Virus record (IMG/VR): IMGVR_UViG_3300036790_000408
Span: 32,001 to 96,000 of that record
Strand: one strand, 5' to 3'
From: a virus
Length of the DNA: 64,000 nucleotides
The position numbers were made by a program, and so were the translations under genes. Below the pieces are notes generated by a model, which worked only from the letters and a program-made list of their open reading frames with translations, was not told the DNA's origin and did no database searches. Shown here one piece after another: positions 1 to 64,000 of the stretch. Numbering within the stretch: position 1 is the first letter of the stretch; each line of letters starts with the position of its first letter.

Positions 1-284
1 ACGCTGAAATTCTCCAGGGCGACATTGAAACGACTCATGTCATTACGAAAGCCAGTGGTAATGCTCTCGATATCAGACTTCCACTCGGCCGACATGTTGG
101 TTTGCTGACGCTCAAGATGCTCAAGGTGAACCTTGAGGCTGGAGACGTTGTCGCGTTGGGTAGCGAAGCCATCGACAACGTTGGACAGACTATCTTCAAG
201 CCGCCTCAGCGTATCATTCTGCTCGTTTCCGCTAGGACGTAAGGGCGTTGTCCTCCTTCGACGACGTGAAGGTTCGGTAGCCAT
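1..284 (-). CDS. Coiled-coil phage protein, partial (runs off left edge)
   Basis: Read manually: ATG at 284 after GGAG/GGGGA, MATEPSRRRR...LRRLEDSLSNVVDGFATQRDNVSSLKVHLEHLERQQ..., open to base 1; heptad-like pattern; co-oriented with the late operon. Confidence 0.6.
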   Translation of the reverse strand, partial: MATEPSRRRRRTTPLRPSGNEQNDTLRRLEDSLSNVVDGFATQRDNVSSLKVHLEHLERQQTNMSAEWKSDIESITTGFRNDMSRFNVALENFS

Positions 285-310
285 ATCCCCATCTCCGGCG
301 CGCCGTCAGA

Positions 311-2335
311 TCAAAGTGACTGGACCCGCACTGGGATCGAAAAACTGCTCCTCGAGCCGGACGCAAAAGTCGCGGTGCAGCGCAAACTGTAGGTGGTGGG
401 CAATGATAGTGGCGTAAATGGTAGGGCGGTCACCTCCACAAGATAGCCGTTGATGAACACCGGCCCGAAGAAGGTAAAGCCGGCCGGAACGGAGGTCACG
501 GTGGCCGAGACAATCGCGTCTCCGGGAGCGGCCCTGGCCGCCCAATTGAAAGCAAATGTGGTCTGATCGCTCGGATCAATCGGCGCGAAATAGGGTGGCT
601 CAGCCAAACCCCCAGCGGGTGGCAGCAATACCGTTTGCTGATAGGCCCATGGTGCTACGAAGAGATGATACCACGGCGTCGTGGAGCTCGACTGGCCCTG
701 CGCGGCGCCGAGGATGCGGCCGTGTGGCGTGGAGGTGGTGAAGGCTTGGGCGTTGCTCGTAGTGAATTCGCGCGCGGTGCCCTTGCCGATACTGACGGAT
801 TGCGGGCTGTAGATGCTGATGATCTTGGCGATGAGCCGCGCCAGGATGGAAGCGTTGCCCTGCGCGACGGAGGCTGAGTGGCCACGCGAGCGCTGCACGA
901 AGGCAGTATTCCCGTCGGCGGCGATCAGGATCTTCACCCGGCTACGGATGAGTTCCGTCGATTGTGGCGAGTTGCTGTTGAGCGGTCGCGGCCGCACCGC
1001 TGAGACGAATAAACCCAGGACTTCCGCGCTAAAGATCGATCGTACCAAGCCGATCGACTTGATCGCCGCGGCCGCGTTGGCGGAGGCCAGCGATCGGATG
1101 GTAGACATCTGTCTGGCGAGTGCGGCGACCTGCCCCTGTGCCAGCGCGATAACCTCGGGAAGGATCTTGGTCACGTGGGTGGACAGATGCCCGGCGTTGG
1201 CATCGCTGGTCGGCAAAGATTTGGCGCGGATGATCGGCGTCAGCAGGCTGGCGGACTGGGCATCGACCGCACTGCGCGACGACAGGATACGGAGCGTGCC
1301 GGATATCATGGCGGCAATGGAGGTGGCCGCGACGGACCTTGGCAGCCCGGCTGAGCGCCGGGTCGATGCGGCGTTTGCATCGCTGGCCGAGAGCACCTTG
1401 CCGTCGGTGCGCTGTAGCGCGGCGCTCTCGGCGGAGGTGGCGTGGAATAGCTTGCCACTCCCACGCAGCAAGGACGGACCGGGAGCCTGACTAGCGTGGA
1501 AGTGGCTGCTTATGGCGCGCAGGACAGCCAGCGTGCCTGTCGTTGCGACGCCATAAACCTGATGGAGGGTGCGGGCGCCGAGTGGCGAACCGAGCGCCTC
1601 CGCGGAGCCGATGGAGAATGCCTTGCCGGTTTGACGGGAGAGTTTGGAGCTTTCGCCGTCGGTAGTCTGAACAACCTTCCCACGATTACGTATGGCCGAT
1701 GTGGCTTGGCTTGAGGCGGCACTAAAGTGGCGCACGAGCGAGCGTAGGATCGCTATGGTCTGCGAGCTGATGATGCCGCGCAGCACGCCGACCGTACGCA
1801 CCAAGACGATGGACTGCGTGCCGGCGACGCTGGGGATGGCCTGGCTTAGGCCGCGGCCAAAACCAATCACCTCGGCGGAAGCCACATTGTAGCCGGCCGG
1901 TGCGACCAGTTTAAGCAGACTGGCAAAGCGAGCGCTGTGACTGGCTGCTACCACGGCGTGATACGGCACGCTGTTGAATTGCGCGGCGAAGGATGGCGCA
2001 GCCACGCTGAGATTGGGTGGCGTCGTGGCGCGCAGGATGCGTTGGCTTGAACTAGAGGACTCGGCCGATCCCGTGGACCCGGACTGGTGGTAGATGTGCG
2101 CGCTAGCGCTCTTGACCATGCTGTAGGCAGCAGCGCTGGCGGCAGAGATCACTCGACCGCGATTGTTGTGCGTGTTGTGCGCCGACTGCGGGCTGACGGC
2201 ACCGGTGAGAGTGATGAGTTGCGGCCCCTTGCGGGTGCTGGTGGCAGCCGTATCGCCGTGGGTAGCGGAGACGCTGAGCTGATGAGTGACCGCGGAGGTC
2301 GGGAATTCCTCGGTTAGTTGGTAGCCGTACAGCAT
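311..2335 (-). CDS. Putative virion fibre/structural protein with ~18-aa Ala/Ser-rich repeats and small C-terminal Ig-like domain
   Basis: 674-aa ORF; 18-residue period (GKLFHATSAESAALQRTD/GKVLSASDANAASTRRSA; VKILIAADGNTAFVQRSR/GHSASVAQGNASILARLI); C-terminus IDPSDQTTFAFNW...GDAIVSATV resembles small phage structural domains. Confidence 0.6.
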   Translation of the reverse strand: MLYGYQLTEEFPTSAVTHQLSVSATHGDTAATSTRKGPQLITLTGAVSPQSAHNTHNNRGRVISAASAAAYSMVKSASAHIYHQSGSTGSAESSSSSQRILRATTPPNLSVAAPSFAAQFNSVPYHAVVAASHSARFASLLKLVAPAGYNVASAEVIGFGRGLSQAIPSVAGTQSIVLVRTVGVLRGIISSQTIAILRSLVRHFSAASSQATSAIRNRGKVVQTTDGESSKLSRQTGKAFSIGSAEALGSPLGARTLHQVYGVATTGTLAVLRAISSHFHASQAPGPSLLRGSGKLFHATSAESAALQRTDGKVLSASDANAASTRRSAGLPRSVAATSIAAMISGTLRILSSRSAVDAQSASLLTPIIRAKSLPTSDANAGHLSTHVTKILPEVIALAQGQVAALARQMSTIRSLASANAAAAIKSIGLVRSIFSAEVLGLFVSAVRPRPLNSNSPQSTELIRSRVKILIAADGNTAFVQRSRGHSASVAQGNASILARLIAKIISIYSPQSVSIGKGTAREFTTSNAQAFTTSTPHGRILGAAQGQSSSTTPWYHLFVAPWAYQQTVLLPPAGGLAEPPYFAPIDPSDQTTFAFNWAARAAPGDAIVSATVTSVPAGFTFFGPVFINGYLVEVTALPFTPLSLPTTYSLRCTATFASGSRSSFSIPVRVQSL

Positions 2336-2354
2336 CCACGGCTCCCGTCAGAGA

Positions 2355-2909
2355 CTACCAATTTACCACGTTCGGCTTCACTCCCGCCGCCAGAGCCGCG
2401 CGCGGTGGACATAGCTTGTTCTGTTTGGTCGCCTGCTTCTGCCAGGAACAGACGTCGGCGAACCGACAGTCATAGGTCCGCGGTGGGTCCGGCTTGCGGC
2501 GGTTGGCCACGGCACGCTCCACCAATCTGTGCTGGAACCCAGTCGAGCACCCCACGAGCCACCAGGGACAGCCACCGTGGTCGATATCGTCCTGCTCGGG
2601 GCATGTGCCGGCATAGATCCCGGCGTTCGGCGAACCGTCATTGGCGATCAGCGGGCACATGGAGGCCGGGCAGATCACCTCCGGACCGCCTGGATCGAGC
2701 GGCTTGGAACGCTGCGGCTCGGTGGGCCCATTCGGCGGCGGTTGGCCTGGCCGCAGGTCGATCATGCCGTTGACCATCGGCGTCGGCAGGCAGGCCTGGC
2801 AGTACCATTTCCCACCGAAGGATCGGAATACCCTGGCTTCGAGCGGGGTATTGCCGCACTTGGAGCAGTTGAACTTCTTGGTGCCTGGATAGGCATCGCG
2901 CTCAACCAT
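2355..2909 (-). CDS. Cys-rich putative Zn-binding protein
   Basis: CSKC...CQAC plus further Cys clusters; tightly packed in the operon. Confidence 0.55.
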   Translation of the reverse strand: MVERDAYPGTKKFNCSKCGNTPLEARVFRSFGGKWYCQACLPTPMVNGMIDLRPGQPPPNGPTEPQRSKPLDPGGPEVICPASMCPLIANDGSPNAGIYAGTCPEQDDIDHGGCPWWLVGCSTGFQHRLVERAVANRRKPDPPRTYDCRFADVCSWQKQATKQNKLCPPRAALAAGVKPNVVNW

Positions 2910-3179
2910 TCAGAAGTCCAGATAGCCCGTATCTTTGGGCTTGGCTGCCTCTTTCATGCATTCCTTGCACGGTGGATTGTGCGGGAACTGAAAGCGACAG
3001 TTCAGATACTTCAGCTTTGATACCGGCATTCCGGCCTCTACCCACGCTTGATACCCAGCGGAGCACAGATCGAACGCGTTCGCCTCCTCCGGTGTCTCCT
3101 GCCGGACCTGGTAGTTCGAGAACTCGCTCACAGGAACCTCTTTTAGGTGGTCAGGCCTCGGTACGTTGACGGTATGCAT
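2910..3179 (-). CDS. Small hypothetical protein
   Basis: 89-aa ORF abutting the next gene; C-terminal CxxC. Confidence 0.5.
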   Translation of the reverse strand: MHTVNVPRPDHLKEVPVSEFSNYQVRQETPEEANAFDLCSAGYQAWVEAGMPVSKLKYLNCRFQFPHNPPCKECMKEAAKPKDTGYLDF

Positions 3180-3355
3180 GACACATCGTCCAACAGGCTT
3201 GGCGAGCCATGGTGGTGTACCGCCGGCTCCTTCCGGTCCTTGTCAGCTTCGATGAAAATTCTGTGGCTATCGACGTCCACCCACACTCCGATAGGATAGT
3301 TGGAGGCACCGGCGCTGATTTTATGGCCACGAATTTCTGCCGAAAAACTGTTCAT
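3143..3355 (-). CDS. Small hypothetical protein
   Basis: ATG at 3355 overlaps the upstream stop (ATGA); MNSFSAEIRGHKI... Confidence 0.4.
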   Translation of the reverse strand: MNSFSAEIRGHKISAGASNYPIGVWVDVDSHRIFIEADKDRKEPAVHHHGSPSLLDDVSCIPSTYRGLTT

Positions 3356-4011
3356 TGCTTCTTGTACTCCGCCCAAAAGGTGCGCGCGGCAAACTTAGGG
3401 TGCACGCGCTGGGCGTCGAGCTTACCACCATCCACCGGACAACCGAAGTGGTCCTCCAGCGGTTTACAGATATCAATCCCATCATTGACAAAGCCCATCT
3501 CGATGGTCGGCACGAAGCGGATCAGCTCGTTCATAACCAACAGACGTCCGCCGGGCTTCAAGGCTGTATGTAAAAGGAGCGCGTCGTCGGTCGGCTGGCC
3601 GGAGTGCTGCAACACCCACAGGCAGATGGCGTAATCGAATTGGTTCTCAAGCGACAGCAGGGATTGCGGCTCACAGGTGCGGAACTCCCGCCGCCGGACA
3701 TGCCGGGAGGCGATGGTTCGCATCGACACGCTGGCGTCCACCCCGAGCACGCCACAACCACGAGCCTCGATGAGCGCCTTGGACATCCGCCCGGTGCCGC
3801 AACCATAGTCCAGCACCGCTGTGGTGTGGCGGGTGTTGGGGAAGCGATCGAGGATGAAGTCCAGGGTGTACTCGGTCTCCTCCACCCAGCGCTTCTCGCT
3901 TCGAGTGTGAGTTTCTCCATCCGTGGTGCCAACCTCCCCAAGCGTCATGTGCTTGGCCTGGTTCAGGTTGGCAACGCGGTAGGCATCGGGGTTGAAGGTG
4001 GCTTGTCTCAT
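3352..4011 (-). CDS. Class I SAM-dependent methyltransferase (paralog B)
   Basis: VLDYGCGTGR SAM motif, GVDASVSM, ICLWVLQH; start moved to ATG 4011 (ATGA overlap). Confidence 0.85.
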   Translation of the reverse strand: MRQATFNPDAYRVANLNQAKHMTLGEVGTTDGETHTRSEKRWVEETEYTLDFILDRFPNTRHTTAVLDYGCGTGRMSKALIEARGCGVLGVDASVSMRTIASRHVRRREFRTCEPQSLLSLENQFDYAICLWVLQHSGQPTDDALLLHTALKPGGRLLVMNELIRFVPTIEMGFVNDGIDICKPLEDHFGCPVDGGKLDAQRVHPKFAARTFWAEYKKQ

Positions 4012-4679
4012 GACATCCTGTAATGCGCCCACCAAGAGCGCGCCGCTATGTCTGGGAGAACTCTTTGGGGATCGATCCTGCCACAGGCAATCGGGGCGTC
4101 GAACCGCTGATCTAGGATGGCCCTCACATCCTGACCGTCGTCGATGAATTTCTCCCCGACAACCGGTACGAACCGAGCGGTCTCATTCCAAACTATCAAA
4201 CTACCGCCAGATTTTAGCGTGCGATGCATAAGCTGGACATCATTGCGCGGATCGGCTGAGTGCTGGAGTACCCAGAAGCAGACCGCAACATCAAACACGC
4301 CCGTCATCAGTGGCGATTGAAGGCTGACGTTGTCGCATGTTCTGAACTGCTCGCTGCGAACGACTTGTGCCCCAGCTATCATCCTCATTGAGGGGCTGGC
4401 GTCCACTCCAATCACCCGACAGCCAGCGTGATCGATGAGCGCCTTAGCTACGCGCCCCGTACCGCAACCATAATCCAGAACGATTGTAGATCGATCGATG
4501 TCGAGTCGATCGGTCAGAAACTCCAGAGCGTATTGTGTCTCAGCTACCCACCGAGCGTGGGTCTCGATGCGCGTCTGCTCGTCGTTTAGGCCGCGCACCC
4601 CGACCGTGACCAGCTTTGCCTGATCAAGGTCGGATACGTCGTAAGCATCACGGCAGAACTCAACCCTCACCAGCGACAC
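4008..4679 (-). CDS. Class I SAM-dependent methyltransferase (paralog A)
   Basis: VLDYGCGTGR, GVDASPSM, VCFWVLQH; colinear with paralog B. Confidence 0.85.
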   Translation of the reverse strand: MSLVRVEFCRDAYDVSDLDQAKLVTVGVRGLNDEQTRIETHARWVAETQYALEFLTDRLDIDRSTIVLDYGCGTGRVAKALIDHAGCRVIGVDASPSMRMIAGAQVVRSEQFRTCDNVSLQSPLMTGVFDVAVCFWVLQHSADPRNDVQLMHRTLKSGGSLIVWNETARFVPVVGEKFIDDGQDVRAILDQRFDAPIACGRIDPQRVLPDIAARSWWAHYRMS

Positions 4680-4706
4680 ACCTTGTGATGGCGAGTAGGA
4701 TGGGTT

Positions 4707-5795
4707 TCATGACATGATCTCTTTTTCCCGTGCGGCTTTGGCTGCGGCCCGACCATAAAGCCCAATTCGTCCACGCCGCCAGCCTTCCGGAATGGGATCG
4801 GTGTCGCTTTGACGAATATTGTTCTGACCATCAGTAATCCAGCACTTCCCCTGCCGCGAGGCTATAAGGGCTGCCCGAGATGCTTCGTTACTCCAGGCTG
4901 CACTACCTCGCCGAGATAACTCCTCTGTCGTTAAGACCGGCCGTCCCTTCTTCACATACCGAGGCGCCTTCACGGTCACGATCCGTGGTTTTCGCGCCTT
5001 CTTTTCTCTTGGCTCTCTGGCGTCGATCAGCTTTTGCACATCGAACGTGCGCCCAGGGTTCCAACCCAACGGAGGATTTTCGCCGATTGGGACGCGCTTA
5101 TTCGTGACCCCGTCGGTATACCAAGAGAACGGACGCCGGTTCTCCATCATCCGCGCTCGCTTCTCTGGGTCGTTCCAGATGTCAGCGTGACCAGCTTTGA
5201 TGTTGGCTTTTGCCTGGTCGCTGCGTGGACCTACCGCTAGTGCGCGTAGCGTTGTGGCGTGAGCGTCGGCCAGATAACGGCCAGCGTGCCACCCAATAGG
5301 AACCGGCTCTGCGGATGGATGCAGCTTGCTGGAAATCCCATCGTTAATCCATACGTGCGGATTGGCTGCCATACCCGCTCGAACGAGCGCCAACCTTGCA
5401 GCGGACTGCTCTGGGGTTTCCTTAAAACCGAGACGGTGCTGTCCTGCCTTGGGATTATTCTGCTGCGCGATGGACATTCTCGCTCTAGCCTCATCGGAAT
5501 ATTTGAGGCCGAGATTGCTATCCGCTGCGGGTCGCCCATTGTAGCATGAGTTTAAGGTATCGATGTAGTATTGCTCACGAAGCACCTTGTCCTCATCAAG
5601 GCACTCTTCGATGATCTCAAAGAGAAATGCCGCCTTCCCGTGCTTGGTCCACGATCTTTGTAAATAAGACGCGTGGTGATCCCCAAGGTTGAGGTGGTAA
5701 CGATGCGCTCTCCATCGGGCGGTAGCCACCATACTCGTGTGTCCGACATAGCATTTATCGGTTCCGACCCGAGTGATCCTGTAGATGAATGCCAT
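4707..5795 (-). CDS. GIY-YIG homing endonuclease (Seg-like) with repeated C-terminal DNA-binding motifs
   Basis: N-terminal FIYRIT...CYVGHT...R...FLFEIIE...EQYYIDT...YN; three WxxDG...P.GW..GR repeats; RBS GGAGGA; AT-richer than flanks. Confidence 0.85.
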   Translation of the reverse strand: MAFIYRITRVGTDKCYVGHTSMVATARWRAHRYHLNLGDHHASYLQRSWTKHGKAAFLFEIIEECLDEDKVLREQYYIDTLNSCYNGRPAADSNLGLKYSDEARARMSIAQQNNPKAGQHRLGFKETPEQSAARLALVRAGMAANPHVWINDGISSKLHPSAEPVPIGWHAGRYLADAHATTLRALAVGPRSDQAKANIKAGHADIWNDPEKRARMMENRRPFSWYTDGVTNKRVPIGENPPLGWNPGRTFDVQKLIDAREPREKKARKPRIVTVKAPRYVKKGRPVLTTEELSRRGSAAWSNEASRAALIASRQGKCWITDGQNNIRQSDTDPIPEGWRRGRIGLYGRAAAKAAREKEIMS

Positions 5796-5859
5796 ACATT
5801 TCCTCCGTTCATTCAGGCAGAAAATTCCTGATGAACGTTATGTATGGCATTTTATTCAT
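5785..5859 (-). promoter_or_regulatory. RNA hairpin sequestering the GIY-YIG start codon
   Basis: Perfect 11-bp arms ATGCCATACAT (5789-5799) / ATGTATGGCAT (5840-5850) plus inner arms 5806-5817 / 5827-5837; ATG at 5795 lies in the stem. Confidence 0.7.
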
Positions 5860-5891
5860 GCAGTCAATCGGAAAAAGTTTATACAAAACTC

Positions 5892-5920
5892 TTGCCAAAC
5901 CTAGAGAAACCTAGTATAAA
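5892..5920 (+). promoter_or_regulatory. Near-consensus sigma70-type promoter, antisense to the late operon
   Basis: TTGCCA (5892-5897), 17-nt spacer, TATAAA (5915-5920). Confidence 0.5.
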
Positions 5921-5922
5921 TG

Positions 5923-6582
5923 CTAGGTTAAGGTGTCCGAGAACGTGAACGAAATCGAATCATTCGTGTTAAGTCCAATCCCCGCGAAATCCGCATGGAT
6001 GAACATGTTCCCGCCCTGCGACGCGCCGTACGTTGCCGTCTGCCCGGTGGTCCAGCCACCCGCACCGCCGTCACCACCCGAGGTCACGACGCTGGATGCG
6101 GCCTGAATTGCGGCGGTTGATCCCAGCGCGCCACGAGAGATCGACAGCGTGGTCGAGTTCGCACCGGTGACCAGGATCGTCTCGTTGGCAACCTGCGCGT
6201 AGAAGTTACCCGTGGTCGGGCCGATGTTCGCGGCCAGCGTCATCGACGTGGCAGATGCCGTGATCGATGCTGACAGGGTCGATGTACCGCTCAGCGTCGT
6301 GGTGTCGAACAGCCCGGCCTCGGCGATGGTCTTGCCGGCGGTGGCGCAGACGATCGTGCCGGTCACCTGATACGTGTCGCCCAACTGCGTCGTGGTCAGG
6401 ATCGAGCTGGTGCCAGCCGTGCGCGCCTCGGTCTGCGGCCCGAAGAGATTGACGTTGGCATTCGCGGAACCGGTGACGGCGGTCGTGCCCCAGCCAATGT
6501 TCTTGGCCTCGGTGCCATTGCCCTTCATCCTCTGCCAGAGGATGCCGCGGCCGGAAAACGTGGCTACAGTGTTGTTCGACAC
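5923..6582 (-). CDS. Tail collar/fibre-base-like structural protein with internal inserted domain
   Basis: IGWGT...E.R...TIAEAGLFD...GNMFIHADF...DSISFTF motif chain, interrupted by ~95 aa containing an RG..G.TAA..A motif. Confidence 0.55.
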   Translation of the reverse strand: MSNNTVATFSGRGILWQRMKGNGTEAKNIGWGTTAVTGSANANVNLFGPQTEARTAGTSSILTTTQLGDTYQVTGTIVCATAGKTIAEAGLFDTTTLSGTSTLSASITASATSMTLAANIGPTTGNFYAQVANETILVTGANSTTLSISRGALGSTAAIQAASSVVTSGGDGGAGGWTTGQTATYGASQGGNMFIHADFAGIGLNTNDSISFTFSDTLT

Positions 6583-6657
6583 GATGGTATCTCCTGCGTA
6601 ACAATTGGGGGAAAGTTCAGGCGCACTTAGTCAGTGGGCTGCGAACTAGCCCCTGGG

Positions 6658-7989
6658 CTAAAGCTTCTCGTCCGCCAGTTTATTGAGGGCTGTGCGGAGG
6701 TTGTTGATGACGTGGCGCCAGTCGCCGATGGTGACCTGGCGGAACAGTCTGGCGCTCGGATACCAGGGCGTGGTCTGGCCATCCTGGCCCCAGATCCAGT
6801 AGGGATCGGCGCAAAGCATGACCCAGGTCGGCACGCCGATCGCCGCGGCGAAATGTGCGACGCTCGTGCATACGGTGATGACGACGTCCATTTCCATCAG
6901 AGCGACGCCAGTGCCGACCCAGCCCTCTTTCTCGATCTCACCACCCAGATCGCAGATCAGGTTCTCGGCGCGCAGGCGGGCGATGTCGGCTCGGCCGGGC
7001 CCGCACTGGAAGCCATAGAAGACGATCCTCGGATCCTCGGCGAGCGGTAGCAGTTCTTCGAGCGGAATGGATCTGTCGTGGTTGCGGCGCTGCTCTGGGT
7101 TGCCGGTCCAGACAATCCCCACTTTGAGTGATGGCAGGTTTGGTGACGGCAGGTTGATCGTGGTGCCCTTGCGCGCCTCCAGAATGCGCTCGCGCAAGTA
7201 CCCGGGGTCCGCCGGGATATTGTCCGGCCGCGTGCCGTGTATCTCTGGCAAGGTGCAGATGTACGTAGCGTAGTCGATGTCCTTCGGCCAGGGCAGGCCG
7301 ACGTTCATCAGTTTGACGATCTCGCTGTAGCACCAAAACACATTGATCAGCGTGTCGTATGGACAGAACAGGATACGGCAGGTGGGCCACATCTGTTTCA
7401 TCCAGGCGAAGTACCGCGCGAACAGGTAGCGATCACCAACTCCCTGCTCGGCCTGGATGTAGATCGTTTTGTCGGCCAGATCCTCACCGTGCCACAGCGG
7501 TGCTGGGAGGTCTGGGTAGAGTGATGTGCCGCGGTGCTCGCGGCGCACGTCGTAAAGGGCCAGGCCCCGCTCCCAGTTGCCCTCACGCAGGTATAGGAGG
7601 GACAGATCCCAGAGCGGTCCCTTGCTCTTGGGGTCGAGGTCAGAAGCCCGCTGGAGATGGGTCTCAGCCTTGCCGTAGTGGCTCACAGCCGAAAGAAACA
7701 CCCCATAGTTGCCATGGAATGCCGCCCGCTCCGGGTCCATGCTGATAGCCAGGCGGAACGCGCTCATGGCCTCGGCATGCTGGCCGTTCTGCCATAGGGC
7801 AATGCCGAGGTTGCTGATGATATCCGGACTCGATGGGAGGAGGGCGGTCGCTCGCCGCAGCATGGCGATGACGGTGGGGATGGCCGCGCGGTGCTCAAGG
7901 ACGGCCATGGCAGCGTCGTTGAGCAACTCCGCCTGGACGTGCTCCTCGCTCTTGTCGAAGAGTTCAGGATGCTCCGCGATCATATCCAT
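6658..7989 (-). CDS. TPR-domain glycosyltransferase (GT9-like C-terminus)
   Basis: TPR helices then W.GEDL..KTI.I.AEQG.GD, KVGIVWTGNP...HDRSI, MDVVITVCTSVAHFAAAIGVPTWVML, WYPSARLFRQ. Confidence 0.85.
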   Translation of the reverse strand: MDMIAEHPELFDKSEEHVQAELLNDAAMAVLEHRAAIPTVIAMLRRATALLPSSPDIISNLGIALWQNGQHAEAMSAFRLAISMDPERAAFHGNYGVFLSAVSHYGKAETHLQRASDLDPKSKGPLWDLSLLYLREGNWERGLALYDVRREHRGTSLYPDLPAPLWHGEDLADKTIYIQAEQGVGDRYLFARYFAWMKQMWPTCRILFCPYDTLINVFWCYSEIVKLMNVGLPWPKDIDYATYICTLPEIHGTRPDNIPADPGYLRERILEARKGTTINLPSPNLPSLKVGIVWTGNPEQRRNHDRSIPLEELLPLAEDPRIVFYGFQCGPGRADIARLRAENLICDLGGEIEKEGWVGTGVALMEMDVVITVCTSVAHFAAAIGVPTWVMLCADPYWIWGQDGQTTPWYPSARLFRQVTIGDWRHVINNLRTALNKLADEKL

Positions 7990-7995
7990 GCGGGG

Positions 7996-8310
7996 TTAAG
8001 CCGATGGGGCTGCCGGCGCCTCGGTCGTCTGACTTAAGTCGGTGCTTACGGCCACGGGGGCGGGATCATCAGCCTTGCTGAAGCTCATCTTGACTGTGCC
8101 GCCGGCAGTGAAGACGGACTTGGCCTCAGCAACTTCACCTGCTTTGCGGAAGCGCAATACCATGGATCCATGCTGGCCATCTTCGTGGTGAAGCTCGACC
8201 TCGAACTCCTGGATGTGACCAATGATGGTCTCATCCTGATAGGCCACCGGCACCTGCACGGGGTGCGACGAGGCCCGGTTCACACGCAAAATCACGTCGG
8301 TCATGTTCAT
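7996..8310 (-). CDS. Hypothetical protein
   Basis: 104-aa ORF, operon-packed. Confidence 0.55.
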   Translation of the reverse strand: MNMTDVILRVNRASSHPVQVPVAYQDETIIGHIQEFEVELHHEDGQHGSMVLRFRKAGEVAEAKSVFTAGGTVKMSFSKADDPAPVAVSTDLSQTTEAPAAPSA

Positions 8311-8604
8311 TCACCCTCTGGAGAAAATTCTACGCCAAACCCTACCGAGACTTACCCGTTGCTGCGGCGTGCGATCGGCGCCGCAGTGCGGACACATCGG
8401 GCCTACCGGCTGACCCTCCCGCGGATCACCTTCAGGCACCCAGCAACCGATCCAGTCTTTTTTGATGCGCTCCTCGGAACACCAAGTGCCAGGAGCACCG
8501 CATTTGGGGTTGCGGCACGCTCGGTTGACCGTAACAAACAGAGCTTGCTCTCGGTAAACCTCTCCGTGCGAAGCGTGGCCGGTCATACTCTGATTAGTTT
8601 CCAA
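8311..8604 (-). CDS. Small Zn-ribbon-like protein
   Basis: CRNPKC...CPHC; abuts next gene. Confidence 0.5.
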   Translation of the reverse strand: METNQSMTGHASHGEVYREQALFVTVNRACRNPKCGAPGTWCSEERIKKDWIGCWVPEGDPREGQPVGPMCPHCGADRTPQQRVSLGRVWRRIFSRG

Positions 8605-8912
8605 GGAAAGCTCCTGGCTGTCCCCGCTACCTGGAGCAGGGTGACTCTGATGCTTTGGTCTGACGGCTGCGGTGGCGAAGCCGAAATCTGATTGACCGGC
8701 GGCACCGGGCCGTAGCTCTCTTTCCAGGTTAATCGGAGGGTTCCTCCACTTAGCGTCATCACGTACATCCGCAGCTCAAGCACGTCGCCGATCTGCATCG
8801 CCGAGATGTCCACCTCAAAATAGTACGTGGCATTGGTGGTATCGGTCGTGAGTGTCTGCTCGGTGCCGACGACAGCGGTTTGGGTGCCATTGGAGCTGGA
8901 AGTCCACGCCAC
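8583..8912 (-). CDS. Hypothetical beta-rich virion protein
   Basis: 109-aa ORF, Thr-rich beta pattern. Confidence 0.55.
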   Translation of the reverse strand: MAWTSSSNGTQTAVVGTEQTLTTDTTNATYYFEVDISAMQIGDVLELRMYVMTLSGGTLRLTWKESYGPVPPVNQISASPPQPSDQSIRVTLLQVAGTARSFPWKLIRV

Positions 8913-8917
8913 CGGTC

Positions 8918-9100
8918 TTACCCCTCGGCCACGGCGAACAGATAAACGCCACGATCTTGCCCATTAGTGCGTCCGATGTCAGCATGCGGTGGCGTATGCC
9001 ACGGTTCAATGCCGGGGCCATTCACGAAGACCAGACCAAGCATCGCTGCCTGTTGGCTGATGGTCTCGTTCAACAGGTCGAGTTTACTCGCTAGAGTCAT
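8918..9100 (-). CDS. Small hypothetical protein
   Basis: ATG 9100 with GGAGG RBS; fills the gap between neighbours. Confidence 0.45.
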   Translation of the reverse strand: MTLASKLDLLNETISQQAAMLGLVFVNGPGIEPWHTPPHADIGRTNGQDRGVYLFAVAEG

Positions 9101-9110
9101 AATAGCCTCC

Positions 9111-9965
9111 TCAAAGCCGAACCCCGTAGAGTGTAAGGCCGAACACGCGCTCCGGGCTGGCGTTGGTGTTGCACTGGGCGCGGGCGGCGATGCGGGTTCC
9201 GGCTGGGATTTGCATCGGGATGTAAGGCGTGACGCCATTGGCGAAATAGTTCTTGGCCGACCAGCAATACGCGATCTGGAGCCAGTTCGGCAGGAAGATC
9301 ACCTCCGAACCGGAGCCGCCGATAGCCAGATCCACCAGCCAATCGACCACATGGTTCGTCGATGGAGTGCTTTGCCCCTGGGTGTCGAACATCAGCATGA
9401 AACCGGCGATGTCATTGCTCGTCCCTGCGGTGATCTGCGCGTACGAACCCTTCGTATTCGCCGTACCACCAGGGTCGACCGCTTGCCCAAGGTTGGTCGT
9501 GTTGTTGAACCCATAGGTATCGATGGCGCTCACCACACCGGGCGACATGTACCGGTCAGCGAACAGAGTGCATTGCACAACCTGCGCGTTATCGGTAAGC
9601 AGGCTACTCGATAGTCGGGCGGATATGCGCGTGCCAAGCGGCACTGAGAACGGGAACATGTAGGAGACCTGCTGCGTCCCGTACGATCCCATCCCAAGAT
9701 TGCTAATGATCACCACTTCGTTGCCAGAGGAGCCGATACCGATATCCACAGCAATTTGGCGCCCGGACTGACCCTCACCGGCGATCGTGATCCTGATCCA
9801 CGACGAGTCATAAACCGTGGATGCTATGATCTGTGTCCACAGGGCCTTGGCGTACGTCGTGGTCGTGCTGCCGATGACGACTGTGCCATTCGATGCACTG
9901 GACGTGACCGAGCCAGCATCAGCCGCTTCACTGAATGCGAAGGCCCCACCCCATGCGCCGGCCAT
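9111..9965 (-). CDS. Putative virion protein with two tandem homologous beta domains
   Basis: Internal repeat VDIGIGSSGNEVVII...VPLGTRISAR / VDLAIGGSGSEVIFL...IPAGTRIAAR. Confidence 0.65.
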   Translation of the reverse strand: MAGAWGGAFAFSEAADAGSVTSSASNGTVVIGSTTTTYAKALWTQIIASTVYDSSWIRITIAGEGQSGRQIAVDIGIGSSGNEVVIISNLGMGSYGTQQVSYMFPFSVPLGTRISARLSSSLLTDNAQVVQCTLFADRYMSPGVVSAIDTYGFNNTTNLGQAVDPGGTANTKGSYAQITAGTSNDIAGFMLMFDTQGQSTPSTNHVVDWLVDLAIGGSGSEVIFLPNWLQIAYCWSAKNYFANGVTPYIPMQIPAGTRIAARAQCNTNASPERVFGLTLYGVRL

Positions 9966-10252
9966 CAGGCGTCCTTTTTAGCCAGCCGGAAAGGCACCCC
10001 AGCCTTCTGCAGCACGTCACCAAGATTGGCTTCGGTGTCGATCCTGGTGGTCAGGTCAAAGCCATAGCGCTGACGGTTGGCCTCGCGCCACTTCACGTAC
10101 TCCGCGTCATCCGCGCGCACATAGGTGTCCCGCCTGCTTGACCAGACCTGCGAGGCGTCGCCGGTAAGGTCTGACTTTGCGTCCACCTTGTGCGGACCGT
10201 TGCCGCCGACGATCCAATAGTGATCCTCGGGTTTGAACTGTATTCTGATCAT
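9965..10252 (-). CDS. Putative tail-fibre assembly/chaperone protein
   Basis: Start moved to ATG 10252 (ATGA overlap with fibre stop); HYWIV...VWSSRRDTYVRADDAEY..W pattern; directly downstream of the fibre gene. Confidence 0.5.
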   Translation of the reverse strand: MIRIQFKPEDHYWIVGGNGPHKVDAKSDLTGDASQVWSSRRDTYVRADDAEYVKWREANRQRYGFDLTTRIDTEANLGDVLQKAGVPFRLAKKDA

Positions 10253-11844
10253 AGATAAATACCACCCGTCGAGCCGATCGAGAGAGGTGTTGGTGAGCCA
10301 GCGGAACTCCCTGGGAAATAATTCGCTCCGCCCCCAGAGGTCTGTATGGTAGCGCCCGTGCCCACGAAATACCGAGGGCCGGTTGCTGACCCAACGAATG
10401 TCGAACCGGATGCCTGGATGGTCGCGCAATCAACGGCGGTTATGAAAGCGCCGCTGAAGGACAGGCCGGAGACGTTGAAGCTTTGACCGGGCATCCAGAC
10501 ATAGCCGGTGTCGGCAATAATGGATGTCTGGACACTTCCTGTAAGTGTGATCCCAGATCCTAGGATGATGGTTGAGGCTATGCCGGCGTGAACATGGGAG
10601 TTTCCACAGCTTCCAAAAACGCAATTGGATATTGTGATAATTCCGCCATTACCCTGAACGGCATAACCTGAGTCTGCGGTGAAAGCATTCAGCGTGCCAG
10701 TGGCAGTTAGGGTAAAGCCACTTACTGTAACAGTCGATCCCTGCCCGGAGCTGACGCAATTCGCATTGGAGGCGGAAAGAATAACGCTTGACGGAGACGC
10801 GGAATTCCCCACGAGATTGATGGGCCCAGTCAACCCCAATGGGATACCGGGAAATGTCGCGATGTATCCGTTGGTAGGAATTCCACCGCCATATGAACCG
10901 TTGGCGACGTTTATAGTGCAGCCGAAATTGTTGAAGTCATATCGACTGTAGAGCGCGTTGATCGCCGCCTGGATCGTCAGGAACGGAGCGCCGGCCGTCG
11001 TACCGAGGTTGTTGTCATTCCCAGTCGAGGCGTTGACGTACAAGGTGAGCGGAGCGCTGAGTAGGGTCCGGACCGGCGACATATTCACGTACGGCAGAAC
11101 GCCCTGCACCTCGCTTGCGAGGTTCACCTTGGGTGCTTGACCGGCAATACCGCCATGGTGCGACGCCATCAGACCGCCAAGGAATGGCGCGTATGGATAG
11201 CTGCCGGAGACATTGGTGCCGACGCCGGGGCCGGCCTTGAGGATCTGCGATGTCGTGATCTGCGTCTGACCGCCAGCGATGTCCACCAGATAGAGCGGCA
11301 CCCAGCCGGCAGTTGGTGTCGGAGGCACCTCGGAACCAGTGGTTGCGGCGGAGCCTGAGATCACCTGCAGAACACAAAGGCCCTGACGGACGGTGTTGAT
11401 GGACTGTGTCGTGGGCTGCGTGGGGTTGGCGACATTGTAGAACGGGGCGATGCCGCCATTTGGATCGTTTGCCCTGACCGCATCGAGCTGACTGAACTGC
11501 GCCTGGATCAGGTTCCACTGCGACTGGCCAGACGATGGCGCCGTGAAGGTGATCGTCTGCGCTATCGTCGAGCCCTGCTGACATATGATCGTGCTGTCGG
11601 CGGGGATGCTACCAACTCCGAGAGGATCGGATGCAGCGAGCTGATAGATGCGGCCGGCGGTAAGTTGCACGCTAAGCGACGCGGCGGGCGTCTGACCGGC
11701 CACCAGGCCAGCGACGACGGTGGTGCCGAGTCCACTCATTACGTCCTGCGCGAGCGCCCCGAGACCCGTCAGGACGTCATGGAAACCCTCTACGAAATCG
11801 AAATCCCGCATCTGTTCCATGGGATCGATGATTGGACGATCCAT
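10249..11844 (-). CDS. Tail fibre/tailspike protein
   Basis: MDRPII... baseplate-proximal N-terminus; LTLYVNASTGNDNN.G..A.APFLTIQAAIN followed by beta-helix-like C-terminus; AT-richer 3' part. Confidence 0.75.
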   Translation of the reverse strand: MDRPIIDPMEQMRDFDFVEGFHDVLTGLGALAQDVMSGLGTTVVAGLVAGQTPAASLSVQLTAGRIYQLAASDPLGVGSIPADSTIICQQGSTIAQTITFTAPSSGQSQWNLIQAQFSQLDAVRANDPNGGIAPFYNVANPTQPTTQSINTVRQGLCVLQVISGSAATTGSEVPPTPTAGWVPLYLVDIAGGQTQITTSQILKAGPGVGTNVSGSYPYAPFLGGLMASHHGGIAGQAPKVNLASEVQGVLPYVNMSPVRTLLSAPLTLYVNASTGNDNNLGTTAGAPFLTIQAAINALYSRYDFNNFGCTINVANGSYGGGIPTNGYIATFPGIPLGLTGPINLVGNSASPSSVILSASNANCVSSGQGSTVTVSGFTLTATGTLNAFTADSGYAVQGNGGIITISNCVFGSCGNSHVHAGIASTIILGSGITLTGSVQTSIIADTGYVWMPGQSFNVSGLSFSGAFITAVDCATIQASGSTFVGSATGPRYFVGTGATIQTSGGGANYFPGSSAGSPTPLSIGSTGGIYL

Positions 11845-11855
11845 AAGATGCGATC

Positions 11856-13826
11856 CTACTGGTAAGTCTGGTTGGTGATCGTGATGCCAGCGGCTTTGGT
11901 CACGATGAATTTAGAGCTATCCGAGAAGTAGACGGTAAGCTGTTCGGTCTGCACCCCGGCGGTCGGCGGCACTGAATGCAGGTTCAATTCATTGCGGTTG
12001 ATCACCCACGGCAGGCTCAAGGCGGTAGCCGCGTTCTGCACGCTGGCCAGACCCCACCCGGCGCCGGCTGGATTAGTGTCCCAGTACTGCTGGAAAAACA
12101 CCGCGTCAGGCATCTGCGTCTGCAAGGTGGAGATCAGTGTCGGCTCGGAGAACGTGGTATCTCCCGCAGTTACCGAGCCGGGTCTGAACTCACTGATGCA
12201 AACCGTCTTGCCGAGAGCCGCGAGGGTATTGTAGTCGGCCTGCGCGGTGGTCGGCGTCGGCGGCGGTGGTGGCGGCGTCGTGCCACCGGCGCTGCCGGTC
12301 ACGATGTAATCCGTGGGTGGGGATTTATAGCCAAGAGTCGTATCCTCAATGACCATGTCGAACGTGCCCGACGAGGCCGGGGCGAACGTGAACTGAAAGG
12401 AATTAGTCCCCACCAAGGAGGGGCTTCCAGGAAGAGCCGCTTGCCCCGATCCGGCGCCGAGATCGGCCGTGAAGTGCGCCAAGGTGACCGGGTAATTGGT
12501 ATCCACCTGGACGGTATAGGTCTGGCTCGGTGGGATGCCGCCGCTTGGAAACTCGGTGATGACGATGATCGGATCAGTCGCACCATAAGCCCCGATCGGA
12601 TAACCGTAGACCTGCGCTCCCGAGCGCATGCCAGGATGGACCGGGCCTGAATTCAGATCAGGCCCAGAGAGTATGTTGCCACCGCCCTTGTCCCAGACCA
12701 CGGCGCCAATGACCGGCACGCCGATGCCAGTGTCGATCTGGTTCCACACCCGCTTCATGCGCGGAAAATAAAGCAGGTCGTTGCACGCTGCCTCATTGCC
12801 GGTATGCGCGGCTATTGGCAGGGTGCAAAGATTGGTGCCGGAGTTGCCGCCACCACTTACCTTGCCGTTCGTATAGAGCAGACCGACACCACCGAACTCG
12901 CTGTGCATCATCGGCTTCTGGTCGGCAAGCGCTGCTTGCACCAGGCTGTACAAGCTCTGTCCCTGTCCACCGTTGGGCTGGGCGGCCTTACCATCCATGA
13001 AATCGAGATAATGACTGGCGTTGTTGTAGGTGTAGCCCTGGCCGCCCTGGGTCGCCGCGACATTGTAATCGGTTGCCCAGAGATCATCCGTCGCGCCGGC
13101 GGGCAGCGTGCCAGCCGTGGCATTCAAGGTGAGCGGCGTCCCAGCAGCGTACCCGGGCCAGTTGGAGAGGTCCACCGGATACCAGTTGCACGAATAGAAA
13201 TCGACGCTGAGAATATCGTAATAGGCAGCTCCAGGCTTGTAGTTTGCAAGCTGGTTATTCGCGTCGAGATAGTTCAACGCACAGGTATCGAAGGCGATCA
13301 ACAGCGTCTTGCCGGTGAAGGTGGCGACCTTGGCGTAGAGCACCGTGGCCACATGCTGGAACGCGGCCTTGAACTGCGCCGCCCATGCAGTGTTGCCGCT
13401 GTTATAACCTCCAGGTGTGGTCTGGATATTCGACTCGTAGTTGAGACGCAAGATGATCGTGTTGTAAGCATAGAACATGTTGGTCATCATCTGCTGCCAC
13501 GTACTGTCGTACGTGCCAGCGGCATTGCCGGCGAGCGTCATGCTACCGTCAGCAGTGGCCAATGATGTTCCAATGACCGGAATGATCCCGGTGGCTGGAG
13601 CGAAATACCCCCCGTAGCCAACGGCTGTGCTTACCGAGTAGTACGCATTGGCCGGCATATTGGCCAGCGTGTCGAAGCCAGTATAGCCACCGAAGAATTT
13701 GACCGGCAAGCCTATCTGGCGTTGCCACTGTGGGTAGGATCCGCCTGGGGCGCTGGTGAACAGTCCCATCCCGATGCGAGGCATCCCGGCCCCTGGCGAG
13801 GCTGGGATCCAGGAGGCAAATGCCAT
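11856..13826 (-). CDS. Glycoside hydrolase (GH26-like, clan GH-A) plus Ig-like domain and orphan C-terminal GH26 fragment
   Basis: RLNYESN (acid/base), DILSVDFY, MHSEFGG (nucleophile); after a TTPPPPPPTPTT linker: DYNTLAALGKTVCISEFRP...PWVINRNEL. Confidence 0.7.
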   Translation of the reverse strand: MAFASWIPASPGAGMPRIGMGLFTSAPGGSYPQWQRQIGLPVKFFGGYTGFDTLANMPANAYYSVSTAVGYGGYFAPATGIIPVIGTSLATADGSMTLAGNAAGTYDSTWQQMMTNMFYAYNTIILRLNYESNIQTTPGGYNSGNTAWAAQFKAAFQHVATVLYAKVATFTGKTLLIAFDTCALNYLDANNQLANYKPGAAYYDILSVDFYSCNWYPVDLSNWPGYAAGTPLTLNATAGTLPAGATDDLWATDYNVAATQGGQGYTYNNASHYLDFMDGKAAQPNGGQGQSLYSLVQAALADQKPMMHSEFGGVGLLYTNGKVSGGGNSGTNLCTLPIAAHTGNEAACNDLLYFPRMKRVWNQIDTGIGVPVIGAVVWDKGGGNILSGPDLNSGPVHPGMRSGAQVYGYPIGAYGATDPIIVITEFPSGGIPPSQTYTVQVDTNYPVTLAHFTADLGAGSGQAALPGSPSLVGTNSFQFTFAPASSGTFDMVIEDTTLGYKSPPTDYIVTGSAGGTTPPPPPPTPTTAQADYNTLAALGKTVCISEFRPGSVTAGDTTFSEPTLISTLQTQMPDAVFFQQYWDTNPAGAGWGLASVQNAATALSLPWVINRNELNLHSVPPTAGVQTEQLTVYFSDSSKFIVTKAAGITITNQTYQ

Positions 13827-13835
13827 CGATCGTGC

Positions 13836-16800
13836 CTAATTCGGAGTCGGGAAGGCTACGCCGGCTTGCCCGGCAAGTGGATTGTTGCCGCTATTCGACG
13901 CAAACTCGGGCCACTCGGTAGCAAACGCCTTCAGCATCTCAATCCCCGCACTCGAGCCCCAGAACGACATCCACAAGCACTGACCGTTGGCAATGCCATT
14001 GTAGGCCTCGCTTTGAAACCAAGTGATGCGCTTGCGCAGATAAGCTGCCGCTTCTGGGATATTGGGGAAATCCGTGGCGGCAGGATATCCTGGAGCACCG
14101 TAGATATTAGTGCCTGTGTTCTTGCCGGCGCCATTGACACTGAGGTCATCACCCTCTGTCGCGTATCCCTCCGGAACGCCCCACATGCAACCATTCTGCA
14201 GCGCCCAGACCATACTCTCGAATGTGCCCCAGCCGCCCGACCAAGGTAGTCTGGTGGTTGGACTGGAGTTGTAAGAGGTCTGCTGAGACGAGCCGCCGCC
14301 ACCCCTGAAATCAGCCGCGTAGTACTCCGAACCGATATCGGCGAAGAAGGCCTGCACGCTCGCTGCGGTGCCGGTGGTGGAGAAACTCCCATTGAATGGA
14401 GCGGATGCAGCAAGAGCATCGTATCCATGCTTCAGATTGGTGGTGTTCGCGGCATATTTGTTGCCGAAATACAAATCCGGTCCATGCACATCGACCAGTT
14501 TTCCCCAGCCGTCAGCCGATTGGTATGAGGCTGTGTCAGGATAGAGTAGGCGCGGGTCGAACCATCCGCTCTGCAGGAGGCACGGCCCCCAGCATTTCCA
14601 TATGGTCATGCCGTTGGCTAGAGCGAACTGTTGCACGACATGAGCAAATCGACGCCATGCCTTAATGTACGCATCAGCAAACGCAGCTTGTCCGGTCGGG
14701 AGGCCGGAGATCGTTGTGGCAAAGCTTTGTTCTGACTCGCCTCCGTAATAGCCCCAGGCCGCACCGCCATTGGATACAGCCGCCGCTCCGTACTGCGATG
14801 ATCCAGCGCTTTGCCCACCCGGAGTGGTGGGGAGATTGTCCTCCCAACTGATACGAAGAACGATCGTCTTGTAACCGGCCGTCAAAAACGTCTGCATGTA
14901 ACTCTGGATCACAGAGTCAACGGAACCGGACGCGATCGAGGCGAAAGTCATCACGCCATCGGTGGTAGTCAGCGGAAGTCCGGCGATGGGGATGAGGTTG
15001 AACCCCAGCCCCGTCTTGTTGAAGGCCGGATAATTGTTCCAAGTCTGCAAATATCCGTTTATGCCGTAATTATATGCCCCTGAACTAGCAAAAGATCCAG
15101 TATACAGAAGCATATTTGTCGGCTTACAAAATGCCGACGTAAAGTTGCCAATGGCAACCGTGGCTAAATCCTGAGTGCCTTGGGTCTCGTCCCCTGGATA
15201 GGTCAACTCCATCCCCCAGCCGAGATAAGGCAGGCCGGCTACCGAGGTGGCGCCGCCAGTCGCGGGCGCGGCATTGACGGTGTACGCGACACCGAGCGAA
15301 GCGATGCCCGTGCCGCTATCCTGCATGTACGCGGTGTAACTGCCGGCGGCGGGGGTTGGAATGCCGGTGACCACCGCAATAAGATTGCTGCCGGACAGCG
15401 TCACATTGTAGCCGGCCGATTGAGCCGAGACAAAAGCCTTTGTGGCACCGACAGAAATCTGCACATCGGCCGCGCTAGTCCAAGGTAGCGTTCCCGTGCC
15501 TGTGAGGCTGAACGTCTGGCCATTCGTAGGATCTGGAATAGCGCTCACCGTGATCACGTCGGTCGGTGTGACCGTCGTCGTGGTCGAGGTGAACAAATCC
15601 AATCCAGTCATATCGACGTAGCTGTTGCCGGGATAGCGCGCGGCGGTCTGGGTGGATATCGAGAACGGCGACTGCGCCGTCCAGAGCCAGAGGATGTTCT
15701 GCAGGCCCTTTGATGTGGTCAGATAGTTCCAGGCATACTGCCACAGCGCGACGTACTGCGCGGCAGTCAAAAACTGGGTGCCCCACCAGAAGTCGCCGGC
15801 GTTCGATCGATAGAACGGTCGCAGGATGACCACGACGCCGGCCGTCTGGAGCGCCTGCAGGCCGGTGGCCACTTGGCTGAGCATGTTGACCAGGGCGGTG
15901 TTTGTCGCCGTCCCTGAAGTCAGCAGGTCGGCCACGGTAAGGGCCGAGAGATCAGTGCACACTCCCCCGGTCGTGGGGTTCGGCATCGACAGGCTTAAGG
16001 TGCAGATCCCACCCGCGTCCCAGTAGGTAATCGCGTTGGCATTGAACGTCGTCACCGCGGCGCCGGTGCCGGTCGGCGCCCAGTAATCGCCACCAATCAG
16101 CCCAAGCCATTGCCCATCGGCCGATTGGATCGCGCTGATAGGCGTCAACGGCCCAGTGCCGATGTACTCACCGGAGATCGAGCCGATGCCCTGCACCGAG
16201 CTTTGGATCTTGGCGAGCATGGTCTGGGCCGGCGTGTTGCTCGGCGGCGGCGTGATGGTTGACTGGGTCGTGGCCGTAACCGCCGGGGCGGACGGCGCCG
16301 AGTCGCCGACGCTATTGAACGCGAGCACCTGGAAATTGTACGCGGTACCCTGCGTCAGGCCGGTAATGACCTGGCTCGTACCCGGCGTCGTCGAGCCGTA
16401 GTTTGTATAGGCCGAGCTGGCTGCCGTCTTAAATTGAACCTGATAGCCAGTGACGGTGGGACCGCTGCTCGGCGGCTGCCAGGAGAGAGCGATCGAGTTG
16501 GTCGTGATCGCACCGACGCTCAGGCCAGTGGGTACTCCAGGCGACTGCGGCGTGCCTGGGACAGTGTACGTGACCAGAGCAGAGTCCGCTCCGTCTCCGG
16601 CTCCATTGGCGGCATAGACGACGTAGTCGTACGTGATCCCCTGATTGATCCCGGTCAGGGATATCGAGGTGCTCGTGGTGGTGCCGACGACAGAGTACTC
16701 CGCCGCGCCGGTCGGCGACTGCATGACGACGTAGGTGTACGGGCCGGAACCAGTGGCAGGTGGGGTCCAGCTCAGCCCGACGGCGGTGCTCGGAGCGGTC

Positions 16801-19800
16801 GCGGCTGCCGTATACGTACCGCCGCCATTACCCGCCGCGGCAACCACCAGCACAGGCACTTGCTGCGAAGCAATAGTGACAGTGGAAGACTGGACGTCGA
16901 TGACCTGCACCGGATGCGAGATCGCCGCACCAAGGATCCAACCGATTGTCGCGATCGTGCCGGTGCTGTCCCACGTGATACTGCCGCCGGTCGGTGGCGT
17001 GTCGGTGAACGGTGAGAATGTGATGCCGTTATAAGTAATGTTGCCGGTGGTATCGTACGGCGTGAAGTAGAGCGTGCTGATATTCGGCTTATAGTTGAAG
17101 GCGAACTCAACAAAGAACTCCTGCCCAGCCGTTTGATTGGGCAGCGACGACGGCATGGTGATGGACTGCGCGCCGGTGGCGACTGTCAGGCCAGTGACCT
17201 GACCCGGCGCCGTGACCGTTGGCGTCGAACCATGCCACGGCGGGAAAGTGCTCGGCACACCAGAAAATGAGAATGCTCCAGAGCCGGCGTTCAGCACCGC
17301 GACACCACCAGACTCACCGGTCGAGAAGCAGATCGAGAGCGGTCCGGAGACGGTGATCGGAATACCGCCGGTGCCAGTCGCCGGATTGGCTGTGGCGCTG
17401 TCGTTCCACGCATTCGACCCATAGGCCGCGCGCATCGTCGGGCTGGTGAACCATACCAGCTTGGCATCATCGTCCACGCAACATGTCACCACGGCGCCAG
17501 CCGCGTCGGCTGCCGGGGCGTTGCCGGATGGCGTCAGGACCGCGGCGTTGTTCTGCCGGATCGTGGTCGGCACAATCGCCGCCTGGGTGACGATGGTGCC
17601 GCCACCGGTTCCCGCGCCGGCGTCTGGGTTGGCTACGAGCTCCGGAAAGGCTGTGGCGAATGTGTTGAGCATCGCCTGCCCTTGACCCTCCCAGAAGGAG
17701 AACTGCAGGAAGACACCGTTGGCAATACCGTTCTTGGTCTTGTCCTGGAACCAATCGATCCGCGAGCGTGTGTAGGCGGCCAGGGTAAGTTCGTTGGCCC
17801 AGTTCGCCGCGCCACTAAACGACAGGCCGTTGTTGAGATTGCCTTTCGGATTAGTGCCGCCATCGTACTGGTCAAGACCACCGAACTCACAGAACATCAC
17901 GGCGAGTCCGTTCTGGAGGGCGAATATGAACGTTTCGTACATCGACATGCCACCCTGATATCCGATCGGGGTGGTCAGTGGATTGAGTGGAGCCTTGTAG
18001 CCGTCCGTCCAGTCAGCCCAGTACCATTTGGAACCTTCATCGGCGCCGAATTGCGCCTGCGTTGCTCCGGTCGAGGTGACCGTGCCGGCGGTGAATGGCT
18101 GCTGGTTGATGTACCCAGAACGAAGATTGGTGGTGTCGCCCCAGAAATTTCCGAAATAGAAATCCGGCCCAAGACAATCGACCAGTTTGCCATGCCCATC
18201 GGTCTGCACGCTATCGGGGTACGAGTCCCGCCAGTCGATGCTGTCGCTGGAGATGATGGTCGGGCCCCAGACCATGGTCAAATCCATGCCGAGGGACGCC
18301 GCATGCTGCTTCAGGTCATAGGCGACCGCTCTCCATGCGGCAATAAAAGCGTTGGCATAAGCAGTCCCGCCGCCGTAGAATGTCCACGGACAATAAGAAC
18401 CAGCCGGGTAATTACTTCCAGGAGAAGCGTCTTGACCAGCAGGAGTTGTGGGATAATTGTCCTCCCAACAAAGTCTTACTGCTATCTTCTTGAAACCTGC
18501 ATTATACCATAGAGTAAGTATGTTATTAAAGTAGGCGGTATTCTGATGAGCCGCTGCACTGGCAAAGGTGACCGTGCCATCAGTCGTGGTCAGTGGTAGG
18601 CCATAGATCGGGATGCATGGCTTGGTCAGGGTGCCGGGAATGGCGGCAGTCGTGCCATTCCAATACGGGTCAGCCTTCCAGCCATTGATATATGACTGGG
18701 TGTAATAGGTGATGTTGCCCTGGGTATCGAAGGCACCCGGATAAACGAGGCAGGTGCGCGGCGTGCAGAACTGCTGGCAGAACCAGATCCAGGTCGGATC
18801 CGGGGCAGTTCCATTACCCGGATAGCAGAGATCGACGCCGACACCCCAGAGCGGCAGACCCAGGACGGATGCGGTCGCAACCGAGGCCGGGACGTTCGCT
18901 GGATAGTAGCCGAGTCCATTGGCGTCGTTGCCGAGCTCGGTAGTGTTGAGCGAGAAGCTGCTGTTGACCAAGCCGATCGCGACGCTGTCCGACACCCCGC
19001 TGAGGGTGACTTCGAACGCAGCCTTGCCGCCACTGATCTGCTGCGCGCTCAGCACGCCCTGGCGGCTCGCGCCAACTGTCGATGAGCCGCCGGCGGTGGC
19101 TGTCAGGTTGCTGTTGGTGATGGCAATGGTCGAACTTGCGCCGGTCGGCTGCCATCCCGTTACCGTTGGAGCGGTCGCTGCGGTGGCCGTGGTTAGGATG
19201 GTCGAGAACGCACCGTCGCCAGAAGCATTGAATGCTTGCACCTGGAAGTCGTAGGTGGTGCCGCTCGACAGCCCGGTGATCTGAGCGTTGCTCACGGTCA
19301 CGCTCGGCCCGGCCGTAAAGGTATTCATCCCGGTCGGCGAGTACTGGGTGTTGTATCCTGTAGGCGCGGCTCCGCCACTGGGTGGCAGCCAGACCAGATT
19401 GACCGCGGTGGTGGTGGCGCCCGCCGACACTACGCCGGTCGGCACACCCACGGCGGTGACGATCGTTTGCGTCGTGCTAACGGTCAGGATCGCCGAGTCG
19501 GGGCCCTGGCCAACCGAATTGATGGCATAGACCTCGATATCGTACGAGGTGCCAGGCAAGAGCCCAGAGATCGTGGCTTCGAGGCCTGACTGTGCCGGCA
19601 GACTGGTCCAACTGGAGGCCGCAATACTGAACGAGATAGTCGCTTTGGCCACCCCATCCGTCACCAGCAGAGTATAGTTTCCGGCCGCGAGTCCAGAATG
19701 GATAAAGCTGAACGAGGTCAGTGTGACTTGCGCGCCAGAGGGCATGCTCTGGGCTGGGCCGCCGTTGTCCTCGTAGACCAGCGTTGGGATCGCGGTGTAA

Positions 19801-22145
19801 TTCGTCAGCGTTCCGGTGACGGTGAAGGCGGTGTTCGCCTGCGTCGTGCCGATGCCATTCAGACTGATGGCTGGGGCCGACGCGAGTGGACTTACCAGCG
19901 TGCCGCCGACCGGCAGCCAAGGACCGTTCGGACCGGTCTCGTAGTACCACAGGTTGGATGTGTTTTCGTACCACATCTGGCCGCCGACCCAGGCGATCTC
20001 AACGACGCCGGATGTCACCGGGGCGAGGGTCTGCGGCTGATTGTTCGATGAGACGACAAGGGCTGTGGCCGCCGTCGTGCTGGCCGCCGTTGCGGTGTAC
20101 GTTCCGCCGCCACCCGAAGTGCCAACCTGATAAGTTAGCTCAGCGCTGAGCGTGGTCGGGGTGGTGTTGGTATCCTCGACCTGGAAATAGTGAACCGCCT
20201 GCGTGCCGCTGCTGATCGGGATGGTGGCAATGGTCCCGGTGCTGTCCCAAGTGATCCCCGTGTTGGCGCTGAATGGGCCGAACACCACGCCAGCGGAGTT
20301 GGCCGAGTACTGGAGATTGGCACCCTTCACCGGCACGTAATCAAAGGCGGCTTGGACATAGAACGTCTGGCCAGCGGTTTGCTGCGGCAGGCTGGCGGGC
20401 ACAGTGATCGAGTTGCCGGAAGACGCGGCGACGCCGAAGATCGTCCCGGTCGAGACGTTCGTGCTGGGATAAGATGCCGCGGCACCGAATACCGTCGCCG
20501 GCGCGTCGGCCGAGGTGAAGGAGAACGCGACCGATTGGCCGGGCTGCAGCGGCGTCGTTGCCGTCCACTCGATCCCATAGCCGCCGGCCGCCCCGGTGAC
20601 CGTCGCGGTCCAGCCGGACGGCGTGCTGGGCGTGGGCAAGCTGGGTAGGTAGTTTTGGCCCGGTTGCCATGCGTACCAATAGGTCGCAATCGGCACCGAG
20701 CCATTGTTCAGAAGCGTATCGACGTAGGTGTACGTCGATCCCGACAGGCTGTTCGTGATGTTCGAAATGGCACTCAGGCCAGAGACACTCGTCGCCGTGC
20801 CGACCAAGCCATTGATCGCGACCTGCGCGCCAGCCGTGATGGTGTAGCGATTGCCCCCATTGTCCGTCAGGGAGCCCGTGGTGCCGGTAAGCGTCGATTT
20901 GTCTGGCGATGGACCGCCGGCAACCGCAGCAACCGTATAGGCGCCGGATGATCTTTGGTTGGTGCCGTCCGAAATGACGGTCGTATGGCTGCCCGAGGCC
21001 AGGCCGGGATGGGAGAAGCTGAACGATGTCGTGGTGACGACGGCGCCGGCCGGGAAAGCTGTCGGCACGCCCGCGCCATCGTCGGCATAGGTCAGCGTTG
21101 GCGGCGAGTTGTACCCCGAAAGGACACCGCTCATGGTGAATGGTGTCGAAGCGGCCGGCTGCGATGGTGTCGCGACAATTATGGTGGGCGTGGCCGGCGT
21201 AGTGATCGTGAAATTGCCGGTGGTGACCGAGATCGCAGTGTTATTGGCGTCGCGCACCGAGATCGTGTGCGCACCCGCCGCAAGCCCAGAGGGATGCGTG
21301 AAATTGAACGACGAGGTTGTGACGGTGGCGCCGGTGGGCAGCGCAACATAGGTGCCGCTGTCATCCCGGTACTGCAGCGTCGGTGCCGTGGCGTAGCCTG
21401 AGATCGTGCCGGCGACCGCAAAGCTGACATTCGAGGCCTGATTGGTCGGCGTCGTGATGCCGAGCGCAGCCCCACTGGTGGGCGTCGCGGTCCACTGCGG
21501 GATCCACGTCGTGCCGTCTGTGCTAGTAAACAGCGTCGCCGAACTGCCAGGATCGTCGATGGTAACCTGGCCGGTGACAACGAGATTGGTCGTGTCGACC
21601 GTGCAAGCGACAACGTCAGGGTCAGTCGTGTGGATCGGATTGGAGTTGCCGCGCCAGCACATCCAGGCCTGGGTCGGCAGTGTCGGCCGCACCAAGGCAA
21701 CCGACGTACCCACCGCGCCAGAGGCTAGGACCGGATACGATACCTGTGCCGACTGCAGCGCTTGACCAGACTGCAGACCAGGAGCAGCGGTATCGTTGAT
21801 CTGAAACAGCTTGGCCGACGACGCGTCGTAATTATACAGACCGATGGTCAGCAGGGCGCGCGGCGGACTCGCGCTGGTGGTGGCGAGGGTAGCGCTGCCA
21901 TGTGCCGTGGTGGCAGCAACAAAGACCGGCGGCGGACCGGCGTTGTTAAATTGCAACGATGCGATTGAGGAGGGAATGTAGGAGAGGTATCCGAGTCCGC
22001 TATAAGCGGTATTGATATTCTCCGGACCTGGATTACCAATCGTAATAATGTTGATGTTCGCCGTGATGGTCTGAGCGCCCGCCACGAGCGTGGCTGGCTT
22101 TGGCACCGACAAGGTGAACGGAACGTATGTTATAGTCCCAGACAT
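13836..22145 (-). CDS. Giant multidomain virion appendage protein (Ig-like, FN3, SPRY, two GH-A modules, truncated GH26)
   Basis: 2769 aa; FN3 motifs (GLxxGTxYxFxVxAxNxxG); GH modules RLCWEDN...FCEFGG and RISWEDN...VPEGY; GH26 part RPFYRSNAGDFWWG...YPGNSYVDMTGLD. Confidence 0.8.
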   Translation of the reverse strand: MSGTITYVPFTLSVPKPATLVAGAQTITANINIITIGNPGPENINTAYSGLGYLSYIPSSIASLQFNNAGPPPVFVAATTAHGSATLATTSASPPRALLTIGLYNYDASSAKLFQINDTAAPGLQSGQALQSAQVSYPVLASGAVGTSVALVRPTLPTQAWMCWRGNSNPIHTTDPDVVACTVDTTNLVVTGQVTIDDPGSSATLFTSTDGTTWIPQWTATPTSGAALGITTPTNQASNVSFAVAGTISGYATAPTLQYRDDSGTYVALPTGATVTTSSFNFTHPSGLAAGAHTISVRDANNTAISVTTGNFTITTPATPTIIVATPSQPAASTPFTMSGVLSGYNSPPTLTYADDGAGVPTAFPAGAVVTTTSFSFSHPGLASGSHTTVISDGTNQRSSGAYTVAAVAGGPSPDKSTLTGTTGSLTDNGGNRYTITAGAQVAINGLVGTATSVSGLSAISNITNSLSGSTYTYVDTLLNNGSVPIATYWYAWQPGQNYLPSLPTPSTPSGWTATVTGAAGGYGIEWTATTPLQPGQSVAFSFTSADAPATVFGAAASYPSTNVSTGTIFGVAASSGNSITVPASLPQQTAGQTFYVQAAFDYVPVKGANLQYSANSAGVVFGPFSANTGITWDSTGTIATIPISSGTQAVHYFQVEDTNTTPTTLSAELTYQVGTSGGGGTYTATAASTTAATALVVSSNNQPQTLAPVTSGVVEIAWVGGQMWYENTSNLWYYETGPNGPWLPVGGTLVSPLASAPAISLNGIGTTQANTAFTVTGTLTNYTAIPTLVYEDNGGPAQSMPSGAQVTLTSFSFIHSGLAAGNYTLLVTDGVAKATISFSIAASSWTSLPAQSGLEATISGLLPGTSYDIEVYAINSVGQGPDSAILTVSTTQTIVTAVGVPTGVVSAGATTTAVNLVWLPPSGGAAPTGYNTQYSPTGMNTFTAGPSVTVSNAQITGLSSGTTYDFQVQAFNASGDGAFSTILTTATAATAPTVTGWQPTGASSTIAITNSNLTATAGGSSTVGASRQGVLSAQQISGGKAAFEVTLSGVSDSVAIGLVNSSFSLNTTELGNDANGLGYYPANVPASVATASVLGLPLWGVGVDLCYPGNGTAPDPTWIWFCQQFCTPRTCLVYPGAFDTQGNITYYTQSYINGWKADPYWNGTTAAIPGTLTKPCIPIYGLPLTTTDGTVTFASAAAHQNTAYFNNILTLWYNAGFKKIAVRLCWEDNYPTTPAGQDASPGSNYPAGSYCPWTFYGGGTAYANAFIAAWRAVAYDLKQHAASLGMDLTMVWGPTIISSDSIDWRDSYPDSVQTDGHGKLVDCLGPDFYFGNFWGDTTNLRSGYINQQPFTAGTVTSTGATQAQFGADEGSKWYWADWTDGYKAPLNPLTTPIGYQGGMSMYETFIFALQNGLAVMFCEFGGLDQYDGGTNPKGNLNNGLSFSGAANWANELTLAAYTRSRIDWFQDKTKNGIANGVFLQFSFWEGQGQAMLNTFATAFPELVANPDAGAGTGGGTIVTQAAIVPTTIRQNNAAVLTPSGNAPAADAAGAVVTCCVDDDAKLVWFTSPTMRAAYGSNAWNDSATANPATGTGGIPITVSGPLSICFSTGESGGVAVLNAGSGAFSFSGVPSTFPPWHGSTPTVTAPGQVTGLTVATGAQSITMPSSLPNQTAGQEFFVEFAFNYKPNISTLYFTPYDTTGNITYNGITFSPFTDTPPTGGSITWDSTGTIATIGWILGAAISHPVQVIDVQSSTVTIASQQVPVLVVAAAGNGGGTYTAAATAPSTAVGLSWTPPATGSGPYTYVVMQSPTGAAEYSVVGTTTSTSISLTGINQGITYDYVVYAANGAGDGADSALVTYTVPGTPQSPGVPTGLSVGAITTNSIALSWQPPSSGPTVTGYQVQFKTAASSAYTNYGSTTPGTSQVITGLTQGTAYNFQVLAFNSVGDSAPSAPAVTATTQSTITPPPSNTPAQTMLAKIQSSVQGIGSISGEYIGTGPLTPISAIQSADGQWLGLIGGDYWAPTGTGAAVTTFNANAITYWDAGGICTLSLSMPNPTTGGVCTDLSALTVADLLTSGTATNTALVNMLSQVATGLQALQTAGVVVILRPFYRSNAGDFWWGTQFLTAAQYVALWQYAWNYLTTSKGLQNILWLWTAQSPFSISTQTAARYPGNSYVDMTGLDLFTSTTTTVTPTDVITVSAIPDPTNGQTFSLTGTGTLPWTSAADVQISVGATKAFVSAQSAGYNVTLSGSNLIAVVTGIPTPAAGSYTAYMQDSGTGIASLGVAYTVNAAPATGGATSVAGLPYLGWGMELTYPGDETQGTQDLATVAIGNFTSAFCKPTNMLLYTGSFASSGAYNYGINGYLQTWNNYPAFNKTGLGFNLIPIAGLPLTTTDGVMTFASIASGSVDSVIQSYMQTFLTAGYKTIVLRISWEDNLPTTPGGQSAGSSQYGAAAVSNGGAAWGYYGGESEQSFATTISGLPTGQAAFADAYIKAWRRFAHVVQQFALANGMTIWKCWGPCLLQSGWFDPRLLYPDTASYQSADGWGKLVDVHGPDLYFGNKYAANTTNLKHGYDALAASAPFNGSFSTTGTAASVQAFFADIGSEYYAADFRGGGGSSQQTSYNSSPTTRLPWSGGWGTFESMVWALQNGCMWGVPEGYATEGDDLSVNGAGKNTGTNIYGAPGYPAATDFPNIPEAAAYLRKRITWFQSEAYNGIANGQCLWMSFWGSSAGIEMLKAFATEWPEFASNSGNNPLAGQAGVAFPTPN

Positions 22146-22160
22146 GCAGTTTCCTTCGTC

Positions 22161-22922
22161 CTACGGCGTTGGACGATACTGAACGACGTACGTAAATGGA
22201 GGAGTTCCCGACGCCGGCGGGCTCCAGTCCACGGTGAGGTCATTGTTGTCGGCTGAGACCAGGGCGAGGTTCAGCGGCGCGCTTGGGGCGATGGCTCCTG
22301 AGGCTGTCGCCACATTGGATAATGTGGATGACGCCGAGCCTGAGCCTGCGGTATTCGATGCAACGACGTAAAAATCATAGGCATCGCCCTGCGTCAGGCC
22401 GGTGATCTGCTCGGTTGTGGCTGAAACCGCCGAACCCATCGGCGAGAAGCTGTTCGCTCCATGCAGCGAGCCATAGACCTGATAGGTGAATGGCGTAGTG
22501 CCTGTGGTTGGTGCCGTCCATTGTAGAGTGACCGAATTCGGTCCTGGATTGCCGACAACGGCCACTGCGGTCGGCGCACTCGGCGCGAGTCCGGATGTCG
22601 TTGCCGACACGCTGGTGGATGCCGTGGTGCCGCTGGCATTCAGCGAGAGCACCTGGAAATTGTAACTGGTGTTCGACGCTAGCCCGAAAATTTGCAACGA
22701 AGCGACCGTGATCAGGCTGCCGATATTGTTCCACGTCGACGATCCGGAAACCTGCTGCTGCACCTGGTATTCGAATGGTCCACTGCCGGTGACAGGAGGG
22801 GTCCATGACAGTGTCAAACCGGTTGGGGTGACACTCGATATGGTCAGATTGGTGGCTGATCCAGGCACGACACCAAGGTCAGGCGTCGTCACCTGCAAGA
22901 TGGGTGACGTACTGGTTCCCAT
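22161..22922 (-). CDS. FN3-repeat protein (begins and ends mid-domain)
   Basis: Start moved to ATG 22922 preceded by AGGA; two complete FN3 repeats, an orphan N-terminal strand (MGTSTSPILQVTT) and a half FN3 at the end (...PFTYVVQYRPTP*). Confidence 0.75.
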   Translation of the reverse strand: MGTSTSPILQVTTPDLGVVPGSATNLTISSVTPTGLTLSWTPPVTGSGPFEYQVQQQVSGSSTWNNIGSLITVASLQIFGLASNTSYNFQVLSLNASGTTASTSVSATTSGLAPSAPTAVAVVGNPGPNSVTLQWTAPTTGTTPFTYQVYGSLHGANSFSPMGSAVSATTEQITGLTQGDAYDFYVVASNTAGSGSASSTLSNVATASGAIAPSAPLNLALVSADNNDLTVDWSPPASGTPPFTYVVQYRPTP

Positions 22923-22943
22923 AGAGGATTTCCTATATAAAAC

Positions 22944-22978
22944 GAGGCGCCGAGACCTGCCAGGGTCTCGGGCGCCTC
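22944..22978 (-). terminator. GC-rich hairpin followed by GTTTT on the minus strand (terminator-like)
   Basis: GAGGCGCCGAGACC-tgccag-GGTCTC(g)GGCGCCTC; 14-bp stem with one bulge. Confidence 0.5.
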
Positions 22979-23006
22979 TAACCACCAATCCTTGACGGAG
23001 GACTGA

Positions 23007-23561
23007 ATGGCTGTGTCGATATTACCATCCGCAGAATACCTGCGCGAATGCTTCCTGTATGATGCCGAAACCGGCAATCTGATTTGGCTAGAGCGCCCAA
23101 TGTCTCACTTTAGTTTGGCGCGCATGGCTAAACGAGCCAATACGATGTGGGCTGGTAAGGTGGCTGGATACAAACGGATCCAGGACGGAAGGACCGTCAT
23201 AGCCGTGAGTCTCAACACGGATTTATTTTTGGCACACCGCATCATCTGGAAAATGATCATAGGAGAAGAGCCGCCCCTGGAACTTGATCATGAGGATCGA
23301 GATCCAACCAATAACAAGTGGTACAACCTTCGAGTAGCAAATAGATCACAGCAATCCTGGAACAGGAAGCGCCACTTCGATAACAAGAGTGGAGCAAAGG
23401 GTGTTCACTGGTATCCAAAAACCAAGAAATGGGTAGCCCAAATTCAAGTTCACGGGAAGAAGATATTCCTCGGCTATCATCCCTCTATTGAGGGGGCTCA
23501 TAAAGCCTACGTGGATGCCGCAAAAAAGTATTTCGGCGACTATTGGTCAGACGGATCCTAG
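23007..23561 (+). CDS. HNH homing endonuclease with AP2-like C-terminal domain (antisense insertion)
   Basis: FLAHRIIW...LDHEDRDPTNNKWYNLR...N; SGAKGVHWYPKTKKWVAQI...KIFLGY; GGAGG RBS; AT-richer. Confidence 0.9.
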   Translation: MAVSILPSAEYLRECFLYDAETGNLIWLERPMSHFSLARMAKRANTMWAGKVAGYKRIQDGRTVIAVSLNTDLFLAHRIIWKMIIGEEPPLELDHEDRDPTNNKWYNLRVANRSQQSWNRKRHFDNKSGAKGVHWYPKTKKWVAQIQVHGKKIFLGYHPSIEGAHKAYVDAAKKYFGDYWSDGS

Positions 23562-24790
23562 AGGTTCGTTGTTACGACTTCAAAATCGTATTCCTGATCC
23601 GGAAGAAGATTTATTACGGTCACCGTAAGGGCGCTCATTCCGACGAACAAATTCTGCCAAACCGTTGTGCCAGTCTGACGATAGTTCACCGAGTACGTGA
23701 ACGGGAGAGTCCCGACGGTAGGTGGCTCCCACTCCAGCGTGACAGCGGTCGCCTGTACCAAGAGAGCGGAGAGGTCTTGCGCTGGCCCTGGCGGGATGAG
23801 CGCCGTTTGCACGGTGATTGGAGCCGACGTGCTGGCACCGGCCGAATTTCTGACGACGATCTCGAAATCATAGACCGCGCCAGGTGTCAGGCCGGTGATC
23901 GTCGCATTGGCCGAAGTGATGGTCGGGCCCGAATAAAATTGCGTGGTGCCATCGACCCGATAGAGCACGACAAAGGTGTACGGCGGCGTGCCGATCGTAG
24001 GGACGTCCCAGGTCAACGCAACGCTGGTGGTGCCAAGGATCTGCCCAGACAGGTTCAGCGCGGGGCCAGGAGGCGTCAGGCCAGTGACGGATTGCAGAGC
24101 GGCCTGGGATAGCAGCTTGACCCAGATCGTTGTGCCATAGGCCCTTAGGCGATTGAGCGTGTTGTTGAGGGCGTCCACGTCAGCCGCCTGGATAATGCCA
24201 AAGAAGTACCCCGGCACGTTCCAGTAGGCGGTTCCCCAGGTCAGAATGGGGTTGTTGGCACCGATCGCCGAAATCGATGGGGGGGTGGTCTCGATGTATC
24301 CTTGGTAGCGCGTGCTGCCGGCCCAGCGTGCCGGATTAGCAACCGTATCCACGCCCCAATAGCTGTTGGCTCCCCACCCGCCGGTATCGGTGGGGTTCCA
24401 GGGCTCCATCATGCGGGGCAGTTGCCCGGTCAGATCGATTAGAGCGTTTTGCAGGGCTTGTCTGGTTGCCGCGGGCTGGAAAAGCTGGGCAATGATCTCG
24501 GAAGCGAACGTGGCATCCGAGGCGCCGGCCGGTCGAGGAAGTGTGCCGCCGAGAAAATCGATTGAGGCCAGGTCAAGCTCGGGGGATGTCGCTGTGCCGA
24601 TCCGCTCAGCGCCTAGAGCGTACTGGATCTCCGATTGCACGAACTGAATTTGCTGCGCGACGGAAAGCAAGAGAGCAAAGACGTTGCCGGATTGCTTGGC
24701 ATCGTCGCCTGCCCATCCTCGGGGGAATAGATCAGCCAGGCGGTTGACGAATTGCTGCGGGCTGATGGTCGGTATCAGGGTGCCGGACAT
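23558..24790 (-). CDS. Baseplate wedge (gpI-like) protein fused to FN3 repeats
   Basis: Follows baseplate J; LDLASIDFLG..LPR...SD..F...I...LFQP.ATRQAL; two C-terminal FN3, the last lacking its final strand. Confidence 0.7.
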   Translation of the reverse strand: MSGTLIPTISPQQFVNRLADLFPRGWAGDDAKQSGNVFALLLSVAQQIQFVQSEIQYALGAERIGTATSPELDLASIDFLGGTLPRPAGASDATFASEIIAQLFQPAATRQALQNALIDLTGQLPRMMEPWNPTDTGGWGANSYWGVDTVANPARWAGSTRYQGYIETTPPSISAIGANNPILTWGTAYWNVPGYFFGIIQAADVDALNNTLNRLRAYGTTIWVKLLSQAALQSVTGLTPPGPALNLSGQILGTTSVALTWDVPTIGTPPYTFVVLYRVDGTTQFYSGPTITSANATITGLTPGAVYDFEIVVRNSAGASTSAPITVQTALIPPGPAQDLSALLVQATAVTLEWEPPTVGTLPFTYSVNYRQTGTTVWQNLFVGMSALTVTVINLLPDQEYDFEVVTTNL

Positions 24791-25932
24791 CAGTAATTGG
24801 TCACGCTGATCGACGCCAATGAGGTGCGAATTTCCTGTCCGGTGGCGGCTGCCAGGTCGGCGGACAGGCCGTTGATCGCCACGCTGGCGGGGTTGACGGA
24901 TGCCACGCCAGCCACGCCGGCGGCGGCGATGATTATCGAAGAGGCGTAGAGCGTATCGCCGGGCGAAAGAGAATTGACCGCAGTCGCCACGGCGTTCTGT
25001 ACCGCGACATTGACGAGCACCGCAACCGCGGTGCTGTCGAGATGGATCGACAGAACGATGACGGCCTGCACGGCGCTTGGAGCAGTGACGAATGGTTGAA
25101 CCGAGAACGCGCGCACCGCATCGACGGCGCTGAAAATGGAAGACAGCAGAGAGGCTGGGGGGTCGCCGGATCCATCGTCGGCGACCACGGTAAAGCTGCC
25201 CGGCTGCGTTGTGCCGGCTGGCGTGGTGTTTTCCAGGAGCGAGATCGAGAGGCCTTGCTGCACCCCCGTCGCGGCAGCGCGGATGGCGGCCTCGGTCGCC
25301 TTGGCTAGGGTGGCCAGATAGAGCACGAAGCGGCTGCGGAAAGCGGCGTCACTCTCACCGTCCACGCCGTCAGATATCGGCGCCGGGTTGGTGACCTGAT
25401 CGATCCCCGGCAGGCTGGAGCCGAACTGTACCAGGGTGTTTGTCAGCACATTCGACGCCGATCCACCGACGACAGCCTGGATCGTCGCGGTGACAACTGT
25501 CTGTCCGGCCGCCAGAACGTACCCGCCGGCGGTCGAGCTGTAGGCTGACTGCGTAGCGTCGGCGACCACTTGATACGTGATGCCACCGCCAACCGTCTGC
25601 ACGACAGTCTCGATCGGCACCACAACCTGCGTGCTGGACGGCTGCAGTTTGATGAATTGCTCCTGGCCGGCAGCAAAGGTCGATCCGAGCCGGACGAAAT
25701 TGAATTGCGCCATCCAGCTATCGAGGTCGGCGCCGGTCGCAGTTTGTGCGCGCGACATGAACACGACGGCTTGGATCTGCGCTTGTAGGAAATCCAATTG
25801 CGAGGCGACCGATTGCCAAAAGGCCAGGAGCACATCGCCATCGGAAAAGGTCGGTGCGGTATCCGTCTGCGCCGCCCAAACCGCGACCATGTCAGAAGTC
25901 AGGCCGCTGATCGTTTTGAGCGGAAGCGTCAT
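24790..25932 (-). CDS. Baseplate J-like protein
   Basis: ATGADLDSW...R, A..GG.A.NV, GVDGESDAAFRSRF motifs; position. Confidence 0.9.
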   Translation of the reverse strand: MTLPLKTISGLTSDMVAVWAAQTDTAPTFSDGDVLLAFWQSVASQLDFLQAQIQAVVFMSRAQTATGADLDSWMAQFNFVRLGSTFAAGQEQFIKLQPSSTQVVVPIETVVQTVGGGITYQVVADATQSAYSSTAGGYVLAAGQTVVTATIQAVVGGSASNVLTNTLVQFGSSLPGIDQVTNPAPISDGVDGESDAAFRSRFVLYLATLAKATEAAIRAAATGVQQGLSISLLENTTPAGTTQPGSFTVVADDGSGDPPASLLSSIFSAVDAVRAFSVQPFVTAPSAVQAVIVLSIHLDSTAVAVLVNVAVQNAVATAVNSLSPGDTLYASSIIIAAAGVAGVASVNPASVAINGLSADLAAATGQEIRTSLASISVTNY

Positions 25933-25941
25933 AGCAAGCCC

Positions 25942-26349
25942 CTAACCCGTCATAGCAATGGAAAGGGAGCCTTGCTGGCCGGTGATCAGTGTGACCGAGA
26001 CGTAGACCTGGATCGTGTCGAGAGCCGGCCGCGCCACCGTCACGTTTGGCACCGAACCGGGATCCACCGCGGCATCGGAGAGGCAGGCGTGCCGGATGCG
26101 GCGCGTAAGATCGGCGATATAGGCCTGGGTCGGGTTCTGGTCGATCAGTGCGCCGGCAGACAGGCCGTAAAACGGTGAGAAAACGTAATCAGGTGGTGTG
26201 GTCGAGCCGTCTGGTAATTGCACCGCGCTGTTGGTCAGGAAGTTCCTGATGATGCGCTCGCGCACCTGATCCCAGCCAATGGCGAGGGCCACTGATCCAC
26301 TGGGCGTCAGCACCAAATCTTGGTTGTACTCGAGGTAAAAGTCAGTCAT
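25942..26349 (-). CDS. Baseplate wedge/sheath initiator (gp25/gpW-like)
   Basis: DL.LTPSG..ALA.G...VRERIIR..LTN...DY.F.P.YG pattern; between spike and J. Confidence 0.75.
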   Translation of the reverse strand: MTDFYLEYNQDLVLTPSGSVALAIGWDQVRERIIRNFLTNSAVQLPDGSTTPPDYVFSPFYGLSAGALIDQNPTQAYIADLTRRIRHACLSDAAVDPGSVPNVTVARPALDTIQVYVSVTLITGQQGSLSIAMTG

Positions 26350-26352
26350 CGC

Positions 26353-27141
26353 TCACTCCGCGGTGACGACGCTAGTCATCGTGTTTGGGCCAGCCTGCTG
26401 ATCGGGTGGCGGCCCCTCACCATGCGTGTGACTGTTGAACAAGGCCTGGAAAGCGCTGGTGCACAACGTCAGCAGAGTATCGCCGGCGGCCTTCCCGAGC
26501 ATGATCGCTGTCGCAAAGACACTCACTGTGCCCGACGCAGCCATGATCGTGGCGTTGCCTTGATTGACCGTCAGATTGACGTTGCCAGTGTTCACTGTGG
26601 CTGAGAGCCCACCCTGGATGTCGGCGCTAACCTGTCCGGCCGCCCAGATTTGGATCGTGCCATCCTGTCGCAGCCTGATGAACGAGTTTGCTCCGCCCGC
26701 CTGCGCCGGAGGAGCGGAGATGATAACATCGCCCGGGGCGCCCGCCGTCGCCGAGGTGGAGAAGCCGTCCGACTGCTTTGGGAGGTCGGCATTCGGCGGT
26801 GTGATCCCGCCACCGTAGAACATGCACGGGACCGCGCTGACACCACGCTGTCGGTCGAACGTTGCGATCAAGACCTGCTCGCCCGCCGTCGGATTATCTA
26901 CCGTGGCGCCACCCTGATAGATGACCTGCACCCCGTAGCCGTTGCCGGCTGAGAGGGTGCCCATCGGCATCCATGGACTAAGCGTCGGTACTCCATCCTC
27001 ATTGGTCAACGACGGAATGATACAGCGCACCCTATGGGTCGCCGCATCATATGAGGCGATGTGGCCGTACCTGAATGGCGTTGCCTCCGGCTGCGATACC
27101 GCTTGGCGCATCATGTGGACGAGCTGATCGGCTGACATCAA
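26353..27141 (-). CDS. Baseplate spike (gpV/gp45-like)
   Basis: GHIASYDA...VR, SPWMP OB-fold, beta-repeat C-terminus, apical HTH(G) metal motif. Confidence 0.85.
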   Translation of the reverse strand: MMSADQLVHMMRQAVSQPEATPFRYGHIASYDAATHRVRCIIPSLTNEDGVPTLSPWMPMGTLSAGNGYGVQVIYQGGATVDNPTAGEQVLIATFDRQRGVSAVPCMFYGGGITPPNADLPKQSDGFSTSATAGAPGDVIISAPPAQAGGANSFIRLRQDGTIQIWAAGQVSADIQGGLSATVNTGNVNLTVNQGNATIMAASGTVSVFATAIMLGKAAGDTLLTLCTSAFQALFNSHTHGEGPPPDQQAGPNTMTSVVTAE

Positions 27142-27210
27142 TAACCCTTGCGGACGAAGAGGCCGTCTCCTACCTTCATCACCCTTAGCTTTTTAGATCG
27201 GTGGTATATT

Positions 27211-27867
27211 ATGGGAAGGACTCCAGACTTATCCGACCAAGAGTTCGGTCGGTTGAGGGTTCTATCGTTCGCTGGTCGGGATAGGGCCGGTAGAGCGCGT
27301 TGGCTTTGCCAATGTGAGTGCGCCAAAGAAGTTGAGATTAACGCATATCGTCTTCAAACTGGACACACGAGATCATGTGGGTGTTTGAGGATTGAGGCCT
27401 CAGTCGAAAAATTACATGGAGTACACACCAGACAAACGGCGCATGGATTATCAAAAACAAAAGAATACAAAAGCTGGAGTAGTATGATGCATAGATGCAG
27501 CAACGCACTAGCGCACAATTACTCTAACTATGGCGGTCGCGGCATAGTTGTATGCGAGCGGTGGTTTCAGTTTGAAAACTTTCTTGCTGATATGGGAGAA
27601 CGTCCCATTAGAACTTCGTTGGATAGGATCGACAATGACGGAGCCTATGAACCGGGTAATTGTCAGTGGTCTACCCCAGTCACACAAAGCGGCAATCGCC
27701 GGAACAGCCGATATATTATTGTCGAGGATAAGCGCATGACAGTTGCCGAAGCCGCTCGACAATATGGAATTGATAGAGGTGTTGTTCGTGTACGATTAGG
27801 TATGGGATGGTCGGTAAAAAAAGCGCTATCTACGCCAGTTCGAGCTTGCATCAGACGCGCGAATTAA
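27211..27867 (+). CDS. HNH-family phage endonuclease (antisense insertion)
   Basis: FGRL.V...WLCQCEC...SCGC, YGGRGI.VCERW...F..DMGERP...SLDRIDNDG.YEPGNC.W; start moved to ATG 27211. Confidence 0.85.
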   Translation: MGRTPDLSDQEFGRLRVLSFAGRDRAGRARWLCQCECAKEVEINAYRLQTGHTRSCGCLRIEASVEKLHGVHTRQTAHGLSKTKEYKSWSSMMHRCSNALAHNYSNYGGRGIVVCERWFQFENFLADMGERPIRTSLDRIDNDGAYEPGNCQWSTPVTQSGNRRNSRYIIVEDKRMTVAEAARQYGIDRGVVRVRLGMGWSVKKALSTPVRACIRRAN

Positions 27868-29189
27868 CCCTCATCTCCTTTGCTTAAACCTTCAGAAGGG
27901 ATGTTCAAGGCCGTGACCTTGGTGATCCACCCATCATGAGATCCACCTCTACCTCCGGACGGAAGGGTAAAAGTGTGATCATAATTCGACACATAAAAGG
28001 TCGATCCAGTGAAATCCGTTTTGAGGTTCTTGCCAGTGAGTGTGATCTTCTGGGTCGGCAGTAAACTTGGAAGCCCCTCGATCTGTGCCGACAGAATGAG
28101 TTCTCGCTTGGCAATATCGGTAGCGATGGACTGCGCCTTGATGTTTGCCTGGTCAGCGCTAAGCCCATCCAGATTGAAAGAATAGAGCGGGATCTGCGTC
28201 GTGCCCAACTTCGCTCCAGCTTGCTGCAAAGCGAGGATGTTATTGTCCGCGGTGACCGCTGCCTGCCCCGTGCTCAAACCACCAGAGAGACCGTGTTGGC
28301 CGGCGAAATTGTTGCCAATATAGGTCGCTCTGCCGAGCGTGGTCTGCGCCTTAGATGGATCGTAGGACATGACCAACACACGGAACGTCGAATTGCGCCT
28401 GGGGTGGTGGGTGATCTTCAGGTTCTTGCAGGGGATCTGACCATCACCTGGAGCTTGGTTCCAGGATAGCTGGATGGTATCCAGCCCGGCTCCCGGCTCA
28501 CCGAACACCAGGTCTTTTTTTGGCGTGACGTAGACGTCGTACCCGGTGTCACGCGCAAGCTGATTGAGGATCGTCCACATACTCTGGGGCACGGTGATGA
28601 AGGATTGATCAGCGGAACCATAGAGCGTGCCGACCGTTGGATTGAGGCCTCCGGAGGACAGATTGAGGATAGGATTGAAGCCAAATTCGTTGGCGATCGA
28701 CGCGACGATGTTGCCGACCTTTTGGTTTTCGTTGCTAATCCCGGCAGCAGACACCCGACCGGGAGCCAGAGGCCTCTGGGCAGCTTGGATGGCGTTCGCG
28801 ATCTTTGTCAGCACCCGCTTCTGATCAACCAGGACACCGGCCCAGTCGCGGGCATGGACCACCACTTCGTCGGTGTCCATGTCATATTCGGTCGTTATGT
28901 ATTCACCACCAAATATCCGTGTCTCCGTCGTGTTGGGCTGCTGCTGGGTGCTGTAGCCCCCAGCCGGAGTTGATGGTTGGGTAGCCTGAGTGACCGTCAG
29001 GTCGACCTCGGTAAAGCCAGGAGAGCCGGACGTCAGGGTAAATAGATCGATCTTCGCTGCGTCGAGCGCCGCCTGGGTACAGTGTAGCGTGAGGTGTCCA
29101 ACCGAACCATATGACCCACCGGTTATGTTGAAGCGATAAACCGGCACATTCATGCCGCCGATCGTGGCAGCGAAGGTGATATCGGTCAT
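27864..29189 (-). CDS. Baseplate hub (gpD/gp44-like)
   Basis: ARDWAGVLVD, SMWTILNQLARDTGYDVYV...LVF; between LysM gene and spike. Confidence 0.75.
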   Translation of the reverse strand: MTDITFAATIGGMNVPVYRFNITGGSYGSVGHLTLHCTQAALDAAKIDLFTLTSGSPGFTEVDLTVTQATQPSTPAGGYSTQQQPNTTETRIFGGEYITTEYDMDTDEVVVHARDWAGVLVDQKRVLTKIANAIQAAQRPLAPGRVSAAGISNENQKVGNIVASIANEFGFNPILNLSSGGLNPTVGTLYGSADQSFITVPQSMWTILNQLARDTGYDVYVTPKKDLVFGEPGAGLDTIQLSWNQAPGDGQIPCKNLKITHHPRRNSTFRVLVMSYDPSKAQTTLGRATYIGNNFAGQHGLSGGLSTGQAAVTADNNILALQQAGAKLGTTQIPLYSFNLDGLSADQANIKAQSIATDIAKRELILSAQIEGLPSLLPTQKITLTGKNLKTDFTGSTFYVSNYDHTFTLPSGGRGGSHDGWITKVTALNIPSEGLSKGDEG

Positions 29190-30082
29190 GAACTCGGGCT
29201 GGGCGGAATATTCAGCGTGTAGGAGCCGATCGGCTGCGGGTCGGTGAGACCGTTGGCGGTCGCTATGGTGCGCCAGTCGGAAGCGTCGCCATAGTACATC
29301 GCCGAGAGGACGTAGAGGTTCGGATTGATGGTCTGGATCGTGGTCTGTGGCGCTGCGGCGGCCTGGAAAACGTTCTGGATACCAGACACACGGGCCGCCA
29401 CGTCAGTCGCCGGCGAACTCACGGCGGGGTTTGCGCTGGCCTGGTAAGGCTGCAGGGTGGCCAACCCCTGTTGGGTGGACGCAAACACCGCCGCCTGCCC
29501 AAGCGGCGCCGTCTGGCTCGAGAAGCCACCTGATGCCGCGATTGTCTCTTGGACTTGGAGTAACACCGCGCCCGCGACGCCGCCGATGGCGATGGCCGCG
29601 GCTTGACCGACAAAGCTTGGATCTAGGCCGTACTGGATGAGCGACTGCAAAGCGAGGATGTGCAGCGCTAGCACCGTCCCGAGGTTCCCTGTGGTCGGCA
29701 GGGATGGGGCGCCAGAGCTGATGTCGAGCCGAGGCTTAAATTCCAGTTCGTACTCGAACAGCCATTGGCTGCGTGCGGTCGGAGTGAACTTGACCACCCG
29801 TCCGAGCCACGCGTTCGGACCGAAGGAGAGTTGGACCTCGTTGCCGGTGTAGAGGATGCGCTTGACCGCATTCATCCGGTCGGAAGCATCGGCGCCATGG
29901 AACTTGCCCGACCACTTCTGCTCACCAGGAAAGTATCCGTATGACTTCTGCTCAATGATCCCGCCCGGGTACTCGTGACACGAGATCAGTTGCATGCCAG
30001 CGAGGTCTGACAGCCGCTCCGGAACTTCGAGGTTCGCCTCGTCGAAGATGAAGCTGTCGAGAACCAGAGGGGTCCACGCCAT
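29186..30082 (-). CDS. Tube initiator/DNA-circulation-like protein with C-terminal LysM
   Basis: NLYVLSAMYYGDASDWRTIATANGLTDP...LNIP; follows tape measure. Confidence 0.75.
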   Translation of the reverse strand: MAWTPLVLDSFIFDEANLEVPERLSDLAGMQLISCHEYPGGIIEQKSYGYFPGEQKWSGKFHGADASDRMNAVKRILYTGNEVQLSFGPNAWLGRVVKFTPTARSQWLFEYELEFKPRLDISSGAPSLPTTGNLGTVLALHILALQSLIQYGLDPSFVGQAAAIAIGGVAGAVLLQVQETIAASGGFSSQTAPLGQAAVFASTQQGLATLQPYQASANPAVSSPATDVAARVSGIQNVFQAAAAPQTTIQTINPNLYVLSAMYYGDASDWRTIATANGLTDPQPIGSYTLNIPPSPSS

Positions 30083-32463
30083 CAGAAGCCAATCGCTCCA
30101 GGGGTAGTATAGGGCGACGCCAGAGTGCCTTGCCCTTCAGATGAGGCATTTGCCACATGAGTCGCCAGGTTGCTTGTAATCCAACTCACAATGCTGGACT
30201 TCATCATTTCGTCGAACACGCCACTAAGGTTTAGCGTGAAGTTGTTGGTGACGTTGGGCGTCGTTACAACCGGGACCGCATCGGCTCTAGGTCCGGCGCG
30301 GCGATTGAAAACCATGCTCTCGATCTTAGCGGAGCCGGTTTCTGTCCCGGCGTACGACAGGACTTGATCAACCAAAGCGGCGACTGGAAGAAAGCGAGCG
30401 AGCCCCATCAGACTCGCTCCCCATGCGCCACCAGCAGATCCAGTAACTCCTGTCGCCGCACCAGTCGCGGCAGCGGCGCCCTCTCCAGGAATTAACCAAT
30501 TCCAAGCAGCGCGCGGCCCAGCAAGGATCTTATTGGCCCCCCACATACCAGCGCCCAATGCAGCGGAGGCTGCGACCGTAAGACCACCCCAGCCGCCCGC
30601 CGCCGCTATAGTCGGATGCTCCTTTAGAAAAGTATTGAAGCCAATGAGGTAATAATTCAACGTCTTCATAGCATCATTCAAGCCAGGGAGCGTCCTGTCG
30701 GCCAGTGTCGTGCCAATATTGCTAAAATTAGCGAGCATCTGTTCGAACTGCTGCATCGGTGTGGCGGCGATAGCTGCCTGCATAGAGACCGCAGACGGCG
30801 GATTTTTCATGTTCTCCAAGAAGGTAAGTAGCTTTGGGACAAGGGTTGGATCGGTGAATAGGGCCGCCTCACGCGAACCGCGAACCGTGAAAGCATCCCG
30901 CAGGATTTTCAGGTCTTCGATGTTCGTGTGCTGACGAAGCGCCAAAGCAATCCGGCGCATCATCTCGTCACTATCTACCTTACCTCCTGGGGCGACCCTG
31001 TCTTCCACTTGCCCAGCCTCATTATAGAGGCCGAGTTCTTTCATCGCCCTGACGTGAGCGGTGCCACCCTTCTCCCTGACCTCGTGAAGCCTGCTTGGTT
31101 CCAGACTAAAGGTCTTCTCGAAGGTGCGCTCAAGATCGCGGGTCCGACTCGCGGCGAGGTTGGCTGAAATTGGGCCGCCGGTTTGTGATAGGCCGGTGAG
31201 CATTTGACCGACACCGGTGCCGGCCGTCGTGCCCGTAAAGCCCATAACCTGGAAGAAGCCAGTCAGCGCGGCGATCTTGTCGGCGTCGATGCCAGCGGCT
31301 TCGCCAAGTGGAACGGAGTACCTCAACACCCCCAACTCGCCAGCCACGGTGTCTCCAGTGGCAAGAGATAAAGCGAGGAGGTGGTTTAGGCCCTCCTCCA
31401 GCGGCTTGCCGCCGTAGCGATGCGTCATGTGGGCATATCCGACACCAGCCGCCAAGCTGCTTTGCAGACTACCGCGGTGGTATTGCTCCGCAACCTCAGC
31501 GAACCGCAGGCCGGTCGGCAGCATGGTCTCGAATTTCTCTCGTCTCTCTTCCGGTGTGGCGAACACGGCGCTGAATTGGCCCGTGATCCCAGGGAGAGCA
31601 TTTGCTCCCTTGGTTTCAGAGTAAATCGTTCCTCTTGTACCTTCAGAAACCTTGCCTTTGAGCTGCTCCTTGAGGGCCTCAAAGTTGGGATCGTTTGGAT
31701 CATAGCCCATTTCGACAAGGGATTGCTGCAAGGCGAGATCCTTCGTGAAGGATCCCTTCTCAGCCATAAAACCAAGACCGCCACCGATGATGGGCATCAT
31801 GCCATGGAACACGCCACCGATAGCGCCACCCACCATCGCGCTGCGATTTGCGGCATTCCTTGCTTCGGCGTCGCGTTGAGCGTTGTCGTACTGTGCTTGG
31901 CGGCGTCGATTAGCCTCGACGACATCCATATCTCTATTTTCGGCGGTAGCATTGGCAAAATCATCACCCTCGCCCCAGTATGGTCGGGGAGCAGGGCCAT
32001 AAAGGCCATTGTCCTCACGAGCACCGCGCTGTCGATCGATAGCAGCGTTCTGCTGTTGAGCAAGGGCGTAATTACGATTGTAGATTTGATCTTCGTTGGC
32101 ATTCATCCAACGAGCGTTCGCCCAGTCTTCACCGAGTGGATCATTGGGATTTCTGCGACCACCCCCGCGACCACCGCCAACGCCTCCACCGGGCGCCATC
32201 CCACGACTAGCTGCATCGGCCCGACTGAATGCCCCAGCTAGCTCATCCGCTTGCCTGACGAGACGTTGCATCCCCGTGCTGGTTTCCGCCAACCTAGCCT
32301 GCATTCCACTGAATGCCTGTTCGCCGATAGTAGCGAATTTGGCGTTGAGCGCGGTGGCCTGTTCGGCCAGTCGGCTGAATGCTTCACCAATTCTGGTAAG
32401 CGCTGGTGTAGCCTCATCGACGATGGAAAAGATAGCACCAACTTCGTAACTAAGAGTTGCCAC
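30082..32463 (-). CDS. Tape measure protein
   Basis: 793 aa, Ala/Gly-rich helical; G..AGTG...ML..L motif; hydrophobic segments; position. Confidence 0.85.
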   Translation of the reverse strand: MATLSYEVGAIFSIVDEATPALTRIGEAFSRLAEQATALNAKFATIGEQAFSGMQARLAETSTGMQRLVRQADELAGAFSRADAASRGMAPGGGVGGGRGGGRRNPNDPLGEDWANARWMNANEDQIYNRNYALAQQQNAAIDRQRGAREDNGLYGPAPRPYWGEGDDFANATAENRDMDVVEANRRRQAQYDNAQRDAEARNAANRSAMVGGAIGGVFHGMMPIIGGGLGFMAEKGSFTKDLALQQSLVEMGYDPNDPNFEALKEQLKGKVSEGTRGTIYSETKGANALPGITGQFSAVFATPEERREKFETMLPTGLRFAEVAEQYHRGSLQSSLAAGVGYAHMTHRYGGKPLEEGLNHLLALSLATGDTVAGELGVLRYSVPLGEAAGIDADKIAALTGFFQVMGFTGTTAGTGVGQMLTGLSQTGGPISANLAASRTRDLERTFEKTFSLEPSRLHEVREKGGTAHVRAMKELGLYNEAGQVEDRVAPGGKVDSDEMMRRIALALRQHTNIEDLKILRDAFTVRGSREAALFTDPTLVPKLLTFLENMKNPPSAVSMQAAIAATPMQQFEQMLANFSNIGTTLADRTLPGLNDAMKTLNYYLIGFNTFLKEHPTIAAAGGWGGLTVAASAALGAGMWGANKILAGPRAAWNWLIPGEGAAAATGAATGVTGSAGGAWGASLMGLARFLPVAALVDQVLSYAGTETGSAKIESMVFNRRAGPRADAVPVVTTPNVTNNFTLNLSGVFDEMMKSSIVSWITSNLATHVANASSEGQGTLASPYTTPGAIGF

Positions 32464-32464
32464 T

Positions 32465-32947
32465 TTAGGTGCTCGGGTTCAGGAGGTTTATAGCAACTCT
32501 TCCGGCAATCTCTTCGGCTCCCTTGGATGCCTCCATCATGGCCTTGGCCAAGAATGGACGCGGCGGGATCGGGCGCTTGGCTCCAGGCGTGCCCATCTCC
32601 TGCCATAGAGCAACCTTGGAATTGCTGCCGACGATACCGATCAGGCCGACGGCGCCACTCTCGATGCTATCTTTCAACTCGCCGGTGTCGCCTCTTAGTG
32701 GTTCGAAGCCAAGCGACTCGGAGAAGCCTCGCTCTCGCTTACCCCTAATCCAAAAACCATGGTCGCCACGGAACCCCTCAATGGTGGGCTGATGCAATTC
32801 CTCCCAGGTGTCCTGCGGCTTGCCAATGTAGCCCTTTGCCAAGACCTCCGCCGTCCCGGCTACGGTCTCGACCAGCACCTCAAGCTCCGCATGACACCGC
32901 ATGGCCGCGCGCTCGAAGTGCGCCGCCATCTCGTTCAAGGTGTACAT
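32465..32947 (-). CDS. HK97 gp10-like/virion morphogenesis protein
   Basis: W..L...TI, PL.GDTGELKDSI, VGSNSKVALWQEMGT...IPPRPFL. Confidence 0.75.
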   Translation of the reverse strand: MYTLNEMAAHFERAAMRCHAELEVLVETVAGTAEVLAKGYIGKPQDTWEELHQPTIEGFRGDHGFWIRGKRERGFSESLGFEPLRGDTGELKDSIESGAVGLIGIVGSNSKVALWQEMGTPGAKRPIPPRPFLAKAMMEASKGAEEIAGRVAINLLNPST

Positions 32948-32956
32948 CGGAACCTC

Positions 32957-33151
32957 TTAGGGCTGCCGCAGGGTGCGGATAGGCGGAGGGGATATCTCTC
33001 CGGTCTTCCAGTCGATGACGTAGCCATCCTGTTTGAAGCAGGCGTAATACATGCACATCCGATCAAACTCATCGAGGCTCATGACCTCCTGCCAAGTGCC
33101 GAAGCCCTGCCTGACCAGATAGACGCCCTGCTGGAATATTACGTCCTCAAT
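32957..33151 (-). CDS. -1 frameshift extension of tail assembly chaperone (gpT-like)
   Basis: After the A9 run the -1 frame reads IEDVIFQQGVYLVRQGFGTWQEVMSLDEFDRM...RQP* and ends 10 nt before the next gene. Confidence 0.7.
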   Translation of the reverse strand: MEDVIFQQGVYLVRQGFGTWQEVMSLDEFDRMCMYYACFKQDGYVIDWKTGEISPPPIRTLRQP

Positions 33152-33675
33152 TTTTTTTTGACGAGCGGCAACTCAGTCGTCAGCAGCGGAGGCCAATGCT
33201 CTAGGTCATAGTAGATCAGCAAGTCGATCGCTACATCGCCAATCTGGTTAGCGAGTTTGGTGCGTGTGATCTCGTCGATAACGGTGGTGGGAGAAACGCC
33301 ATTGATCGACCGGATACCGAGCAGAATGCGTGTGAGCAAGTACTCGGAGCGGCTGGTGTCCCGGCCGGCATAAATGCGGGCGACTCGATCTATGGTGCTG
33401 ATATCGGCCCGCGGACCGTACTCGATGGTCAGGCCATTGGGCGCGGTAAACTCGATGGTCTCGATATTCTCCCGGTGCGGCGGTGGCTCTGGCGGCGGCT
33501 CGTCGGTCGGCGCGGTGCTGTGCGAAAGATCGGTGCGCGCCTGCTCGTGGATCTGTTTGCGTCTTCGGAGGATCTCTTCCCGGTTAGCTTTCTGACCCTC
33601 CGCCGCCTGCCCCATCGGGCCTGGCCCATCGGAGGTCGGCTGCCGATTGATCGTGATCCGCGCTTCAGACGCCAT
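33139..33675 (-). CDS. Tail assembly chaperone (gpG-like)
   Basis: Directly after tube gene; ends GTC AAA AAA AAA TTG (slippery A AAA AAA, 33151-33159). Confidence 0.75.
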   Translation of the reverse strand: MASEARITINRQPTSDGPGPMGQAAEGQKANREEILRRRKQIHEQARTDLSHSTAPTDEPPPEPPPHRENIETIEFTAPNGLTIEYGPRADISTIDRVARIYAGRDTSRSEYLLTRILLGIRSINGVSPTTVIDEITRTKLANQIGDVAIDLLIYYDLEHWPPLLTTELPLVKKKLRT

Positions 33676-33689
33676 AGTGCTCCTTCACG

Positions 33690-33742
33690 AAAAAAGGGGG
33701 GCTCCTCTCGCTGGCTACTGCCAGCACGTGAGCCCCCCTTTT
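33690..33742 (-). terminator. Intrinsic terminator between tube and chaperone genes
   Basis: Perfect 13-bp inverted repeat AAAAGGGGGGCTC / GAGCCCCCCTTTT with inner GCTGGC/GCCAGC; six T after the stem on the minus strand. Confidence 0.75.
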
Positions 33743-33761
33743 CCCAGGTTGTTTGGCGTAA

Positions 33762-34253
33762 CTACGCCGGTAGATTATTCAGGAATACCGCAAGAGTTCC
33801 AGAGCCGTACATCTGCGACGCCTCGATCGACATCTTGCAGTCGACCTCCTTGGTGCCGCGAAAATCTCCGAAATCCCAATCGTTCAACTGCACACCGTCG
33901 AGCTGATATTCATCCACCGAGCCATCCCGGTTGCGGATGTTCATCATGATATACATCTGGCTGATGATACCGGATGTGTAATAGCCTTGCGACAGGTCCA
34001 TATAGAGCTGCGAGAATGCCGGCCCTGTGCGGACAAATGTCATGGTTCCGCGTAAGCCGTTGGGGATACTCTGGTTGACCGGAATGCCAGAGTTGCTGAT
34101 TGGGGTTACCTTCATCTTCACGTCTACTGATCTGATGTCGAACTGAGTCATCAGACCTAGCATCGCTTCGTTGAAAACGTCCCCATAGGCGTCCATGATA
34201 GCGAAACTCACATCGCTACCGACATTAAATCCTTGTATCGTCACGGCAGCCAT
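33762..34253 (-). CDS. Tail tube protein
   Basis: 163 aa directly after sheath; G.MTFVRTG beta pattern. Confidence 0.8.
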   Translation of the reverse strand: MAAVTIQGFNVGSDVSFAIMDAYGDVFNEAMLGLMTQFDIRSVDVKMKVTPISNSGIPVNQSIPNGLRGTMTFVRTGPAFSQLYMDLSQGYYTSGIISQMYIMMNIRNRDGSVDEYQLDGVQLNDWDFGDFRGTKEVDCKMSIEASQMYGSGTLAVFLNNLPA

Positions 34254-34267
34254 ATGAAACTACCCTC

Positions 34268-36223
34268 TTAATTTGGCTGCAGGGTTGCCTGCTGCTGGGT
34301 CAATGATCCCGACACCTCAACCACCGTCGTGCCGCCCTGCAATGACAGAACAAAGAACCTGACGTTGGAGAGATATTTGACCTGCCAGAGCGCGAACATG
34401 TAGTGCTGAGAAACCGAAGCTGGAGTGTTTATGCCGAGCCCAGGCTGCGCGTTCGGTGCGCTACTGAATGTGCAGGTCACCAGGAAGTCGTCGATCTGAG
34501 GAGTTGCCCCACCAGTGAGCGAATTCAAAAACTGGTTCGATTGCAGAGCGAAGCCAGCGCGCAGTGGGTCTTGTGACGATTGACTCTGCAGCTCGTTCAC
34601 ATAGGAACCGATGAAGTTCCCCGCCGACCTGGCAAGCCACATCGTCATCCTCCAGTACTCCGCCGGCTTGGTGGCGGCAACGAGCGATGATGTCTGGCCG
34701 TGGCGGATACCAAATACCCTGCCGCGCGGAATTGGATTGGCAACGAGCGTGATGCCGGCGGACTCTAGAAGTCCTATCTCGCTAACGCTGTACTGCTGGT
34801 TTCCAGTCTGTGGATTGTTACGCTCCGTGCCGATGACGAGATTGACCGGCTTGTTGCCGGGCGATTGCGCTGGACCAAGTGTGGCCCACGTGCCGCCGAT
34901 GACCGGTGAGGCAGGCACGAGACGCTGGATCGCGTTGATCGTGTCGTAGAAATAGATCCAATCCTTGGTGAACATGATGCTGGGGTCGGCGACCCCGGTG
35001 TTGTTCGCCAAGGTGATGGCCGAACTGACGGTCTGACCGCTGGCGAATGGGATGATCCCGGAGGCGCCATAGGACTGGCAGAATTGCAAGATGGTCGCTG
35101 CCGCCGCGATATCCGTCAGACCGCAGATCCAGACTATCCCTACTGCCGGGTTCAGATCCCCCAGGGCATAAAGACCGGTTGCAGGCGTCGTGGTGCCGCT
35201 TCCGAGCAGTATGGCAGTGGTAACGCCGGTACGGCCGTCGGTGCCACCTGAGAACGTCGTCGTGCCGGCTGATGGGGCGCCAACACCCGGAGCGACCCAG
35301 GCCGCCGAGAAGCTGTTGGAAGGCCCGCGTGCCGCGCTCTGGCCGTTGTTGATCGCGCTGACCAAGGCTTGGGAGAAGCCGGCGCTCGGCAGGTTGGTAT
35401 AGACCTCCGACAAGCCTGTAGGCGGTATGAGCGTCACATTCCATGTGTTCGATTGCGTCCCTGCCGTAACCACCGCAGTGCACAGATTGCCGAGCACGCC
35501 GGTATAGAGAGCAGTGACAGCAACGCCGCCGGAGCCACCCGAGCCGGACGCCAGCGTGATGGTTTCAGAAGCGGTGCCGGTGACAGACTCGCTCCAGGTG
35601 ATGGAGGGACTGAGCGATGCCGGCCAGTACAGGGTGACCACACCCGTCGCCGCAACAGCGTACACGCCGACCGCCGCAAGAGCCGCATTGGCGTTGATCG
35701 CCAAGGTCAGGCCAACAGCCTCGGACGTGGACGTATCGCCGGCCCTGGTCGTGTAATTGACGGTCACCGGCGAGCCGGATATGGCGGACGATGTCGCCGT
35801 CAAATGCATGACGTCGCCAACCGTTAGGCTGCCGGCTATCGTGGCAGTTTCAGGCGTCGCCGCCGCGGCTACCGCGATCGTGCCGGTTGCCTCGGTGTCT
35901 GTGCCATCGGAAACGCGCACCGCATAACCTTCGAGGGTGGCTTGCGAGGTGGATTGACCGAACGCGAGATAAAGGTCGGTCGCCAGATCATGCACGTCGG
36001 AGACAGAGGCGGCAGACAACTGACCGAATTGCTGCGTTGCATCCAGGCCAGAGCCCATGTGCACCGGCGTGTTCTTCGGCCCCCACGACGCGGTGCCGAC
36101 CATGCCAACCACATCGGTCGGTGTGCCCGTGATGAAGTTCGGTGGTGCGACAATGGAAATGTAGGCGTCGTCGGTCGTCAGAGCCGGGACGTTGATCTGC
36201 CCCGAGGTAATAATCTGGACCAT
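34268..36223 (-). CDS. Tail sheath protein
   Basis: VVGMVGTASWGPKNTP, FSGGTDG, AGITLVANPIPRG..FGIRHG; 651 aa. Confidence 0.9.
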   Translation of the reverse strand: MVQIITSGQINVPALTTDDAYISIVAPPNFITGTPTDVVGMVGTASWGPKNTPVHMGSGLDATQQFGQLSAASVSDVHDLATDLYLAFGQSTSQATLEGYAVRVSDGTDTEATGTIAVAAAATPETATIAGSLTVGDVMHLTATSSAISGSPVTVNYTTRAGDTSTSEAVGLTLAINANAALAAVGVYAVAATGVVTLYWPASLSPSITWSESVTGTASETITLASGSGGSGGVAVTALYTGVLGNLCTAVVTAGTQSNTWNVTLIPPTGLSEVYTNLPSAGFSQALVSAINNGQSAARGPSNSFSAAWVAPGVGAPSAGTTTFSGGTDGRTGVTTAILLGSGTTTPATGLYALGDLNPAVGIVWICGLTDIAAAATILQFCQSYGASGIIPFASGQTVSSAITLANNTGVADPSIMFTKDWIYFYDTINAIQRLVPASPVIGGTWATLGPAQSPGNKPVNLVIGTERNNPQTGNQQYSVSEIGLLESAGITLVANPIPRGRVFGIRHGQTSSLVAATKPAEYWRMTMWLARSAGNFIGSYVNELQSQSSQDPLRAGFALQSNQFLNSLTGGATPQIDDFLVTCTFSSAPNAQPGLGINTPASVSQHYMFALWQVKYLSNVRFFVLSLQGGTTVVEVSGSLTQQQATLQPN

Positions 36224-36243
36224 GCTGACGCCCCTTTACTGTG

Positions 36244-37167
36244 CTAACCAACCCTGTATTGAAGTATAGGCGCTAGCACAGAGTAAACTGTATCGGTGGT
36301 TGTGATGCCATACTCGACGCAGGCAAGAAAATCCCTGCGGAATGTGTCGCTCAATGTTGCTTCATCATGCTGAACATCACCATAGTACGTCATTCGTCCC
36401 AGCGTACCGTCTGGAAAGGTCAGTCCGAAGTTCGCCTCGGACTGCGCGATGGCCAGTTCGATCTGATCCGCCACCACGCTTCTGTCGTCCGGCGTCCTGG
36501 TCCAGACGACGATCTGGAAGTGTCGGTTGCGCCGGGCGATCTCGGTGGTTTGCGTACCCGTGTTCCCGGTGTTTGCCGCGACATGCATGGAACAGTCTTG
36601 CAGCGAGGTCAGGGTGACCACGGGGCCGGAGGCCGAGGCGCTGATCATCGAGCCAGCGATGTTGGTTCCCAGGTCAGCGCTGCTGTTGATCAGTGTGGCG
36701 CATTGGGCCGCCAGGGTGGTCAGCGTATCGGCAGCCGCCGCAGTGGGAACAACGCCGAAATTGTCGAACAGGGTAAGCGGTGGACGGAAGACTAGACCCA
36801 TAGCGTCACCAGTCACCACAGAGCCGCCGAGCGCCAGGGTGACCGTGCCGTATGGGCCTATGCTGTTGGCCGATAGTGTGGCCGTGAGGTTGGTCTGAGC
36901 GCTGCTCTGACCAACGATGTTCGTCAGCCAACGCGTCGTATCAGTGCCCAAACCGCGATCAAAGATGGTGATCAGAGCAGTTGGATTGACGCCTGCGTTG
37001 TTACCCTTGCGAACGTTATCCTGCAGCGCCTTGGCGCTCGGCCAACCGATGCCGGCCCTGACCGTGATTGGTAGGCCACTGGTATCGGGAGCTTGAGAGA
37101 TCAGGCCAGACGTGGCCCCAAGAACCATCGACTCGATGCCGCTCTCGACCGTCAGGAGCGTTGCCAT
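36244..37167 (-). CDS. Tail completion/terminator-like protein
   Basis: Upstream of sheath; GWP...FQIVVWT.TP..R pattern with an inserted beta domain like one in the sheath. Confidence 0.6.
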   Translation of the reverse strand: MATLLTVESGIESMVLGATSGLISQAPDTSGLPITVRAGIGWPSAKALQDNVRKGNNAGVNPTALITIFDRGLGTDTTRWLTNIVGQSSAQTNLTATLSANSIGPYGTVTLALGGSVVTGDAMGLVFRPPLTLFDNFGVVPTAAAADTLTTLAAQCATLINSSADLGTNIAGSMISASASGPVVTLTSLQDCSMHVAANTGNTGTQTTEIARRNRHFQIVVWTRTPDDRSVVADQIELAIAQSEANFGLTFPDGTLGRMTYYGDVQHDEATLSDTFRRDFLACVEYGITTTDTVYSVLAPILQYRVG

Positions 37168-37971
37168 TTAGGTCGATTGCGAAATGTAACGCTGCATCAT
37201 CAATTGCGAGCCGACGACACCGACGTCCTGTCGATACGGCGATATGACGCGGTAACGGGCATCATCCTCAGTGATAATGGCGTCGCCCTCGCTGGCGGTG
37301 TACCCGGACATAGGCGGGAGATAGCAGTAGTATCGCGGAACCGGGATCATGCCGGGCGGATCGGGAGGCATGTCGTCGCCTCTGGACTGCCTGTCTGAGG
37401 TGCCAAAGCCAGCCGGCACCCAGGAGGCTACGCCACCAGCTTCTCCCCATGAGAAGGTTCCTCCACCCATGATTAGAGGGATGTGCGACTCTCGAGTAGG
37501 ACGCCACAGCAGCGCCCCACTCTGGCTGGTGGCAGGCAATTCGTTCGGCCGGTAGACTTGCACCCGGCGATCGATCCTGGCACCCATCGGCGCCCGTAAC
37601 GGTGGATGCCAAGCGAGAGAGAAGCCGTTCAGTTCGATCGTTCCTGGCAGGCTGGTTGCCCGATCGCCGTAGGCAATGCCAGGAAAGTATGGTGGATCGG
37701 ACTGGATAAAAACATCGCCCAACCAAAACGGCGAGACGTCACCCGTGATCTCATACCAAACCACTCGCTCCGAGGTCATGGATACCTCGGCATCCTGACT
37801 GCGCACGCGGTTGCGGTGAGCGCGAAACTGACTGGTGATCTTGTACCAGCCGATCGGAAAGTCGCCGTTGGATGCTGGTGTCAGGCGATAGACGTTGAAG
37901 GGCTGGCCAAGGGCTCGACCCATCGATCCGAGTTGTTGATCGATGAGGCGCTGAAACCCCGCTGTGGTCAT
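37168..37971 (-). CDS. Head closure/neck protein (putative)
   Basis: Position after adaptor; start moved to ATG 37971. Confidence 0.55.
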   Translation of the reverse strand: MTTAGFQRLIDQQLGSMGRALGQPFNVYRLTPASNGDFPIGWYKITSQFRAHRNRVRSQDAEVSMTSERVVWYEITGDVSPFWLGDVFIQSDPPYFPGIAYGDRATSLPGTIELNGFSLAWHPPLRAPMGARIDRRVQVYRPNELPATSQSGALLWRPTRESHIPLIMGGGTFSWGEAGGVASWVPAGFGTSDRQSRGDDMPPDPPGMIPVPRYYCYLPPMSGYTASEGDAIITEDDARYRVISPYRQDVGVVGSQLMMQRYISQST

Positions 37972-38123
37972 ATCTCGCCGCGCCAAATCCGATCGAGAAT
38001 TTCATAATCAAGGTGAGAGTTGACAGGAAGTCGGCCAAATCCAAGCCACATCTCGTAGTGACGATTGACTCGATATAGTTCGATGAAATAGCGGATATGT
38101 CGGATCAGAGGTAACCGCTTCAT
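37968..38123 (-). CDS. 51-aa hypothetical protein below ORF-track cutoff
   Basis: MKRLPLIRHIRYFIELYRVNRHYEMWLGFGRLPVNSHLDYEILDRIWRGEI*; TGATG overlap upstream and ATGA overlap downstream. Confidence 0.6.
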   Translation of the reverse strand: MKRLPLIRHIRYFIELYRVNRHYEMWLGFGRLPVNSHLDYEILDRIWRGEI

Positions 38124-39046
38124 CACACCATCCAATTGGCCATAAAGGGTCGCAGGATCGACTTGATATCGCGGTCCATGACCGTGTCGCTGAACCGCTC
38201 GATGTTGGTCTTGCCGGCATTGAAGCGCTTGATCTGTGGTCCCATCGGACTCGCCTCCAGCGCGGAGACGATCATCGAACAGGCGACCTTGATATCCGCG
38301 GGATACCCGGTTGCCGGCCAGCCACCAACATAGCGGATCTTGACGTCGGTGAAAGGCGCTAGAAGTTGGCCGCCAGGGATCCAGATATCACCGGAAGTGG
38401 GGTTGAGGCTGGATGCCGGAATTGAGAAATTCACCCACGAAGGGGGCCCGCCGAGGGCCTGAACCGAGGCGAGGAGGTTCAAATCGTAGAAGTACCCAGC
38501 CTCCTGATCGGTGCGCCTGCCATAGCCATAGCGTCCGACCCCACTGATCAGTTGGGCGATTGGCCACTGCGCCAGTTTGGTGATCGAACGCTGATAGGGA
38601 AACTGCTTCTCCTCGGTGATCGCCAGCCCGAGCTCAAGCGTTACCGGGTTCGGTGAGGCCGTGTGATTGAACTGAACATTGGTCAGGACCATGACCTGGT
38701 TCGAGACCGAGGCGATGGTGCAGACTTCGGTGACCGATGGCACCAGGCGATCAAGGAGAACCGCCTCGCCGACCAAACTATCATTGTCACCGACATAGTT
38801 TGGCAGGGGCACTTGGACATTGGCGCCGGCGGAAATGGGATTGACCGAGGTGTACGTGGCCGACGGTGTCATGAAAGCCATGTACGCCGGCTGCCCGTTC
38901 GCATCCGTCTTGTAGATACAGCCCTCAGGACGCCGTAGGAAATGGTCGATCAACTGACTGGCGCGGATGACCTGCGGACCAGAGGCGAGAGGTACGCCAT
39001 ATGTCTCGTAGTCCGTCGGGCCATCCAGATAGGAGGGGAGCGGCAT
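38123..39046 (-). CDS. Head-tail adaptor/connector
   Basis: RASQLIDHFLRR N-terminus; IRYVGGW...PADIKVAC...IL.PF C-terminus. Confidence 0.75.
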   Translation of the reverse strand: MPLPSYLDGPTDYETYGVPLASGPQVIRASQLIDHFLRRPEGCIYKTDANGQPAYMAFMTPSATYTSVNPISAGANVQVPLPNYVGDNDSLVGEAVLLDRLVPSVTEVCTIASVSNQVMVLTNVQFNHTASPNPVTLELGLAITEEKQFPYQRSITKLAQWPIAQLISGVGRYGYGRRTDQEAGYFYDLNLLASVQALGGPPSWVNFSIPASSLNPTSGDIWIPGGQLLAPFTDVKIRYVGGWPATGYPADIKVACSMIVSALEASPMGPQIKRFNAGKTNIERFSDTVMDRDIKSILRPFMANWMV

Positions 39047-39459
39047 CAGTCTGAATTCATGATGCAGGCGAAAGCCGCGATCGTGCCAGTCGAGCCAGAG
39101 GTGTTATCGACCTCGATCTGGAATGTCAGGAAGGGCAGATCGTCCGTGATATCGACGATCAGCAGTGTGCCGGACACGATCGACGTGGTCGATATCGGCC
39201 GCGCTATGGTGCCGCCGATGTCCAGATAGCGGGTTATGATCAGGGTGCCGGCTTGGTTCATCTGAACCGCGACCGAGATAACCTGATAGCCATCAGCGAA
39301 GATGACGCCGCTTTTCCAAGACCCAGACCCGGCAATGGTCTGGCCGGCAGTCAGAATGCCATTCGGCATCGCGACGGCGGCGATCTGCATCTTGCCGGCG
39401 AGACTGATCGGCTGCTCAAATCCGCCGCTGGTTTCATAGTCGTGCGCGGCTAAGGGCAT
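39046..39459 (-). CDS. Hypothetical virion protein
   Basis: 137-aa beta-rich ORF downstream of capsid. Confidence 0.55.
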   Translation of the reverse strand: MPLAAHDYETSGGFEQPISLAGKMQIAAVAMPNGILTAGQTIAGSGSWKSGVIFADGYQVISVAVQMNQAGTLIITRYLDIGGTIARPISTTSIVSGTLLIVDITDDLPFLTFQIEVDNTSGSTGTIAAFACIMNSD

Positions 39460-39468
39460 GCGACTATC

Positions 39469-39744
39469 CTATGCGAACCGGTATCTATGCTGCGGTCGCT
39501 GCTTCACGGCGAAGCCATTCTTGACCAAGTACTCGGCCAACGCCTGATCCCTCACGGTACACATCCCGTCCTCGAAAATCAGATCGAAGTTCTTTGGCCG
39601 GGGCGGGATCATTGAAGCGTCCCACCACTTCCCGTTGTCAGTTTCCAGCGTGTACTGGTTGGGAAGGTGCCCCGCCGGCGAACAGCTCATGAAGTGCTTG
39701 TCGCCTGGCGGCTTATTGGGAGATCCCGAGAGATAGACGATCAT
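39469..39744 (-). CDS. Hypothetical protein
   Basis: 91-aa ORF directly after capsid. Confidence 0.55.
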   Translation of the reverse strand: MIVYLSGSPNKPPGDKHFMSCSPAGHLPNQYTLETDNGKWWDASMIPPRPKNFDLIFEDGMCTVRDQALAEYLVKNGFAVKQRPQHRYRFA

Positions 39745-39763
39745 CAGCTACCTGCGGTTGGGG

Positions 39764-40837
39764 TTAAGTGCGCTGGATGGCCACCACAGCATGCGCATAC
39801 GAGGCGCCCTTGGCGACGATGGTGTCGAACTGCACAGCCACGTACTGACCGGACAGGGCGGCCGGCAGACCAAGGCGGTAGAGCTGCGGATCAGGGTTCT
39901 GCGTCTGACCAGAGATGTACGGCCGCTCGATCATGCTCTCGGTCAGGATCGCCGCGTAATAGTTCTTGTAGCCGGAGGTCGGTGCGCCGAAACCGTAAGC
40001 CGAAGACGACGACGACGGTAGATATACGTCGGCGATGATCGGCAGCGGGCCAGCCTGGGTGTCGATGTTCTTGACGGTGACGCCGGCGACCACGGTAGAG
40101 CCCATGGTGATGTTCGTCGCCTTGGCCTCGGTATCGAGGTAGTGCCCAAGGATCGGGTTCATGTAGATCGCGGTCGGCTTCACTTTGAATGTGGTGTTCG
40201 CCATCATCTGTGCGACAGCGAACTTAATTCCATCGACCATGGAGGAGCCAGGCAGCACGCTGGACTGCTGGGTGATCTGTGTCAGCAGGCCGACATACTG
40301 ATCCGTGGTAGCCGTGGTCAGGGAGGTGTCGGTGCCGGTCCAATAAGCGGAGGCTGCCTCCACAATGATGCCGTTGACGCAATCCTGGATGTCGCGCGAC
40401 TCCAGGTTATCGAACACGCCCTGCTGTTGCGTGACCTGCACGTCGAAGAGGGTCAGGTTGATCTGGTTGACCAGCGCCTTGATCAGCACCGACCGCTCAA
40501 CGCGGGTCGGTCCAGACGGCGTCGGCGTCAGGTTCCTAGGATCGGTAAAGCCACCCAGCCCGATCAAGAGCTGCTCGATATAACGATGCGGGTGACCGGT
40601 GGCGCGGCGAGCCTGAATGCGCTGGCGCAGGACGCCCTCGCGGCGCACCATGTCCAGGATCTCACGCTCGTAGAGGTTCACCTCGATCGCGCCATTGCCG
40701 AAGAAGTCAGCAGCGGCGGCAACGCGCCCAAGGCTTGCGCTGTTGGAGACGGCGGACCCAAGTTGCGTCATGATCGGGTCGCCGCGGCCAGCCCAGCGCG
40801 CAATACCCACCCGATTAGAGTCGGCTATGGAGAGCAT
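39764..40837 (-). CDS. Major capsid protein
   Basis: Between protease/scaffold and neck genes; 357 aa; PTAIYMNP, GPLPIIAD HK97-fold-like segments. Confidence 0.8.
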   Translation of the reverse strand: MLSIADSNRVGIARWAGRGDPIMTQLGSAVSNSASLGRVAAAADFFGNGAIEVNLYEREILDMVRREGVLRQRIQARRATGHPHRYIEQLLIGLGGFTDPRNLTPTPSGPTRVERSVLIKALVNQINLTLFDVQVTQQQGVFDNLESRDIQDCVNGIIVEAASAYWTGTDTSLTTATTDQYVGLLTQITQQSSVLPGSSMVDGIKFAVAQMMANTTFKVKPTAIYMNPILGHYLDTEAKATNITMGSTVVAGVTVKNIDTQAGPLPIIADVYLPSSSSSAYGFGAPTSGYKNYYAAILTESMIERPYISGQTQNPDPQLYRLGLPAALSGQYVAVQFDTIVAKGASYAHAVVAIQRT

Positions 40838-40880
40838 ATCAGAAACCCTTCTTTCGGGTGGTGGTGGGATTGGCGCTGGA

Positions 40881-42419
40881 TTAGTTCTGGTATGCCAACA
40901 GACCAGCAGAGGCGAATTGCTTCTTCAGGTCCATCCGGATCGAGAGATCCGTCACGCCGGCGTCGGCCAGGATCTTGTCGATCTTACCGACCGGGATGGT
41001 CTTGCCATCTTCCGGCAGTTCGATGCCGTACTTGTTGAGCGAGGCCATTACGTCGGAAGGAACCGTTTTGCGGGTCGGTTCCTGACGATCTGCATTCGAC
41101 GCCGCCGTGATGTCAGCGACCCTGGTCTGCATCGAGGACACCGCGTCGGCGAGCTGAGCGCTGACCTGGGTCAACTTCTCTTCCAGCGCTGTCTGACTGG
41201 CCTTGAGCGCCTTGTACTCCGGCGTCTCTTCAACCTTCTGCGCCTGCACGACGGGAGCGGCCGAAGCGAAATAACCAGAGTCGTGATAGGAGTCTGGGAT
41301 CTTGCCGCGGGCGCCGTCGGCACGCATCGAGTCTGCCATCCGGCGTAGGTGGTGAGCGTGACCATTGCCGGAGACGGAGCCAACGCCATCCTGCTCCATC
41401 TTCTCGGCAGCAGCTTCAAGGCGCATAGCGTGCGGCTCTACCTTGCTCATCGCGGCATTGACGGCCATGACGATGTTCGGGGCCTTCTGCAGCTCAGCGA
41501 GTGCGGCAGCCTGCGCAGCAAGAGCGTCCGTAATTGGCTTGAGGCTCTCGGCCAGGAGACCCTTAACGGCGTCTACAGCTTCAGTCATTTCGTGCTCCTG
41601 TGCAGCCGCAGCGGCCAATGAAGTGTTCATGTACGCAGCGTCGTTTTTCATGAGGATCGCCGCGCCGGTGAAGACGCAGGATCGAATGACGATCGGATCG
41701 CCCATGGGCTGATCGACCTTCAATTCCTGTGCTTCGAAAGAGAAACCGAGCTTGTCTTGCTCAAGGTGGATCTTGATAGCTTCGCGCGGGAAGTCGGCCG
41801 CATAGATGAAACCTTCGATCATCAGCGCATCGCCTTCGATGTGCGCGGATGAAATGAGGCCGATCTTGTTCTGTGCGTCGTGCCCGTTCAGCTCTTTGGT
41901 GATACCGATACCCATCCCCATCAGGGATGGCAGGGCACTCTCGGCAGCCGCCCTGGTCAGCATAATACGTTTGCCGAAAGCGCCATTTGGCGCGCGGTCG
42001 GACGGCGAGTCGATCCGGGTCAGAATGCCAGAGAACGGCATCCGGTTGGGATGCCCCTCGATCGTCGGCAGGTTGAGCGACACCGCCTCGAACCGCATGG
42101 CACTGATGGTCATCAGCATGGGGCGCGCGGGGATGTCGGCGGCGGGATTTTGCTCATCAGCTCCGGCATCGACCGAGATGCCAAACTTCTTGGCTGCGCG
42201 ATGAATGCGCGCCATGGCGCTTTTCTTCTCAGCCGGAGTTAGTCCCTCAGTCTGATTGAAACGCGCCAAGGCATTGCGCACATGAGCCGCATCATGGATC
42301 GGAAGTTTGCGCTTGCCCGGCACAGCGAACTGTTCGCTTCCGAGACTATCCCGATCCTTGGTGTCGAGAACCTTGGCATCGATGTCCTCGACTTCCTCGG
42401 GCTCGACTTCTGGCGGCAT
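40881..42419 (-). CDS. Prohead protease/scaffold fusion
   Basis: N-terminal KRKLPIHDAAHVRNALARFNQ domain; protease-like core (GHD...IGLIS.AHI, GFSFE, FTGAAIL); coiled-coil C-terminal scaffold. Confidence 0.75.
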   Translation of the reverse strand: MPPEVEPEEVEDIDAKVLDTKDRDSLGSEQFAVPGKRKLPIHDAAHVRNALARFNQTEGLTPAEKKSAMARIHRAAKKFGISVDAGADEQNPAADIPARPMLMTISAMRFEAVSLNLPTIEGHPNRMPFSGILTRIDSPSDRAPNGAFGKRIMLTRAAAESALPSLMGMGIGITKELNGHDAQNKIGLISSAHIEGDALMIEGFIYAADFPREAIKIHLEQDKLGFSFEAQELKVDQPMGDPIVIRSCVFTGAAILMKNDAAYMNTSLAAAAAQEHEMTEAVDAVKGLLAESLKPITDALAAQAAALAELQKAPNIVMAVNAAMSKVEPHAMRLEAAAEKMEQDGVGSVSGNGHAHHLRRMADSMRADGARGKIPDSYHDSGYFASAAPVVQAQKVEETPEYKALKASQTALEEKLTQVSAQLADAVSSMQTRVADITAASNADRQEPTRKTVPSDVMASLNKYGIELPEDGKTIPVGKIDKILADAGVTDLSIRMDLKKQFASAGLLAYQN

Positions 42420-42423
42420 GAAA

Positions 42424-43134
42424 TTACGCCGGCGTGCCGGTGGCCGTCACGGTGCCCTTCAAGGTCAACGTGCCGCCCGCATTCAACGCCGCCACATTGG
42501 TGCCGGCGACCGTGAACAGCAGATCGGTGCCACCCGAGGCGATGGTAAGTTTGCCGGTCGAGCTCAGCAGGGTGGTCGCACCCTGGAACGTGGGGTTACC
42601 GTTGGTGTCCAACAGCGCCACGTTCAAGCCGTTTGACTGGTATTGCAATGCGTTGCCGATCTCCTGCACTTTGTCTGTGCCGAGCACAACCAGTGCGCCA
42701 CTCTGGATCCCTAGACGAGTAGCGGCAATGAGCGGTTGCCCGTTGATGGTGCCGATCTGCGAGCCTGGATCGATCGTCGAACCAGAGGAACCGGAGCCAC
42801 CGGTGGACGACAGCGTCAGGGCGTTCTGCAGGTAGCTGTTGAGAACGATGTTGACCGTGAGCGCGAGGAAGTTGCTCGGGACATCCGTCAGAACGGTCCA
42901 GTCCCAGTAGCAAATGAGATTGCCATTGGTCAGGGCGTCGAACATAGCGCCCTTGGTCAGCACACCACCAACCGGGCCGGTCGGGCCGGTGATCTGGGTG
43001 ACGCTCTGCGTCAGACCCGAGGCAGCCGTGCCCGTCAGGCTGACCGCTTCGCGCGTATAGGTGGTCGCCTCAGAGAAAACTCCGGCGTTGGTGATGCCGA
43101 TGCCGAGGGCGTACCAACCGGTGAAAACAGCCAT
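42424..43134 (-). CDS. Putative head fibre/decoration protein
   Basis: Y.R.AV.L...GAMFDALTNGNL N-terminal structural motif; beta-repeat C-terminus. Confidence 0.5.
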   Translation of the reverse strand: MAVFTGWYALGIGITNAGVFSEATTYTREAVSLTGTAASGLTQSVTQITGPTGPVGGVLTKGAMFDALTNGNLICYWDWTVLTDVPSNFLALTVNIVLNSYLQNALTLSSTGGSGSSGSTIDPGSQIGTINGQPLIAATRLGIQSGALVVLGTDKVQEIGNALQYQSNGLNVALLDTNGNPTFQGATTLLSSTGKLTIASGGTDLLFTVAGTNVAALNAGGTLTLKGTVTATGTPA

Positions 43135-43155
43135 AGCGCGAACTCCTGTCGGAAA

Positions 43156-43662
43156 TTAGATGAAGCGGCTGAGAGCCCGCAGCTTCAACATCGCTGTGGC
43201 GTCAGCCCCGCGCATTGCTGCCGGTAGCAGGGGAATGATTTCAAGCAGACGGGCCTCAATCCCAAGCAGGGCATTGAAGGCGTCCGGATCGCGCTGGCCG
43301 CACGAAATGGCGGCATAGTTCAGCGCCGCGCGCGCCCGGATCTCTGGGTCACCGGTAGGTTTGCGGTCCGGATGGTCGCCGGGCGCATCCGGGAAGGTCT
43401 TGTGGTATTCCTCGCCGTCCGTATCGCCGTCGCCTTCGTATGGCTCGCGTTCCTTGTTGGGCCAAGGCTTCGGTCCAGCGATGACCGCGCGCGGAGTTTC
43501 GCCGCGGAGCCGCGCCATGGCATTTCTCTCGTGCATGGTATCCCTCAAACGGTATAATTCGTGGTTACGTTGGCACCAGAGACGCTCATGGTGAGAACCA
43601 CGGTGTGAGATCAGGAGGCCCCTACACTGAATAGGTAGCGCTATCAGTTGCTCCAGTGACAC
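43156..43662 (-). CDS. Hypothetical protein (start uncertain)
   Basis: Operon-packed ORF; alternative ATG near 43537. Confidence 0.45.
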   Translation of the reverse strand: MSLEQLIALPIQCRGLLISHRGSHHERLWCQRNHELYRLRDTMHERNAMARLRGETPRAVIAGPKPWPNKEREPYEGDGDTDGEEYHKTFPDAPGDHPDRKPTGDPEIRARAALNYAAISCGQRDPDAFNALLGIEARLLEIIPLLPAAMRGADATAMLKLRALSRFI

Positions 43663-43987
43663 TACATGTCACTTGTACGGTATGGGATCCTGAAGTATTC
43701 GGTACAGAATGTAGAATGTATGACCACAGACCGTCAGGAAGATGGGTGTATGACTGACTTACTGGATTAAATGTTGTCCCATCAATCTGGAATAAAAAAT
43801 CTTCTATATTTCCAGTCTGTTTAGCTACATTAAAAGATACCGAGTCACCACCAGAGCTATAGCTTAATGGTAACCAAAATAGAACGGCTGGAGTTGGAAT
43901 TTTCTCTATTGACGCAGCGATATCAGCAAGGTCGATTGCTGTGACTCCACCAGTCGGTATTACCGTGATGTCTGCGCTGGCGGTCAT
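43622..43987 (-). CDS. Putative decoration/fibre protein with AT-rich C-terminal domain
   Basis: ATG 43987; MTASADITVIPTGGVTAIDLADI..., then markedly AT-rich coding. Confidence 0.55.
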   Translation of the reverse strand: MTASADITVIPTGGVTAIDLADIAASIEKIPTPAVLFWLPLSYSSGGDSVSFNVAKQTGNIEDFLFQIDGTTFNPVSQSYTHLPDGLWSYILHSVPNTSGSHTVQVTCSVTGATDSATYSV

Positions 43988-43997
43988 TGATGCCTCA

Positions 43998-44288
43998 TTA
44001 GGAGAAGAGAAAAATCTCGATTGTCTCACCGGTAAGGTTGCCGGAAAGCGCAGCAACATTCAGCGTAAAACCGGTGTTGGTGGGGCTGCTGATGAAGGCG
44101 ACAGCGGCCTCCTTCATGCAGGGAATAGCGATATAGGGTGTTGGAACCGGCTCCGTCCAAGTGACTGCAACGGTCGCTGTGCTGGCACTTCCGGCATACG
44201 TCGCCGAGACTGAGCCGATGCAAATCCTATCCGCGAGGTTCGGCAGCAAGCCGTCCGGCGAATAGGCGGTATGAAAAGCTACGCCCAT
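43998..44288 (-). CDS. Small beta-rich structural protein (putative)
   Basis: Coupled to portal stop; 96 aa. Confidence 0.5.
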   Translation of the reverse strand: MGVAFHTAYSPDGLLPNLADRICIGSVSATYAGSASTATVAVTWTEPVPTPYIAIPCMKEAAVAFISSPTNTGFTLNVAALSGNLTGETIEIFLFS

Positions 44289-45745
44289 CAGGGATCTTCC
44301 TCGGGTTCGAATGATGCGGCCAGGCGCGGTGGCGCAGGCCGCGGATTGGCTCCTGCGGCAGGCTTCGCTGGACCCACGGTCGGCGGTTGCTGCGGTCTCG
44401 TCTTGTTGGAGGCGAGATCTGGATCGTCGATTACCGCTGTACCCTTGGCCGCCTGGATGGCGATGTCGGCGTCACTCTTGGTCATGTCACCCCAGGCATT
44501 CTCGGCCGGGGCTTCACCAAGCTTTCGGCGGATTTCGTTCGGGGTGAAAACGTTCGCGCCGTAGTACCGCGTCAGGATGGTGGAGGTCTTTTCCAGGTCT
44601 TCCCGCTCAACACCCTTCCACAAGAACCGAAGTTGAGAGAACCCAAGAGCACCCCAGACCACCTTGCGGGTGAGAGCGTTGGCCAGCACCGTTGCCATCG
44701 GCTTGATAGCGTGGATCCACTCTCGATCCTCACCAACTTCGGCCGTGCTCCGGTTGACGTCACGTTCCAGGTTCAGCGACATGTTCGAGATGTCGAACGC
44801 AGCCGCGACCTCGGTGCGAATGAATTCCTGGTATTGCAGATAGAGCGCTTTGTCGCCCTCAGGGTAGAGCTTCTGCACCGCCAACCCGCGAGTGCGCCCA
44901 GCCCCAGCCTGCCCGTCCACCAGTTCGGTGCCGATGATCGGGATCTTGCCCTGACCTTCGATCTCGTTGGTCCAGTACGTGCGCCACGTTTCGACCATGC
45001 GGGTCGAGACTTCGCCAAGGTCGATGGCGAACGGTGGCAGTGCGTTGCCGGCCAGCTTCGCGGCGAATGAGGCTGTGGCAAGCTGGTTCGAGATGCTCTG
45101 GAAGGCAACTTCGAGCGGGCCGTAGCCAAACGGCGAATGAGTCGATGGATTGGGTCGAATGTAAACGATCTCGTCGTCACGAAGCTTCACGCCGGGCTGC
45201 TGGCCTTGGGTGAAGTTGCCGCCATAGCCGAGCGTTTGTAGGTAGCGCGGCTCGTTCTTACCGCCCTTCCAGCCAGGGAAGATGTTGATCGACAAACCGT
45301 CCACCGGCCACAGGAACACCGGGCGATCCGGGAACTCTGACTTGCCAATCTCGATCACACCGGCGCCGAGACAGACATCGTTGATGACCTGGCTCAACAG
45401 GGTGTTGAAGCTGTCATCGTCGTTCGGCAAACTGAAACACAGCGTGGCGACTTCGATCTGTCGCCTGATCTCCGAGTTGGGCGATATGCCCTTGTTCGGA
45501 GCGATCTCCCACTCAAGCTGGGATAATGGGTTCTTAATCGTATTGATCGCGCGGCGGGCGATCGGCGTGTTGGAGAAATAGCGCAGGTTGCGCGGGGTTG
45601 GTTTGTAAACAACGCGACTGGATTGAGTGTACGCGTTCTGCCCAATCATGATCAGATTGGGGAAGGCGATCGACTCTCGTGTCGGCTCCTTGGTCGGTCG
45701 ACCCAAACGCCGGGGCCGCCAGGTGAAGATATCCTTGACTGCCAC
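44288..45745 (-). CDS. Portal protein
   Basis: LWPVDG, DDEIVYIRPNP...FGYGPLE, FTPNEIRRKLG..P..WGD; after TerL. Confidence 0.9.
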   Translation of the reverse strand: MAVKDIFTWRPRRLGRPTKEPTRESIAFPNLIMIGQNAYTQSSRVVYKPTPRNLRYFSNTPIARRAINTIKNPLSQLEWEIAPNKGISPNSEIRRQIEVATLCFSLPNDDDSFNTLLSQVINDVCLGAGVIEIGKSEFPDRPVFLWPVDGLSINIFPGWKGGKNEPRYLQTLGYGGNFTQGQQPGVKLRDDEIVYIRPNPSTHSPFGYGPLEVAFQSISNQLATASFAAKLAGNALPPFAIDLGEVSTRMVETWRTYWTNEIEGQGKIPIIGTELVDGQAGAGRTRGLAVQKLYPEGDKALYLQYQEFIRTEVAAAFDISNMSLNLERDVNRSTAEVGEDREWIHAIKPMATVLANALTRKVVWGALGFSQLRFLWKGVEREDLEKTSTILTRYYGANVFTPNEIRRKLGEAPAENAWGDMTKSDADIAIQAAKGTAVIDDPDLASNKTRPQQPPTVGPAKPAAGANPRPAPPRLAASFEPEEDP

Positions 45746-45767
45746 GAGCGCCCTCCGGACTAGGGCG

Positions 45768-46286
45768 CTATGGCTTTATCGCACACGCCCAGTCTTGCCT
45801 CATGACCAGCACGTCGAACCGCGCATGGATTGCCTTGCGCCCGCCGACTGTATCCATGTCGTCAAATGCCATAACCCCGCCTGACACCATGCGCGGCCAG
45901 AAATTATCAATCACCGCCAGCACGCTTTGGTACTGGTCGCAGTCACAATGCACGAAGGCGACTTCCTGCACATCATCAGTCAGGGTGCTGGGGAAGACGC
46001 CGGCGTGAAAGATAGCGTCTGGAATGTAGGCCTGAACGTGCACCAGAGAGGTGTTGGAGAAATCCCCGACCTTGTGTGTATCGAAGTCCTCAGCGTGCGG
46101 CATACCAGAGAACGTGTCGTAGAGGTGTAGATCCCGCTTTTGCGTCCTGGCAACTCTGGATAGATACCAAGCCGATCCGCCCTGGAAAACGCCAACCTCG
46201 ACGAAGGCGCCGGGAGGCGCGTCGAAAGCGATACTGGTCAGACAGGCTATCCTGGCTTTGTGGATGACCGAATGTGGAGGTGTCAC
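45768..46286 (-). CDS. TylF/MycF-like O-methyltransferase
   Basis: VEVGVFQGGS, LYDTFSGMP, G.FP.TL, AFVHCDCDQY.S, GG...FDD. Confidence 0.85.
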   Translation of the reverse strand: MTPPHSVIHKARIACLTSIAFDAPPGAFVEVGVFQGGSAWYLSRVARTQKRDLHLYDTFSGMPHAEDFDTHKVGDFSNTSLVHVQAYIPDAIFHAGVFPSTLTDDVQEVAFVHCDCDQYQSVLAVIDNFWPRMVSGGVMAFDDMDTVGGRKAIHARFDVLVMRQDWACAIKP

Positions 46287-47851
46287 AGGAGGCGCGTTAT
46301 GATCGGATCGGCGGGGCGCGCAAAGGCGAGAACCAAACTATCCCCACGGTCAGGGCTGCGGCCGATACGTTCGATCAAGTCCTCCTTGTCCTCTACCTGC
46401 AGACCATTCGTTTTGTAGGTGTACCGCGGCGCGGTGAGGTCGTTGAGCAACTGGCGGTCGGGCGGAATGGCGAGGTCATCACCAAGATTGGGATCAAGAG
46501 CTTCTCGCAGTTTCCACCACCACTCAGTCTTCTTGCGGGTGAACCCAAGCTGTCCGCTCGAGTCCCTGGCAAAACTACTTTGCCTGGCATCCATCGCGTA
46601 GGCTTTGAGGCCAGAGGCTTTGGCCAAGTCATAGACGCTGGCGCCAATATTGATGACATCGATGTTGATCGAGGGCCGCTCGCCGGACGGGATCGCACCA
46701 GCGATCAGCTCCAGCACCCTGAAACCATCCGGCGTTTCGGTGCCGGGAAAGGTCATCTGCTCGTCAAACCAAGGTCCGTAACGGGCCGTAATTACGGTAT
46801 AGTCCTTGCCGCCGCGCGCCACGTCAACGCCGAGCGAGTCCATCCTGATCCGGGGATCGAGGTCTTCCTTCGGCTTCCAGCGCGCCTGTGCCTGCAACAC
46901 CCACTCAGTCGGAATGATCTGCCGCGGATGATCTTCGTGACCGACCAGGAAGTCGCCATGAAGCATCTGGCTTCGCAGCGGCTCCGGCATCGCCTGGAGC
47001 ACCGACATGTACCCGCTCTGCATGTAGACCGGATTGTCGGTCAGGCGAGCGCGAATGAATGTTCGGCTAAGCGGTTGAACCGGGTAAGGCTCGCCAGGGA
47101 CATAGATCAGCCCAGGGCCATCGACCTCGGTATCGATCATCCTGCCGGTTTTCTTGTCCTTGATCTGCGCGAACCAACGAAGTTCACCGTCAGCAGCAGG
47201 ACGAGAATGTTTCGGATCCAGCCAAGGTGACCAGAACGCGGTCACCCAGTAGCCCTCTTGGTTTGTCGGCGGGTTGCCAGTGGCCACCACGCGAGACCGC
47301 TGACCCCTTACGTCAGAGCGGTTCCAGCCCATCAAGAACCGGAACTGGCTCTCGTGAAAATGGGTGATCTCGTCGAAGCCCTTCAGGTCATGTGGGCGAC
47401 CCTGGTAGGCTTGTTCATCGCCGAGGATCTGGCAGGCGCCAAACTCTACCCGGCGCCGCTTCTCGCCAACCTTGAGCCGCCAGATTTCCTTTTGGCCATT
47501 GAAGGTGCCGAACGGCAGATAGAGCGTTTCCGCGCGCTCCCGGAGACCCTGTAGCTGCTTGAACGATCGTCTAAAAATAATAGACGAAGAATGTTCCGTG
47601 CCACTGAGTCCAAGAAGGAGATCGCTCTTGCCTCCGCCGGCTGCGCCGCCGAAGAATAGGATATCAGCCTTGCTCTCCATTGCCCGCGTCTGAGGGCCCG
47701 GGAACGGGGTCCAGATCAACGGCTCCGCTGATTTCGAGCGGCGCTCCATTTCGACCGACACCTCGGCCAAGAGCGTTTCCCTCTGTGAGGGATCTAAAGA
47801 CCGCAGCGAGCGCAGTATCGTCGAGGTTTCTGATTGTGATTGGCTCACCAT
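46283..47851 (-). CDS. terL: Terminase large subunit
   Basis: FGGAAGGGKS Walker A, GFDEITHF Walker B, GVDVARGGKD and PDRGDS nuclease motifs; alternative start ATG 47749 with GAGGTG RBS. Confidence 0.95.
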   Translation of the reverse strand: MVSQSQSETSTILRSLRSLDPSQRETLLAEVSVEMERRSKSAEPLIWTPFPGPQTRAMESKADILFFGGAAGGGKSDLLLGLSGTEHSSSIIFRRSFKQLQGLRERAETLYLPFGTFNGQKEIWRLKVGEKRRRVEFGACQILGDEQAYQGRPHDLKGFDEITHFHESQFRFLMGWNRSDVRGQRSRVVATGNPPTNQEGYWVTAFWSPWLDPKHSRPAADGELRWFAQIKDKKTGRMIDTEVDGPGLIYVPGEPYPVQPLSRTFIRARLTDNPVYMQSGYMSVLQAMPEPLRSQMLHGDFLVGHEDHPRQIIPTEWVLQAQARWKPKEDLDPRIRMDSLGVDVARGGKDYTVITARYGPWFDEQMTFPGTETPDGFRVLELIAGAIPSGERPSINIDVINIGASVYDLAKASGLKAYAMDARQSSFARDSSGQLGFTRKKTEWWWKLREALDPNLGDDLAIPPDRQLLNDLTAPRYTYKTNGLQVEDKEDLIERIGRSPDRGDSLVLAFARPADPIITRLL

Positions 47852-48194
47852 TCTTACCCGTCAGTTCTTTGCGGGTAACTTCCTGCCAACCACCGAATTG
47901 CCGGAGCCATGCGAGCATCGCACGCATATCGCCGCCCATCGCGGCATTGACCAATCGAAGCGACACCGCGGCATAGACGTAGTCTTGGCCCATCGCTAGC
48001 TCGCTGCTGAACTGCTCCTGCAGCACGTCCTCGGTAATTCCCAGCATGTGAGCCATGGCCGGGATGGTCGCCTTGGTCGACGACATCATCCGAACTTGCA
48101 TAGCCCGCTTGCGGGCGAGTTCGGCGTCCTCTGGCGGCGGCCGGATCTTCTTTGGCCTGCCTCTGGGTCGACCGGTTACTTCACTGCGCGCCAT
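47664..48194 (-). CDS. terS: Terminase small subunit
   Basis: GRPRGRP N-terminus, HTH-like core, ELTGKNGEPI C-terminal motif; upstream of TerL. Confidence 0.75.
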   Translation of the reverse strand: MARSEVTGRPRGRPKKIRPPPEDAELARKRAMQVRMMSSTKATIPAMAHMLGITEDVLQEQFSSELAMGQDYVYAAVSLRLVNAAMGGDMRAMLAWLRQFGGWQEVTRKELTGKNGEPITIRNLDDTALAAVFRSLTEGNALGRGVGRNGAPLEISGAVDLDPVPGPSDAGNGEQG

Positions 48195-48823
48195 TGGCGA
48201 TATTCAGCCGCAGCCTCGACGCATTGACGAAAAATAGTGGACTCGGCGGTCGGCGCGGGACGCAGCCAGACCGGCTTATTCAAACCACCGAACATCGCCT
48301 TAGCCCTGCGAATGTCAGCGCTGTCCCGAATGGAAACCAGGATCTCGTCGGCCCGCTTGATCGTGTCGGGATGGATGCCAGCCCAGTCGCTCATGGTGTT
48401 GGCGCGCAGGGTGGTCCAGGATCCCTCGACGTCGGTTCTCACATGGCCAGTGGTGTCGATCTGCACTCGACAGCCGCCGGTGATCAGATCGCGCACCAGC
48501 ATGGTGAGGTCGTGACTGGCGGGCTCCGGACCGTGGATCACGATATGATAGCGGTGGTGAGTAAGAGCGAGTTTGGCCAACGTGCTTGGCCCAACATATG
48601 AAAACTCAGGGCCGTGGAATTTCTTTCCCAGCATCTTGTTGAGGCTGATTTCGTTCGACGGATCGTACTCCCAATCCGCGATCGGCTGGAGGGGTCCGTC
48701 TTTCCCGGTCGGTACATCGATCTCAGGGTTTTGCATCAGCCGGATCATTAGCGCCGGCACACCAGCCCATTGACCATCTGGCTGGATATTGAAGGTGACT
48801 GAGTTGACCGGCAGGGAACTCAT
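48176..48823 (-). CDS. QueE-like (radical-SAM fold) protein lacking CxxxCxxC
   Basis: Start moved to ATG 48823; colinear with QueE motifs (IQ.DG..AGVPALMIRL, HIVI.G.EP..HDL, QIDTTG, RADEI) but no Cys triad. Confidence 0.75.
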   Translation of the reverse strand: MSSLPVNSVTFNIQPDGQWAGVPALMIRLMQNPEIDVPTGKDGPLQPIADWEYDPSNEISLNKMLGKKFHGPEFSYVGPSTLAKLALTHHRYHIVIHGPEPASHDLTMLVRDLITGGCRVQIDTTGHVRTDVEGSWTTLRANTMSDWAGIHPDTIKRADEILVSIRDSADIRRAKAMFGGLNKPVWLRPAPTAESTIFRQCVEAAAEYRQWRAVK

Positions 48824-50118
48824 GCCGCGACGTCGCTGGTGGGTCGATCGAGCAGGAGCTCCTGGTAGGTCTTGCCGGTCTCCTCGTTGACCGCCTGTTC
48901 GCCGGTGAAATCCTGCCAACGCTGGATGCTGACGTCGATCATCGCCGGGGAGATATCGATCCCGACACAGGTTCGTTGGGTCAGTTCGCAGGCCATCAAG
49001 GTCGTGCCACTGCCGATGAAGGGATCGTAGACAACTTGCCCCTCGCTGGTGTTGTTCTCGATCGGCCGCAGCATGCATTCGACTGGCTTCTGGGTGGCTG
49101 AGCCGGTCTCATTCGACGCCTGCTTTTCGATAGTCCAGAGCGTCGTCTGCTTGGTGCCGCCGTTCCAATTGGCCGTCTTGTTTTTCCGCACCGCATAAAA
49201 ACAAGGCTCATGCTGCATGTGATACTGGCGCCCTGGGCTGACGACGAATTTTGTCTTTGCCCAAATGATCTGCTGGCGAACTTCAAACCCAGCATCCTGC
49301 AACGCGAGTTGCGCCGTCATCGGGTCTCTCGCGGCGTGCCAAAGGTAAGTGATGTCGCCGGTGAATAGCTTGATGGCCGGTTGCCAGTTGGCGATCTCTT
49401 CATCCGCGGCCGGAACACCCTCAATCGCCCTATTCTTGCCGGTGGAGAGGCGCTTGCCATTGGCTCGTTTGGCCCTAGCACGCTTGGTCGGGTCGTATTC
49501 AATGAACGGTGGGGCAGTGACCATAAGGGTCGGCGATATGCCGTTCATCGCGATGTTGGCGGTATCGAACTGGGTGCTGTCGCCGCACACCAGGCGATGC
49601 TTGTTCAGGATCCACACGTCACCGAGTTTGGAGACGGGATCGACTGGGGCTGTTGGGGTGTCGTCCGGATCGGCTTCGTCGTTCTCGGTCGAGCCGTCGG
49701 CTACGTCGGTGTAGAATTCGATCTCTTCCGGGTCGAAACCAGTAAATTCTAAGTCGTAATTCATCCCGTCGAGGTCAAGCAGCTCTAGAGTGACCAGACC
49801 TTTATCCCACTCTGCCCATGTTGCTGACCGATTAGCTAGTAATCGAAACGCTTTTACTTGAGCTTCCGACAATCCGTCAGCCAAGGCTACCGGCAATACT
49901 GTCAGACCAAGCTTTTTGGCCGCGTGCAGTCGGAGGTGGCCGTCGATCACCAGTCCAGTTGAGAGCGCCACGAGCGGAATTCTGAAACCGAACTCCTGGA
50001 TGGCCGCCACCATCTTGTCAAGTTTATCGGCGTTCTTCCTGGGATTTCTACCGTACTCGATGAAGCGATCGATCGGCCAGTGCTCAACCTTGAGCTGAAC
50101 CGATCCCTCAGATGCCAT
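48820..50118 (-). CDS. ParB-N-terminal + DNA amino-methyltransferase-like fusion
   Basis: YGRNPRK...IQEFGFRIP...IDGHLRL.AA; QKPVECM.R.I.N, VYDPFIGSGTT; motif IV reads TAPPF. Confidence 0.85.
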   Translation of the reverse strand: MASEGSVQLKVEHWPIDRFIEYGRNPRKNADKLDKMVAAIQEFGFRIPLVALSTGLVIDGHLRLHAAKKLGLTVLPVALADGLSEAQVKAFRLLANRSATWAEWDKGLVTLELLDLDGMNYDLEFTGFDPEEIEFYTDVADGSTENDEADPDDTPTAPVDPVSKLGDVWILNKHRLVCGDSTQFDTANIAMNGISPTLMVTAPPFIEYDPTKRARAKRANGKRLSTGKNRAIEGVPAADEEIANWQPAIKLFTGDITYLWHAARDPMTAQLALQDAGFEVRQQIIWAKTKFVVSPGRQYHMQHEPCFYAVRKNKTANWNGGTKQTTLWTIEKQASNETGSATQKPVECMLRPIENNTSEGQVVYDPFIGSGTTLMACELTQRTCVGIDISPAMIDVSIQRWQDFTGEQAVNEETGKTYQELLLDRPTSDVAA

Positions 50119-50325
50119 ACATGGGATGTCCGGAATGGAGGCGTGAAGCGTCTCAGCCCCACCTCTGGGGAACATAGTTCTTTTTATGATGCTGGGGTGA
50201 AAGCGTCGTCAAGCATTTGTTCGTGCGGGAAAGTTCACATCGGCCCAAGCGCCACGACAAATATGTCACATAGACGCCCAAACATGCATGGATAATTATT
50301 GGGCATATCAATGTGTTGGAAGCTT

Positions 50326-50357
50326 TCCGCGCACCAGCTTTTCACTTCGTGCGCGGA
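50326..50357. promoter_or_regulatory. 9-bp inverted repeat upstream of the phage late operon
   Basis: TCCGCGCAC-14 nt-GTGCGCGGA within an AT-rich intergenic region. Confidence 0.35.
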
Positions 50358-50421
50358 TCATGGTGTGGGTGAAATATTTTATTTTGGGCAACCCAGGGAA
50401 AGCGAATCGGGTACGCGCATA

Positions 50422-50958
50422 TCAGGCCGCTTTTCGACGTTGGATAGTGCGCACGGAAACTCCATGCGCCGCGGCGATCTCCTTGTCACTCCAACCTTCC
50501 ACCAGATCGACCACCAACGCCTTGCGCCCCGTGTATTTCCCGGCCCGCCGAGCTACGGCGATCCCCTCCTTCTGGCGCTCCAGCATGATCTCCCGCTCCC
50601 AGGTGGCCACGCCGGCCAGGATGGTAAGCATCAGCTTCGAGGTCGGGTTGCGGGTATCGAGGCGCTCGCCGCCCATGGACAGGATCAACAGCCCGACGCC
50701 GCGCTTGGACAGGTCAGCCTCGATGGTCAGGAGTTCGGCCGTCGACCTAGCCAACCGATCAGGCTTGGTGACGGCCAGGGTATCACCGGCCTCCAGTGAG
50801 GCTAGGGCGGCGATGAGTTTGTCGCGCTCCACCATGGAAGAGACCTGCTCTGAAAATATTAGATGGCAGCCTAGCGCCTTAAGGTCTCGCTCCTGGGCTT
50901 CAAGTCCAGCGACCTGCTCGACGGTAGAGGTGCGTGCGTAGCCTACGATCTTGGTCAT
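50422..50958 (-). CDS. Small serine recombinase (resolvase/invertase) with C-terminal HTH
   Basis: VGYARTST..Q, GDTL.VTKPDRLARS, ERQKEGI..AR..G.Y.GRK. Confidence 0.95.
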   Translation of the reverse strand: MTKIVGYARTSTVEQVAGLEAQERDLKALGCHLIFSEQVSSMVERDKLIAALASLEAGDTLAVTKPDRLARSTAELLTIEADLSKRGVGLLILSMGGERLDTRNPTSKLMLTILAGVATWEREIMLERQKEGIAVARRAGKYTGRKALVVDLVEGWSDKEIAAAHGVSVRTIQRRKAA

Positions 50959-51019
50959 ATCAACCATCCCCATTATGGTGGGGAGTTTTTACCACCCATA
51001 AAAGGCTCGTTCAAGAAAA

Positions 51020-51223
51020 TTATGACGGACGTCGGCGTCTCCGATTCTCTTTCGAGTCTCCCTCTCGAAGCAAGGTACGCAGCCCTGACCTGACCACCCA
51101 TTCCAATGCTGAGGTCTGCGTCTTCATCCGCTTGAGATGCTGAATATCGATGATGGCATCCCATAACTCCTCGGGTAGCGAGACGGACTTCCTGGTCAAC
51201 CTAGAGCCCTCGCCATCACCCAT
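51020..51223 (-). CDS. Ribbon-helix-helix (CopG-like) regulator
   Basis: RKSVSLPEELWDAI...SALEWVVR; ATG 51223 preceded by AAGGA; divergent from virB1. Confidence 0.6.
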   Translation of the reverse strand: MGDGEGSRLTRKSVSLPEELWDAIIDIQHLKRMKTQTSALEWVVRSGLRTLLREGDSKENRRRRRPS

Positions 51224-51266
51224 GTTTATTTTTCCTTGACGCTGACGCCCGGCGAGTTCTAGGAAT

Positions 51267-51300
51267 TGGTGCATCTGGTTCATATGGTGCATCTGGTTCA
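51267..51300. repeat. Two 16-bp direct repeats (18-bp period)
   Basis: TGGTGCATCTGGTTCA at 51267-51282 and 51285-51300. Confidence 0.8.
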
Positions 51301-51340
51301 CTCAGCAACAGCATAGGCATACCCTCTAATGTTTCGCAAT

Positions 51341-51367
51341 AGTTTTATAAGAGGAGTCTATAAAACT
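51341..51367. promoter_or_regulatory. Perfect 9-bp inverted repeat (candidate operator)
   Basis: AGTTTTATA-9 nt-TATAAAACT between the RHH gene and virB1. Confidence 0.55.
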
Positions 51368-51496
51368 GGACTCGGTTACAAAGGTCAAGTGAAAGATCGT
51401 AGCGCCGTGTTTTTGATGATGTTTTCACACCAGCCTGACGCGAAACGGAAACCGCCTGTTGCATAGACGAAAACAGAGATCGGCTTAGGGGGTCAA

Positions 51497-52126
51497 ATGG
51501 CCGTAATGACTTTGGCTGCGGTGTTGAGTTTGGCTGGAACACCAGCGTGTTCCGTCGAGGGGATGGTTCCATCCTTCTGGCCGCGCGTCGTCACCCAAGA
51601 GTCCGGCTATGATCCACTTGCCCTGCATGACGACACCACCAGCACTCCGTATCATCCGGCAACAATCGACGAAGCCGAAACTACCGCTCGTAGACTGTTG
51701 TCGATGGGTCACAGTGTTGGAGTTGGGCTGTCGCAACTGACAGCTAAATCTGAAGACCGCTTCTACATGAAATTCCATATGACGGTGCGGCAAGCGCTTG
51801 ATCCGTGCTCGAACATGCACGCTGGAGCGCAGCTTTACGTCAGCGGCGCCCTATCGATCTACAACTCGGGAGATCCCACCAGATCGCTGCCCTACGCCGC
51901 CTCGGTGCAGCGCATCAGGCTGGATGAAACACCGGTGGCACCACAGCCACCAGAAGCGACGGCTGACGATCCCAAGGATCCAAGGCCACCCGCCTGGAAT
52001 GCCGACGCGCTCTACGACTGGAACCGGCGCCACAACATTCCAGAATTCACCGACCCAGGATCAGCACAGCGACGTGCCACGCCTGTGGTTATCGAACGCC
52101 TTCCTTCTGGAAAGGACGCACAATGA
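51497..52126 (+). CDS. virB1: T4SS lytic transglycosylase
   Basis: ESGYDPLAL, VGVGLSQL, LDPCSNM.AGA, ALSIYNSG. Confidence 0.9.
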   Translation: MAVMTLAAVLSLAGTPACSVEGMVPSFWPRVVTQESGYDPLALHDDTTSTPYHPATIDEAETTARRLLSMGHSVGVGLSQLTAKSEDRFYMKFHMTVRQALDPCSNMHAGAQLYVSGALSIYNSGDPTRSLPYAASVQRIRLDETPVAPQPPEATADDPKDPRPPAWNADALYDWNRRHNIPEFTDPGSAQRRATPVVIERLPSGKDAQ

Positions 52127-52440
52127 CTTGGATTTGGCTACAACGACTGCCACGGCCGGCCGTGGCTTGGGCTATGCTCTTCGTCACTCTGCTGCTTTAC
52201 GGGACCACGCCAGCACTCGCACAATTTGTGGGCGCCGGCGTCACTGGGACCGGCGGCGGCCTGATCGCCCAGCTCATCTCATACATCAACACCAATTTTG
52301 CCAGTGGCTTGATTGAGGCGAGTGTGATGTTGGCGGGCGGTATGATGATGTTCCAGCGGCACACCATGGCCGGCTTGGCCACGATGGCTTGTGGAGCATT
52401 GGTGGTCACCAACTCCGCGGCTATTGGAGCATTGATCTAA
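52123..52440 (+). CDS. virB2: T4SS major pilin
   Basis: Signal peptide ending ALA-Q, two hydrophobic helices; position. Confidence 0.8.
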   Translation: MTWIWLQRLPRPAVAWAMLFVTLLLYGTTPALAQFVGAGVTGTGGGLIAQLISYINTNFASGLIEASVMLAGGMMMFQRHTMAGLATMACGALVVTNSAAIGALI

Positions 52441-52797
52441 ATGGAACTGGACGACGAGCCGCCACTCGAAACGGCTGTGCTTCATGTGGCGGCTTGCCGT
52501 CCGGCCATGATCTACGGTGTTCCATGGGTCATGATCGTGCCGGTGGCAGTTATATGCTTGGAAATCGAAATGGTTTTCGGCATCAAGTTGGCAGCCCTGA
52601 TCGACATACCGCTGGTCATCATCGCCTTTGCGACGGTGCTCTACGACTACAACGCTCCTGGAGTTTGGATGGTCTGGGCGCGCACCATCATGATCATCCT
52701 AGATGATCGCAAGTACGGCGGCGCATCAGTCGCCGCTCACCCAATCAAATCAGAACCGACTATGCCTAGGGGGATACCGTCCGATGCTTGGCGATAG
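52441..52797 (+). CDS. virB3: T4SS inner-membrane protein
   Basis: LHVAACRPAMIYGVP, TM segments, YDYNAP. Confidence 0.9.
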   Translation: MELDDEPPLETAVLHVAACRPAMIYGVPWVMIVPVAVICLEIEMVFGIKLAALIDIPLVIIAFATVLYDYNAPGVWMVWARTIMIILDDRKYGGASVAAHPIKSEPTMPRGIPSDAWR

Positions 52798-55267
52798 AGG
52801 TACATTCGAAAGCGCCCCTGACGACCTGCTGCCGTACTGGCAGCACATCAGCCCCGGCGTCGTGGCTCTGACCGACGCTACCCTCCTAGCCCAAGTGGTC
52901 ATGCCTGGCCTGCCGTTCGAACTGGAGTCGAATATCGAGCGAAACGCGCGACCCGCCTATTTCAACTCCCTCCTGCAGATGATCTCGGATGACAACGTCA
53001 CCATCCACATCAATTTCGTACACTCTGAAGTCGAGCCTAAGCTGGTCGAGCAGGACAATTTTCAGACCTCGTTCTCACGGGATGTGTACCGCAAATACGA
53101 ACGCATGACCTTCGGTGACAGGGTCATGGAGAACACCTGGATCATATCCATCCTGGTGCATCCGCGCATCCCGTTCGAGGGCGCGCTGACACGCCTCAAG
53201 CGCAAATGGATCTCGCCGCAGATCGGCATCAGCGAAGAGAGCGAGCGCCAAATCGAAGACGTCATGCAAAACCTGCAGATATGGCTCAATCGATATGGCG
53301 CGCGCCGACTTGGGTATCGCTACGGCGAGGGCCAGTACGAGGGCTGGATTTACACCGAGATCGGCGAAGCGCTGGCGCTGATCCTGACCTGCAAACACCG
53401 GATAATCCCACTGACCAGCGGGATGCTGGGTGGCTGCGTCTACATTGATCCGGTTGTGTTTCGCGGTTGGCTGGGGCGGCACACCTTCGCGGTGGATCAG
53501 CCGTCAGGCATCCACCGCGGAATGATATTCAGCTACAAGGATTACCCCACGAAGACCTTGCCAGGCATGTTCAACGGCTTGGTCGGTCTCGATTTCCCTG
53601 TCGTGATGACGCACAAAGGCCGGTTCCTGAACCGGATCTCGGCCGCCGCAAAGACGCAGTTGAAAGAGACGCAGATGTTGAACGCCAAAGATAAGGCGGT
53701 CTCACTGCTGGAAGGTCTCATCAAACTGCAAGACCAGATCGCCTCAAATGAGGTGGTCATGCTGACGCACCATTTCTCCCTAGCCGTCTATGGTGATCAT
53801 CGCACCTTGCCGTATCGAGCGACCCAGGTCAGCAACATCATCGCCAAGGGTGGCTCCGTGCTAGTGCGAGAGACGCGCGGCTTGATGGGGGCGTATTTTA
53901 CCCAGGTTCCCGGCGCCGACAAGATGTATATCACGCGCCCCGGCGCGGTGAGCAGCCAGAACATAGCGCGCATGTGCTCGCTGGAGGGATACCCGAAGGG
54001 AGCGGAGGAAGGCTACTGGGGCGATCCGACGATCCAGTTCAAGACCAATGGCGGCACAGTATACGACTGGCATGTCCATGTCGGAGAGGTTGGCCACACA
54101 GCCGTCTGGGGGCATACCGGCCTCGGTAAGTCGCTGTTCATAGACTTCATCGCCTGCGCCCTGCAGCGCACCATGAGTGCCACGGACACCTTGGTGATGT
54201 TCGACAAGGATATGGGGATGGCGATCACTGTGCTGGCCAATGGCGGCGAGTACGTTTGCCTACGCCGTGGCACGGCCAGCGGCTCCGCCCCACTCCGAGT
54301 CTATGACGATGAGCCACGCAACGTGGCGCACGTCGCTGCCTTGTTCAAGCGTCTCATCCTGCTGGACAACCGCGGCGAGATTGAGCCATGGGAGGAGGAC
54401 ATGCTGCACCGCGGCGTGGGCCGACAGCTCAAGCTTCCCGTGCATCTTAGGTCCATGTTGGCCGTCAAGGCATTCCTTGGCATCAGTCCGACTGGCGCCG
54501 GCGCGCGTTTCGCTAAGTGGTGCCGCGGCGGCGTCTACGGCTGGTTGTTCGACAATGACGAAGACCATATCACGGTTGGCCACGATACCCGCCTGTTGGG
54601 CGTCGACTTCACCGATCTTCTACCCAGTGAGGAGCGTCCAGATGACGGCTGTGCCGGAGCCATGGCGGCCGATCTGATGTTCCGGCTGAAGAATATCATG
54701 GATGGCCGCAGGTTCGTTGTGATGATCGATGAGTGCCGGTACTACGCCGACACCATCGCTGGCATCATGGAGGATTTCGCTCTCACCGGCCGCAAGAAGG
54801 AGTTGGTCCTGTTTCTGGCCGCGCAGCAGCCAGGGCACCTCCTGGAACGTCCGATGGGTCGATCGATCCTGGCGCAGGTCCAGACCGATTTCGCGCTGCC
54901 GGACACCAAGGCTGAGTGGAAGGATTACGGCAAGGAGGGGCGGGGCTACACCCCGGCCGAGTTCCGCTTCGTCAAGGCTCGTCGATCTGACACTGCCAAC
55001 GTCAATGCCGAGACCCGCGGCAAGCGTCAGGTGATGATCCGCCGCGACGGCGAGTCCGTCGTGGTACAGTTCGACTTGACCGGCATGGAAGATGAGATCG
55101 CCATCCTCTCGGGCCGTCCGGACACCTCCGCGCTGATGATGCATATCGTCGATGAATTGGGGCCTGACGCTCCGACAGATGACGTTGTCGCTGAGTTCAA
55201 AAAGCGCTGGAGGTCGGTGAAGCGCATCGCCCGCAAGGCCAAGGAAATCGAGGAGGAGTTGGTATGA
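52784..55267 (+). CDS. virB4: T4SS ATPase
   Basis: GHTAVWGHTGLGKS Walker A, FVVMIDECRYY Walker B, FDKDMG; start moved to ATG 52784. Confidence 0.95.
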   Translation: MLGDRGTFESAPDDLLPYWQHISPGVVALTDATLLAQVVMPGLPFELESNIERNARPAYFNSLLQMISDDNVTIHINFVHSEVEPKLVEQDNFQTSFSRDVYRKYERMTFGDRVMENTWIISILVHPRIPFEGALTRLKRKWISPQIGISEESERQIEDVMQNLQIWLNRYGARRLGYRYGEGQYEGWIYTEIGEALALILTCKHRIIPLTSGMLGGCVYIDPVVFRGWLGRHTFAVDQPSGIHRGMIFSYKDYPTKTLPGMFNGLVGLDFPVVMTHKGRFLNRISAAAKTQLKETQMLNAKDKAVSLLEGLIKLQDQIASNEVVMLTHHFSLAVYGDHRTLPYRATQVSNIIAKGGSVLVRETRGLMGAYFTQVPGADKMYITRPGAVSSQNIARMCSLEGYPKGAEEGYWGDPTIQFKTNGGTVYDWHVHVGEVGHTAVWGHTGLGKSLFIDFIACALQRTMSATDTLVMFDKDMGMAITVLANGGEYVCLRRGTASGSAPLRVYDDEPRNVAHVAALFKRLILLDNRGEIEPWEEDMLHRGVGRQLKLPVHLRSMLAVKAFLGISPTGAGARFAKWCRGGVYGWLFDNDEDHITVGHDTRLLGVDFTDLLPSEERPDDGCAGAMAADLMFRLKNIMDGRRFVVMIDECRYYADTIAGIMEDFALTGRKKELVLFLAAQQPGHLLERPMGRSILAQVQTDFALPDTKAEWKDYGKEGRGYTPAEFRFVKARRSDTANVNAETRGKRQVMIRRDGESVVVQFDLTGMEDEIAILSGRPDTSALMMHIVDELGPDAPTDDVVAEFKKRWRSVKRIARKAKEIEEELV

Positions 55268-56694
55268 AACGCCTATTGCTAGCCGGCGCCGCGGTGCTGT
55301 CGGCATGGGCCGTGCCGGCTCGCGCTCAAATCCCCGGACTGGGGAGCATACCAGGCCTTGGGGGGCTGGGTGGCGGCGCCGGTGGGATTACATGTTCCAA
55401 CTGTTACACCCAGACCAGCGGCACCACCAATGCCGCGACCGAAATTCTGAAAATGATCGCGCAAATCGAGCAGCTCATTCAGATCTTTACCATGCTGTCA
55501 GGCAATACAAGCGTCAACAGTATGGCAACGATCTTGAACAGCACTGCTGTTTTCAATCAGATGGGCAGCTTTGGGAATGTCCCGCTGATGATCCAGGGCG
55601 GCGCTGTAGGGTCGATGGGCGCGAGCTATCTGGCTGCCAATACAATCTTTATGCCGGGCGCCAGCAATATGCCGTACATGAACACGGTCGCTCTGATCGA
55701 GCAGCGCCAAGCGGCCTCCCTGGCTAATGTCCAAGGTATGGCGACATCGATGCTGGTGACCAGCAACACCATCCTGACCGGCTTGATGCAGCTTCAGGTT
55801 CTCATCGACGCTCAACCAAGCAACCAATTGATGGGTGGCATCAATTCCAGGATGTCAGCCTACAACGGCAACATCCAAACACAGCAGTACCAACTCGTGC
55901 AGATGCAGGCCATGGTCAACGCACAGAACCAGGTTTTCGAGCAGCAGCGGCGGCAAGCTGGGTTTTGTTCCTCGGTCAGTTGGTACAATGACCGGCAGTA
56001 CTACTATGGAGCCGGACCCACCGTATCAGGCTCCGGAACCGGTTGCGCCGGGGCCGGTGGCGGCCTGGTGGCGGGTAGCGCTGATTTACCCACGTCGGGC
56101 GCTGGCGGCGGCATCGTTTTGGCCAGCGCTGGGACTGGCGGTATTGGTAGCCTGGGATCACTCGGCACGGTCGGGCTTGCGGGGGGCGCTGGAGCTCTGT
56201 CTCTGGGGTCCACCGGCGCCACAAGCTACGTGCAGGGCGGAACGCCGCTGGCTGGATATGTGACCAACACCCAAGGGCCTCTGGCTGGATACATCTCCCA
56301 GCCCGATACGAGCGGCGCTGCCGGAACAACTGCCAATGCATCCTCAACGCTCCCAACTCCTCCAACTCCCCCGACCGGCACGGTCGATGCCACCGTATCT
56401 GATGGCGGCTGCGTCGAGACGTCAGACGGCAGTGACTGCGGCGGTTTGACCATGGATGACACCGCCAACTTCGACCCGACGGCGCCGGTCTCAGCCCTCC
56501 CGCCAACCGGGCCCAGCGTCGGCGACGCCGTCACTATCCTGCCTGGAGGTGATCCAACCGCCGGGATTTCGACCGACATCACGGTTTTCAATGACCTGCC
56601 GATACCAAAGCCAGCAGATATGGCTGGAATGGCCGTGGTGGCGCTCCTGAAGCCGCGACGAAGAAAGGATGAGCAGTTGAGGATGGCGGCATGA
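55264..56694 (+). CDS. virB5: Extended minor pilin
   Basis: Signal peptide ARA-Q; helical core (QIEQL.QI...QLQ.LID.QP...IN.R); long Gly/Thr/Pro-rich extension. Confidence 0.75.
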   Translation: MKRLLLAGAAVLSAWAVPARAQIPGLGSIPGLGGLGGGAGGITCSNCYTQTSGTTNAATEILKMIAQIEQLIQIFTMLSGNTSVNSMATILNSTAVFNQMGSFGNVPLMIQGGAVGSMGASYLAANTIFMPGASNMPYMNTVALIEQRQAASLANVQGMATSMLVTSNTILTGLMQLQVLIDAQPSNQLMGGINSRMSAYNGNIQTQQYQLVQMQAMVNAQNQVFEQQRRQAGFCSSVSWYNDRQYYYGAGPTVSGSGTGCAGAGGGLVAGSADLPTSGAGGGIVLASAGTGGIGSLGSLGTVGLAGGAGALSLGSTGATSYVQGGTPLAGYVTNTQGPLAGYISQPDTSGAAGTTANASSTLPTPPTPPTGTVDATVSDGGCVETSDGSDCGGLTMDDTANFDPTAPVSALPPTGPSVGDAVTILPGGDPTAGISTDITVFNDLPIPKPADMAGMAVVALLKPRRRKDEQLRMAA

Positions 56695-57029
56695 AAATCC
56701 TTGTGGCCGCAATGGGGTTGCTGGCCACAACCGCGACTTCTGCTGTGGCTGATCCGCCATGGCAAGTTCACCGCGAGCCCGGTCTGATCTGCATGACTAT
56801 GCCCAACAGAGGCGTCGCCATCCATTCCGTGCCGGCCCAGACATCAGACGTCATTGGCTATGCCGACTCGACTGTCTTCATGCCACTGCCGCGGCGCGCT
56901 GGAAACGGCTTCGTCATGATCGAGCGGCCAGATAGGGAACCCGGATGGGTGCCGGAGAAGGGCATGCAGCCCAAGCCCAATTGCACCCCGATGCTCATGT
57001 CGAACGGCGCCATCAACGAAGGGAACTGA
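56691..57029 (+). CDS. Secreted SH3-like protein at the position usually occupied by entry-exclusion genes
   Basis: Signal peptide; VIGYA...GFVMIE....GWV pattern; two Cys. Confidence 0.5.
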   Translation: MKILVAAMGLLATTATSAVADPPWQVHREPGLICMTMPNRGVAIHSVPAQTSDVIGYADSTVFMPLPRRAGNGFVMIERPDREPGWVPEKGMQPKPNCTPMLMSNGAINEGN

Positions 57030-57031
57030 CC

Positions 57032-57901
57032 GTGGGTGGCTTCACCTTCTATGAGCAACTCTACAGCGATTACAATTCGGTGCTCACATCCGCGTCGATG
57101 GCCGCTGCCAATCAGTTGATCGGCGGCATAGCGCCTTATCTCCTAGCCGCCTTGGTGCTCGTGGTCATCATCATCGGCGTCATCATGATGCTCGGGAGAT
57201 TGGACCAATCGACCGGCGTGCTGTGGATCGTTCGCACGGTTGCGGTGGCCAATCTTCTGACGTCGGCGATGTACACCCAGTGGGTGATGACCACATTCCT
57301 TACAACAATTCCGGGAGCCATATCGTCGCTGATCGGCGTCACCGGCGTAACCACCCCAGCGGCGACGTTCGATCATCTGCAGGCTGGCGTCGAGAAGATG
57401 ACTGCAACCCTCGACGCCGCGGCTGAATGGTGGGATGTCGGCTCTCAGTTCCGGATCACGGTAGCTTACTACTTCGCCACCGTACCGCTATTTCTCGGCT
57501 TCTGGCTAAGCATTATCACTATGGCATTCGTTTCTGTTGTTGCTCCGCTAGGAGCGGTTCTGCTATTATTCTACCTGTTCAACAACACCAGACACTACGC
57601 CGAAAGGTGGATCGGGAAACTGGTATCGTTGATGATTTTGCAACTGATAATAGCCATCCTGATGAACATCATCCTGACAGAGTTCGGAGTCTTTGCCGCA
57701 CGCATGAACGCCGCCGGCAATCTTGGCGACTTGGCTGAGCGTATCTCTGTCCTATGGGATATGGGCCTCGGCTTCTTCGTTGGGGTTGGCTTCCTCATTG
57801 GTGCACCGATCATTGCCGGCTACATCGGCGGCGGGCAAGTGACTGCCATGGTTGGCATTCCCGCCAGGATGGCCACTCTCGCTCTGGCGAGGCTGAAATG
57901 A
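57032..57901 (+). CDS. virB6: T4SS polytopic membrane protein
   Basis: Multiple TM segments; LLFYLFNNTRHYAERWIG.LV, P.IAG.IGGG; GTG start 57032. Confidence 0.9.
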   Translation: MGGFTFYEQLYSDYNSVLTSASMAAANQLIGGIAPYLLAALVLVVIIIGVIMMLGRLDQSTGVLWIVRTVAVANLLTSAMYTQWVMTTFLTTIPGAISSLIGVTGVTTPAATFDHLQAGVEKMTATLDAAAEWWDVGSQFRITVAYYFATVPLFLGFWLSIITMAFVSVVAPLGAVLLLFYLFNNTRHYAERWIGKLVSLMILQLIIAILMNIILTEFGVFAARMNAAGNLGDLAERISVLWDMGLGFFVGVGFLIGAPIIAGYIGGGQVTAMVGIPARMATLALARLK

Positions 57902-58122
57902 TGCATCCGGTGGCTGAATTCTTTCTGCGCGGATTATGGAACTTTGCCAGGGCGGTGCTGCTGTTTTGCACCTTCCTGGCCAAGCCGGTCGCGCTCGTGT
58001 TCGCCTTGATCGCCCTCAAGGCGGCAACCCATGGTCAACCGCTTCTGCTCATCGTCTGCATCGTCATCGGAGCCTTACTCTTCGCAGTAAGAGACTGGAT
58101 CCGGTTCTCTCGCTGGAACTAA
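57898..58122 (+). CDS. Small membrane protein
   Basis: Hydrophobic 74-aa ORF coupled to virB6. Confidence 0.6.
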   Translation: MMHPVAEFFLRGLWNFARAVLLFCTFLAKPVALVFALIALKAATHGQPLLLIVCIVIGALLFAVRDWIRFSRWN

Positions 58123-58136
58123 AGGAAAGAAACTAC

Positions 58137-58310
58137 ATGTCAACTACAGCAAAAATTTCTATCGCTATGGTCCTCCTGGTGCTCGCCGGATGCAGCGGCG
58201 AGACGCCACCACCATCATGCAAGGGGCCGTGGACCAGCTTTCCGCAGCCAATGCCAAGTATCGACGGGGCGCCGCCAGCGCCCGAACGACAAACCATGGT
58301 ACAACACTGA
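58137..58310 (+). CDS. virB7: T4SS core lipoprotein
   Basis: Lipobox LAGC, PPPSCKGPW; ATG 58137. Confidence 0.75.
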   Translation: MSTTAKISIAMVLLVLAGCSGETPPPSCKGPWTSFPQPMPSIDGAPPAPERQTMVQH

Positions 58311-59047
58311 TGTGGAACCCGTTCAAACGCACCATCGTGCTCCCGCAGGCGCAAGCGATCACCAGGACACCGCTGACCCGGCAGGAGCAGCAAGTGCGCA
58401 CTATGGTCGCGCGGGAAATGAAAAGAAATCTCCGCACGCGACAGGGATTACTGCTGGTCTGCGTCGTCTCCATGGCCACGAACACCGCGCTGGCTATCGC
58501 CCTGGCCGGCACGGTGCCGCTGATCCGCATCGTGCCCATGCTGCTGCAAACCAGGAAGGATGGATCGACCCGCGTTGAGCCCGTGATGTCGATGATGTCG
58601 GTCGAGGACGCGCAGGATCCGGTCAAGCGCGCAACCATGTGGCAGTACGTGGAATGGCGGGAAGGGTTCACCCGCGACACGGCCAAGTTCCGCTTCGACT
58701 TCGTCGTGGCGCTCAGCGCCGGCGATGTCGGTGAGGCTTACTCAAAATGGTATGCCTATACCAACCCAGAAAGCCCGCAGGCAAAGTACTCCAAAAACAA
58801 CGGCACAGTCACCATCACATACGACACGTCTGATTATTCGTCTGATCCGAACATCTTCGTGGTGAACTTCTATCGTGAAGTGCATGTGCCGGGACAATTG
58901 CCCTCCAGGTCTCACTGGTCTGCCTCCATCCACTACAAGCTGATGCAAGCCATCCCAGCGATCGAACGCGGCACCATCAACCCAAGCGCTCTCAAGGTCA
59001 CCGACTACGTGCTGACCGAGACGGATGATCCAGGAACCAAGTCATGA
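58310..59047 (+). CDS. virB8: T4SS protein
   Basis: Single TM then IVPMLLQ.R.DG, YV.WREGF, Y..TNPESPQ, NPSALKVTDY; TGATG overlap. Confidence 0.9.
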   Translation: MWNPFKRTIVLPQAQAITRTPLTRQEQQVRTMVAREMKRNLRTRQGLLLVCVVSMATNTALAIALAGTVPLIRIVPMLLQTRKDGSTRVEPVMSMMSVEDAQDPVKRATMWQYVEWREGFTRDTAKFRFDFVVALSAGDVGEAYSKWYAYTNPESPQAKYSKNNGTVTITYDTSDYSSDPNIFVVNFYREVHVPGQLPSRSHWSASIHYKLMQAIPAIERGTINPSALKVTDYVLTETDDPGTKS

Positions 59048-59946
59048 GGAAGCTTCTGCTTGCCGGCGCAGCGCTCGCCGCCCTGTCATCATCTGCCTTA
59101 GCGGCCACGGAATGCAAGCCGACCAAGGAAGACAGCCGGGTATGCACCGTGCCCTACAACCCCAATCAGGTCGTCTCGATCTGGGGCACGGTGCGTTCCG
59201 TCGTGGTCGTCGAATTCGGCAAGACCGAACAGATAACCCACGTCTCGGCGGGGGATATCGATGCCCTGAAGCCAGAAAACATGGGTAGCAATGTTTTGTC
59301 TCTCAGGCCAGTGCCGACAATCACGGTGGCTCAGCAAATACAGCCAGTCGCCGTAACAACGTCGCTGCCGGACGGCAGTAATCGCCTCTACATGATCGAG
59401 TTCAATGAACGTCCAGGCGGCTCCATCCTGCCTGGCACCAATGGCGCTCAATTTCTGGTCCGCTTCACCTACCCAGGCGACGTTGCGGCCGCGGCGGCAG
59501 AAGCGTGGCGGGTGAAGGAGCGTGCCAAGATCGAGCATGAGATGGAGGCCAAGCTCGGCACCATCGGGCGCGGCAGCATATCCGGCCAGAACGGATACGC
59601 CTGCGACTATATCTACCAGACCGATCCCAAGCATCACCCAGTCTTCGTGCCAACTCGGGTGTGCGATGACGGGCAAAAAACCTACATCCTGTTCCCCGGC
59701 AACACGCCGCTTCCGGCTATCAGCGTCGATGGACCGGACGGTCAACCGATGATCACCGATGGATCGTTTGACAGCATCGGCTCGTACTACGTCATCAACC
59801 GGGTGGTGCGGCATATCTATCTGCGCTCAGGCGACCTCGTGGTGTGCGTCTGGAAACAGAGCGAGCCCAACCCTGCGGGCTTCAATCCAGGGACGAATAC
59901 CTCAGTGCGCGGCGTCGAACGCACGATCAAGGGATCGGATCAATGA
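59044..59946 (+). CDS. virB9: T4SS outer-membrane core protein
   Basis: DSRV.TVPYNPNQV, P.RVCDDGQKTYI.FP...PLPAI. Confidence 0.9.
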   Translation: MRKLLLAGAALAALSSSALAATECKPTKEDSRVCTVPYNPNQVVSIWGTVRSVVVVEFGKTEQITHVSAGDIDALKPENMGSNVLSLRPVPTITVAQQIQPVAVTTSLPDGSNRLYMIEFNERPGGSILPGTNGAQFLVRFTYPGDVAAAAAEAWRVKERAKIEHEMEAKLGTIGRGSISGQNGYACDYIYQTDPKHHPVFVPTRVCDDGQKTYILFPGNTPLPAISVDGPDGQPMITDGSFDSIGSYYVINRVVRHIYLRSGDLVVCVWKQSEPNPAGFNPGTNTSVRGVERTIKGSDQ

Positions 59947-60986
59947 GCGGGATGCAGGATGATGGTATCGGCGCAGCAAAATCTCCGCCGGGGCCATGGA
60001 AGTACATCTTCATCGCCTTTCTGTGCTTCTGCGCCGTGGCATTTATCTTCTGGCTATTCAAATCCAGCGGTTACCTGCATCAGCACGCCGAGAAGCCAAT
60101 TCAGTCGACCGACGTCGCTCACGCTGATGCTTACCAGGGCCCTCCAGACCTTAAGGAAAATGCTGCATTCAGGGCCAGCGTGCCGCCAACGCCAAGGCCG
60201 CAGCCGCCACCACCGATCGACGAGTCCTCAGTGTGGGCTGGCAAGACCGTGTGGAGCCCGCAGGGGCTACAGCAATCACTTCAGCCGCCGGGTGCCACAC
60301 CACAGGAGAACCCTCAGGCACAAGGCGGCGGCGCCGGTCAGGGCGATAGCCTGCTGCACGGCACCACCGTCGCCTACAAGATCCCGCACCCGATGTTCAC
60401 CGTCCCCGAGGGGAAGGTCATATCGTGCAAGCAGATCACCAAGCTGAGCACCGCCTCGGGTGGCAATGTTCTGGTCACCGCCATTGTCGACGAGGATGTC
60501 TGGGGAATTGGCAATCAGGTTATCCTGATGAACAAGGGCACCGAGGTCATCGGCGAGGTTGCTCATGGGATGATCAATGGGCTGGATCGCCTGCAGGTGG
60601 TCTGGCGGCGCGGACGCACGCCGCCGCCCTACAACATCCGCTTCACGCTCGACGCGCCGGCCGCCGGGCCACTTGGCGAGGGCGGGCTGGACGGCGATAT
60701 CAACCGCCACGAATGGCAGAAAATTAAGGGTGTGTTGCTGTTTACCCTGCTCGACTGGGGCGGCGCCATCGCTCAGTCGGCCTTGGCCGCGCGCGGCACA
60801 ACCAGCATCAACCTAGGGAGCACCAATACCCAATCCACCGCGGAAGCTGCAGGGACGATCCTGCTACAATCGATGATCAATATTCCCGACACGATCACTC
60901 GCAACCAAGGAAAATCCTGCTCGATCTTCATGGCAGGCGATGTGGATTTCTCCAACGTCTATGGATTGAAGGAAGTAAGAAAATGA
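59943..60986 (+). CDS. virB10: T4SS core protein
   Basis: TM + Pro-rich linker; VPEG.VISC, G.ELGG.DG.INRH, NIPDTI.RNQG. Confidence 0.9.
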   Translation: MSGMQDDGIGAAKSPPGPWKYIFIAFLCFCAVAFIFWLFKSSGYLHQHAEKPIQSTDVAHADAYQGPPDLKENAAFRASVPPTPRPQPPPPIDESSVWAGKTVWSPQGLQQSLQPPGATPQENPQAQGGGAGQGDSLLHGTTVAYKIPHPMFTVPEGKVISCKQITKLSTASGGNVLVTAIVDEDVWGIGNQVILMNKGTEVIGEVAHGMINGLDRLQVVWRRGRTPPPYNIRFTLDAPAAGPLGEGGLDGDINRHEWQKIKGVLLFTLLDWGGAIAQSALAARGTTSINLGSTNTQSTAEAAGTILLQSMINIPDTITRNQGKSCSIFMAGDVDFSNVYGLKEVRK

Positions 60987-61225
60987 GCATGTCAGACAAC
61001 TATAAGCAGAACCCGACCATCAGTGCCCGTTGGTCCGACCTTAGGCATGGGCGCATCCACCTCTCGAAGTGGGAGTTGGTGATCGCCTTCGTGCTCACCC
61101 TGCTCCTATTCGTGAACCTGTTCTTTAATCAGGGGATCGGATCCCTGATCTTCTTCATCATCATGGGAACCGCCACAATGATGGCGTGGAAAACCCGACG
61201 TGATGCCCGCAAGGGCACGCAGTGA
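60983..61225 (+). CDS. Small two-TM membrane protein
   Basis: Overlaps virB10 and virB11 by ATGA/GTGA. Confidence 0.6.
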   Translation: MSMSDNYKQNPTISARWSDLRHGRIHLSKWELVIAFVLTLLLFVNLFFNQGIGSLIFFIIMGTATMMAWKTRRDARKGTQ

Positions 61226-62271
61226 CCACGGCCACACTACAGCTCCAGCATATGTTGGAGCCCTTCTTTCCGTTGCTTGCCGACGGCACAGAAGACATCG
61301 CGATCAACCGCCCAAGAGAGGCCTGGGTGCGTCGCTACGGCGTCTGGACACCGTTCGACGTACCGGACATGGACTATGACACTCTGCTGGACATGACGAT
61401 CATGGCGGCGTCGATTTCTCAGCAGGAAACCAACGCACGCAACCCGCTCTTGTTCACGGACATCCCGATGGACAAGGGACCAGCATTGCGGCTGATGGCC
61501 ATTCAACCGCCGGCGGTCGAGGGCGGCCTTATGTCCTGGACCCTCCGCCAACCTAGCGGCAAAGTCCACCCGATCGAGACGATGACCAAGCGCTACAAGA
61601 CAGACCGCTGGAACAAGTGGGAGCGCAGGAAGGAGAACAAGAACCACGACGCAGCCTTGGCGCTCTACGACGCTGGGGAGTTGACAGCATTTTTGACCCA
61701 CCTGGTGCAGCAGCGGTACAACATCATCTGCTGCGGCGCGACCGGCGCCGGCAAGACCGAGGCCGGGAACACGATCCTCTCGGCCATCCCTGATAGCGAC
61801 CGAATCATCACCATCGAGAACACCAGGGAGTACCGGCTGAAACAGCCAAACTGCCTGCATCTGCTCTACTCGCAGGGCGGTATGGGCGTCGCCGATGTCT
61901 CCCAGGCCGACCTGCAGCGCGCCAGCCTACGGTGCCGGCCAACCCGCGTGCTGGTACAGGAGATTTTGGACGCCGACGCAGCGGCCACCTACATCATGGA
62001 AGTGGTCTCGGGTCACCCTGGCTCGATCACCACCATCCACGGCGAGAACCCGTCCCAGGCGTTCAAGCGTCTCTTCGGCATGGTCATGGCATCGGCCGGT
62101 GGGGCCGCGCAGCAGGTCGAGAATGTCCTCTCGATGCTGGAGAGTACGGTGGACTGCATCATCCCATTCCGCAACGACGCCTCGGTGTTCTCGGTCGGTG
62201 AGGTATTCTTCGCTCCGGCCGCACGCCGCCGCGGAGAAATGCTCCGCTCCCTGCTGACGGACGTCGATTGA
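61222..62271 (+). CDS. virB11: T4SS traffic ATPase
   Basis: CGATGAGKT, RIITIENTRE, LRCRPTR..VQEI, SGHPGSITTIHG. Confidence 0.95.
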   Translation: MTTATLQLQHMLEPFFPLLADGTEDIAINRPREAWVRRYGVWTPFDVPDMDYDTLLDMTIMAASISQQETNARNPLLFTDIPMDKGPALRLMAIQPPAVEGGLMSWTLRQPSGKVHPIETMTKRYKTDRWNKWERRKENKNHDAALALYDAGELTAFLTHLVQQRYNIICCGATGAGKTEAGNTILSAIPDSDRIITIENTREYRLKQPNCLHLLYSQGGMGVADVSQADLQRASLRCRPTRVLVQEILDADAAATYIMEVVSGHPGSITTIHGENPSQAFKRLFGMVMASAGGAAQQVENVLSMLESTVDCIIPFRNDASVFSVGEVFFAPAARRRGEMLRSLLTDVD

Positions 62272-62669
62272 TCCGCCGGTTGCCGTGGACGCTGCGGGCC
62301 ACCCTGGTCTTCGCAGCGTGCATCCTGACCTTCGTCCTATGGACTGGGGCAGCGTCAGTTCTCTTCATCAACCTCATGAAATTCGGGAGATACTATCCGT
62401 ATGACTATCCGCCGACTTATTGGCAGTGGTGGGCCTACTTACTCGACCCAGAGTGGCCTCCCAGCATCAACAAGTGGCTCGCCCTCTCCGGACTCGTGCC
62501 GCTATTCCCTCCGGGTGCCTTCCTTGCGCGCCGGCTACTTGATCGCCGGTCCGTATCGTATTCTGCCACAGGCCCCCGACCACTCTACGGCGAAAGTCAT
62601 CCAGCCACTCGATCCGAAATGCAGAGCGGCGGCATCATCTGGAAAAAGAAACTACCGGGGCAACGATAA
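62268..62669 (+). CDS. Membrane-anchor (N-terminal) part of coupling protein as separate ORF
   Basis: Two TM segments then LYGESHPATRSEM, matching the L(H/Y)G.A..A...E motif that precedes the T4CP ATPase domain. Confidence 0.65.
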   Translation: MIRRLPWTLRATLVFAACILTFVLWTGAASVLFINLMKFGRYYPYDYPPTYWQWWAYLLDPEWPPSINKWLALSGLVPLFPPGAFLARRLLDRRSVSYSATGPRPLYGESHPATRSEMQSGGIIWKKKLPGQR

Positions 62670-64000
62670 TGTGGGCTGGCGATGTCATCATCGGGCGCGA
62701 CGAAAACAGCGAATACGGCACCCTGCCTGGGCACGAGCACGTCGCCCTCTACGCCAAGACCCGGAGCGGGAAGACCACCAGCAGCGTCATCCCGAACGCT
62801 TTCAATTTCCCCGGCTCCATGGTCGTGCTCGATGTGCGGCGCGAAATTTTCGCGGCCACAGCCGGCCATAGAGCCTTCAACATGGGGCAGGAGGTCTACC
62901 TTCTTGATCCGGCATCACCGAACGGTCGGTCTCACCGGTGGAACCCGCTCGACATTGTCGACCGTACGTCGGTGGAGAGGTTTGACCAGATATCCCGTAT
63001 CGCCCTGATGATGTTCCCAGATCACACCGGCTCCAGCGGCACCACGAACACCGATAAGTTCTGGGATCCGGCCGGGCGCTCCGCGTACACGGCGGTTGCC
63101 GCACTGATCGCCGAGACACCCGAGTGGCAACTGAACCACGCTATGATCCTTCGGATGTTCTCCGGCGCCGGGTTGGATATGGTCATCGAGGCGGTCAATG
63201 CCCGCCGGGCCCAGAGCGCCAAACCACCCTACAGCCAGAATGTGATCGACGGTCTGTCCGGGTACATGTCAGGCGACACTCAGCTTGTGGACGGCATCCG
63301 AAAGACTGTGGAGGTCAAGCTTCAGGCATGGTTCAACCACAAGATTGCTGCGGCGACATCAGGCAGCGACTTCGACCTGCGCGACCTGCGCCGACGCCCC
63401 ATGACCGTCTATGTCGGCATCTCCCCCGGCAATATGGCGCGCTGGAGGAGCTACCTCGCCCTCTTTTTCGAACAACTCGTCAACCTGAATACCGACGTCA
63501 CTCCGCAGGAAGATCCGACTCTCCAAATCCCCCTACTGGTGATGATGGATGAGTTCGCCCGGCTAGGCCGGATGCAGACCATCGCCGAGGCCGCCCAGTA
63601 CGCCGCCGGTTATGGGGTTCGGTTCTTCTACGTGATCCAGAACAAGCGACAGTTGGAAGCGATCTATGGCGACGCCGCCAGCGCTGACATCTTCGACAAC
63701 ACCGGGGCTGAGATCGTTTTCGGCACCAATGACCTGAAAACCACTGAGGAAGTCAGCCGGCGCTTTGGTGACGACACGGTCAATATCCGCACCCAAAACA
63801 GACCTAGGTATTTCTCCTGGGCCAACTGGAAAAAGCAAACCGAGGCTGAGCACCCCCACCGCCGCCCCTATCTGCTACCACAGGAGGTCGCCCGACTGCC
63901 GCGGAACAAGCAAATCGTCCTGCGCGCCGGCATGCAGGGGTCCATCACCGACCGCATTCCATGGTTCGAGGATCCGGCCATGCGCCGCCTCAAGCTTGAT
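62669..64000 (+). CDS. virD4: Type IV coupling protein ATPase domain, partial (runs off right edge)
   Basis: Read manually: EHVALYAKTRSGKT, IPN...PGSMVVLD, RWNPLD, SDFDLRDLRR, MMDEFARLG, VIQNKRQLEAIYG. Confidence 0.9.
   Translation, partial: MWAGDVIIGRDENSEYGTLPGHEHVALYAKTRSGKTTSSVIPNAFNFPGSMVVLDVRREIFAATAGHRAFNMGQEVYLLDPASPNGRSHRWNPLDIVDRTSVERFDQISRIALMMFPDHTGSSGTTNTDKFWDPAGRSAYTAVAALIAETPEWQLNHAMILRMFSGAGLDMVIEAVNARRAQSAKPPYSQNVIDGLSGYMSGDTQLVDGIRKTVEVKLQAWFNHKIAAATSGSDFDLRDLRRRPMTVYVGISPGNMARWRSYLALFFEQLVNLNTDVTPQEDPTLQIPLLVMMDEFARLGRMQTIAEAAQYAAGYGVRFFYVIQNKRQLEAIYGDAASADIFDNTGAEIVFGTNDLKTTEEVSRRFGDDTVNIRTQNRPRYFSWANWKKQTEAEHPHRRPYLLPQEVARLPRNKQIVLRAGMQGSITDRIPWFEDPAMRRLKLD

Follow-up and report, generated by a model that had tools for sequence, protein, structure and literature searches.

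In chaperone-usher pili, which are non-covalent linear polymers of different subunits, an Ig-like fold lacking its C-terminal G strand is completed by the N-terminal extension of the next subunit. Engineered split-domain tags, such as SpyTag/SpyCatcher and split FN3 or GFP, likewise reassemble spontaneously into one fold. Phages CBA120, G7C and phi92 carry branched multi-depolymerase appendages, in which several enzyme-bearing subunits are fixed to each other and to the baseplate by dedicated adaptor modules; to our knowledge, these adaptors are complete N-terminal domains that dock together, and not domain halves. In Aeromonas phage Aeh1 the nrdA gene is split by mobE, an example of homing-endonuclease 'genes in pieces' in which a phage product is coded by two ORFs whose products must reassemble.

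The locus described here has features of each of these systems. It lies in a window of 64,000 nucleotides (the whole stretch of DNA that was analyzed, positions 32,001 to 96,000 of IMG/VR record IMGVR_UViG_3300036790_000408) and contains four genes, g1 to g4, all on the minus strand of a 134-kb soil phage genome. As in donor-strand complementation, the putative acceptor FN3 domain of g1 has no C-terminal G strand and the next subunit, g2, carries a matching strand at its N-terminus (loci L009 and L010-12 are exceptions), which is also the division into a terminal strand and the remainder of an Ig-like domain used in the engineered tags. In contrast to pili, the fold is FN3 and is placed on a phage baseplate, a chaperone and usher are not expected for the virion, each joint would be used once rather than polymerized, and domains are also divided into 3+4 strands and 6+2 barrel units; in contrast to the engineered tags, the case is natural and no isopeptide bond is indicated. 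The joints differ from those of the branched appendages in being halves of one domain. As in Aeh1, an HNH endonuclease gene is present between two of the parts, but the split is older than the endonuclease and fixed across the whole family, the relative without the endonuclease (L003) is not uninterrupted, and the split proteins are proposed to be structural connectors rather than an enzyme. A limited keyword search of the literature found no published account of a phage baseplate or fibre whose proteins complement one another by strand or fold.

The g1–g4 locus and its relatives

We refer to the locus in this window as W and to related loci as L003, L004, L005, etc. The phage is known from metagenomes alone. 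One soil metagenome run, probably the source, matches W, no matching RNA runs are listed, and an independent Logan assembly that probably derives from the same source run is identical across the whole region. The gene boundaries of W are also found in contigs from JGI, ENA, NCBI and Logan. The INPHARED phage collection contains no close relative of W, the GTDB genomes contain no relative of g1, and a promoter and terminator scan of the region found nothing above the shuffled background. FN3 positions are given on a 92-position FN3 HMM built for this analysis. The genes are as follows:

23558..24790, minus strand: g1, baseplate protein, 410 aa (UCP028438-type N-domain, one complete FN3 and one FN3 without strand G)
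23007..23561, plus strand: HNH_3 + AP2 homing endonuclease gene in the g1–g2 spacer, outside the joint (HNH_3 E = 7e-11, AP2 E = 5e-7)
22161..22922, minus strand: g2, 253 aa (N-terminal G strand, a pair of complete FN3 domains and the FN3 half A-B-C)
13836..22145, minus strand: g3, giant appendage protein, 2769 aa
11856..13826, minus strand: g4, 656 aa (X3 domain, Ig-like domain, GH26 C-part, 40-aa tail)
10249..11844, minus strand: g5, ordinary tail fibre

The g1 gene comes after a Baseplate_J gene; its N-domain matches phrog_26379, listed as of unknown function in PHROGs, and a fold search with g1 matched only FN3s (Z about 14–15). Where distant relatives have a g1 free of FN3, g5 comes straight after the g1-like gene.

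An FN3 domain divided between g1 and g2

The two parts of the first proposed joint are:

23561..23785, minus strand: g1 residues 336–410, FN3 strands A-F only, proposed acceptor of joint 1 (HMM positions 1–65 of 92)
22881..22922, minus strand: g2 residues 1–14, FN3 G strand at the N-terminus, proposed donor of joint 1 (L003 comparison)

The g1 C-terminus lies 5 residues past the F-strand motif YDFEV of its second FN3, and the AF2 model of this domain has six strands, no G strand, and pLDDT above 90. Translation of g2 starts at 22922, which gives 253 aa as in L003, rather than at 22880 (239 aa), and its N-terminus reads MGTSTSPILQVTT. The 5 residues of g1 and the 13 of g2 add to 18, the number that follows the same motif in the complete FN3 of g1. 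The six-strand g1 domain, the G-strand start of g2 and the exact residue count all uphold the proposal, made from the sequence alone, that this gene boundary cuts through an FN3. The truncation is characteristic of the g1 family (45–89% identity), in which 65 of 67 proteins stop 4–8 residues past the F-strand motif. Residues 1–14 of g2 are identical to those of L003 at 14 of 14 positions, with 6 nucleotide changes, and a start motif for the G strand, [start]G-T/S-S-x-S-x(3-4)-V-T/I-T, is present in 10 proteins (g2 and nine homologs). There are two sets of loci that count against the model. L009 and L010-12 have a g1 without strand G, yet no gene that begins with a G strand, and L004, L005, L006 and L008 contain an additional small FN3 gene, likewise without strand G, so that these four loci have two acceptors and one visible donor.

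The HNH_3 + AP2 ORF is situated exactly between the FN3 parts of g1 and g2, and its end adjoins the g2 ribosome-binding site and start codon, an arrangement that would fit a homing endonuclease cassette having cut a formerly continuous g1–g2 gene as mobE did nrdA. However, L003, whose g1 is 89% identical, has no HNH gene, and yet its g1 stop and g2 start are those of W, with an 8-nt spacer between them; the cassette is therefore not the cause of the g1/g2 split. The near-universal end of g1 family proteins at the split position also argues against such an origin, as does an Rfam search around the HNH gene, which found no group I intron at E up to 1. On these sequence comparisons an endonuclease-split origin is refuted as the cause and we give it almost no credence, although the cassette does sit in the spacer. 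The same evidence contradicts the earlier suggestion that this boundary was made by an insertion seen here. A variant without the HNH gene was not found among contigs of the matching soil metagenome run.

An FN3 domain divided between g2 and the giant protein

The second proposed joint consists of the following parts:

22164..22265, minus strand: g2 residues 220–253, FN3 strands A-B-C, first half of joint 2 (HMM positions 3–29)
19455..19610, minus strand: giant residues 846–897, orphan FN3 strands C'-E-F-G, second half of joint 2 (HMM, selection, complex model)

The g2 protein ends past FN3 strand C, at HMM position 29 of 92, and its residues 220–253 are identical to those of L003 at 33 of 34 positions. 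The orphan piece of the giant protein, located straight after an Ig-like domain, matches HMM positions 26–91 over residues 839–906. The HMM matches thus agree with the initial description of a half FN3 at the end of g2 whose other half is about 840 aa into the giant protein. Both halves co-occur in seven related loci, including lineages in which the g1 proteins are only 45–60% identical. In W, L003, L007, L005, L004 and L010/L012, the FN3-chain protein stops at about HMM position 29 and the orphan piece starts at positions 18–29, always after the same Ig-like domain; in L006 the cut is later, with the N part extending to position 36 and the C part starting from position 41 after a poly-Pro linker. 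The orphan piece lies from 196 to 1105 residues into the large downstream protein in different loci, and in L004 the genes with the two halves are not adjacent. No uninterrupted form of this FN3 was found among the sequences compared.

An 11-bp repeat (22176–22186 and 19624–19634), put forward in the sequence-only reading as the footprint of an insertion, is absent from L003 and four other loci. There are 134 such 11-mer pairs in the region, the chance of a pair at these places is about 0.01, and recombination of both copies would not restore the reading frame; the repeat was rejected as a footprint.

The predicted pairing of the halves was modelled with g2 residues 122–253 and giant residues 765–1000, together with three controls. 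The ipSAE of the complex is 0.72, compared with 0.00 for the best of the three controls; in the benchmark, 58 of 80 solved complexes attained this ipSAE mark, as did 2 of 110 mismatched pairs, counts that are only rough because our own alignments were fed to the model. Three runs share at least 90% of contacts, the partner pLDDT is at least 80, and the interface corresponds to exactly the two FN3 halves with normal FN3 B-E and C-F strand pairing. The complex prediction proposed at the outset, carried out on the g2/giant pair, returned a complete FN3, predicted to be rebuilt from the two proteins. The score may stem from the model's memory of the FN3 fold, and the model speaks for compatibility of the halves, not for binding.

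A GH26 barrel divided between the giant protein and g4

The third proposed joint involves a different fold:

15576..16193, minus strand: giant residues 1985–2190, first part of joint 3, the N-terminal three quarters of a GH26 barrel with YR in place of the acid/base HE (Pfam, relatives)
12258..15575, minus strand: segment inserted in the GH26 domain, holding the g3/g4 boundary (linker, Ig-like, X2, stop, 9 nt, start, X3, Ig-like, proline-rich linker)
11982..12257, minus strand: g4 residues 524–615, last quarter of the GH26 barrel, nucleophile Glu in ISEF, second part of joint 3 (relatives)

Pfam GH26 (PF02156) matches giant residues 2004–2190 at profile positions 43–235 of 311 with 106.5 bits (gathering cut-off 20.2), and giant residues about 1996–2198 align to residues 43–255 of the Bacillus subtilis beta-mannanase 2whk (E = 8e-25). 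Pfam and PDB sequence searches gave no match for the g4 C-part, the X domains or the beta-sandwich halves; the g4 C-part does continue the domain in intact phage relatives, such that in P0078 the giant part matches residues 1070–1271 (56% identity) and g4 residues 524–614 match residues 1271–1361 (55%). These adjoining matches bear out the assignment of the barrel's N-part to the giant protein and its C-part to the region near the end of g4. Unlike in the B. subtilis enzyme, the barrel is spread over two proteins by a 3.3-kb insert. The same-family phage L012 and further contigs keep the GH26 uninterrupted, and it therefore appears to be an ancestral whole domain that was cut by insertion. The search for uninterrupted relatives was thus successful for GH26 and not for the joint 2 FN3. 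The initial idea of cutting by insertions fits the GH26 domain but not the g1/g2 boundary, and one ancestral polypeptide for all four genes would be conjecture.

The acid/base motif is HE in P0077, P0078 and P0081-85, YR in W and L003, and AR in L007; its Glu is retained by most of the intact relatives and absent from the split copies. With YR in place of HE, normal retaining catalysis is unlikely, and conservation of a split GH26 without its acid/base Glu is not explained by such catalysis; the claim that all of the halves are open and keep their motifs is thus correct in general, with this position as the exception. The EFRPG motif of g4 keeps its nucleophile Glu throughout seven homologs, and the GH26 C-part is the best-conserved g4 segment in six homologs (69–88% identity versus 50–76% for X3). 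It counts against the connector model that a split GH26 was observed in the W/L003 clade alone, together with six g4 homologs that were compared over g4 only. The AF2 model of g4 has a mean pLDDT of 43.7, with an alignment of seven sequences, and gives no information on X3 or the GH26 C-part.

The genes end in ordinary stop codons

In W, only TAG + 15 nt separates g2 from g3 and only TAG + 9 nt separates g3 from g4, with no change of frame, and g1–g4 all terminate in TAG, as could be the case if the stops were read through or recoded to give a single g2-g3-g4 polypeptide in which the 'split' domains are nested insertions in cis. This arrangement is not kept in relatives, however, as in L003 – although in frame at g2/g3 – g3 and g4 are set apart by a TGA stop and a 70-aa ORF, and these junctions are out of frame in L007, L005 and L004. 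Moreover, TAG closes 29 of 128 ORFs genome-wide, no suppressor tRNA was found in the W genome (its sole tRNA is tRNA-Ser(TGA)), the g3 ATG is preceded by a good ribosome-binding site, GAAGGAAA, and the opposite-strand HNH gene stands between g1 and g2. Readthrough was rejected on these grounds and we regard it as very improbable; as judged from the sequences, the in-frame TAGs are ordinary stops.

Selection on the domain halves

Selection was measured between W and L003, for which synonymous sites are near saturation, and dN/dS for the orphan pieces is about 0.05–0.08. The g2 A-B-C half has a dN of 0.027, compared with 0.152 for the whole FN3 domains of g2; the orphan half in the giant protein has a dN of 0.094 (dN/dS 0.05), the next FN3 having a dN of 0.178; and the g1 FN3 without strand G has a dN of 0.079 versus 0.141 for the complete FN3 of g1. 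The dN/dS for the GH26 N-part is 0.077. By these measures purifying selection acts on all of the orphan pieces, and their conservation exceeds that of neighbouring whole domains. The g2 A-B-C half also has a low dS of 0.45 over 34 codons, and some nucleotide-level constraint is thus possible. Neutral evolution or loss of the halves in relatives would have spoken against their coupling role; instead they are retained in relatives and bear the mark of purifying selection.

Split domains as proposed connectors between appendage proteins

Because both halves are strongly conserved, it is probable that they complete each other to whole domains across two proteins and so keep the appendage assembled. 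Two other accounts of the halves merit consideration. Phage fibre loci are highly mosaic, the intact GH26 of relatives indicates that this split came from an insertion, and breakpoints vary by lineage (L006, L007), all of which would be compatible with functionless, neutral scars of illegitimate recombination that have not yet been deleted. The low dN/dS, the amino-acid identity of the halves (above that of flanking whole domains), their persistence in such divergent lineages, and the invariance of the G strand in spite of its nucleotide changes already disfavour this account, and we think it improbable. It is somewhat less so, but still unlikely, that the halves are conserved for reasons other than mutual pairing – for example packing on a neighbouring domain of their own chain, a different partner, or translation signals for the next gene at the g2 end – with the subunits joined by other, unrecognized surfaces. 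The confident prediction of the six-strand FN3 alone, the lineages without a donor (L009, L010-12) and the low dS of the g2 half are in its favour. Translation signals cannot account for the orphan half inside the giant protein, however, and the FN3 halves are exactly complementary, occur together in all seven loci, are displaced in concert in L006, and are joined in the model by canonical FN3 strand contacts, with the controls at 0.00.

Split-domain connectors working in trans are the most likely explanation, with support from both sequence and modelling; of the joints that had been envisaged as refolding in trans, it is joint 2 that the complex model speaks for. We therefore lean, with some reservation, towards g1–g4 being an accessory branched appendage on the baseplate of a soil phage with a contractile tail. 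Its subunits would be held non-covalently by domains split between polypeptides, and it would bear GH26-like domains that probably degrade glycans. At joint 1 the first 13 residues of g2 would supply the strand G missing from the last g1 FN3. At joint 2, as modelled, g2 would give FN3 strands A-B-C and giant residues 846–897 strands C'-E-F-G; since this half is inside the giant protein, the latter would hang from g2 at its middle, with two arms. At joint 3, strands 1–6 of a presumably inactive GH26 barrel would come from the giant protein and its last quarter from g4, tethering an extra GH26-like domain, X3. The joints may go back to DNA cassettes that brought a gene boundary, made up of a stop, a ribosome-binding site and a start, into a loop of an existing domain; the halves would then have been retained by selection because they are the connectors, and the HNH gene would be a later intergenic passenger.

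More tentatively, and with less confidence than in the appendage itself, we suggest that this soil myophage family uses split domains as standard heritable plug-and-socket connectors (6+1-strand FN3, 3+4-strand FN3 and 6+2 dead TIM barrel), with subunits added by a boundary-carrying cassette inserted in a domain loop. If so, phage appendages would have a general means of growing module by module, and nature would offer orthogonal tags that self-assemble, in the form of FN3 and TIM-barrel fragment pairs for protein engineering. The joints are testable with recombinant fragments and the host is not needed. The way in which accessory fibres and depolymerases are attached to baseplates sets the host range, and phage engineering takes it as a target; conserved split-domain joints, if real, would represent a new principle of virion attachment and would account for the growth of very large multi-enzyme appendages through insertions.

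Organization of the split-domain genes

The window (bases 32001–96000 of an IMG/VR viral record of 134,436 bp with direct terminal repeats) has a G+C content of about 60%, and the sole sequencing run containing its sequence is a soil metagenome. The split-domain genes sit in the late tail operon on the minus strand, in the order listed here.

Genes of the appendage region
25932–24790, minus strand: Baseplate_J gene (phrog_6, baseplate wedge subunit), first in order
24790–23558, minus strand: g1, 410 aa
23007–23561, plus strand: HNH_3 + AP2 endonuclease gene, between g1 and g2
22922–22161, minus strand: g2, 253 aa
22145–13836, minus strand: g3 (the giant), 2769 aa
13826–11856, minus strand: g4, 656 aa
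11844–10249, minus strand: g5, an ordinary tail fibre

An ORF of 239 aa at 27148–27867 is a second plus-strand ORF within this minus-strand operon.

The g1/g2 boundary

The g1 product consists of an N-terminal domain (Pfam UCP028438 in precomputed lists; phrog_26379) and two FN3 domains. The first FN3 is complete; the second terminates 5 residues past the F-strand motif and has six confident strands without a G strand in an AF2 model. The G strand is the start of g2: the 5 residues ending g1 and the first 13 of g2 make 18, as many as follow this motif in the complete FN3 of g1. Some 70 g1 homologs (45–89% identity) were retrieved from 5.8 billion proteins, nearly all of them 407–415 aa long and covered in full, and the C-terminus lies 4–8 residues past the motif in 65 of 67 family members, the two exceptions being contig-cut fragments. 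The residue count and these family ends bear out the sequence-only reading that g1 lacks the end of an FN3 that g2 carries. The g2-type G-strand start is present in 10 proteins on independent contigs, with a start codon of ATG, GTG, TTG or probably ATC, then G-T-S, and g2 residues 1–14 are identical in the window and its close relative, locus L003, despite 6 nucleotide changes. At L007:11248 the G-strand-starting gene apparently begins with ATC, 8 nt past AAGGA, with no ATG, GTG or TTG available.

Four related loci have an extra small gene between g1 and the G-strand-starting gene, encoding 82–160 aa with one FN3 that likewise lacks strand G.

Extra small FN3 genes (in each, the FN3 ends directly after strand F)
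L004:11254–11613
L005:11245–11727
L006:11239–11487
L008, approximately 2894–3150

The L004 gene is in frame with the next gene across a TGA. The G-strand donor gene is absent from loci L009 and L010–L012; this absence and the extra small genes are reservations about a g1–g2 joint. Judged from the sequences, g2 would donate strand G to g1, whose open FN3 would accept the N-terminal strand of g2.

The HNH_3 + AP2 cassette is a free-standing homing endonuclease inserted in the g1–g2 spacer, and its plus-strand placement there means that g1 and g2 are made as separate products. Its TAG stop and that of g1 overlap at CTAG, and the stretch separating its 5′ end from the ribosome-binding site of g2 contains a strong GC hairpin and then a T-run.

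The g2/giant boundary

Cut positions were placed with a profile built from the family's own FN3 domains. The g2 C-terminus falls at profile position 29, past strand C, and an orphan piece in giant residues 839–906 starts from position 26, immediately after an Ig-like domain. Complementary half pairs recur in L003, L007, L005, L004 and L010/L012, always with a homologous Ig-like domain preceding the orphan half, which is located from 196 to 1105 residues into its carrier protein; the partner genes of L004 are separated by two others. The cut in L006 lies later, the N part running to position 36 and the C part starting from position 41, after a poly-Pro linker. Profile and recurrence thus agree with the proposal that g2 ends in half an FN3 whose other half lies inside the giant. 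In L009 (2068–4282) one long ORF has an FN3 A-B-C half fused straight to the next FN3, and a further FN3 with about 63 residues inserted in cis.

A complex of g2 residues 122–253 and giant residues 765–1000, predicted with custom alignments, gave an ipSAE of 0.72 (best control 0.00). Of 80 solved complexes 58 attain this mark, as do 2 of 110 mismatched pairs, counts that are approximate since custom alignments were used. Three runs agreed on at least 90% of contacts, with partner pLDDT of at least 80. The modelled interface joins g2 residues 210–253 to giant residues 845–895, and the nearest contacts, strand C with strand F and strand B with strand E, are the normal pairing of a complete FN3. 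The model indicates that the halves are compatible as one domain, which is distinct from binding, and its pass may stem from the model's memory of FN3, a very well-known fold.

A GH26 barrel divided between the giant and g4

Giant residues 2004–2190 match Pfam GH26 at profile positions 43–235 of 311, and among solved structures the top match is 2whk, a Bacillus mannanase (residues 43–255). In nine relatives with an intact GH26 domain, the giant part and g4 residues 524–614 match at adjoining positions with equal identity (in protein P0078, 1070–1271 at 56% and 1271–1361 at 55%), as expected if, as first read, the giant holds the N-part and the next gene, near its end, the C-part. A search for uninterrupted relatives found GH26 whole in the giant protein of L012 (same phage family; g1 51% identical) and on six other contigs, so the split is the derived state. 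It was caused by a 3.3-kb insert comprising, in order, a linker, an Ig-like domain, X2, stop, start, X3, an Ig-like domain and a proline-rich linker. The proposal that insertions cut these genes therefore stands for GH26 and fails for the HNH gene, which is ruled out as the cause of the g1/g2 split: L003, with g1 89% identical, has the same boundary as stop, 8 nt and start, with no HNH gene.

The acid/base motif HE of most intact relatives is replaced by YR or AR in the split copies, and the nucleophile Glu, located in g4, is retained. A structural role fits the split barrel, since the acid/base residue is lost yet conservation is strong, and on sequence grounds g4 would complete the barrel. 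The L007 giant (L007:12017–18346) breaks off within GH26, past the WWG motif, at a breakpoint differing from that in the window; the gene after it (L007:18358–20238) reaches a long poly-Pro tract at the contig end.

X1, X2 and X3 are homologous to one another and distantly to GH26. By eye, giant residues 996–1645 (window 17211–19160) look like a beta-sandwich (SPRY/lectin-like) that X1 (426 aa) interrupts in cis, which would make X1 a nested insertion in one polypeptide; neither flanking piece has a Pfam match.

Selection on the halves

In the comparison with L003, for which synonymous sites are near saturation, the FN3 halves at the g2/giant boundary are the best-kept parts. The g2 A-B-C half has 33 of 34 residues identical (dN 0.027, versus 0.152 for the whole FN3 domains of g2), and the orphan half has dN 0.094 and dN/dS 0.05 (next FN3, dN 0.178). 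The GH26 part of the giant has dN/dS 0.077, and that of g4 is the most conserved g4 segment in six homologs of 52–80% overall identity. The orphan halves are thus under purifying selection and do not evolve neutrally. Giant residues 1646–1775 (window 16821–17210) are only 41% identical to L003 with dN/dS 0.44, against about 80% identity in their neighbours, and could represent an exchanged module or a domain that evolves fast and possibly faces the receptor.

Readthrough and assembly error

TAG ends g1 (23558–23560), g2 (22161–22163), g3 (13836–13838), g4 (11856–11858) and the HNH gene, and g2/g3 and g3/g4 are in frame; across the genome, 128 ORFs end in TGA (71), TAG (29) or TAA (28), and the single tRNA is tRNA-Ser(TGA). 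Readthrough, which would restore continuous products, is excluded: the in-frame TAG layout is peculiar to the window copy, and in other relatives the junctions break the frame. Between g3 and g4, the window has a 9-nt gap where L003 carries a TGA stop and an ORF of 70 aa (L003:20352–20564). Because relatives differ, the shared TAG stops are probably chance plus shared history. Boundaries created by assembly error are unlikely: they recur in contigs from JGI, ENA, NCBI and Logan, and the run that is probably the source, when assembled independently, gives an identical sequence across the region. An 11-bp repeat is not in relatives and is probably due to chance.

Proposed origin and assembly

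Fold complementation between subunits is known in pili, and split genes arising from endonuclease insertions are also known. For phage appendages, no account of conserved connectors made of split FN3 domains or split barrels came up in a limited literature search. Distant relatives have a g1-like protein without FN3 and an ordinary fibre gene directly next; in the clade of the window phage, g1 would have gained its FN3 arm, and g2–g4 would have joined the locus after g1 and ahead of the fibre gene.

The domain anatomy of the split genes, its conservation, the purifying selection and the intact, ancestor-like GH26 are established, whereas location in the virion and function in an appendage are inferred. 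The half FN3 of g2 and the orphan half of the giant would form one domain, and the giant, held there, would extend an N-arm of 845 residues and a C-arm of 1870 residues. Lastly, its dead GH26 barrel would close around the C-part supplied by g4.

Follow-up and report, generated by a model that had tools for sequence, protein, structure and literature searches.

Phages and conjugative elements are regarded as two separate engines of gene transfer, which differ in their costs, host ranges and cargo limits. Phage-plasmids of the P1, N15, SSU5 and VP882 types have been reviewed (PMC12282955; PMC7969092), and a 2025 review states that virion spread and conjugation have so far not been found in one element. 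The E. coli element p1002-1 was termed a “conjugative phage-plasmid” (bioRxiv 10.1101/2025.03.14.643293). In Streptococcus phage-ICE tandems (PMC13651849) and prophage-carrying conjugative megaplasmids (PMC12934698), phage DNA is able to use a conjugation channel; there, site-specific integration has joined two elements that each bring their own integrase or att sites. Among conjugation systems proper, the closest are those of IncW plasmid R388 (MOBF/MPF-T, with the order stbABC-oriT-trwABC) and of Acidiphilium multivorum plasmid pACMV2. For R388, the eight bases on the 5' side of the nic site are TATTGTCT (PMC4814116).

Here we describe a 134,309-bp circular genome from soil, filed as a virus in IMG/VR. 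The window, a stretch of 64,000 nucleotides, is its middle part. Like those of phage-plasmids, its tailed-phage genome has a circular map, no integrase, plasmid-derived genes and a site-specific recombinase. Unlike phage-plasmids, it carries a full MPF-T type IV secretion system (T4SS), a coupling protein (T4CP), a MobF relaxase and an oriT candidate, and it is without recognisable Rep/Par, the genes by which phage-plasmids are defined. Features in common with R388 and pACMV2 are a TrwC-type relaxase-helicase bearing an HxH motif, the identical TATTGTCT beside an inverted repeat, a P-loop operon that diverges on the leading side, and a channel and coupling protein of the VirB and VirD4/TrwB types. 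The element differs from both in that a 134-kb phage genome surrounds the module, VirD4 is split, VirB4 is at most 41% identical to named plasmid VirB4 proteins, the relaxase has a variable insert of roughly 150 aa after the catalytic tyrosines, and the relaxase operon includes an RlaP nucleotidyltransferase. Phage and conjugation genes occupy one replicon in p1002-1 as well, but here the linkage is conserved across contigs down to 66% TerL identity, and neither a second replicon nor a seam is seen. Compared with the phage-ICE tandems and megaplasmids, the element has neither an integrase nor att-like repeats, and the conjugation module has a fixed place in its phage backbone. No published description of such an element was found. 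The reading we favour, with a probability of roughly 0.6, is a lineage of conjugative tailed phages, that is, large phages with a self-sufficient MOBF/MPF-T system integral to the genome and an exchangeable T4SS.

Genome closure and composition

The circle is closed by a 127-bp terminal overlap, and the IMG/VR record gives direct terminal repeats and a CheckV completeness of 100%. The contig of a second assembler (134,339 nt, i.e., 134,309 + 30) showed zero differences and had its break point elsewhere, inside virB4. That two assemblers independently closed one identical circle and agree base for base across the junction between the virion and conjugation modules argues against a chimeric assembly. 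No PF00589 tyrosine integrase was found in the genome; the circular map is also compatible with a circularly permuted virulent phage.

The initial annotation had noted similar GC in both modules, and the composition bears this out: GC is 0.55–0.61 over the whole window, tetranucleotide usage of the conjugation module correlates at 0.97 with that of the virion and replication modules, and no compositional break between modules was found. Phage-like sequence makes up more than 100 kb of the 134 kb. Replication and recombination genes include a DnaB helicase, a primosomal protein and ERF. The genome is rich in homing endonucleases and also holds an intein (in DnaB) and genes for DNA modification and anti-restriction. 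A soil alphaproteobacterium of the Acetobacteraceae/Rhodospirillales is the probable host. Sequencing runs X2, X6 and X7, with small shares, 90–95% identity and short contigs, were excluded as evidence on habitat or on the junction.

Virion and packaging genes

The virion genes lie on the minus strand, as follows.

311-34253, minus: downstream tail genes, among them a Baseplate_J protein (E 2e-22)
30082-32463, minus: tape-measure-like tail protein, 793 aa, inside the tail operon (weak PF10145 PhageMin_Tail match, E 1e-4, below cut-off)
34268-36223, minus: tail-sheath-like protein, 651 aa (weak PF22671 Gp18_domIII_N match, E 1e-5)
39764-40837, minus: major capsid protein, HK97/SU10 type, 357 aa (ESM Atlas feature score 0.98)
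40881-42419, minus: DUF6582 head-module protein, 512 aa (PF20223, E 1e-13), syntenic in all relatives
44288-45745, minus: portal protein (PF04860, E 1e-34)
45768-46286, minus: TylF-like methyltransferase (PF05711, E 2e-15)
46283-47851, minus: terminase large subunit, TerL (phrog_979, E 2e-41; Pfam alone weak)
47664-48194, minus: terminase small subunit-like protein, TerS-like (phrog_309, E 6e-5), syntenic in relatives
48176-49078, minus: QueE-like protein (phrog_2076, E 1e-7)
48820-50175, minus: N6/N4 DNA methylase, first gene of the packaging-side operon (PF01555, E 4e-21)

TerL, for which 7982 homologues were found, the portal and the HK97-fold capsid protein place the element in the Caudoviricetes. 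The initial annotation had let the virion module begin at 44288; the capsid gene and the tail genes (up to 36223) lie to the left of that start. The capsid protein had no match in Pfam or PHROG. It resembles SU10/HK97 capsid clusters in the ESM Atlas at TM 0.86–0.88 and is 75–88% identical among relatives; an AF2 model from three sequences had a pLDDT of 31. For a putative contractile tail, the candidates are the Baseplate_J protein and the weakly matching sheath protein; no tail tube protein was identified. The portal of the relative L010 is 94% identical, with a dN/dS of 0.03, and the L010 orthologue of the methylase has 434 aa, so that a start at 50124 is likely for this gene. As for lysis genes, searches for Phage_lysozyme and Amidase_2 found nothing, and neither an endolysin family, besides the SLT domain of VirB1, nor a holin was recognised.

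Type IV secretion system

The terminase and portal genes on the minus strand diverge from virB1–B11 and virD4 on the plus strand, all with open frames, just as the initial annotation had described.

51497-52797, plus: VirB1 (SLT; from 51497), VirB2 pilin (from 52123) and VirB3 (from 52441) (PF01464, PF04956 weak, PF05101)
52703-55267, plus: VirB4 ATPase (PF03135, E 3e-21; NF010427, E 6e-186; Walker A GHTGLGKS)
55264-57901, plus: VirB5 (476 aa; from 55264), a 112-aa ORF and VirB6 (from 56945) (PF07996, PF04610; TIGR02791, NF010426)
58137-58310, plus: VirB7-like lipoprotein (signal peptide and LAGC lipobox)
58190-62271, plus: VirB8 (58190), VirB9 (59044), VirB10 (59844), an 80-aa membrane ORF and VirB11 (61222) (PF04335, PF03524, PF03743, PF00437)
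62268-62669, plus: membrane protein, 133 aa (hydrophobic segment, residues 5-37)
62669-64000, plus, continuing to 64105, 105 nt beyond the window end: VirD4 coupling protein, 478 aa (PF02534, E 2e-84; PF12696, PF10412; Walker A AKTRSGKT)

By Pfam and NCBIfam models, and by the lipobox in the case of VirB7, the MPF-T set is complete, with VirB4 plus VirB2, 3, 5, 6, 7, 8, 9, 10 and 11; VirB8–B11 also match NCBIfam models. Since all T4SS matches fall below the strict equivalog cut-offs, the proteins are diverged members of their families. The Walker A motifs of VirB4, VirB11 (GATGAGKT) and VirD4 are intact. VirB5 is long, with an extension of roughly 250 aa, and the VirB7-like reading starts at an internal Met of the frame 57936-58310. 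Judged from its sequence, the 133-aa membrane protein is probably the N-terminal transmembrane part split off from VirD4; alignments to the VirD4 models begin only at position 133–143, and the relative L019 has a split VirD4 too (141 + 478 aa). No effector-like genes were recognised.

Relaxase, candidate oriT and candidate genes for plasmid maintenance

In the flank, 2 kb past the window end, lies a gene for a MobF/TrwC relaxase-helicase (PF08751, E 3e-33), a component that the initial annotation had found missing from the window. It scores 133 bits against the NCBIfam MobF model (cut-off 100) and has the invariant Y37/Y38 and an HTH triad at residues 352–354 (H352-T-H354) aligned to the DPQLHTH motif of TrwC; this alignment came from a profile search, and phmmer against the PDB gave no match. 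Adjoining the relaxase is the oriT candidate, a 12-nt palindrome followed by ATATTGTCT. The R388-like 8-mer within it occurs once in the 134 kb and is kept in L019, and the 44-nt block around it agrees at 42 positions with that of a relative in which synonymous sites of the genes have reached saturation. Hairpin folding of the candidate is weak (z 0.39), no better than that of shuffled sequences.

The oriT candidate sits between divergent relaxase and P-loop operons, a placement as in R388. Homologues of the P-loop gene were found only on alphaproteobacterial plasmids, where, on those of Acetobacteraceae, the genes adjoin MobF relaxases; the homologue on pACMV2 occupies the same divergent position beside mobF. 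The P-loop operon is probably of plasmid origin and, by analogy, similar to stbABC of R388. No plasmid Rep family was found among the flank ORFs, the CbiA/ParA search was negative, and no clear CI-type repressor was detected, a single HTH_3 match being below the cut-off; a plasmid-like lysogenic state is therefore putative only. Candidates for maintenance are limited to the plasmid-type P-loop operon and a resolvase. Those checks suggested in the initial annotation that could be run on sequence (circularity, a relaxase in the flank, an integrase or att-like repeats between the modules, the junction in other assemblies) all favoured the proposed “candidate conjugative phage-plasmid”. Its conjugation half gains support from the relaxase, the R388-like nic sequence and the T4SS; its plasmid half, for which neither Rep nor ParA was found, stays putative.

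Relatives and evolution of the junction

The same terminase/virB junction is present in four other independently assembled metagenome data sets (L010, L008, L016 and L017), on contigs whose TerL is 66–91% identical to that of the element. A fifth contig combines TerL (94%) with the relaxase (93%), and in three relatives the relaxase is on the same contig. The initial annotation was correct that no IS or integrase separates the modules, but it overlooked a small serine recombinase:

50422-50973, minus: serine recombinase of the resolvase/invertase type, 183 aa (PF00239, E 3e-34, plus HTH)
51020-51301, minus: small ORF with conserved 9-bp iterons (51267-51300; repeat family D1), in the virB-proximal control region

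The recombinase is neither an IS nor a tyrosine or large-serine integrase. It is found in L010 (66% identity) and missing in L008, L016 and L017, which keep the junction. No att-like repeats of at least 16 bp flank the conjugation module, only 15-bp chance matches.

The T4SS cassettes are far more diverged than TerL, with VirB4 at 27–79% identity among relatives. A conserved phage part beside a much more diverged T4SS suggests that the cassette has been replaced at a fixed locus. The virion and conjugation modules alike have dN/dS values of 0.03–0.24, the head genes being lowest (0.03–0.08). In some relatives of similar size, 126–137 kb (L009 and L011), the 10 kb upstream of TerL contain no virB. 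Against genome contigs, a single-protein search with TerL gave no match; a TerL profile search gave 80 loci (TerL 43–56%), none of them with VirB/VirD4 within 10 kb. TerL relatives at greater distance occur as prophages in chromosome-scale contigs. A VirB4-clade profile search of viral and metagenome contigs yielded no further usable contexts, and a near-identity search with the junction DNA against plasmids and phages gave at most a 90-bp VirD4 match.

Proposed transfer route and alternative explanations

From this gene content we infer both conjugative transfer and virion production. The phage genome, which lacks an integrase, would persist in the cell without integrating; the relaxase would nick the phage's own oriT, and VirD4 would pass the relaxase-bound single strand on to the VirB channel, such that the entire phage genome could enter a neighbouring cell without a phage receptor. 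Alternatively, the same genome would be packaged by its own terminase into capsids and exit by lysis. Upstream of the packaging operon, the T4SS would fill a fixed place for cargo, where sister phages may have other T4SS types, and this exchange argues that the mating channel itself is selected in the lineage. For the fuller version, a conserved dual-route lineage in which one genome is both packaged in virions and self-transmissible via its own MOBF/VirB system, the mating channel being a replaceable cassette repeatedly re-acquired at a fixed locus, we see an even chance.

If true, “conjugative phages” would be the mobile-element class that the literature says remains to be found. A phage capable of mating would evade its receptor-limited host range and spread with the donor left alive, would blur the classification of viruses and plasmids in metagenomics, as the filing of this record illustrates, and would offer a natural system in which the trade-offs of lytic versus conjugative spread could be studied. 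The swapping of T4SS cassettes at a single locus would give a view of whole-machine exchange between phages and plasmids.

Other explanations deserve consideration. The phage may be real and the T4SS functional, with a cargo other than the phage genome: it might export protein or other DNA, build pili or contacts (for adhesion, biofilm or recipient access), or mobilise co-resident plasmids. The VirB5 extension, the swapping of cassettes like accessory cargo and a cellulase-domain protein within the virB operon of a sister phage, which hints at a surface or adhesion role, all fit such a function. We nevertheless consider it unlikely, given that the relaxase-helicase of MobF type, the coupling protein and the R388-like nic sequence all lie in cis and are conserved with the T4SS, a signature of self-transfer, and that effector-like genes were not recognised. 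On the other hand, the element could be a conjugative plasmid with a domesticated phage module (a GTA- or tailocin-like particle or a defective prophage) yielding no infectious virions, as the unrecognised endolysin, holin and repressor and the plasmid-type Dtr module and P-loop operon might indicate. This appears rather improbable for an element in which most of the sequence is phage-like, including TerS/TerL, portal, capsid, tail and a phage replication module; moreover, the phage part is the conserved backbone in relatives and the T4SS the variable part, purifying selection is strongest on the head genes, and virB is missing from the 10 kb upstream of TerL in L009 and L011.

A strictly virulent phage might use the T4SS during infection, for example, passing replicating genomes to neighbours before lysis or excluding competitors. 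Integrase, ParA and a clear repressor were all absent from the searches, and the many homing endonucleases, the DnaB intein, and the DNA-modification and anti-restriction genes make the genome look like that of a virulent phage, with which slow mating is hard to fit. Assembly of a T4SS and transfer of 134 kb are slow relative to a lytic cycle, however, the serine resolvase and P-loop operon suit a maintained circular replicon, and the distant TerL relatives are prophages, which together make this reading quite improbable. Finally, a metagenome assembly with a recombinase gene between the modules raises the question of artefact or nesting, be it a chimeric assembly, a prophage in a conjugative plasmid or an ICE in a phage with its own att sites. 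This is very improbable and largely refuted by the identical circle from two assemblers, the junction reproduced in four other data sets, the resolvase type of the recombinase and its absence from three of them, and a uniform composition free of tyrosine integrases and flanking repeats. Conjugative tailed phages remain our preferred reading; against it count the negative results for Rep, ParA and a clear repressor, the resemblance to virulent phages, the unrecognised endolysin, the weak oriT hairpin and the relatives with no virB near TerL.

Control region between the modules

The two arms of a 19-nt inverted repeat flank the resolvase gene, and an invertible switch was considered. This was rejected: L010 does not conserve the second arm, and chance alone would give about 0.3 repeats of this kind (own estimate). 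A promoter-like block with a hairpin at 50150-50234 is conserved, and the 9-bp iterons on the virB side are identical in L010 although the surrounding spacer has diverged.

Gene content of the two modules

ORF listing and profile searches resolved two divergent gene blocks in the window, with the following features (window coordinates, unless marked as contig coordinates of the whole record):

44288-45745, minus: portal (PF04860, E 1e-34)
left of the portal, minus: DUF6582 head protein
46283-47851, minus: TerL (phrog_979, E 2e-41; Pfam match weak)
packaging block, minus: TylF-like methyltransferase
packaging block, minus: TerS-like and QueE-like proteins and an N6/N4 DNA methylase
major capsid candidate, 357 aa: grouped with SU10/HK97 capsid proteins by ESM Atlas (score 0.98, TM 0.86-0.88)
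50422-50973, between the two blocks: serine recombinase of resolvase/invertase type, 183 aa
plus, profile matches: VirB1 (SLT), VirB2, VirB3, VirB4, a long VirB5, VirB6, VirB8, VirB9, VirB10 and VirB11
from 58137, plus: VirB7-type lipoprotein with an LAGC lipobox
plus, ending at 64105, 105 nt beyond the window: VirD4
contig 98042-101449, minus, 2 kb past the end of the window: fusion of a TrwC-type relaxase and an SF1B helicase, 1135 aa

The virion module of the initial annotation is borne out by the portal, TerL, TerS-like protein, capsid candidate and a Baseplate_J protein (E 2e-22), with weak profile matches to a head-tail adaptor, sheath and tape measure in the left part of the block. The tail region also holds FN3 fibres and several homing endonucleases. 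A 2769-aa open frame in the tail-fibre region (window 13836-22145) adjoins FN3-rich proteins and HNH-AP2 and GIY-YIG endonuclease inserts. Outside the window, a single tRNA-Ser(UGA) call (contig 31329-31427, L002:11329-11427 of the same record, minus) overlaps the 5' end of a 904-aa frame, the start of which is therefore probably over-extended.

Every member of the virB1-11 plus virD4 operon, which had been called intact-looking, was found, VirB7 by way of its lipobox, and the Walker A motifs of VirB4, VirB11 and VirD4 are intact. The coupling protein is encoded by two ORFs (window 62268-64000, continuing to 64105), one of 133 aa for the membrane part and one for a soluble ATPase of 478 aa, which aligns to VirD4 models only from model position 133-143; since the split is kept in a 123-kb relative (141 + 478 aa, L019:12916-14777), it is not a sequencing frameshift. 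VirB5 comprises 476 aa (window 55264-56694; 503 aa in the same relative), with the VirB5 domain confined to residues 53-231. Its C-terminal extension of about 250 aa matched no family and may serve as an adhesin or recipient-recognition part. The VirB4 clade of the window contains 17 clusters at 55-79% identity; after a gap come the named plasmid VirB4s, none above 41%.

A single circular-mapping molecule

The element is a single record of 134,436 bases, of which the window covers 32001-96000, with 127 identical bases at both ends; in IMG/VR it is filed as a virus that has direct terminal repeats, at a CheckV completeness of 100%. In the independent Logan assembly of a soil-metagenome run from 2020, probably the same sample, the element forms one contig of 134,339 bases (depth 16.2), which shows zero differences across window 44288-64000, is broken inside virB4 and has ends overlapping by 30 bases. 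Trimmed of these overlaps, 134,436 - 127 and 134,339 - 30 both come to 134,309: one circle, closed in different places by two assemblers that used different k, so that a chimeric junction is ruled out in this sample. Such a circular map fits a circular replicon and a circularly permuted genome alike.

Att sites separating the modules, another possibility raised initially, are likewise not seen: no repeats of at least 16 bp flank the conjugation region, and no tyrosine integrase occurs anywhere in the element. In tetranucleotide usage the conjugation region correlates with the virion and replication modules at 0.97, as closely as the phage modules do among themselves.

Control region between the modules

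The initial view that no IS or integrase lies between the blocks holds for a tyrosine integrase, but it overlooked the 183-aa serine recombinase. The 1.3 kb from the methylase to virB1 holds conserved blocks when aligned with L010, a stretch of the 123-kb relative, and is no neutral spacer. An 85-nt block before the packaging-side operon (window 50150-50234), which contains a GC hairpin and the promoter-like pair TTGACG...CATAAA, is perfectly conserved in L010, as are the 9-bp iterons TGGTGCATC/TGGTTCATA (window 51267-51300) just upstream of the small ORF next to virB1; further conserved blocks precede virB1. Iterons and promoter-like block may form a shared control region for both modules. 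A 19-nt imperfect inverted repeat (window 50398-50416 / 51035-51053) exactly brackets the resolvase gene; a Hin-like switch was considered and rejected, since L010 keeps one arm and not the other, and the repeat is probably due to chance.

Relaxase and oriT candidate

The flanks, in which a relaxase had been suggested as worth seeking, do encode one of the MobF type (PF08751, E 3e-33; NCBIfam MobF, 133 bits vs a 100-bit cut-off). Residues invariant among 18 aligned homologues include Y37, Y38 and H352-T-H354, and a profile from the alignment matches the structure of TrwC, the relaxase-helicase of the IncW plasmid R388, with DPDLHTH lying over DPQLHTH. The relaxase is preceded in its operon by small ORFs and an RlaP nucleotidyltransferase gene, an order shared by a relative. 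The RlaP-family gene (PF10127, E 2e-61; contig 101453-102226, L003:5453-6226, minus; L019:6240-7004 in the relative) lies directly upstream of the relaxase and is an unusual relaxosome neighbour.

A 580-bp spacer separates the relaxase operon from a divergent operon of 123-, 281- and 138-aa proteins, and contains an oriT candidate, the palindrome GCATCGCGATGC followed by ATATTGTCT. The motif TATTGTCT, an exact match to the 8-mer 5' of the nic site in R388, occurs once in 134 kb, both strands counted; the 44-nt block holding it is conserved at 42/44 positions in the 123-kb relative, in a spacer that has otherwise diverged. This motif is sufficient for TrwC cleavage in vitro (PMC4814116).

The 281-aa protein of the divergent operon has a P-loop, and its homologues (30-39% identity) were found on plasmids only, mostly of Acetobacteraceae (Roseomonas, Acidiphilium, Acetobacter). 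One such homologue lies beside mobF, in the same divergent position, on pACMV2, a conjugative MOBF/MPF-T plasmid of Acidiphilium multivorum. The phage layout of P-loop operon, oriT and relaxase matches the stbABC-oriT-trwABC order of R388, a likeness of layout. Read by analogy with R388, the strand polarity of the nic motif would have the leading side carry the P-loop operon together with a nearby Lar-like anti-restriction ORF (contig 106769-106927), the relaxase operon coming last. The pACMV2 spacer between mobF and the P-loop operon (L118:6100-6150) contains GGTGCAATGGTCT, a sequence similar to the nic regions of R388 and the phage, and a possible oriT of that plasmid.

Relatives, selection and proposed cassette exchange

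TerL homologues number in the thousands, and a search for the same junction in other genomes recovered it in L010, L016, L017 and L008.

Relatives of the window (identity to the window)
L010/L019, two stretches of JGI 3300079560, 123,001 bp: TerL 91%; same layout including the resolvase; VirB4 79% and relaxase 79% on the same contig
Logan contig, 57,170 bp: TerL 94%, relaxase 93%; a putative pairing, made through the shared 57,170-bp figure alone
L016, Logan SRR29078258, 65,173 bp: TerL 77%, VirB4 61%; portal-TerL-methylase, then divergent SLT-VirB2...B11-VirD4...TrwC
L017, JGI 3300064043, 35,940 bp: TerL 76%, VirB4 37%; same junction; cellulase-domain gene within the operon
L008, ENA ERZ25039592, 135,873 bp: TerL 66%, VirB4 27%, VirB9 29%; virB divergent from TerL

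Between window and L010, dS is saturated in both modules (0.9-2.2); there are no stops, and dN/dS is 0.03-0.14 in the head and packaging genes, 0.09-0.24 in VirB1-B5 and 0.19 in the resolvase. Low dN/dS at saturated dS indicates that purifying selection has kept both modules across one and the same stretch of divergence.

Among the relatives, backbone genes (portal, TerL, capsid) range over 65-94% identity and T4SS genes over 21-79%; in L008, L017 and L016 VirB4 spans 27-61% and TerL 66-77%. The T4SS loci compared include L008:1-8440 and L016:8784-20470, and in L017 a 790-aa cellulase-domain protein lies between VirB5 and VirB6 (L017:13175-15547). No virB was found within 10 kb upstream of TerL in two relatives of 126-137 kb (TerL 58-64%), nor near TerL in any of 80 GTDB loci whose TerL is 43-56% identical, many of them in chromosome-scale contigs, e.g., of Nitrospirillum. 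The most economical reading of the identity ranges is that different T4SS cassettes replaced one another at one locus, in a phage backbone that was itself inherited vertically.

Proposed dual transmission and the phage-plasmid label

The element is one circular-mapping molecule with a phage backbone. Its conjugation gene set is, at sequence level, complete and conserved, with the relaxase and a credible oriT candidate in cis; integration machinery is absent, and the same architecture recurs in several independent, diverged assemblies. Relaxase, oriT candidate, circle and conserved junction support and extend the initial proposal of a candidate conjugative phage-plasmid, and dual transmission, by virion and by mating, is the best-supported mechanism predicted from them. 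The relaxase would nick the phage's own oriT, and the VirD4/VirB apparatus would pass the phage genome into neighbouring cells, the genome otherwise being packaged and, presumably, released as virions.

The architecture is real and conserved, and its parts are of known kinds. Literature searches on conjugative phages turned up nothing matching this lineage, nor any publication that describes the combination in a conserved lineage. The consulted portion of the 2021 phage-plasmid census, which applied CONJscan to phages, mentions no conjugative case (PMC7969092). The name "conjugative phage-plasmid" has been given to the E. coli cointegrate p1002-1 (bioRxiv 10.1101/2025.03.14.643293) and is used in passing in a single-cell MGE preprint. 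Phage-ICE tandems (PMC13651849) and prophage-bearing conjugative megaplasmids (PMC12934698) are composites joined by integration.

The element may persist as a plasmid-like prophage or be virulent. Of the rep/par and lysis genes also suggested for the flanks, CbiA/ParA was not found in the element and no plasmid Rep family was found among 43 flank ORFs; HTH_3 gave a single sub-threshold match. No endolysin family was recognised in the 134-kb contig (Phage_lysozyme and Amidase_2 negative), where the sole SLT (lytic transglycosylase) domain is that of VirB1 (contig 83572-83835). The missing Rep/Par and repressor genes, together with the many homing endonucleases, weigh against the phage-plasmid label in its strict sense; a maintained circle is favoured by the lack of an integrase, the resolvase and the P-loop operon of plasmid type. 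Replication genes are of phage type, namely a DnaB helicase with a LAGLIDADG intein, a DUF1376 primosomal protein and ERF. The intein splits the DnaB-type replicative helicase at contig 10592-13048 (in L001, a stretch of the same record), and intein or homing-endonuclease domains also occur in the TerL homologues of some relatives (P0007, P0020, P0032).
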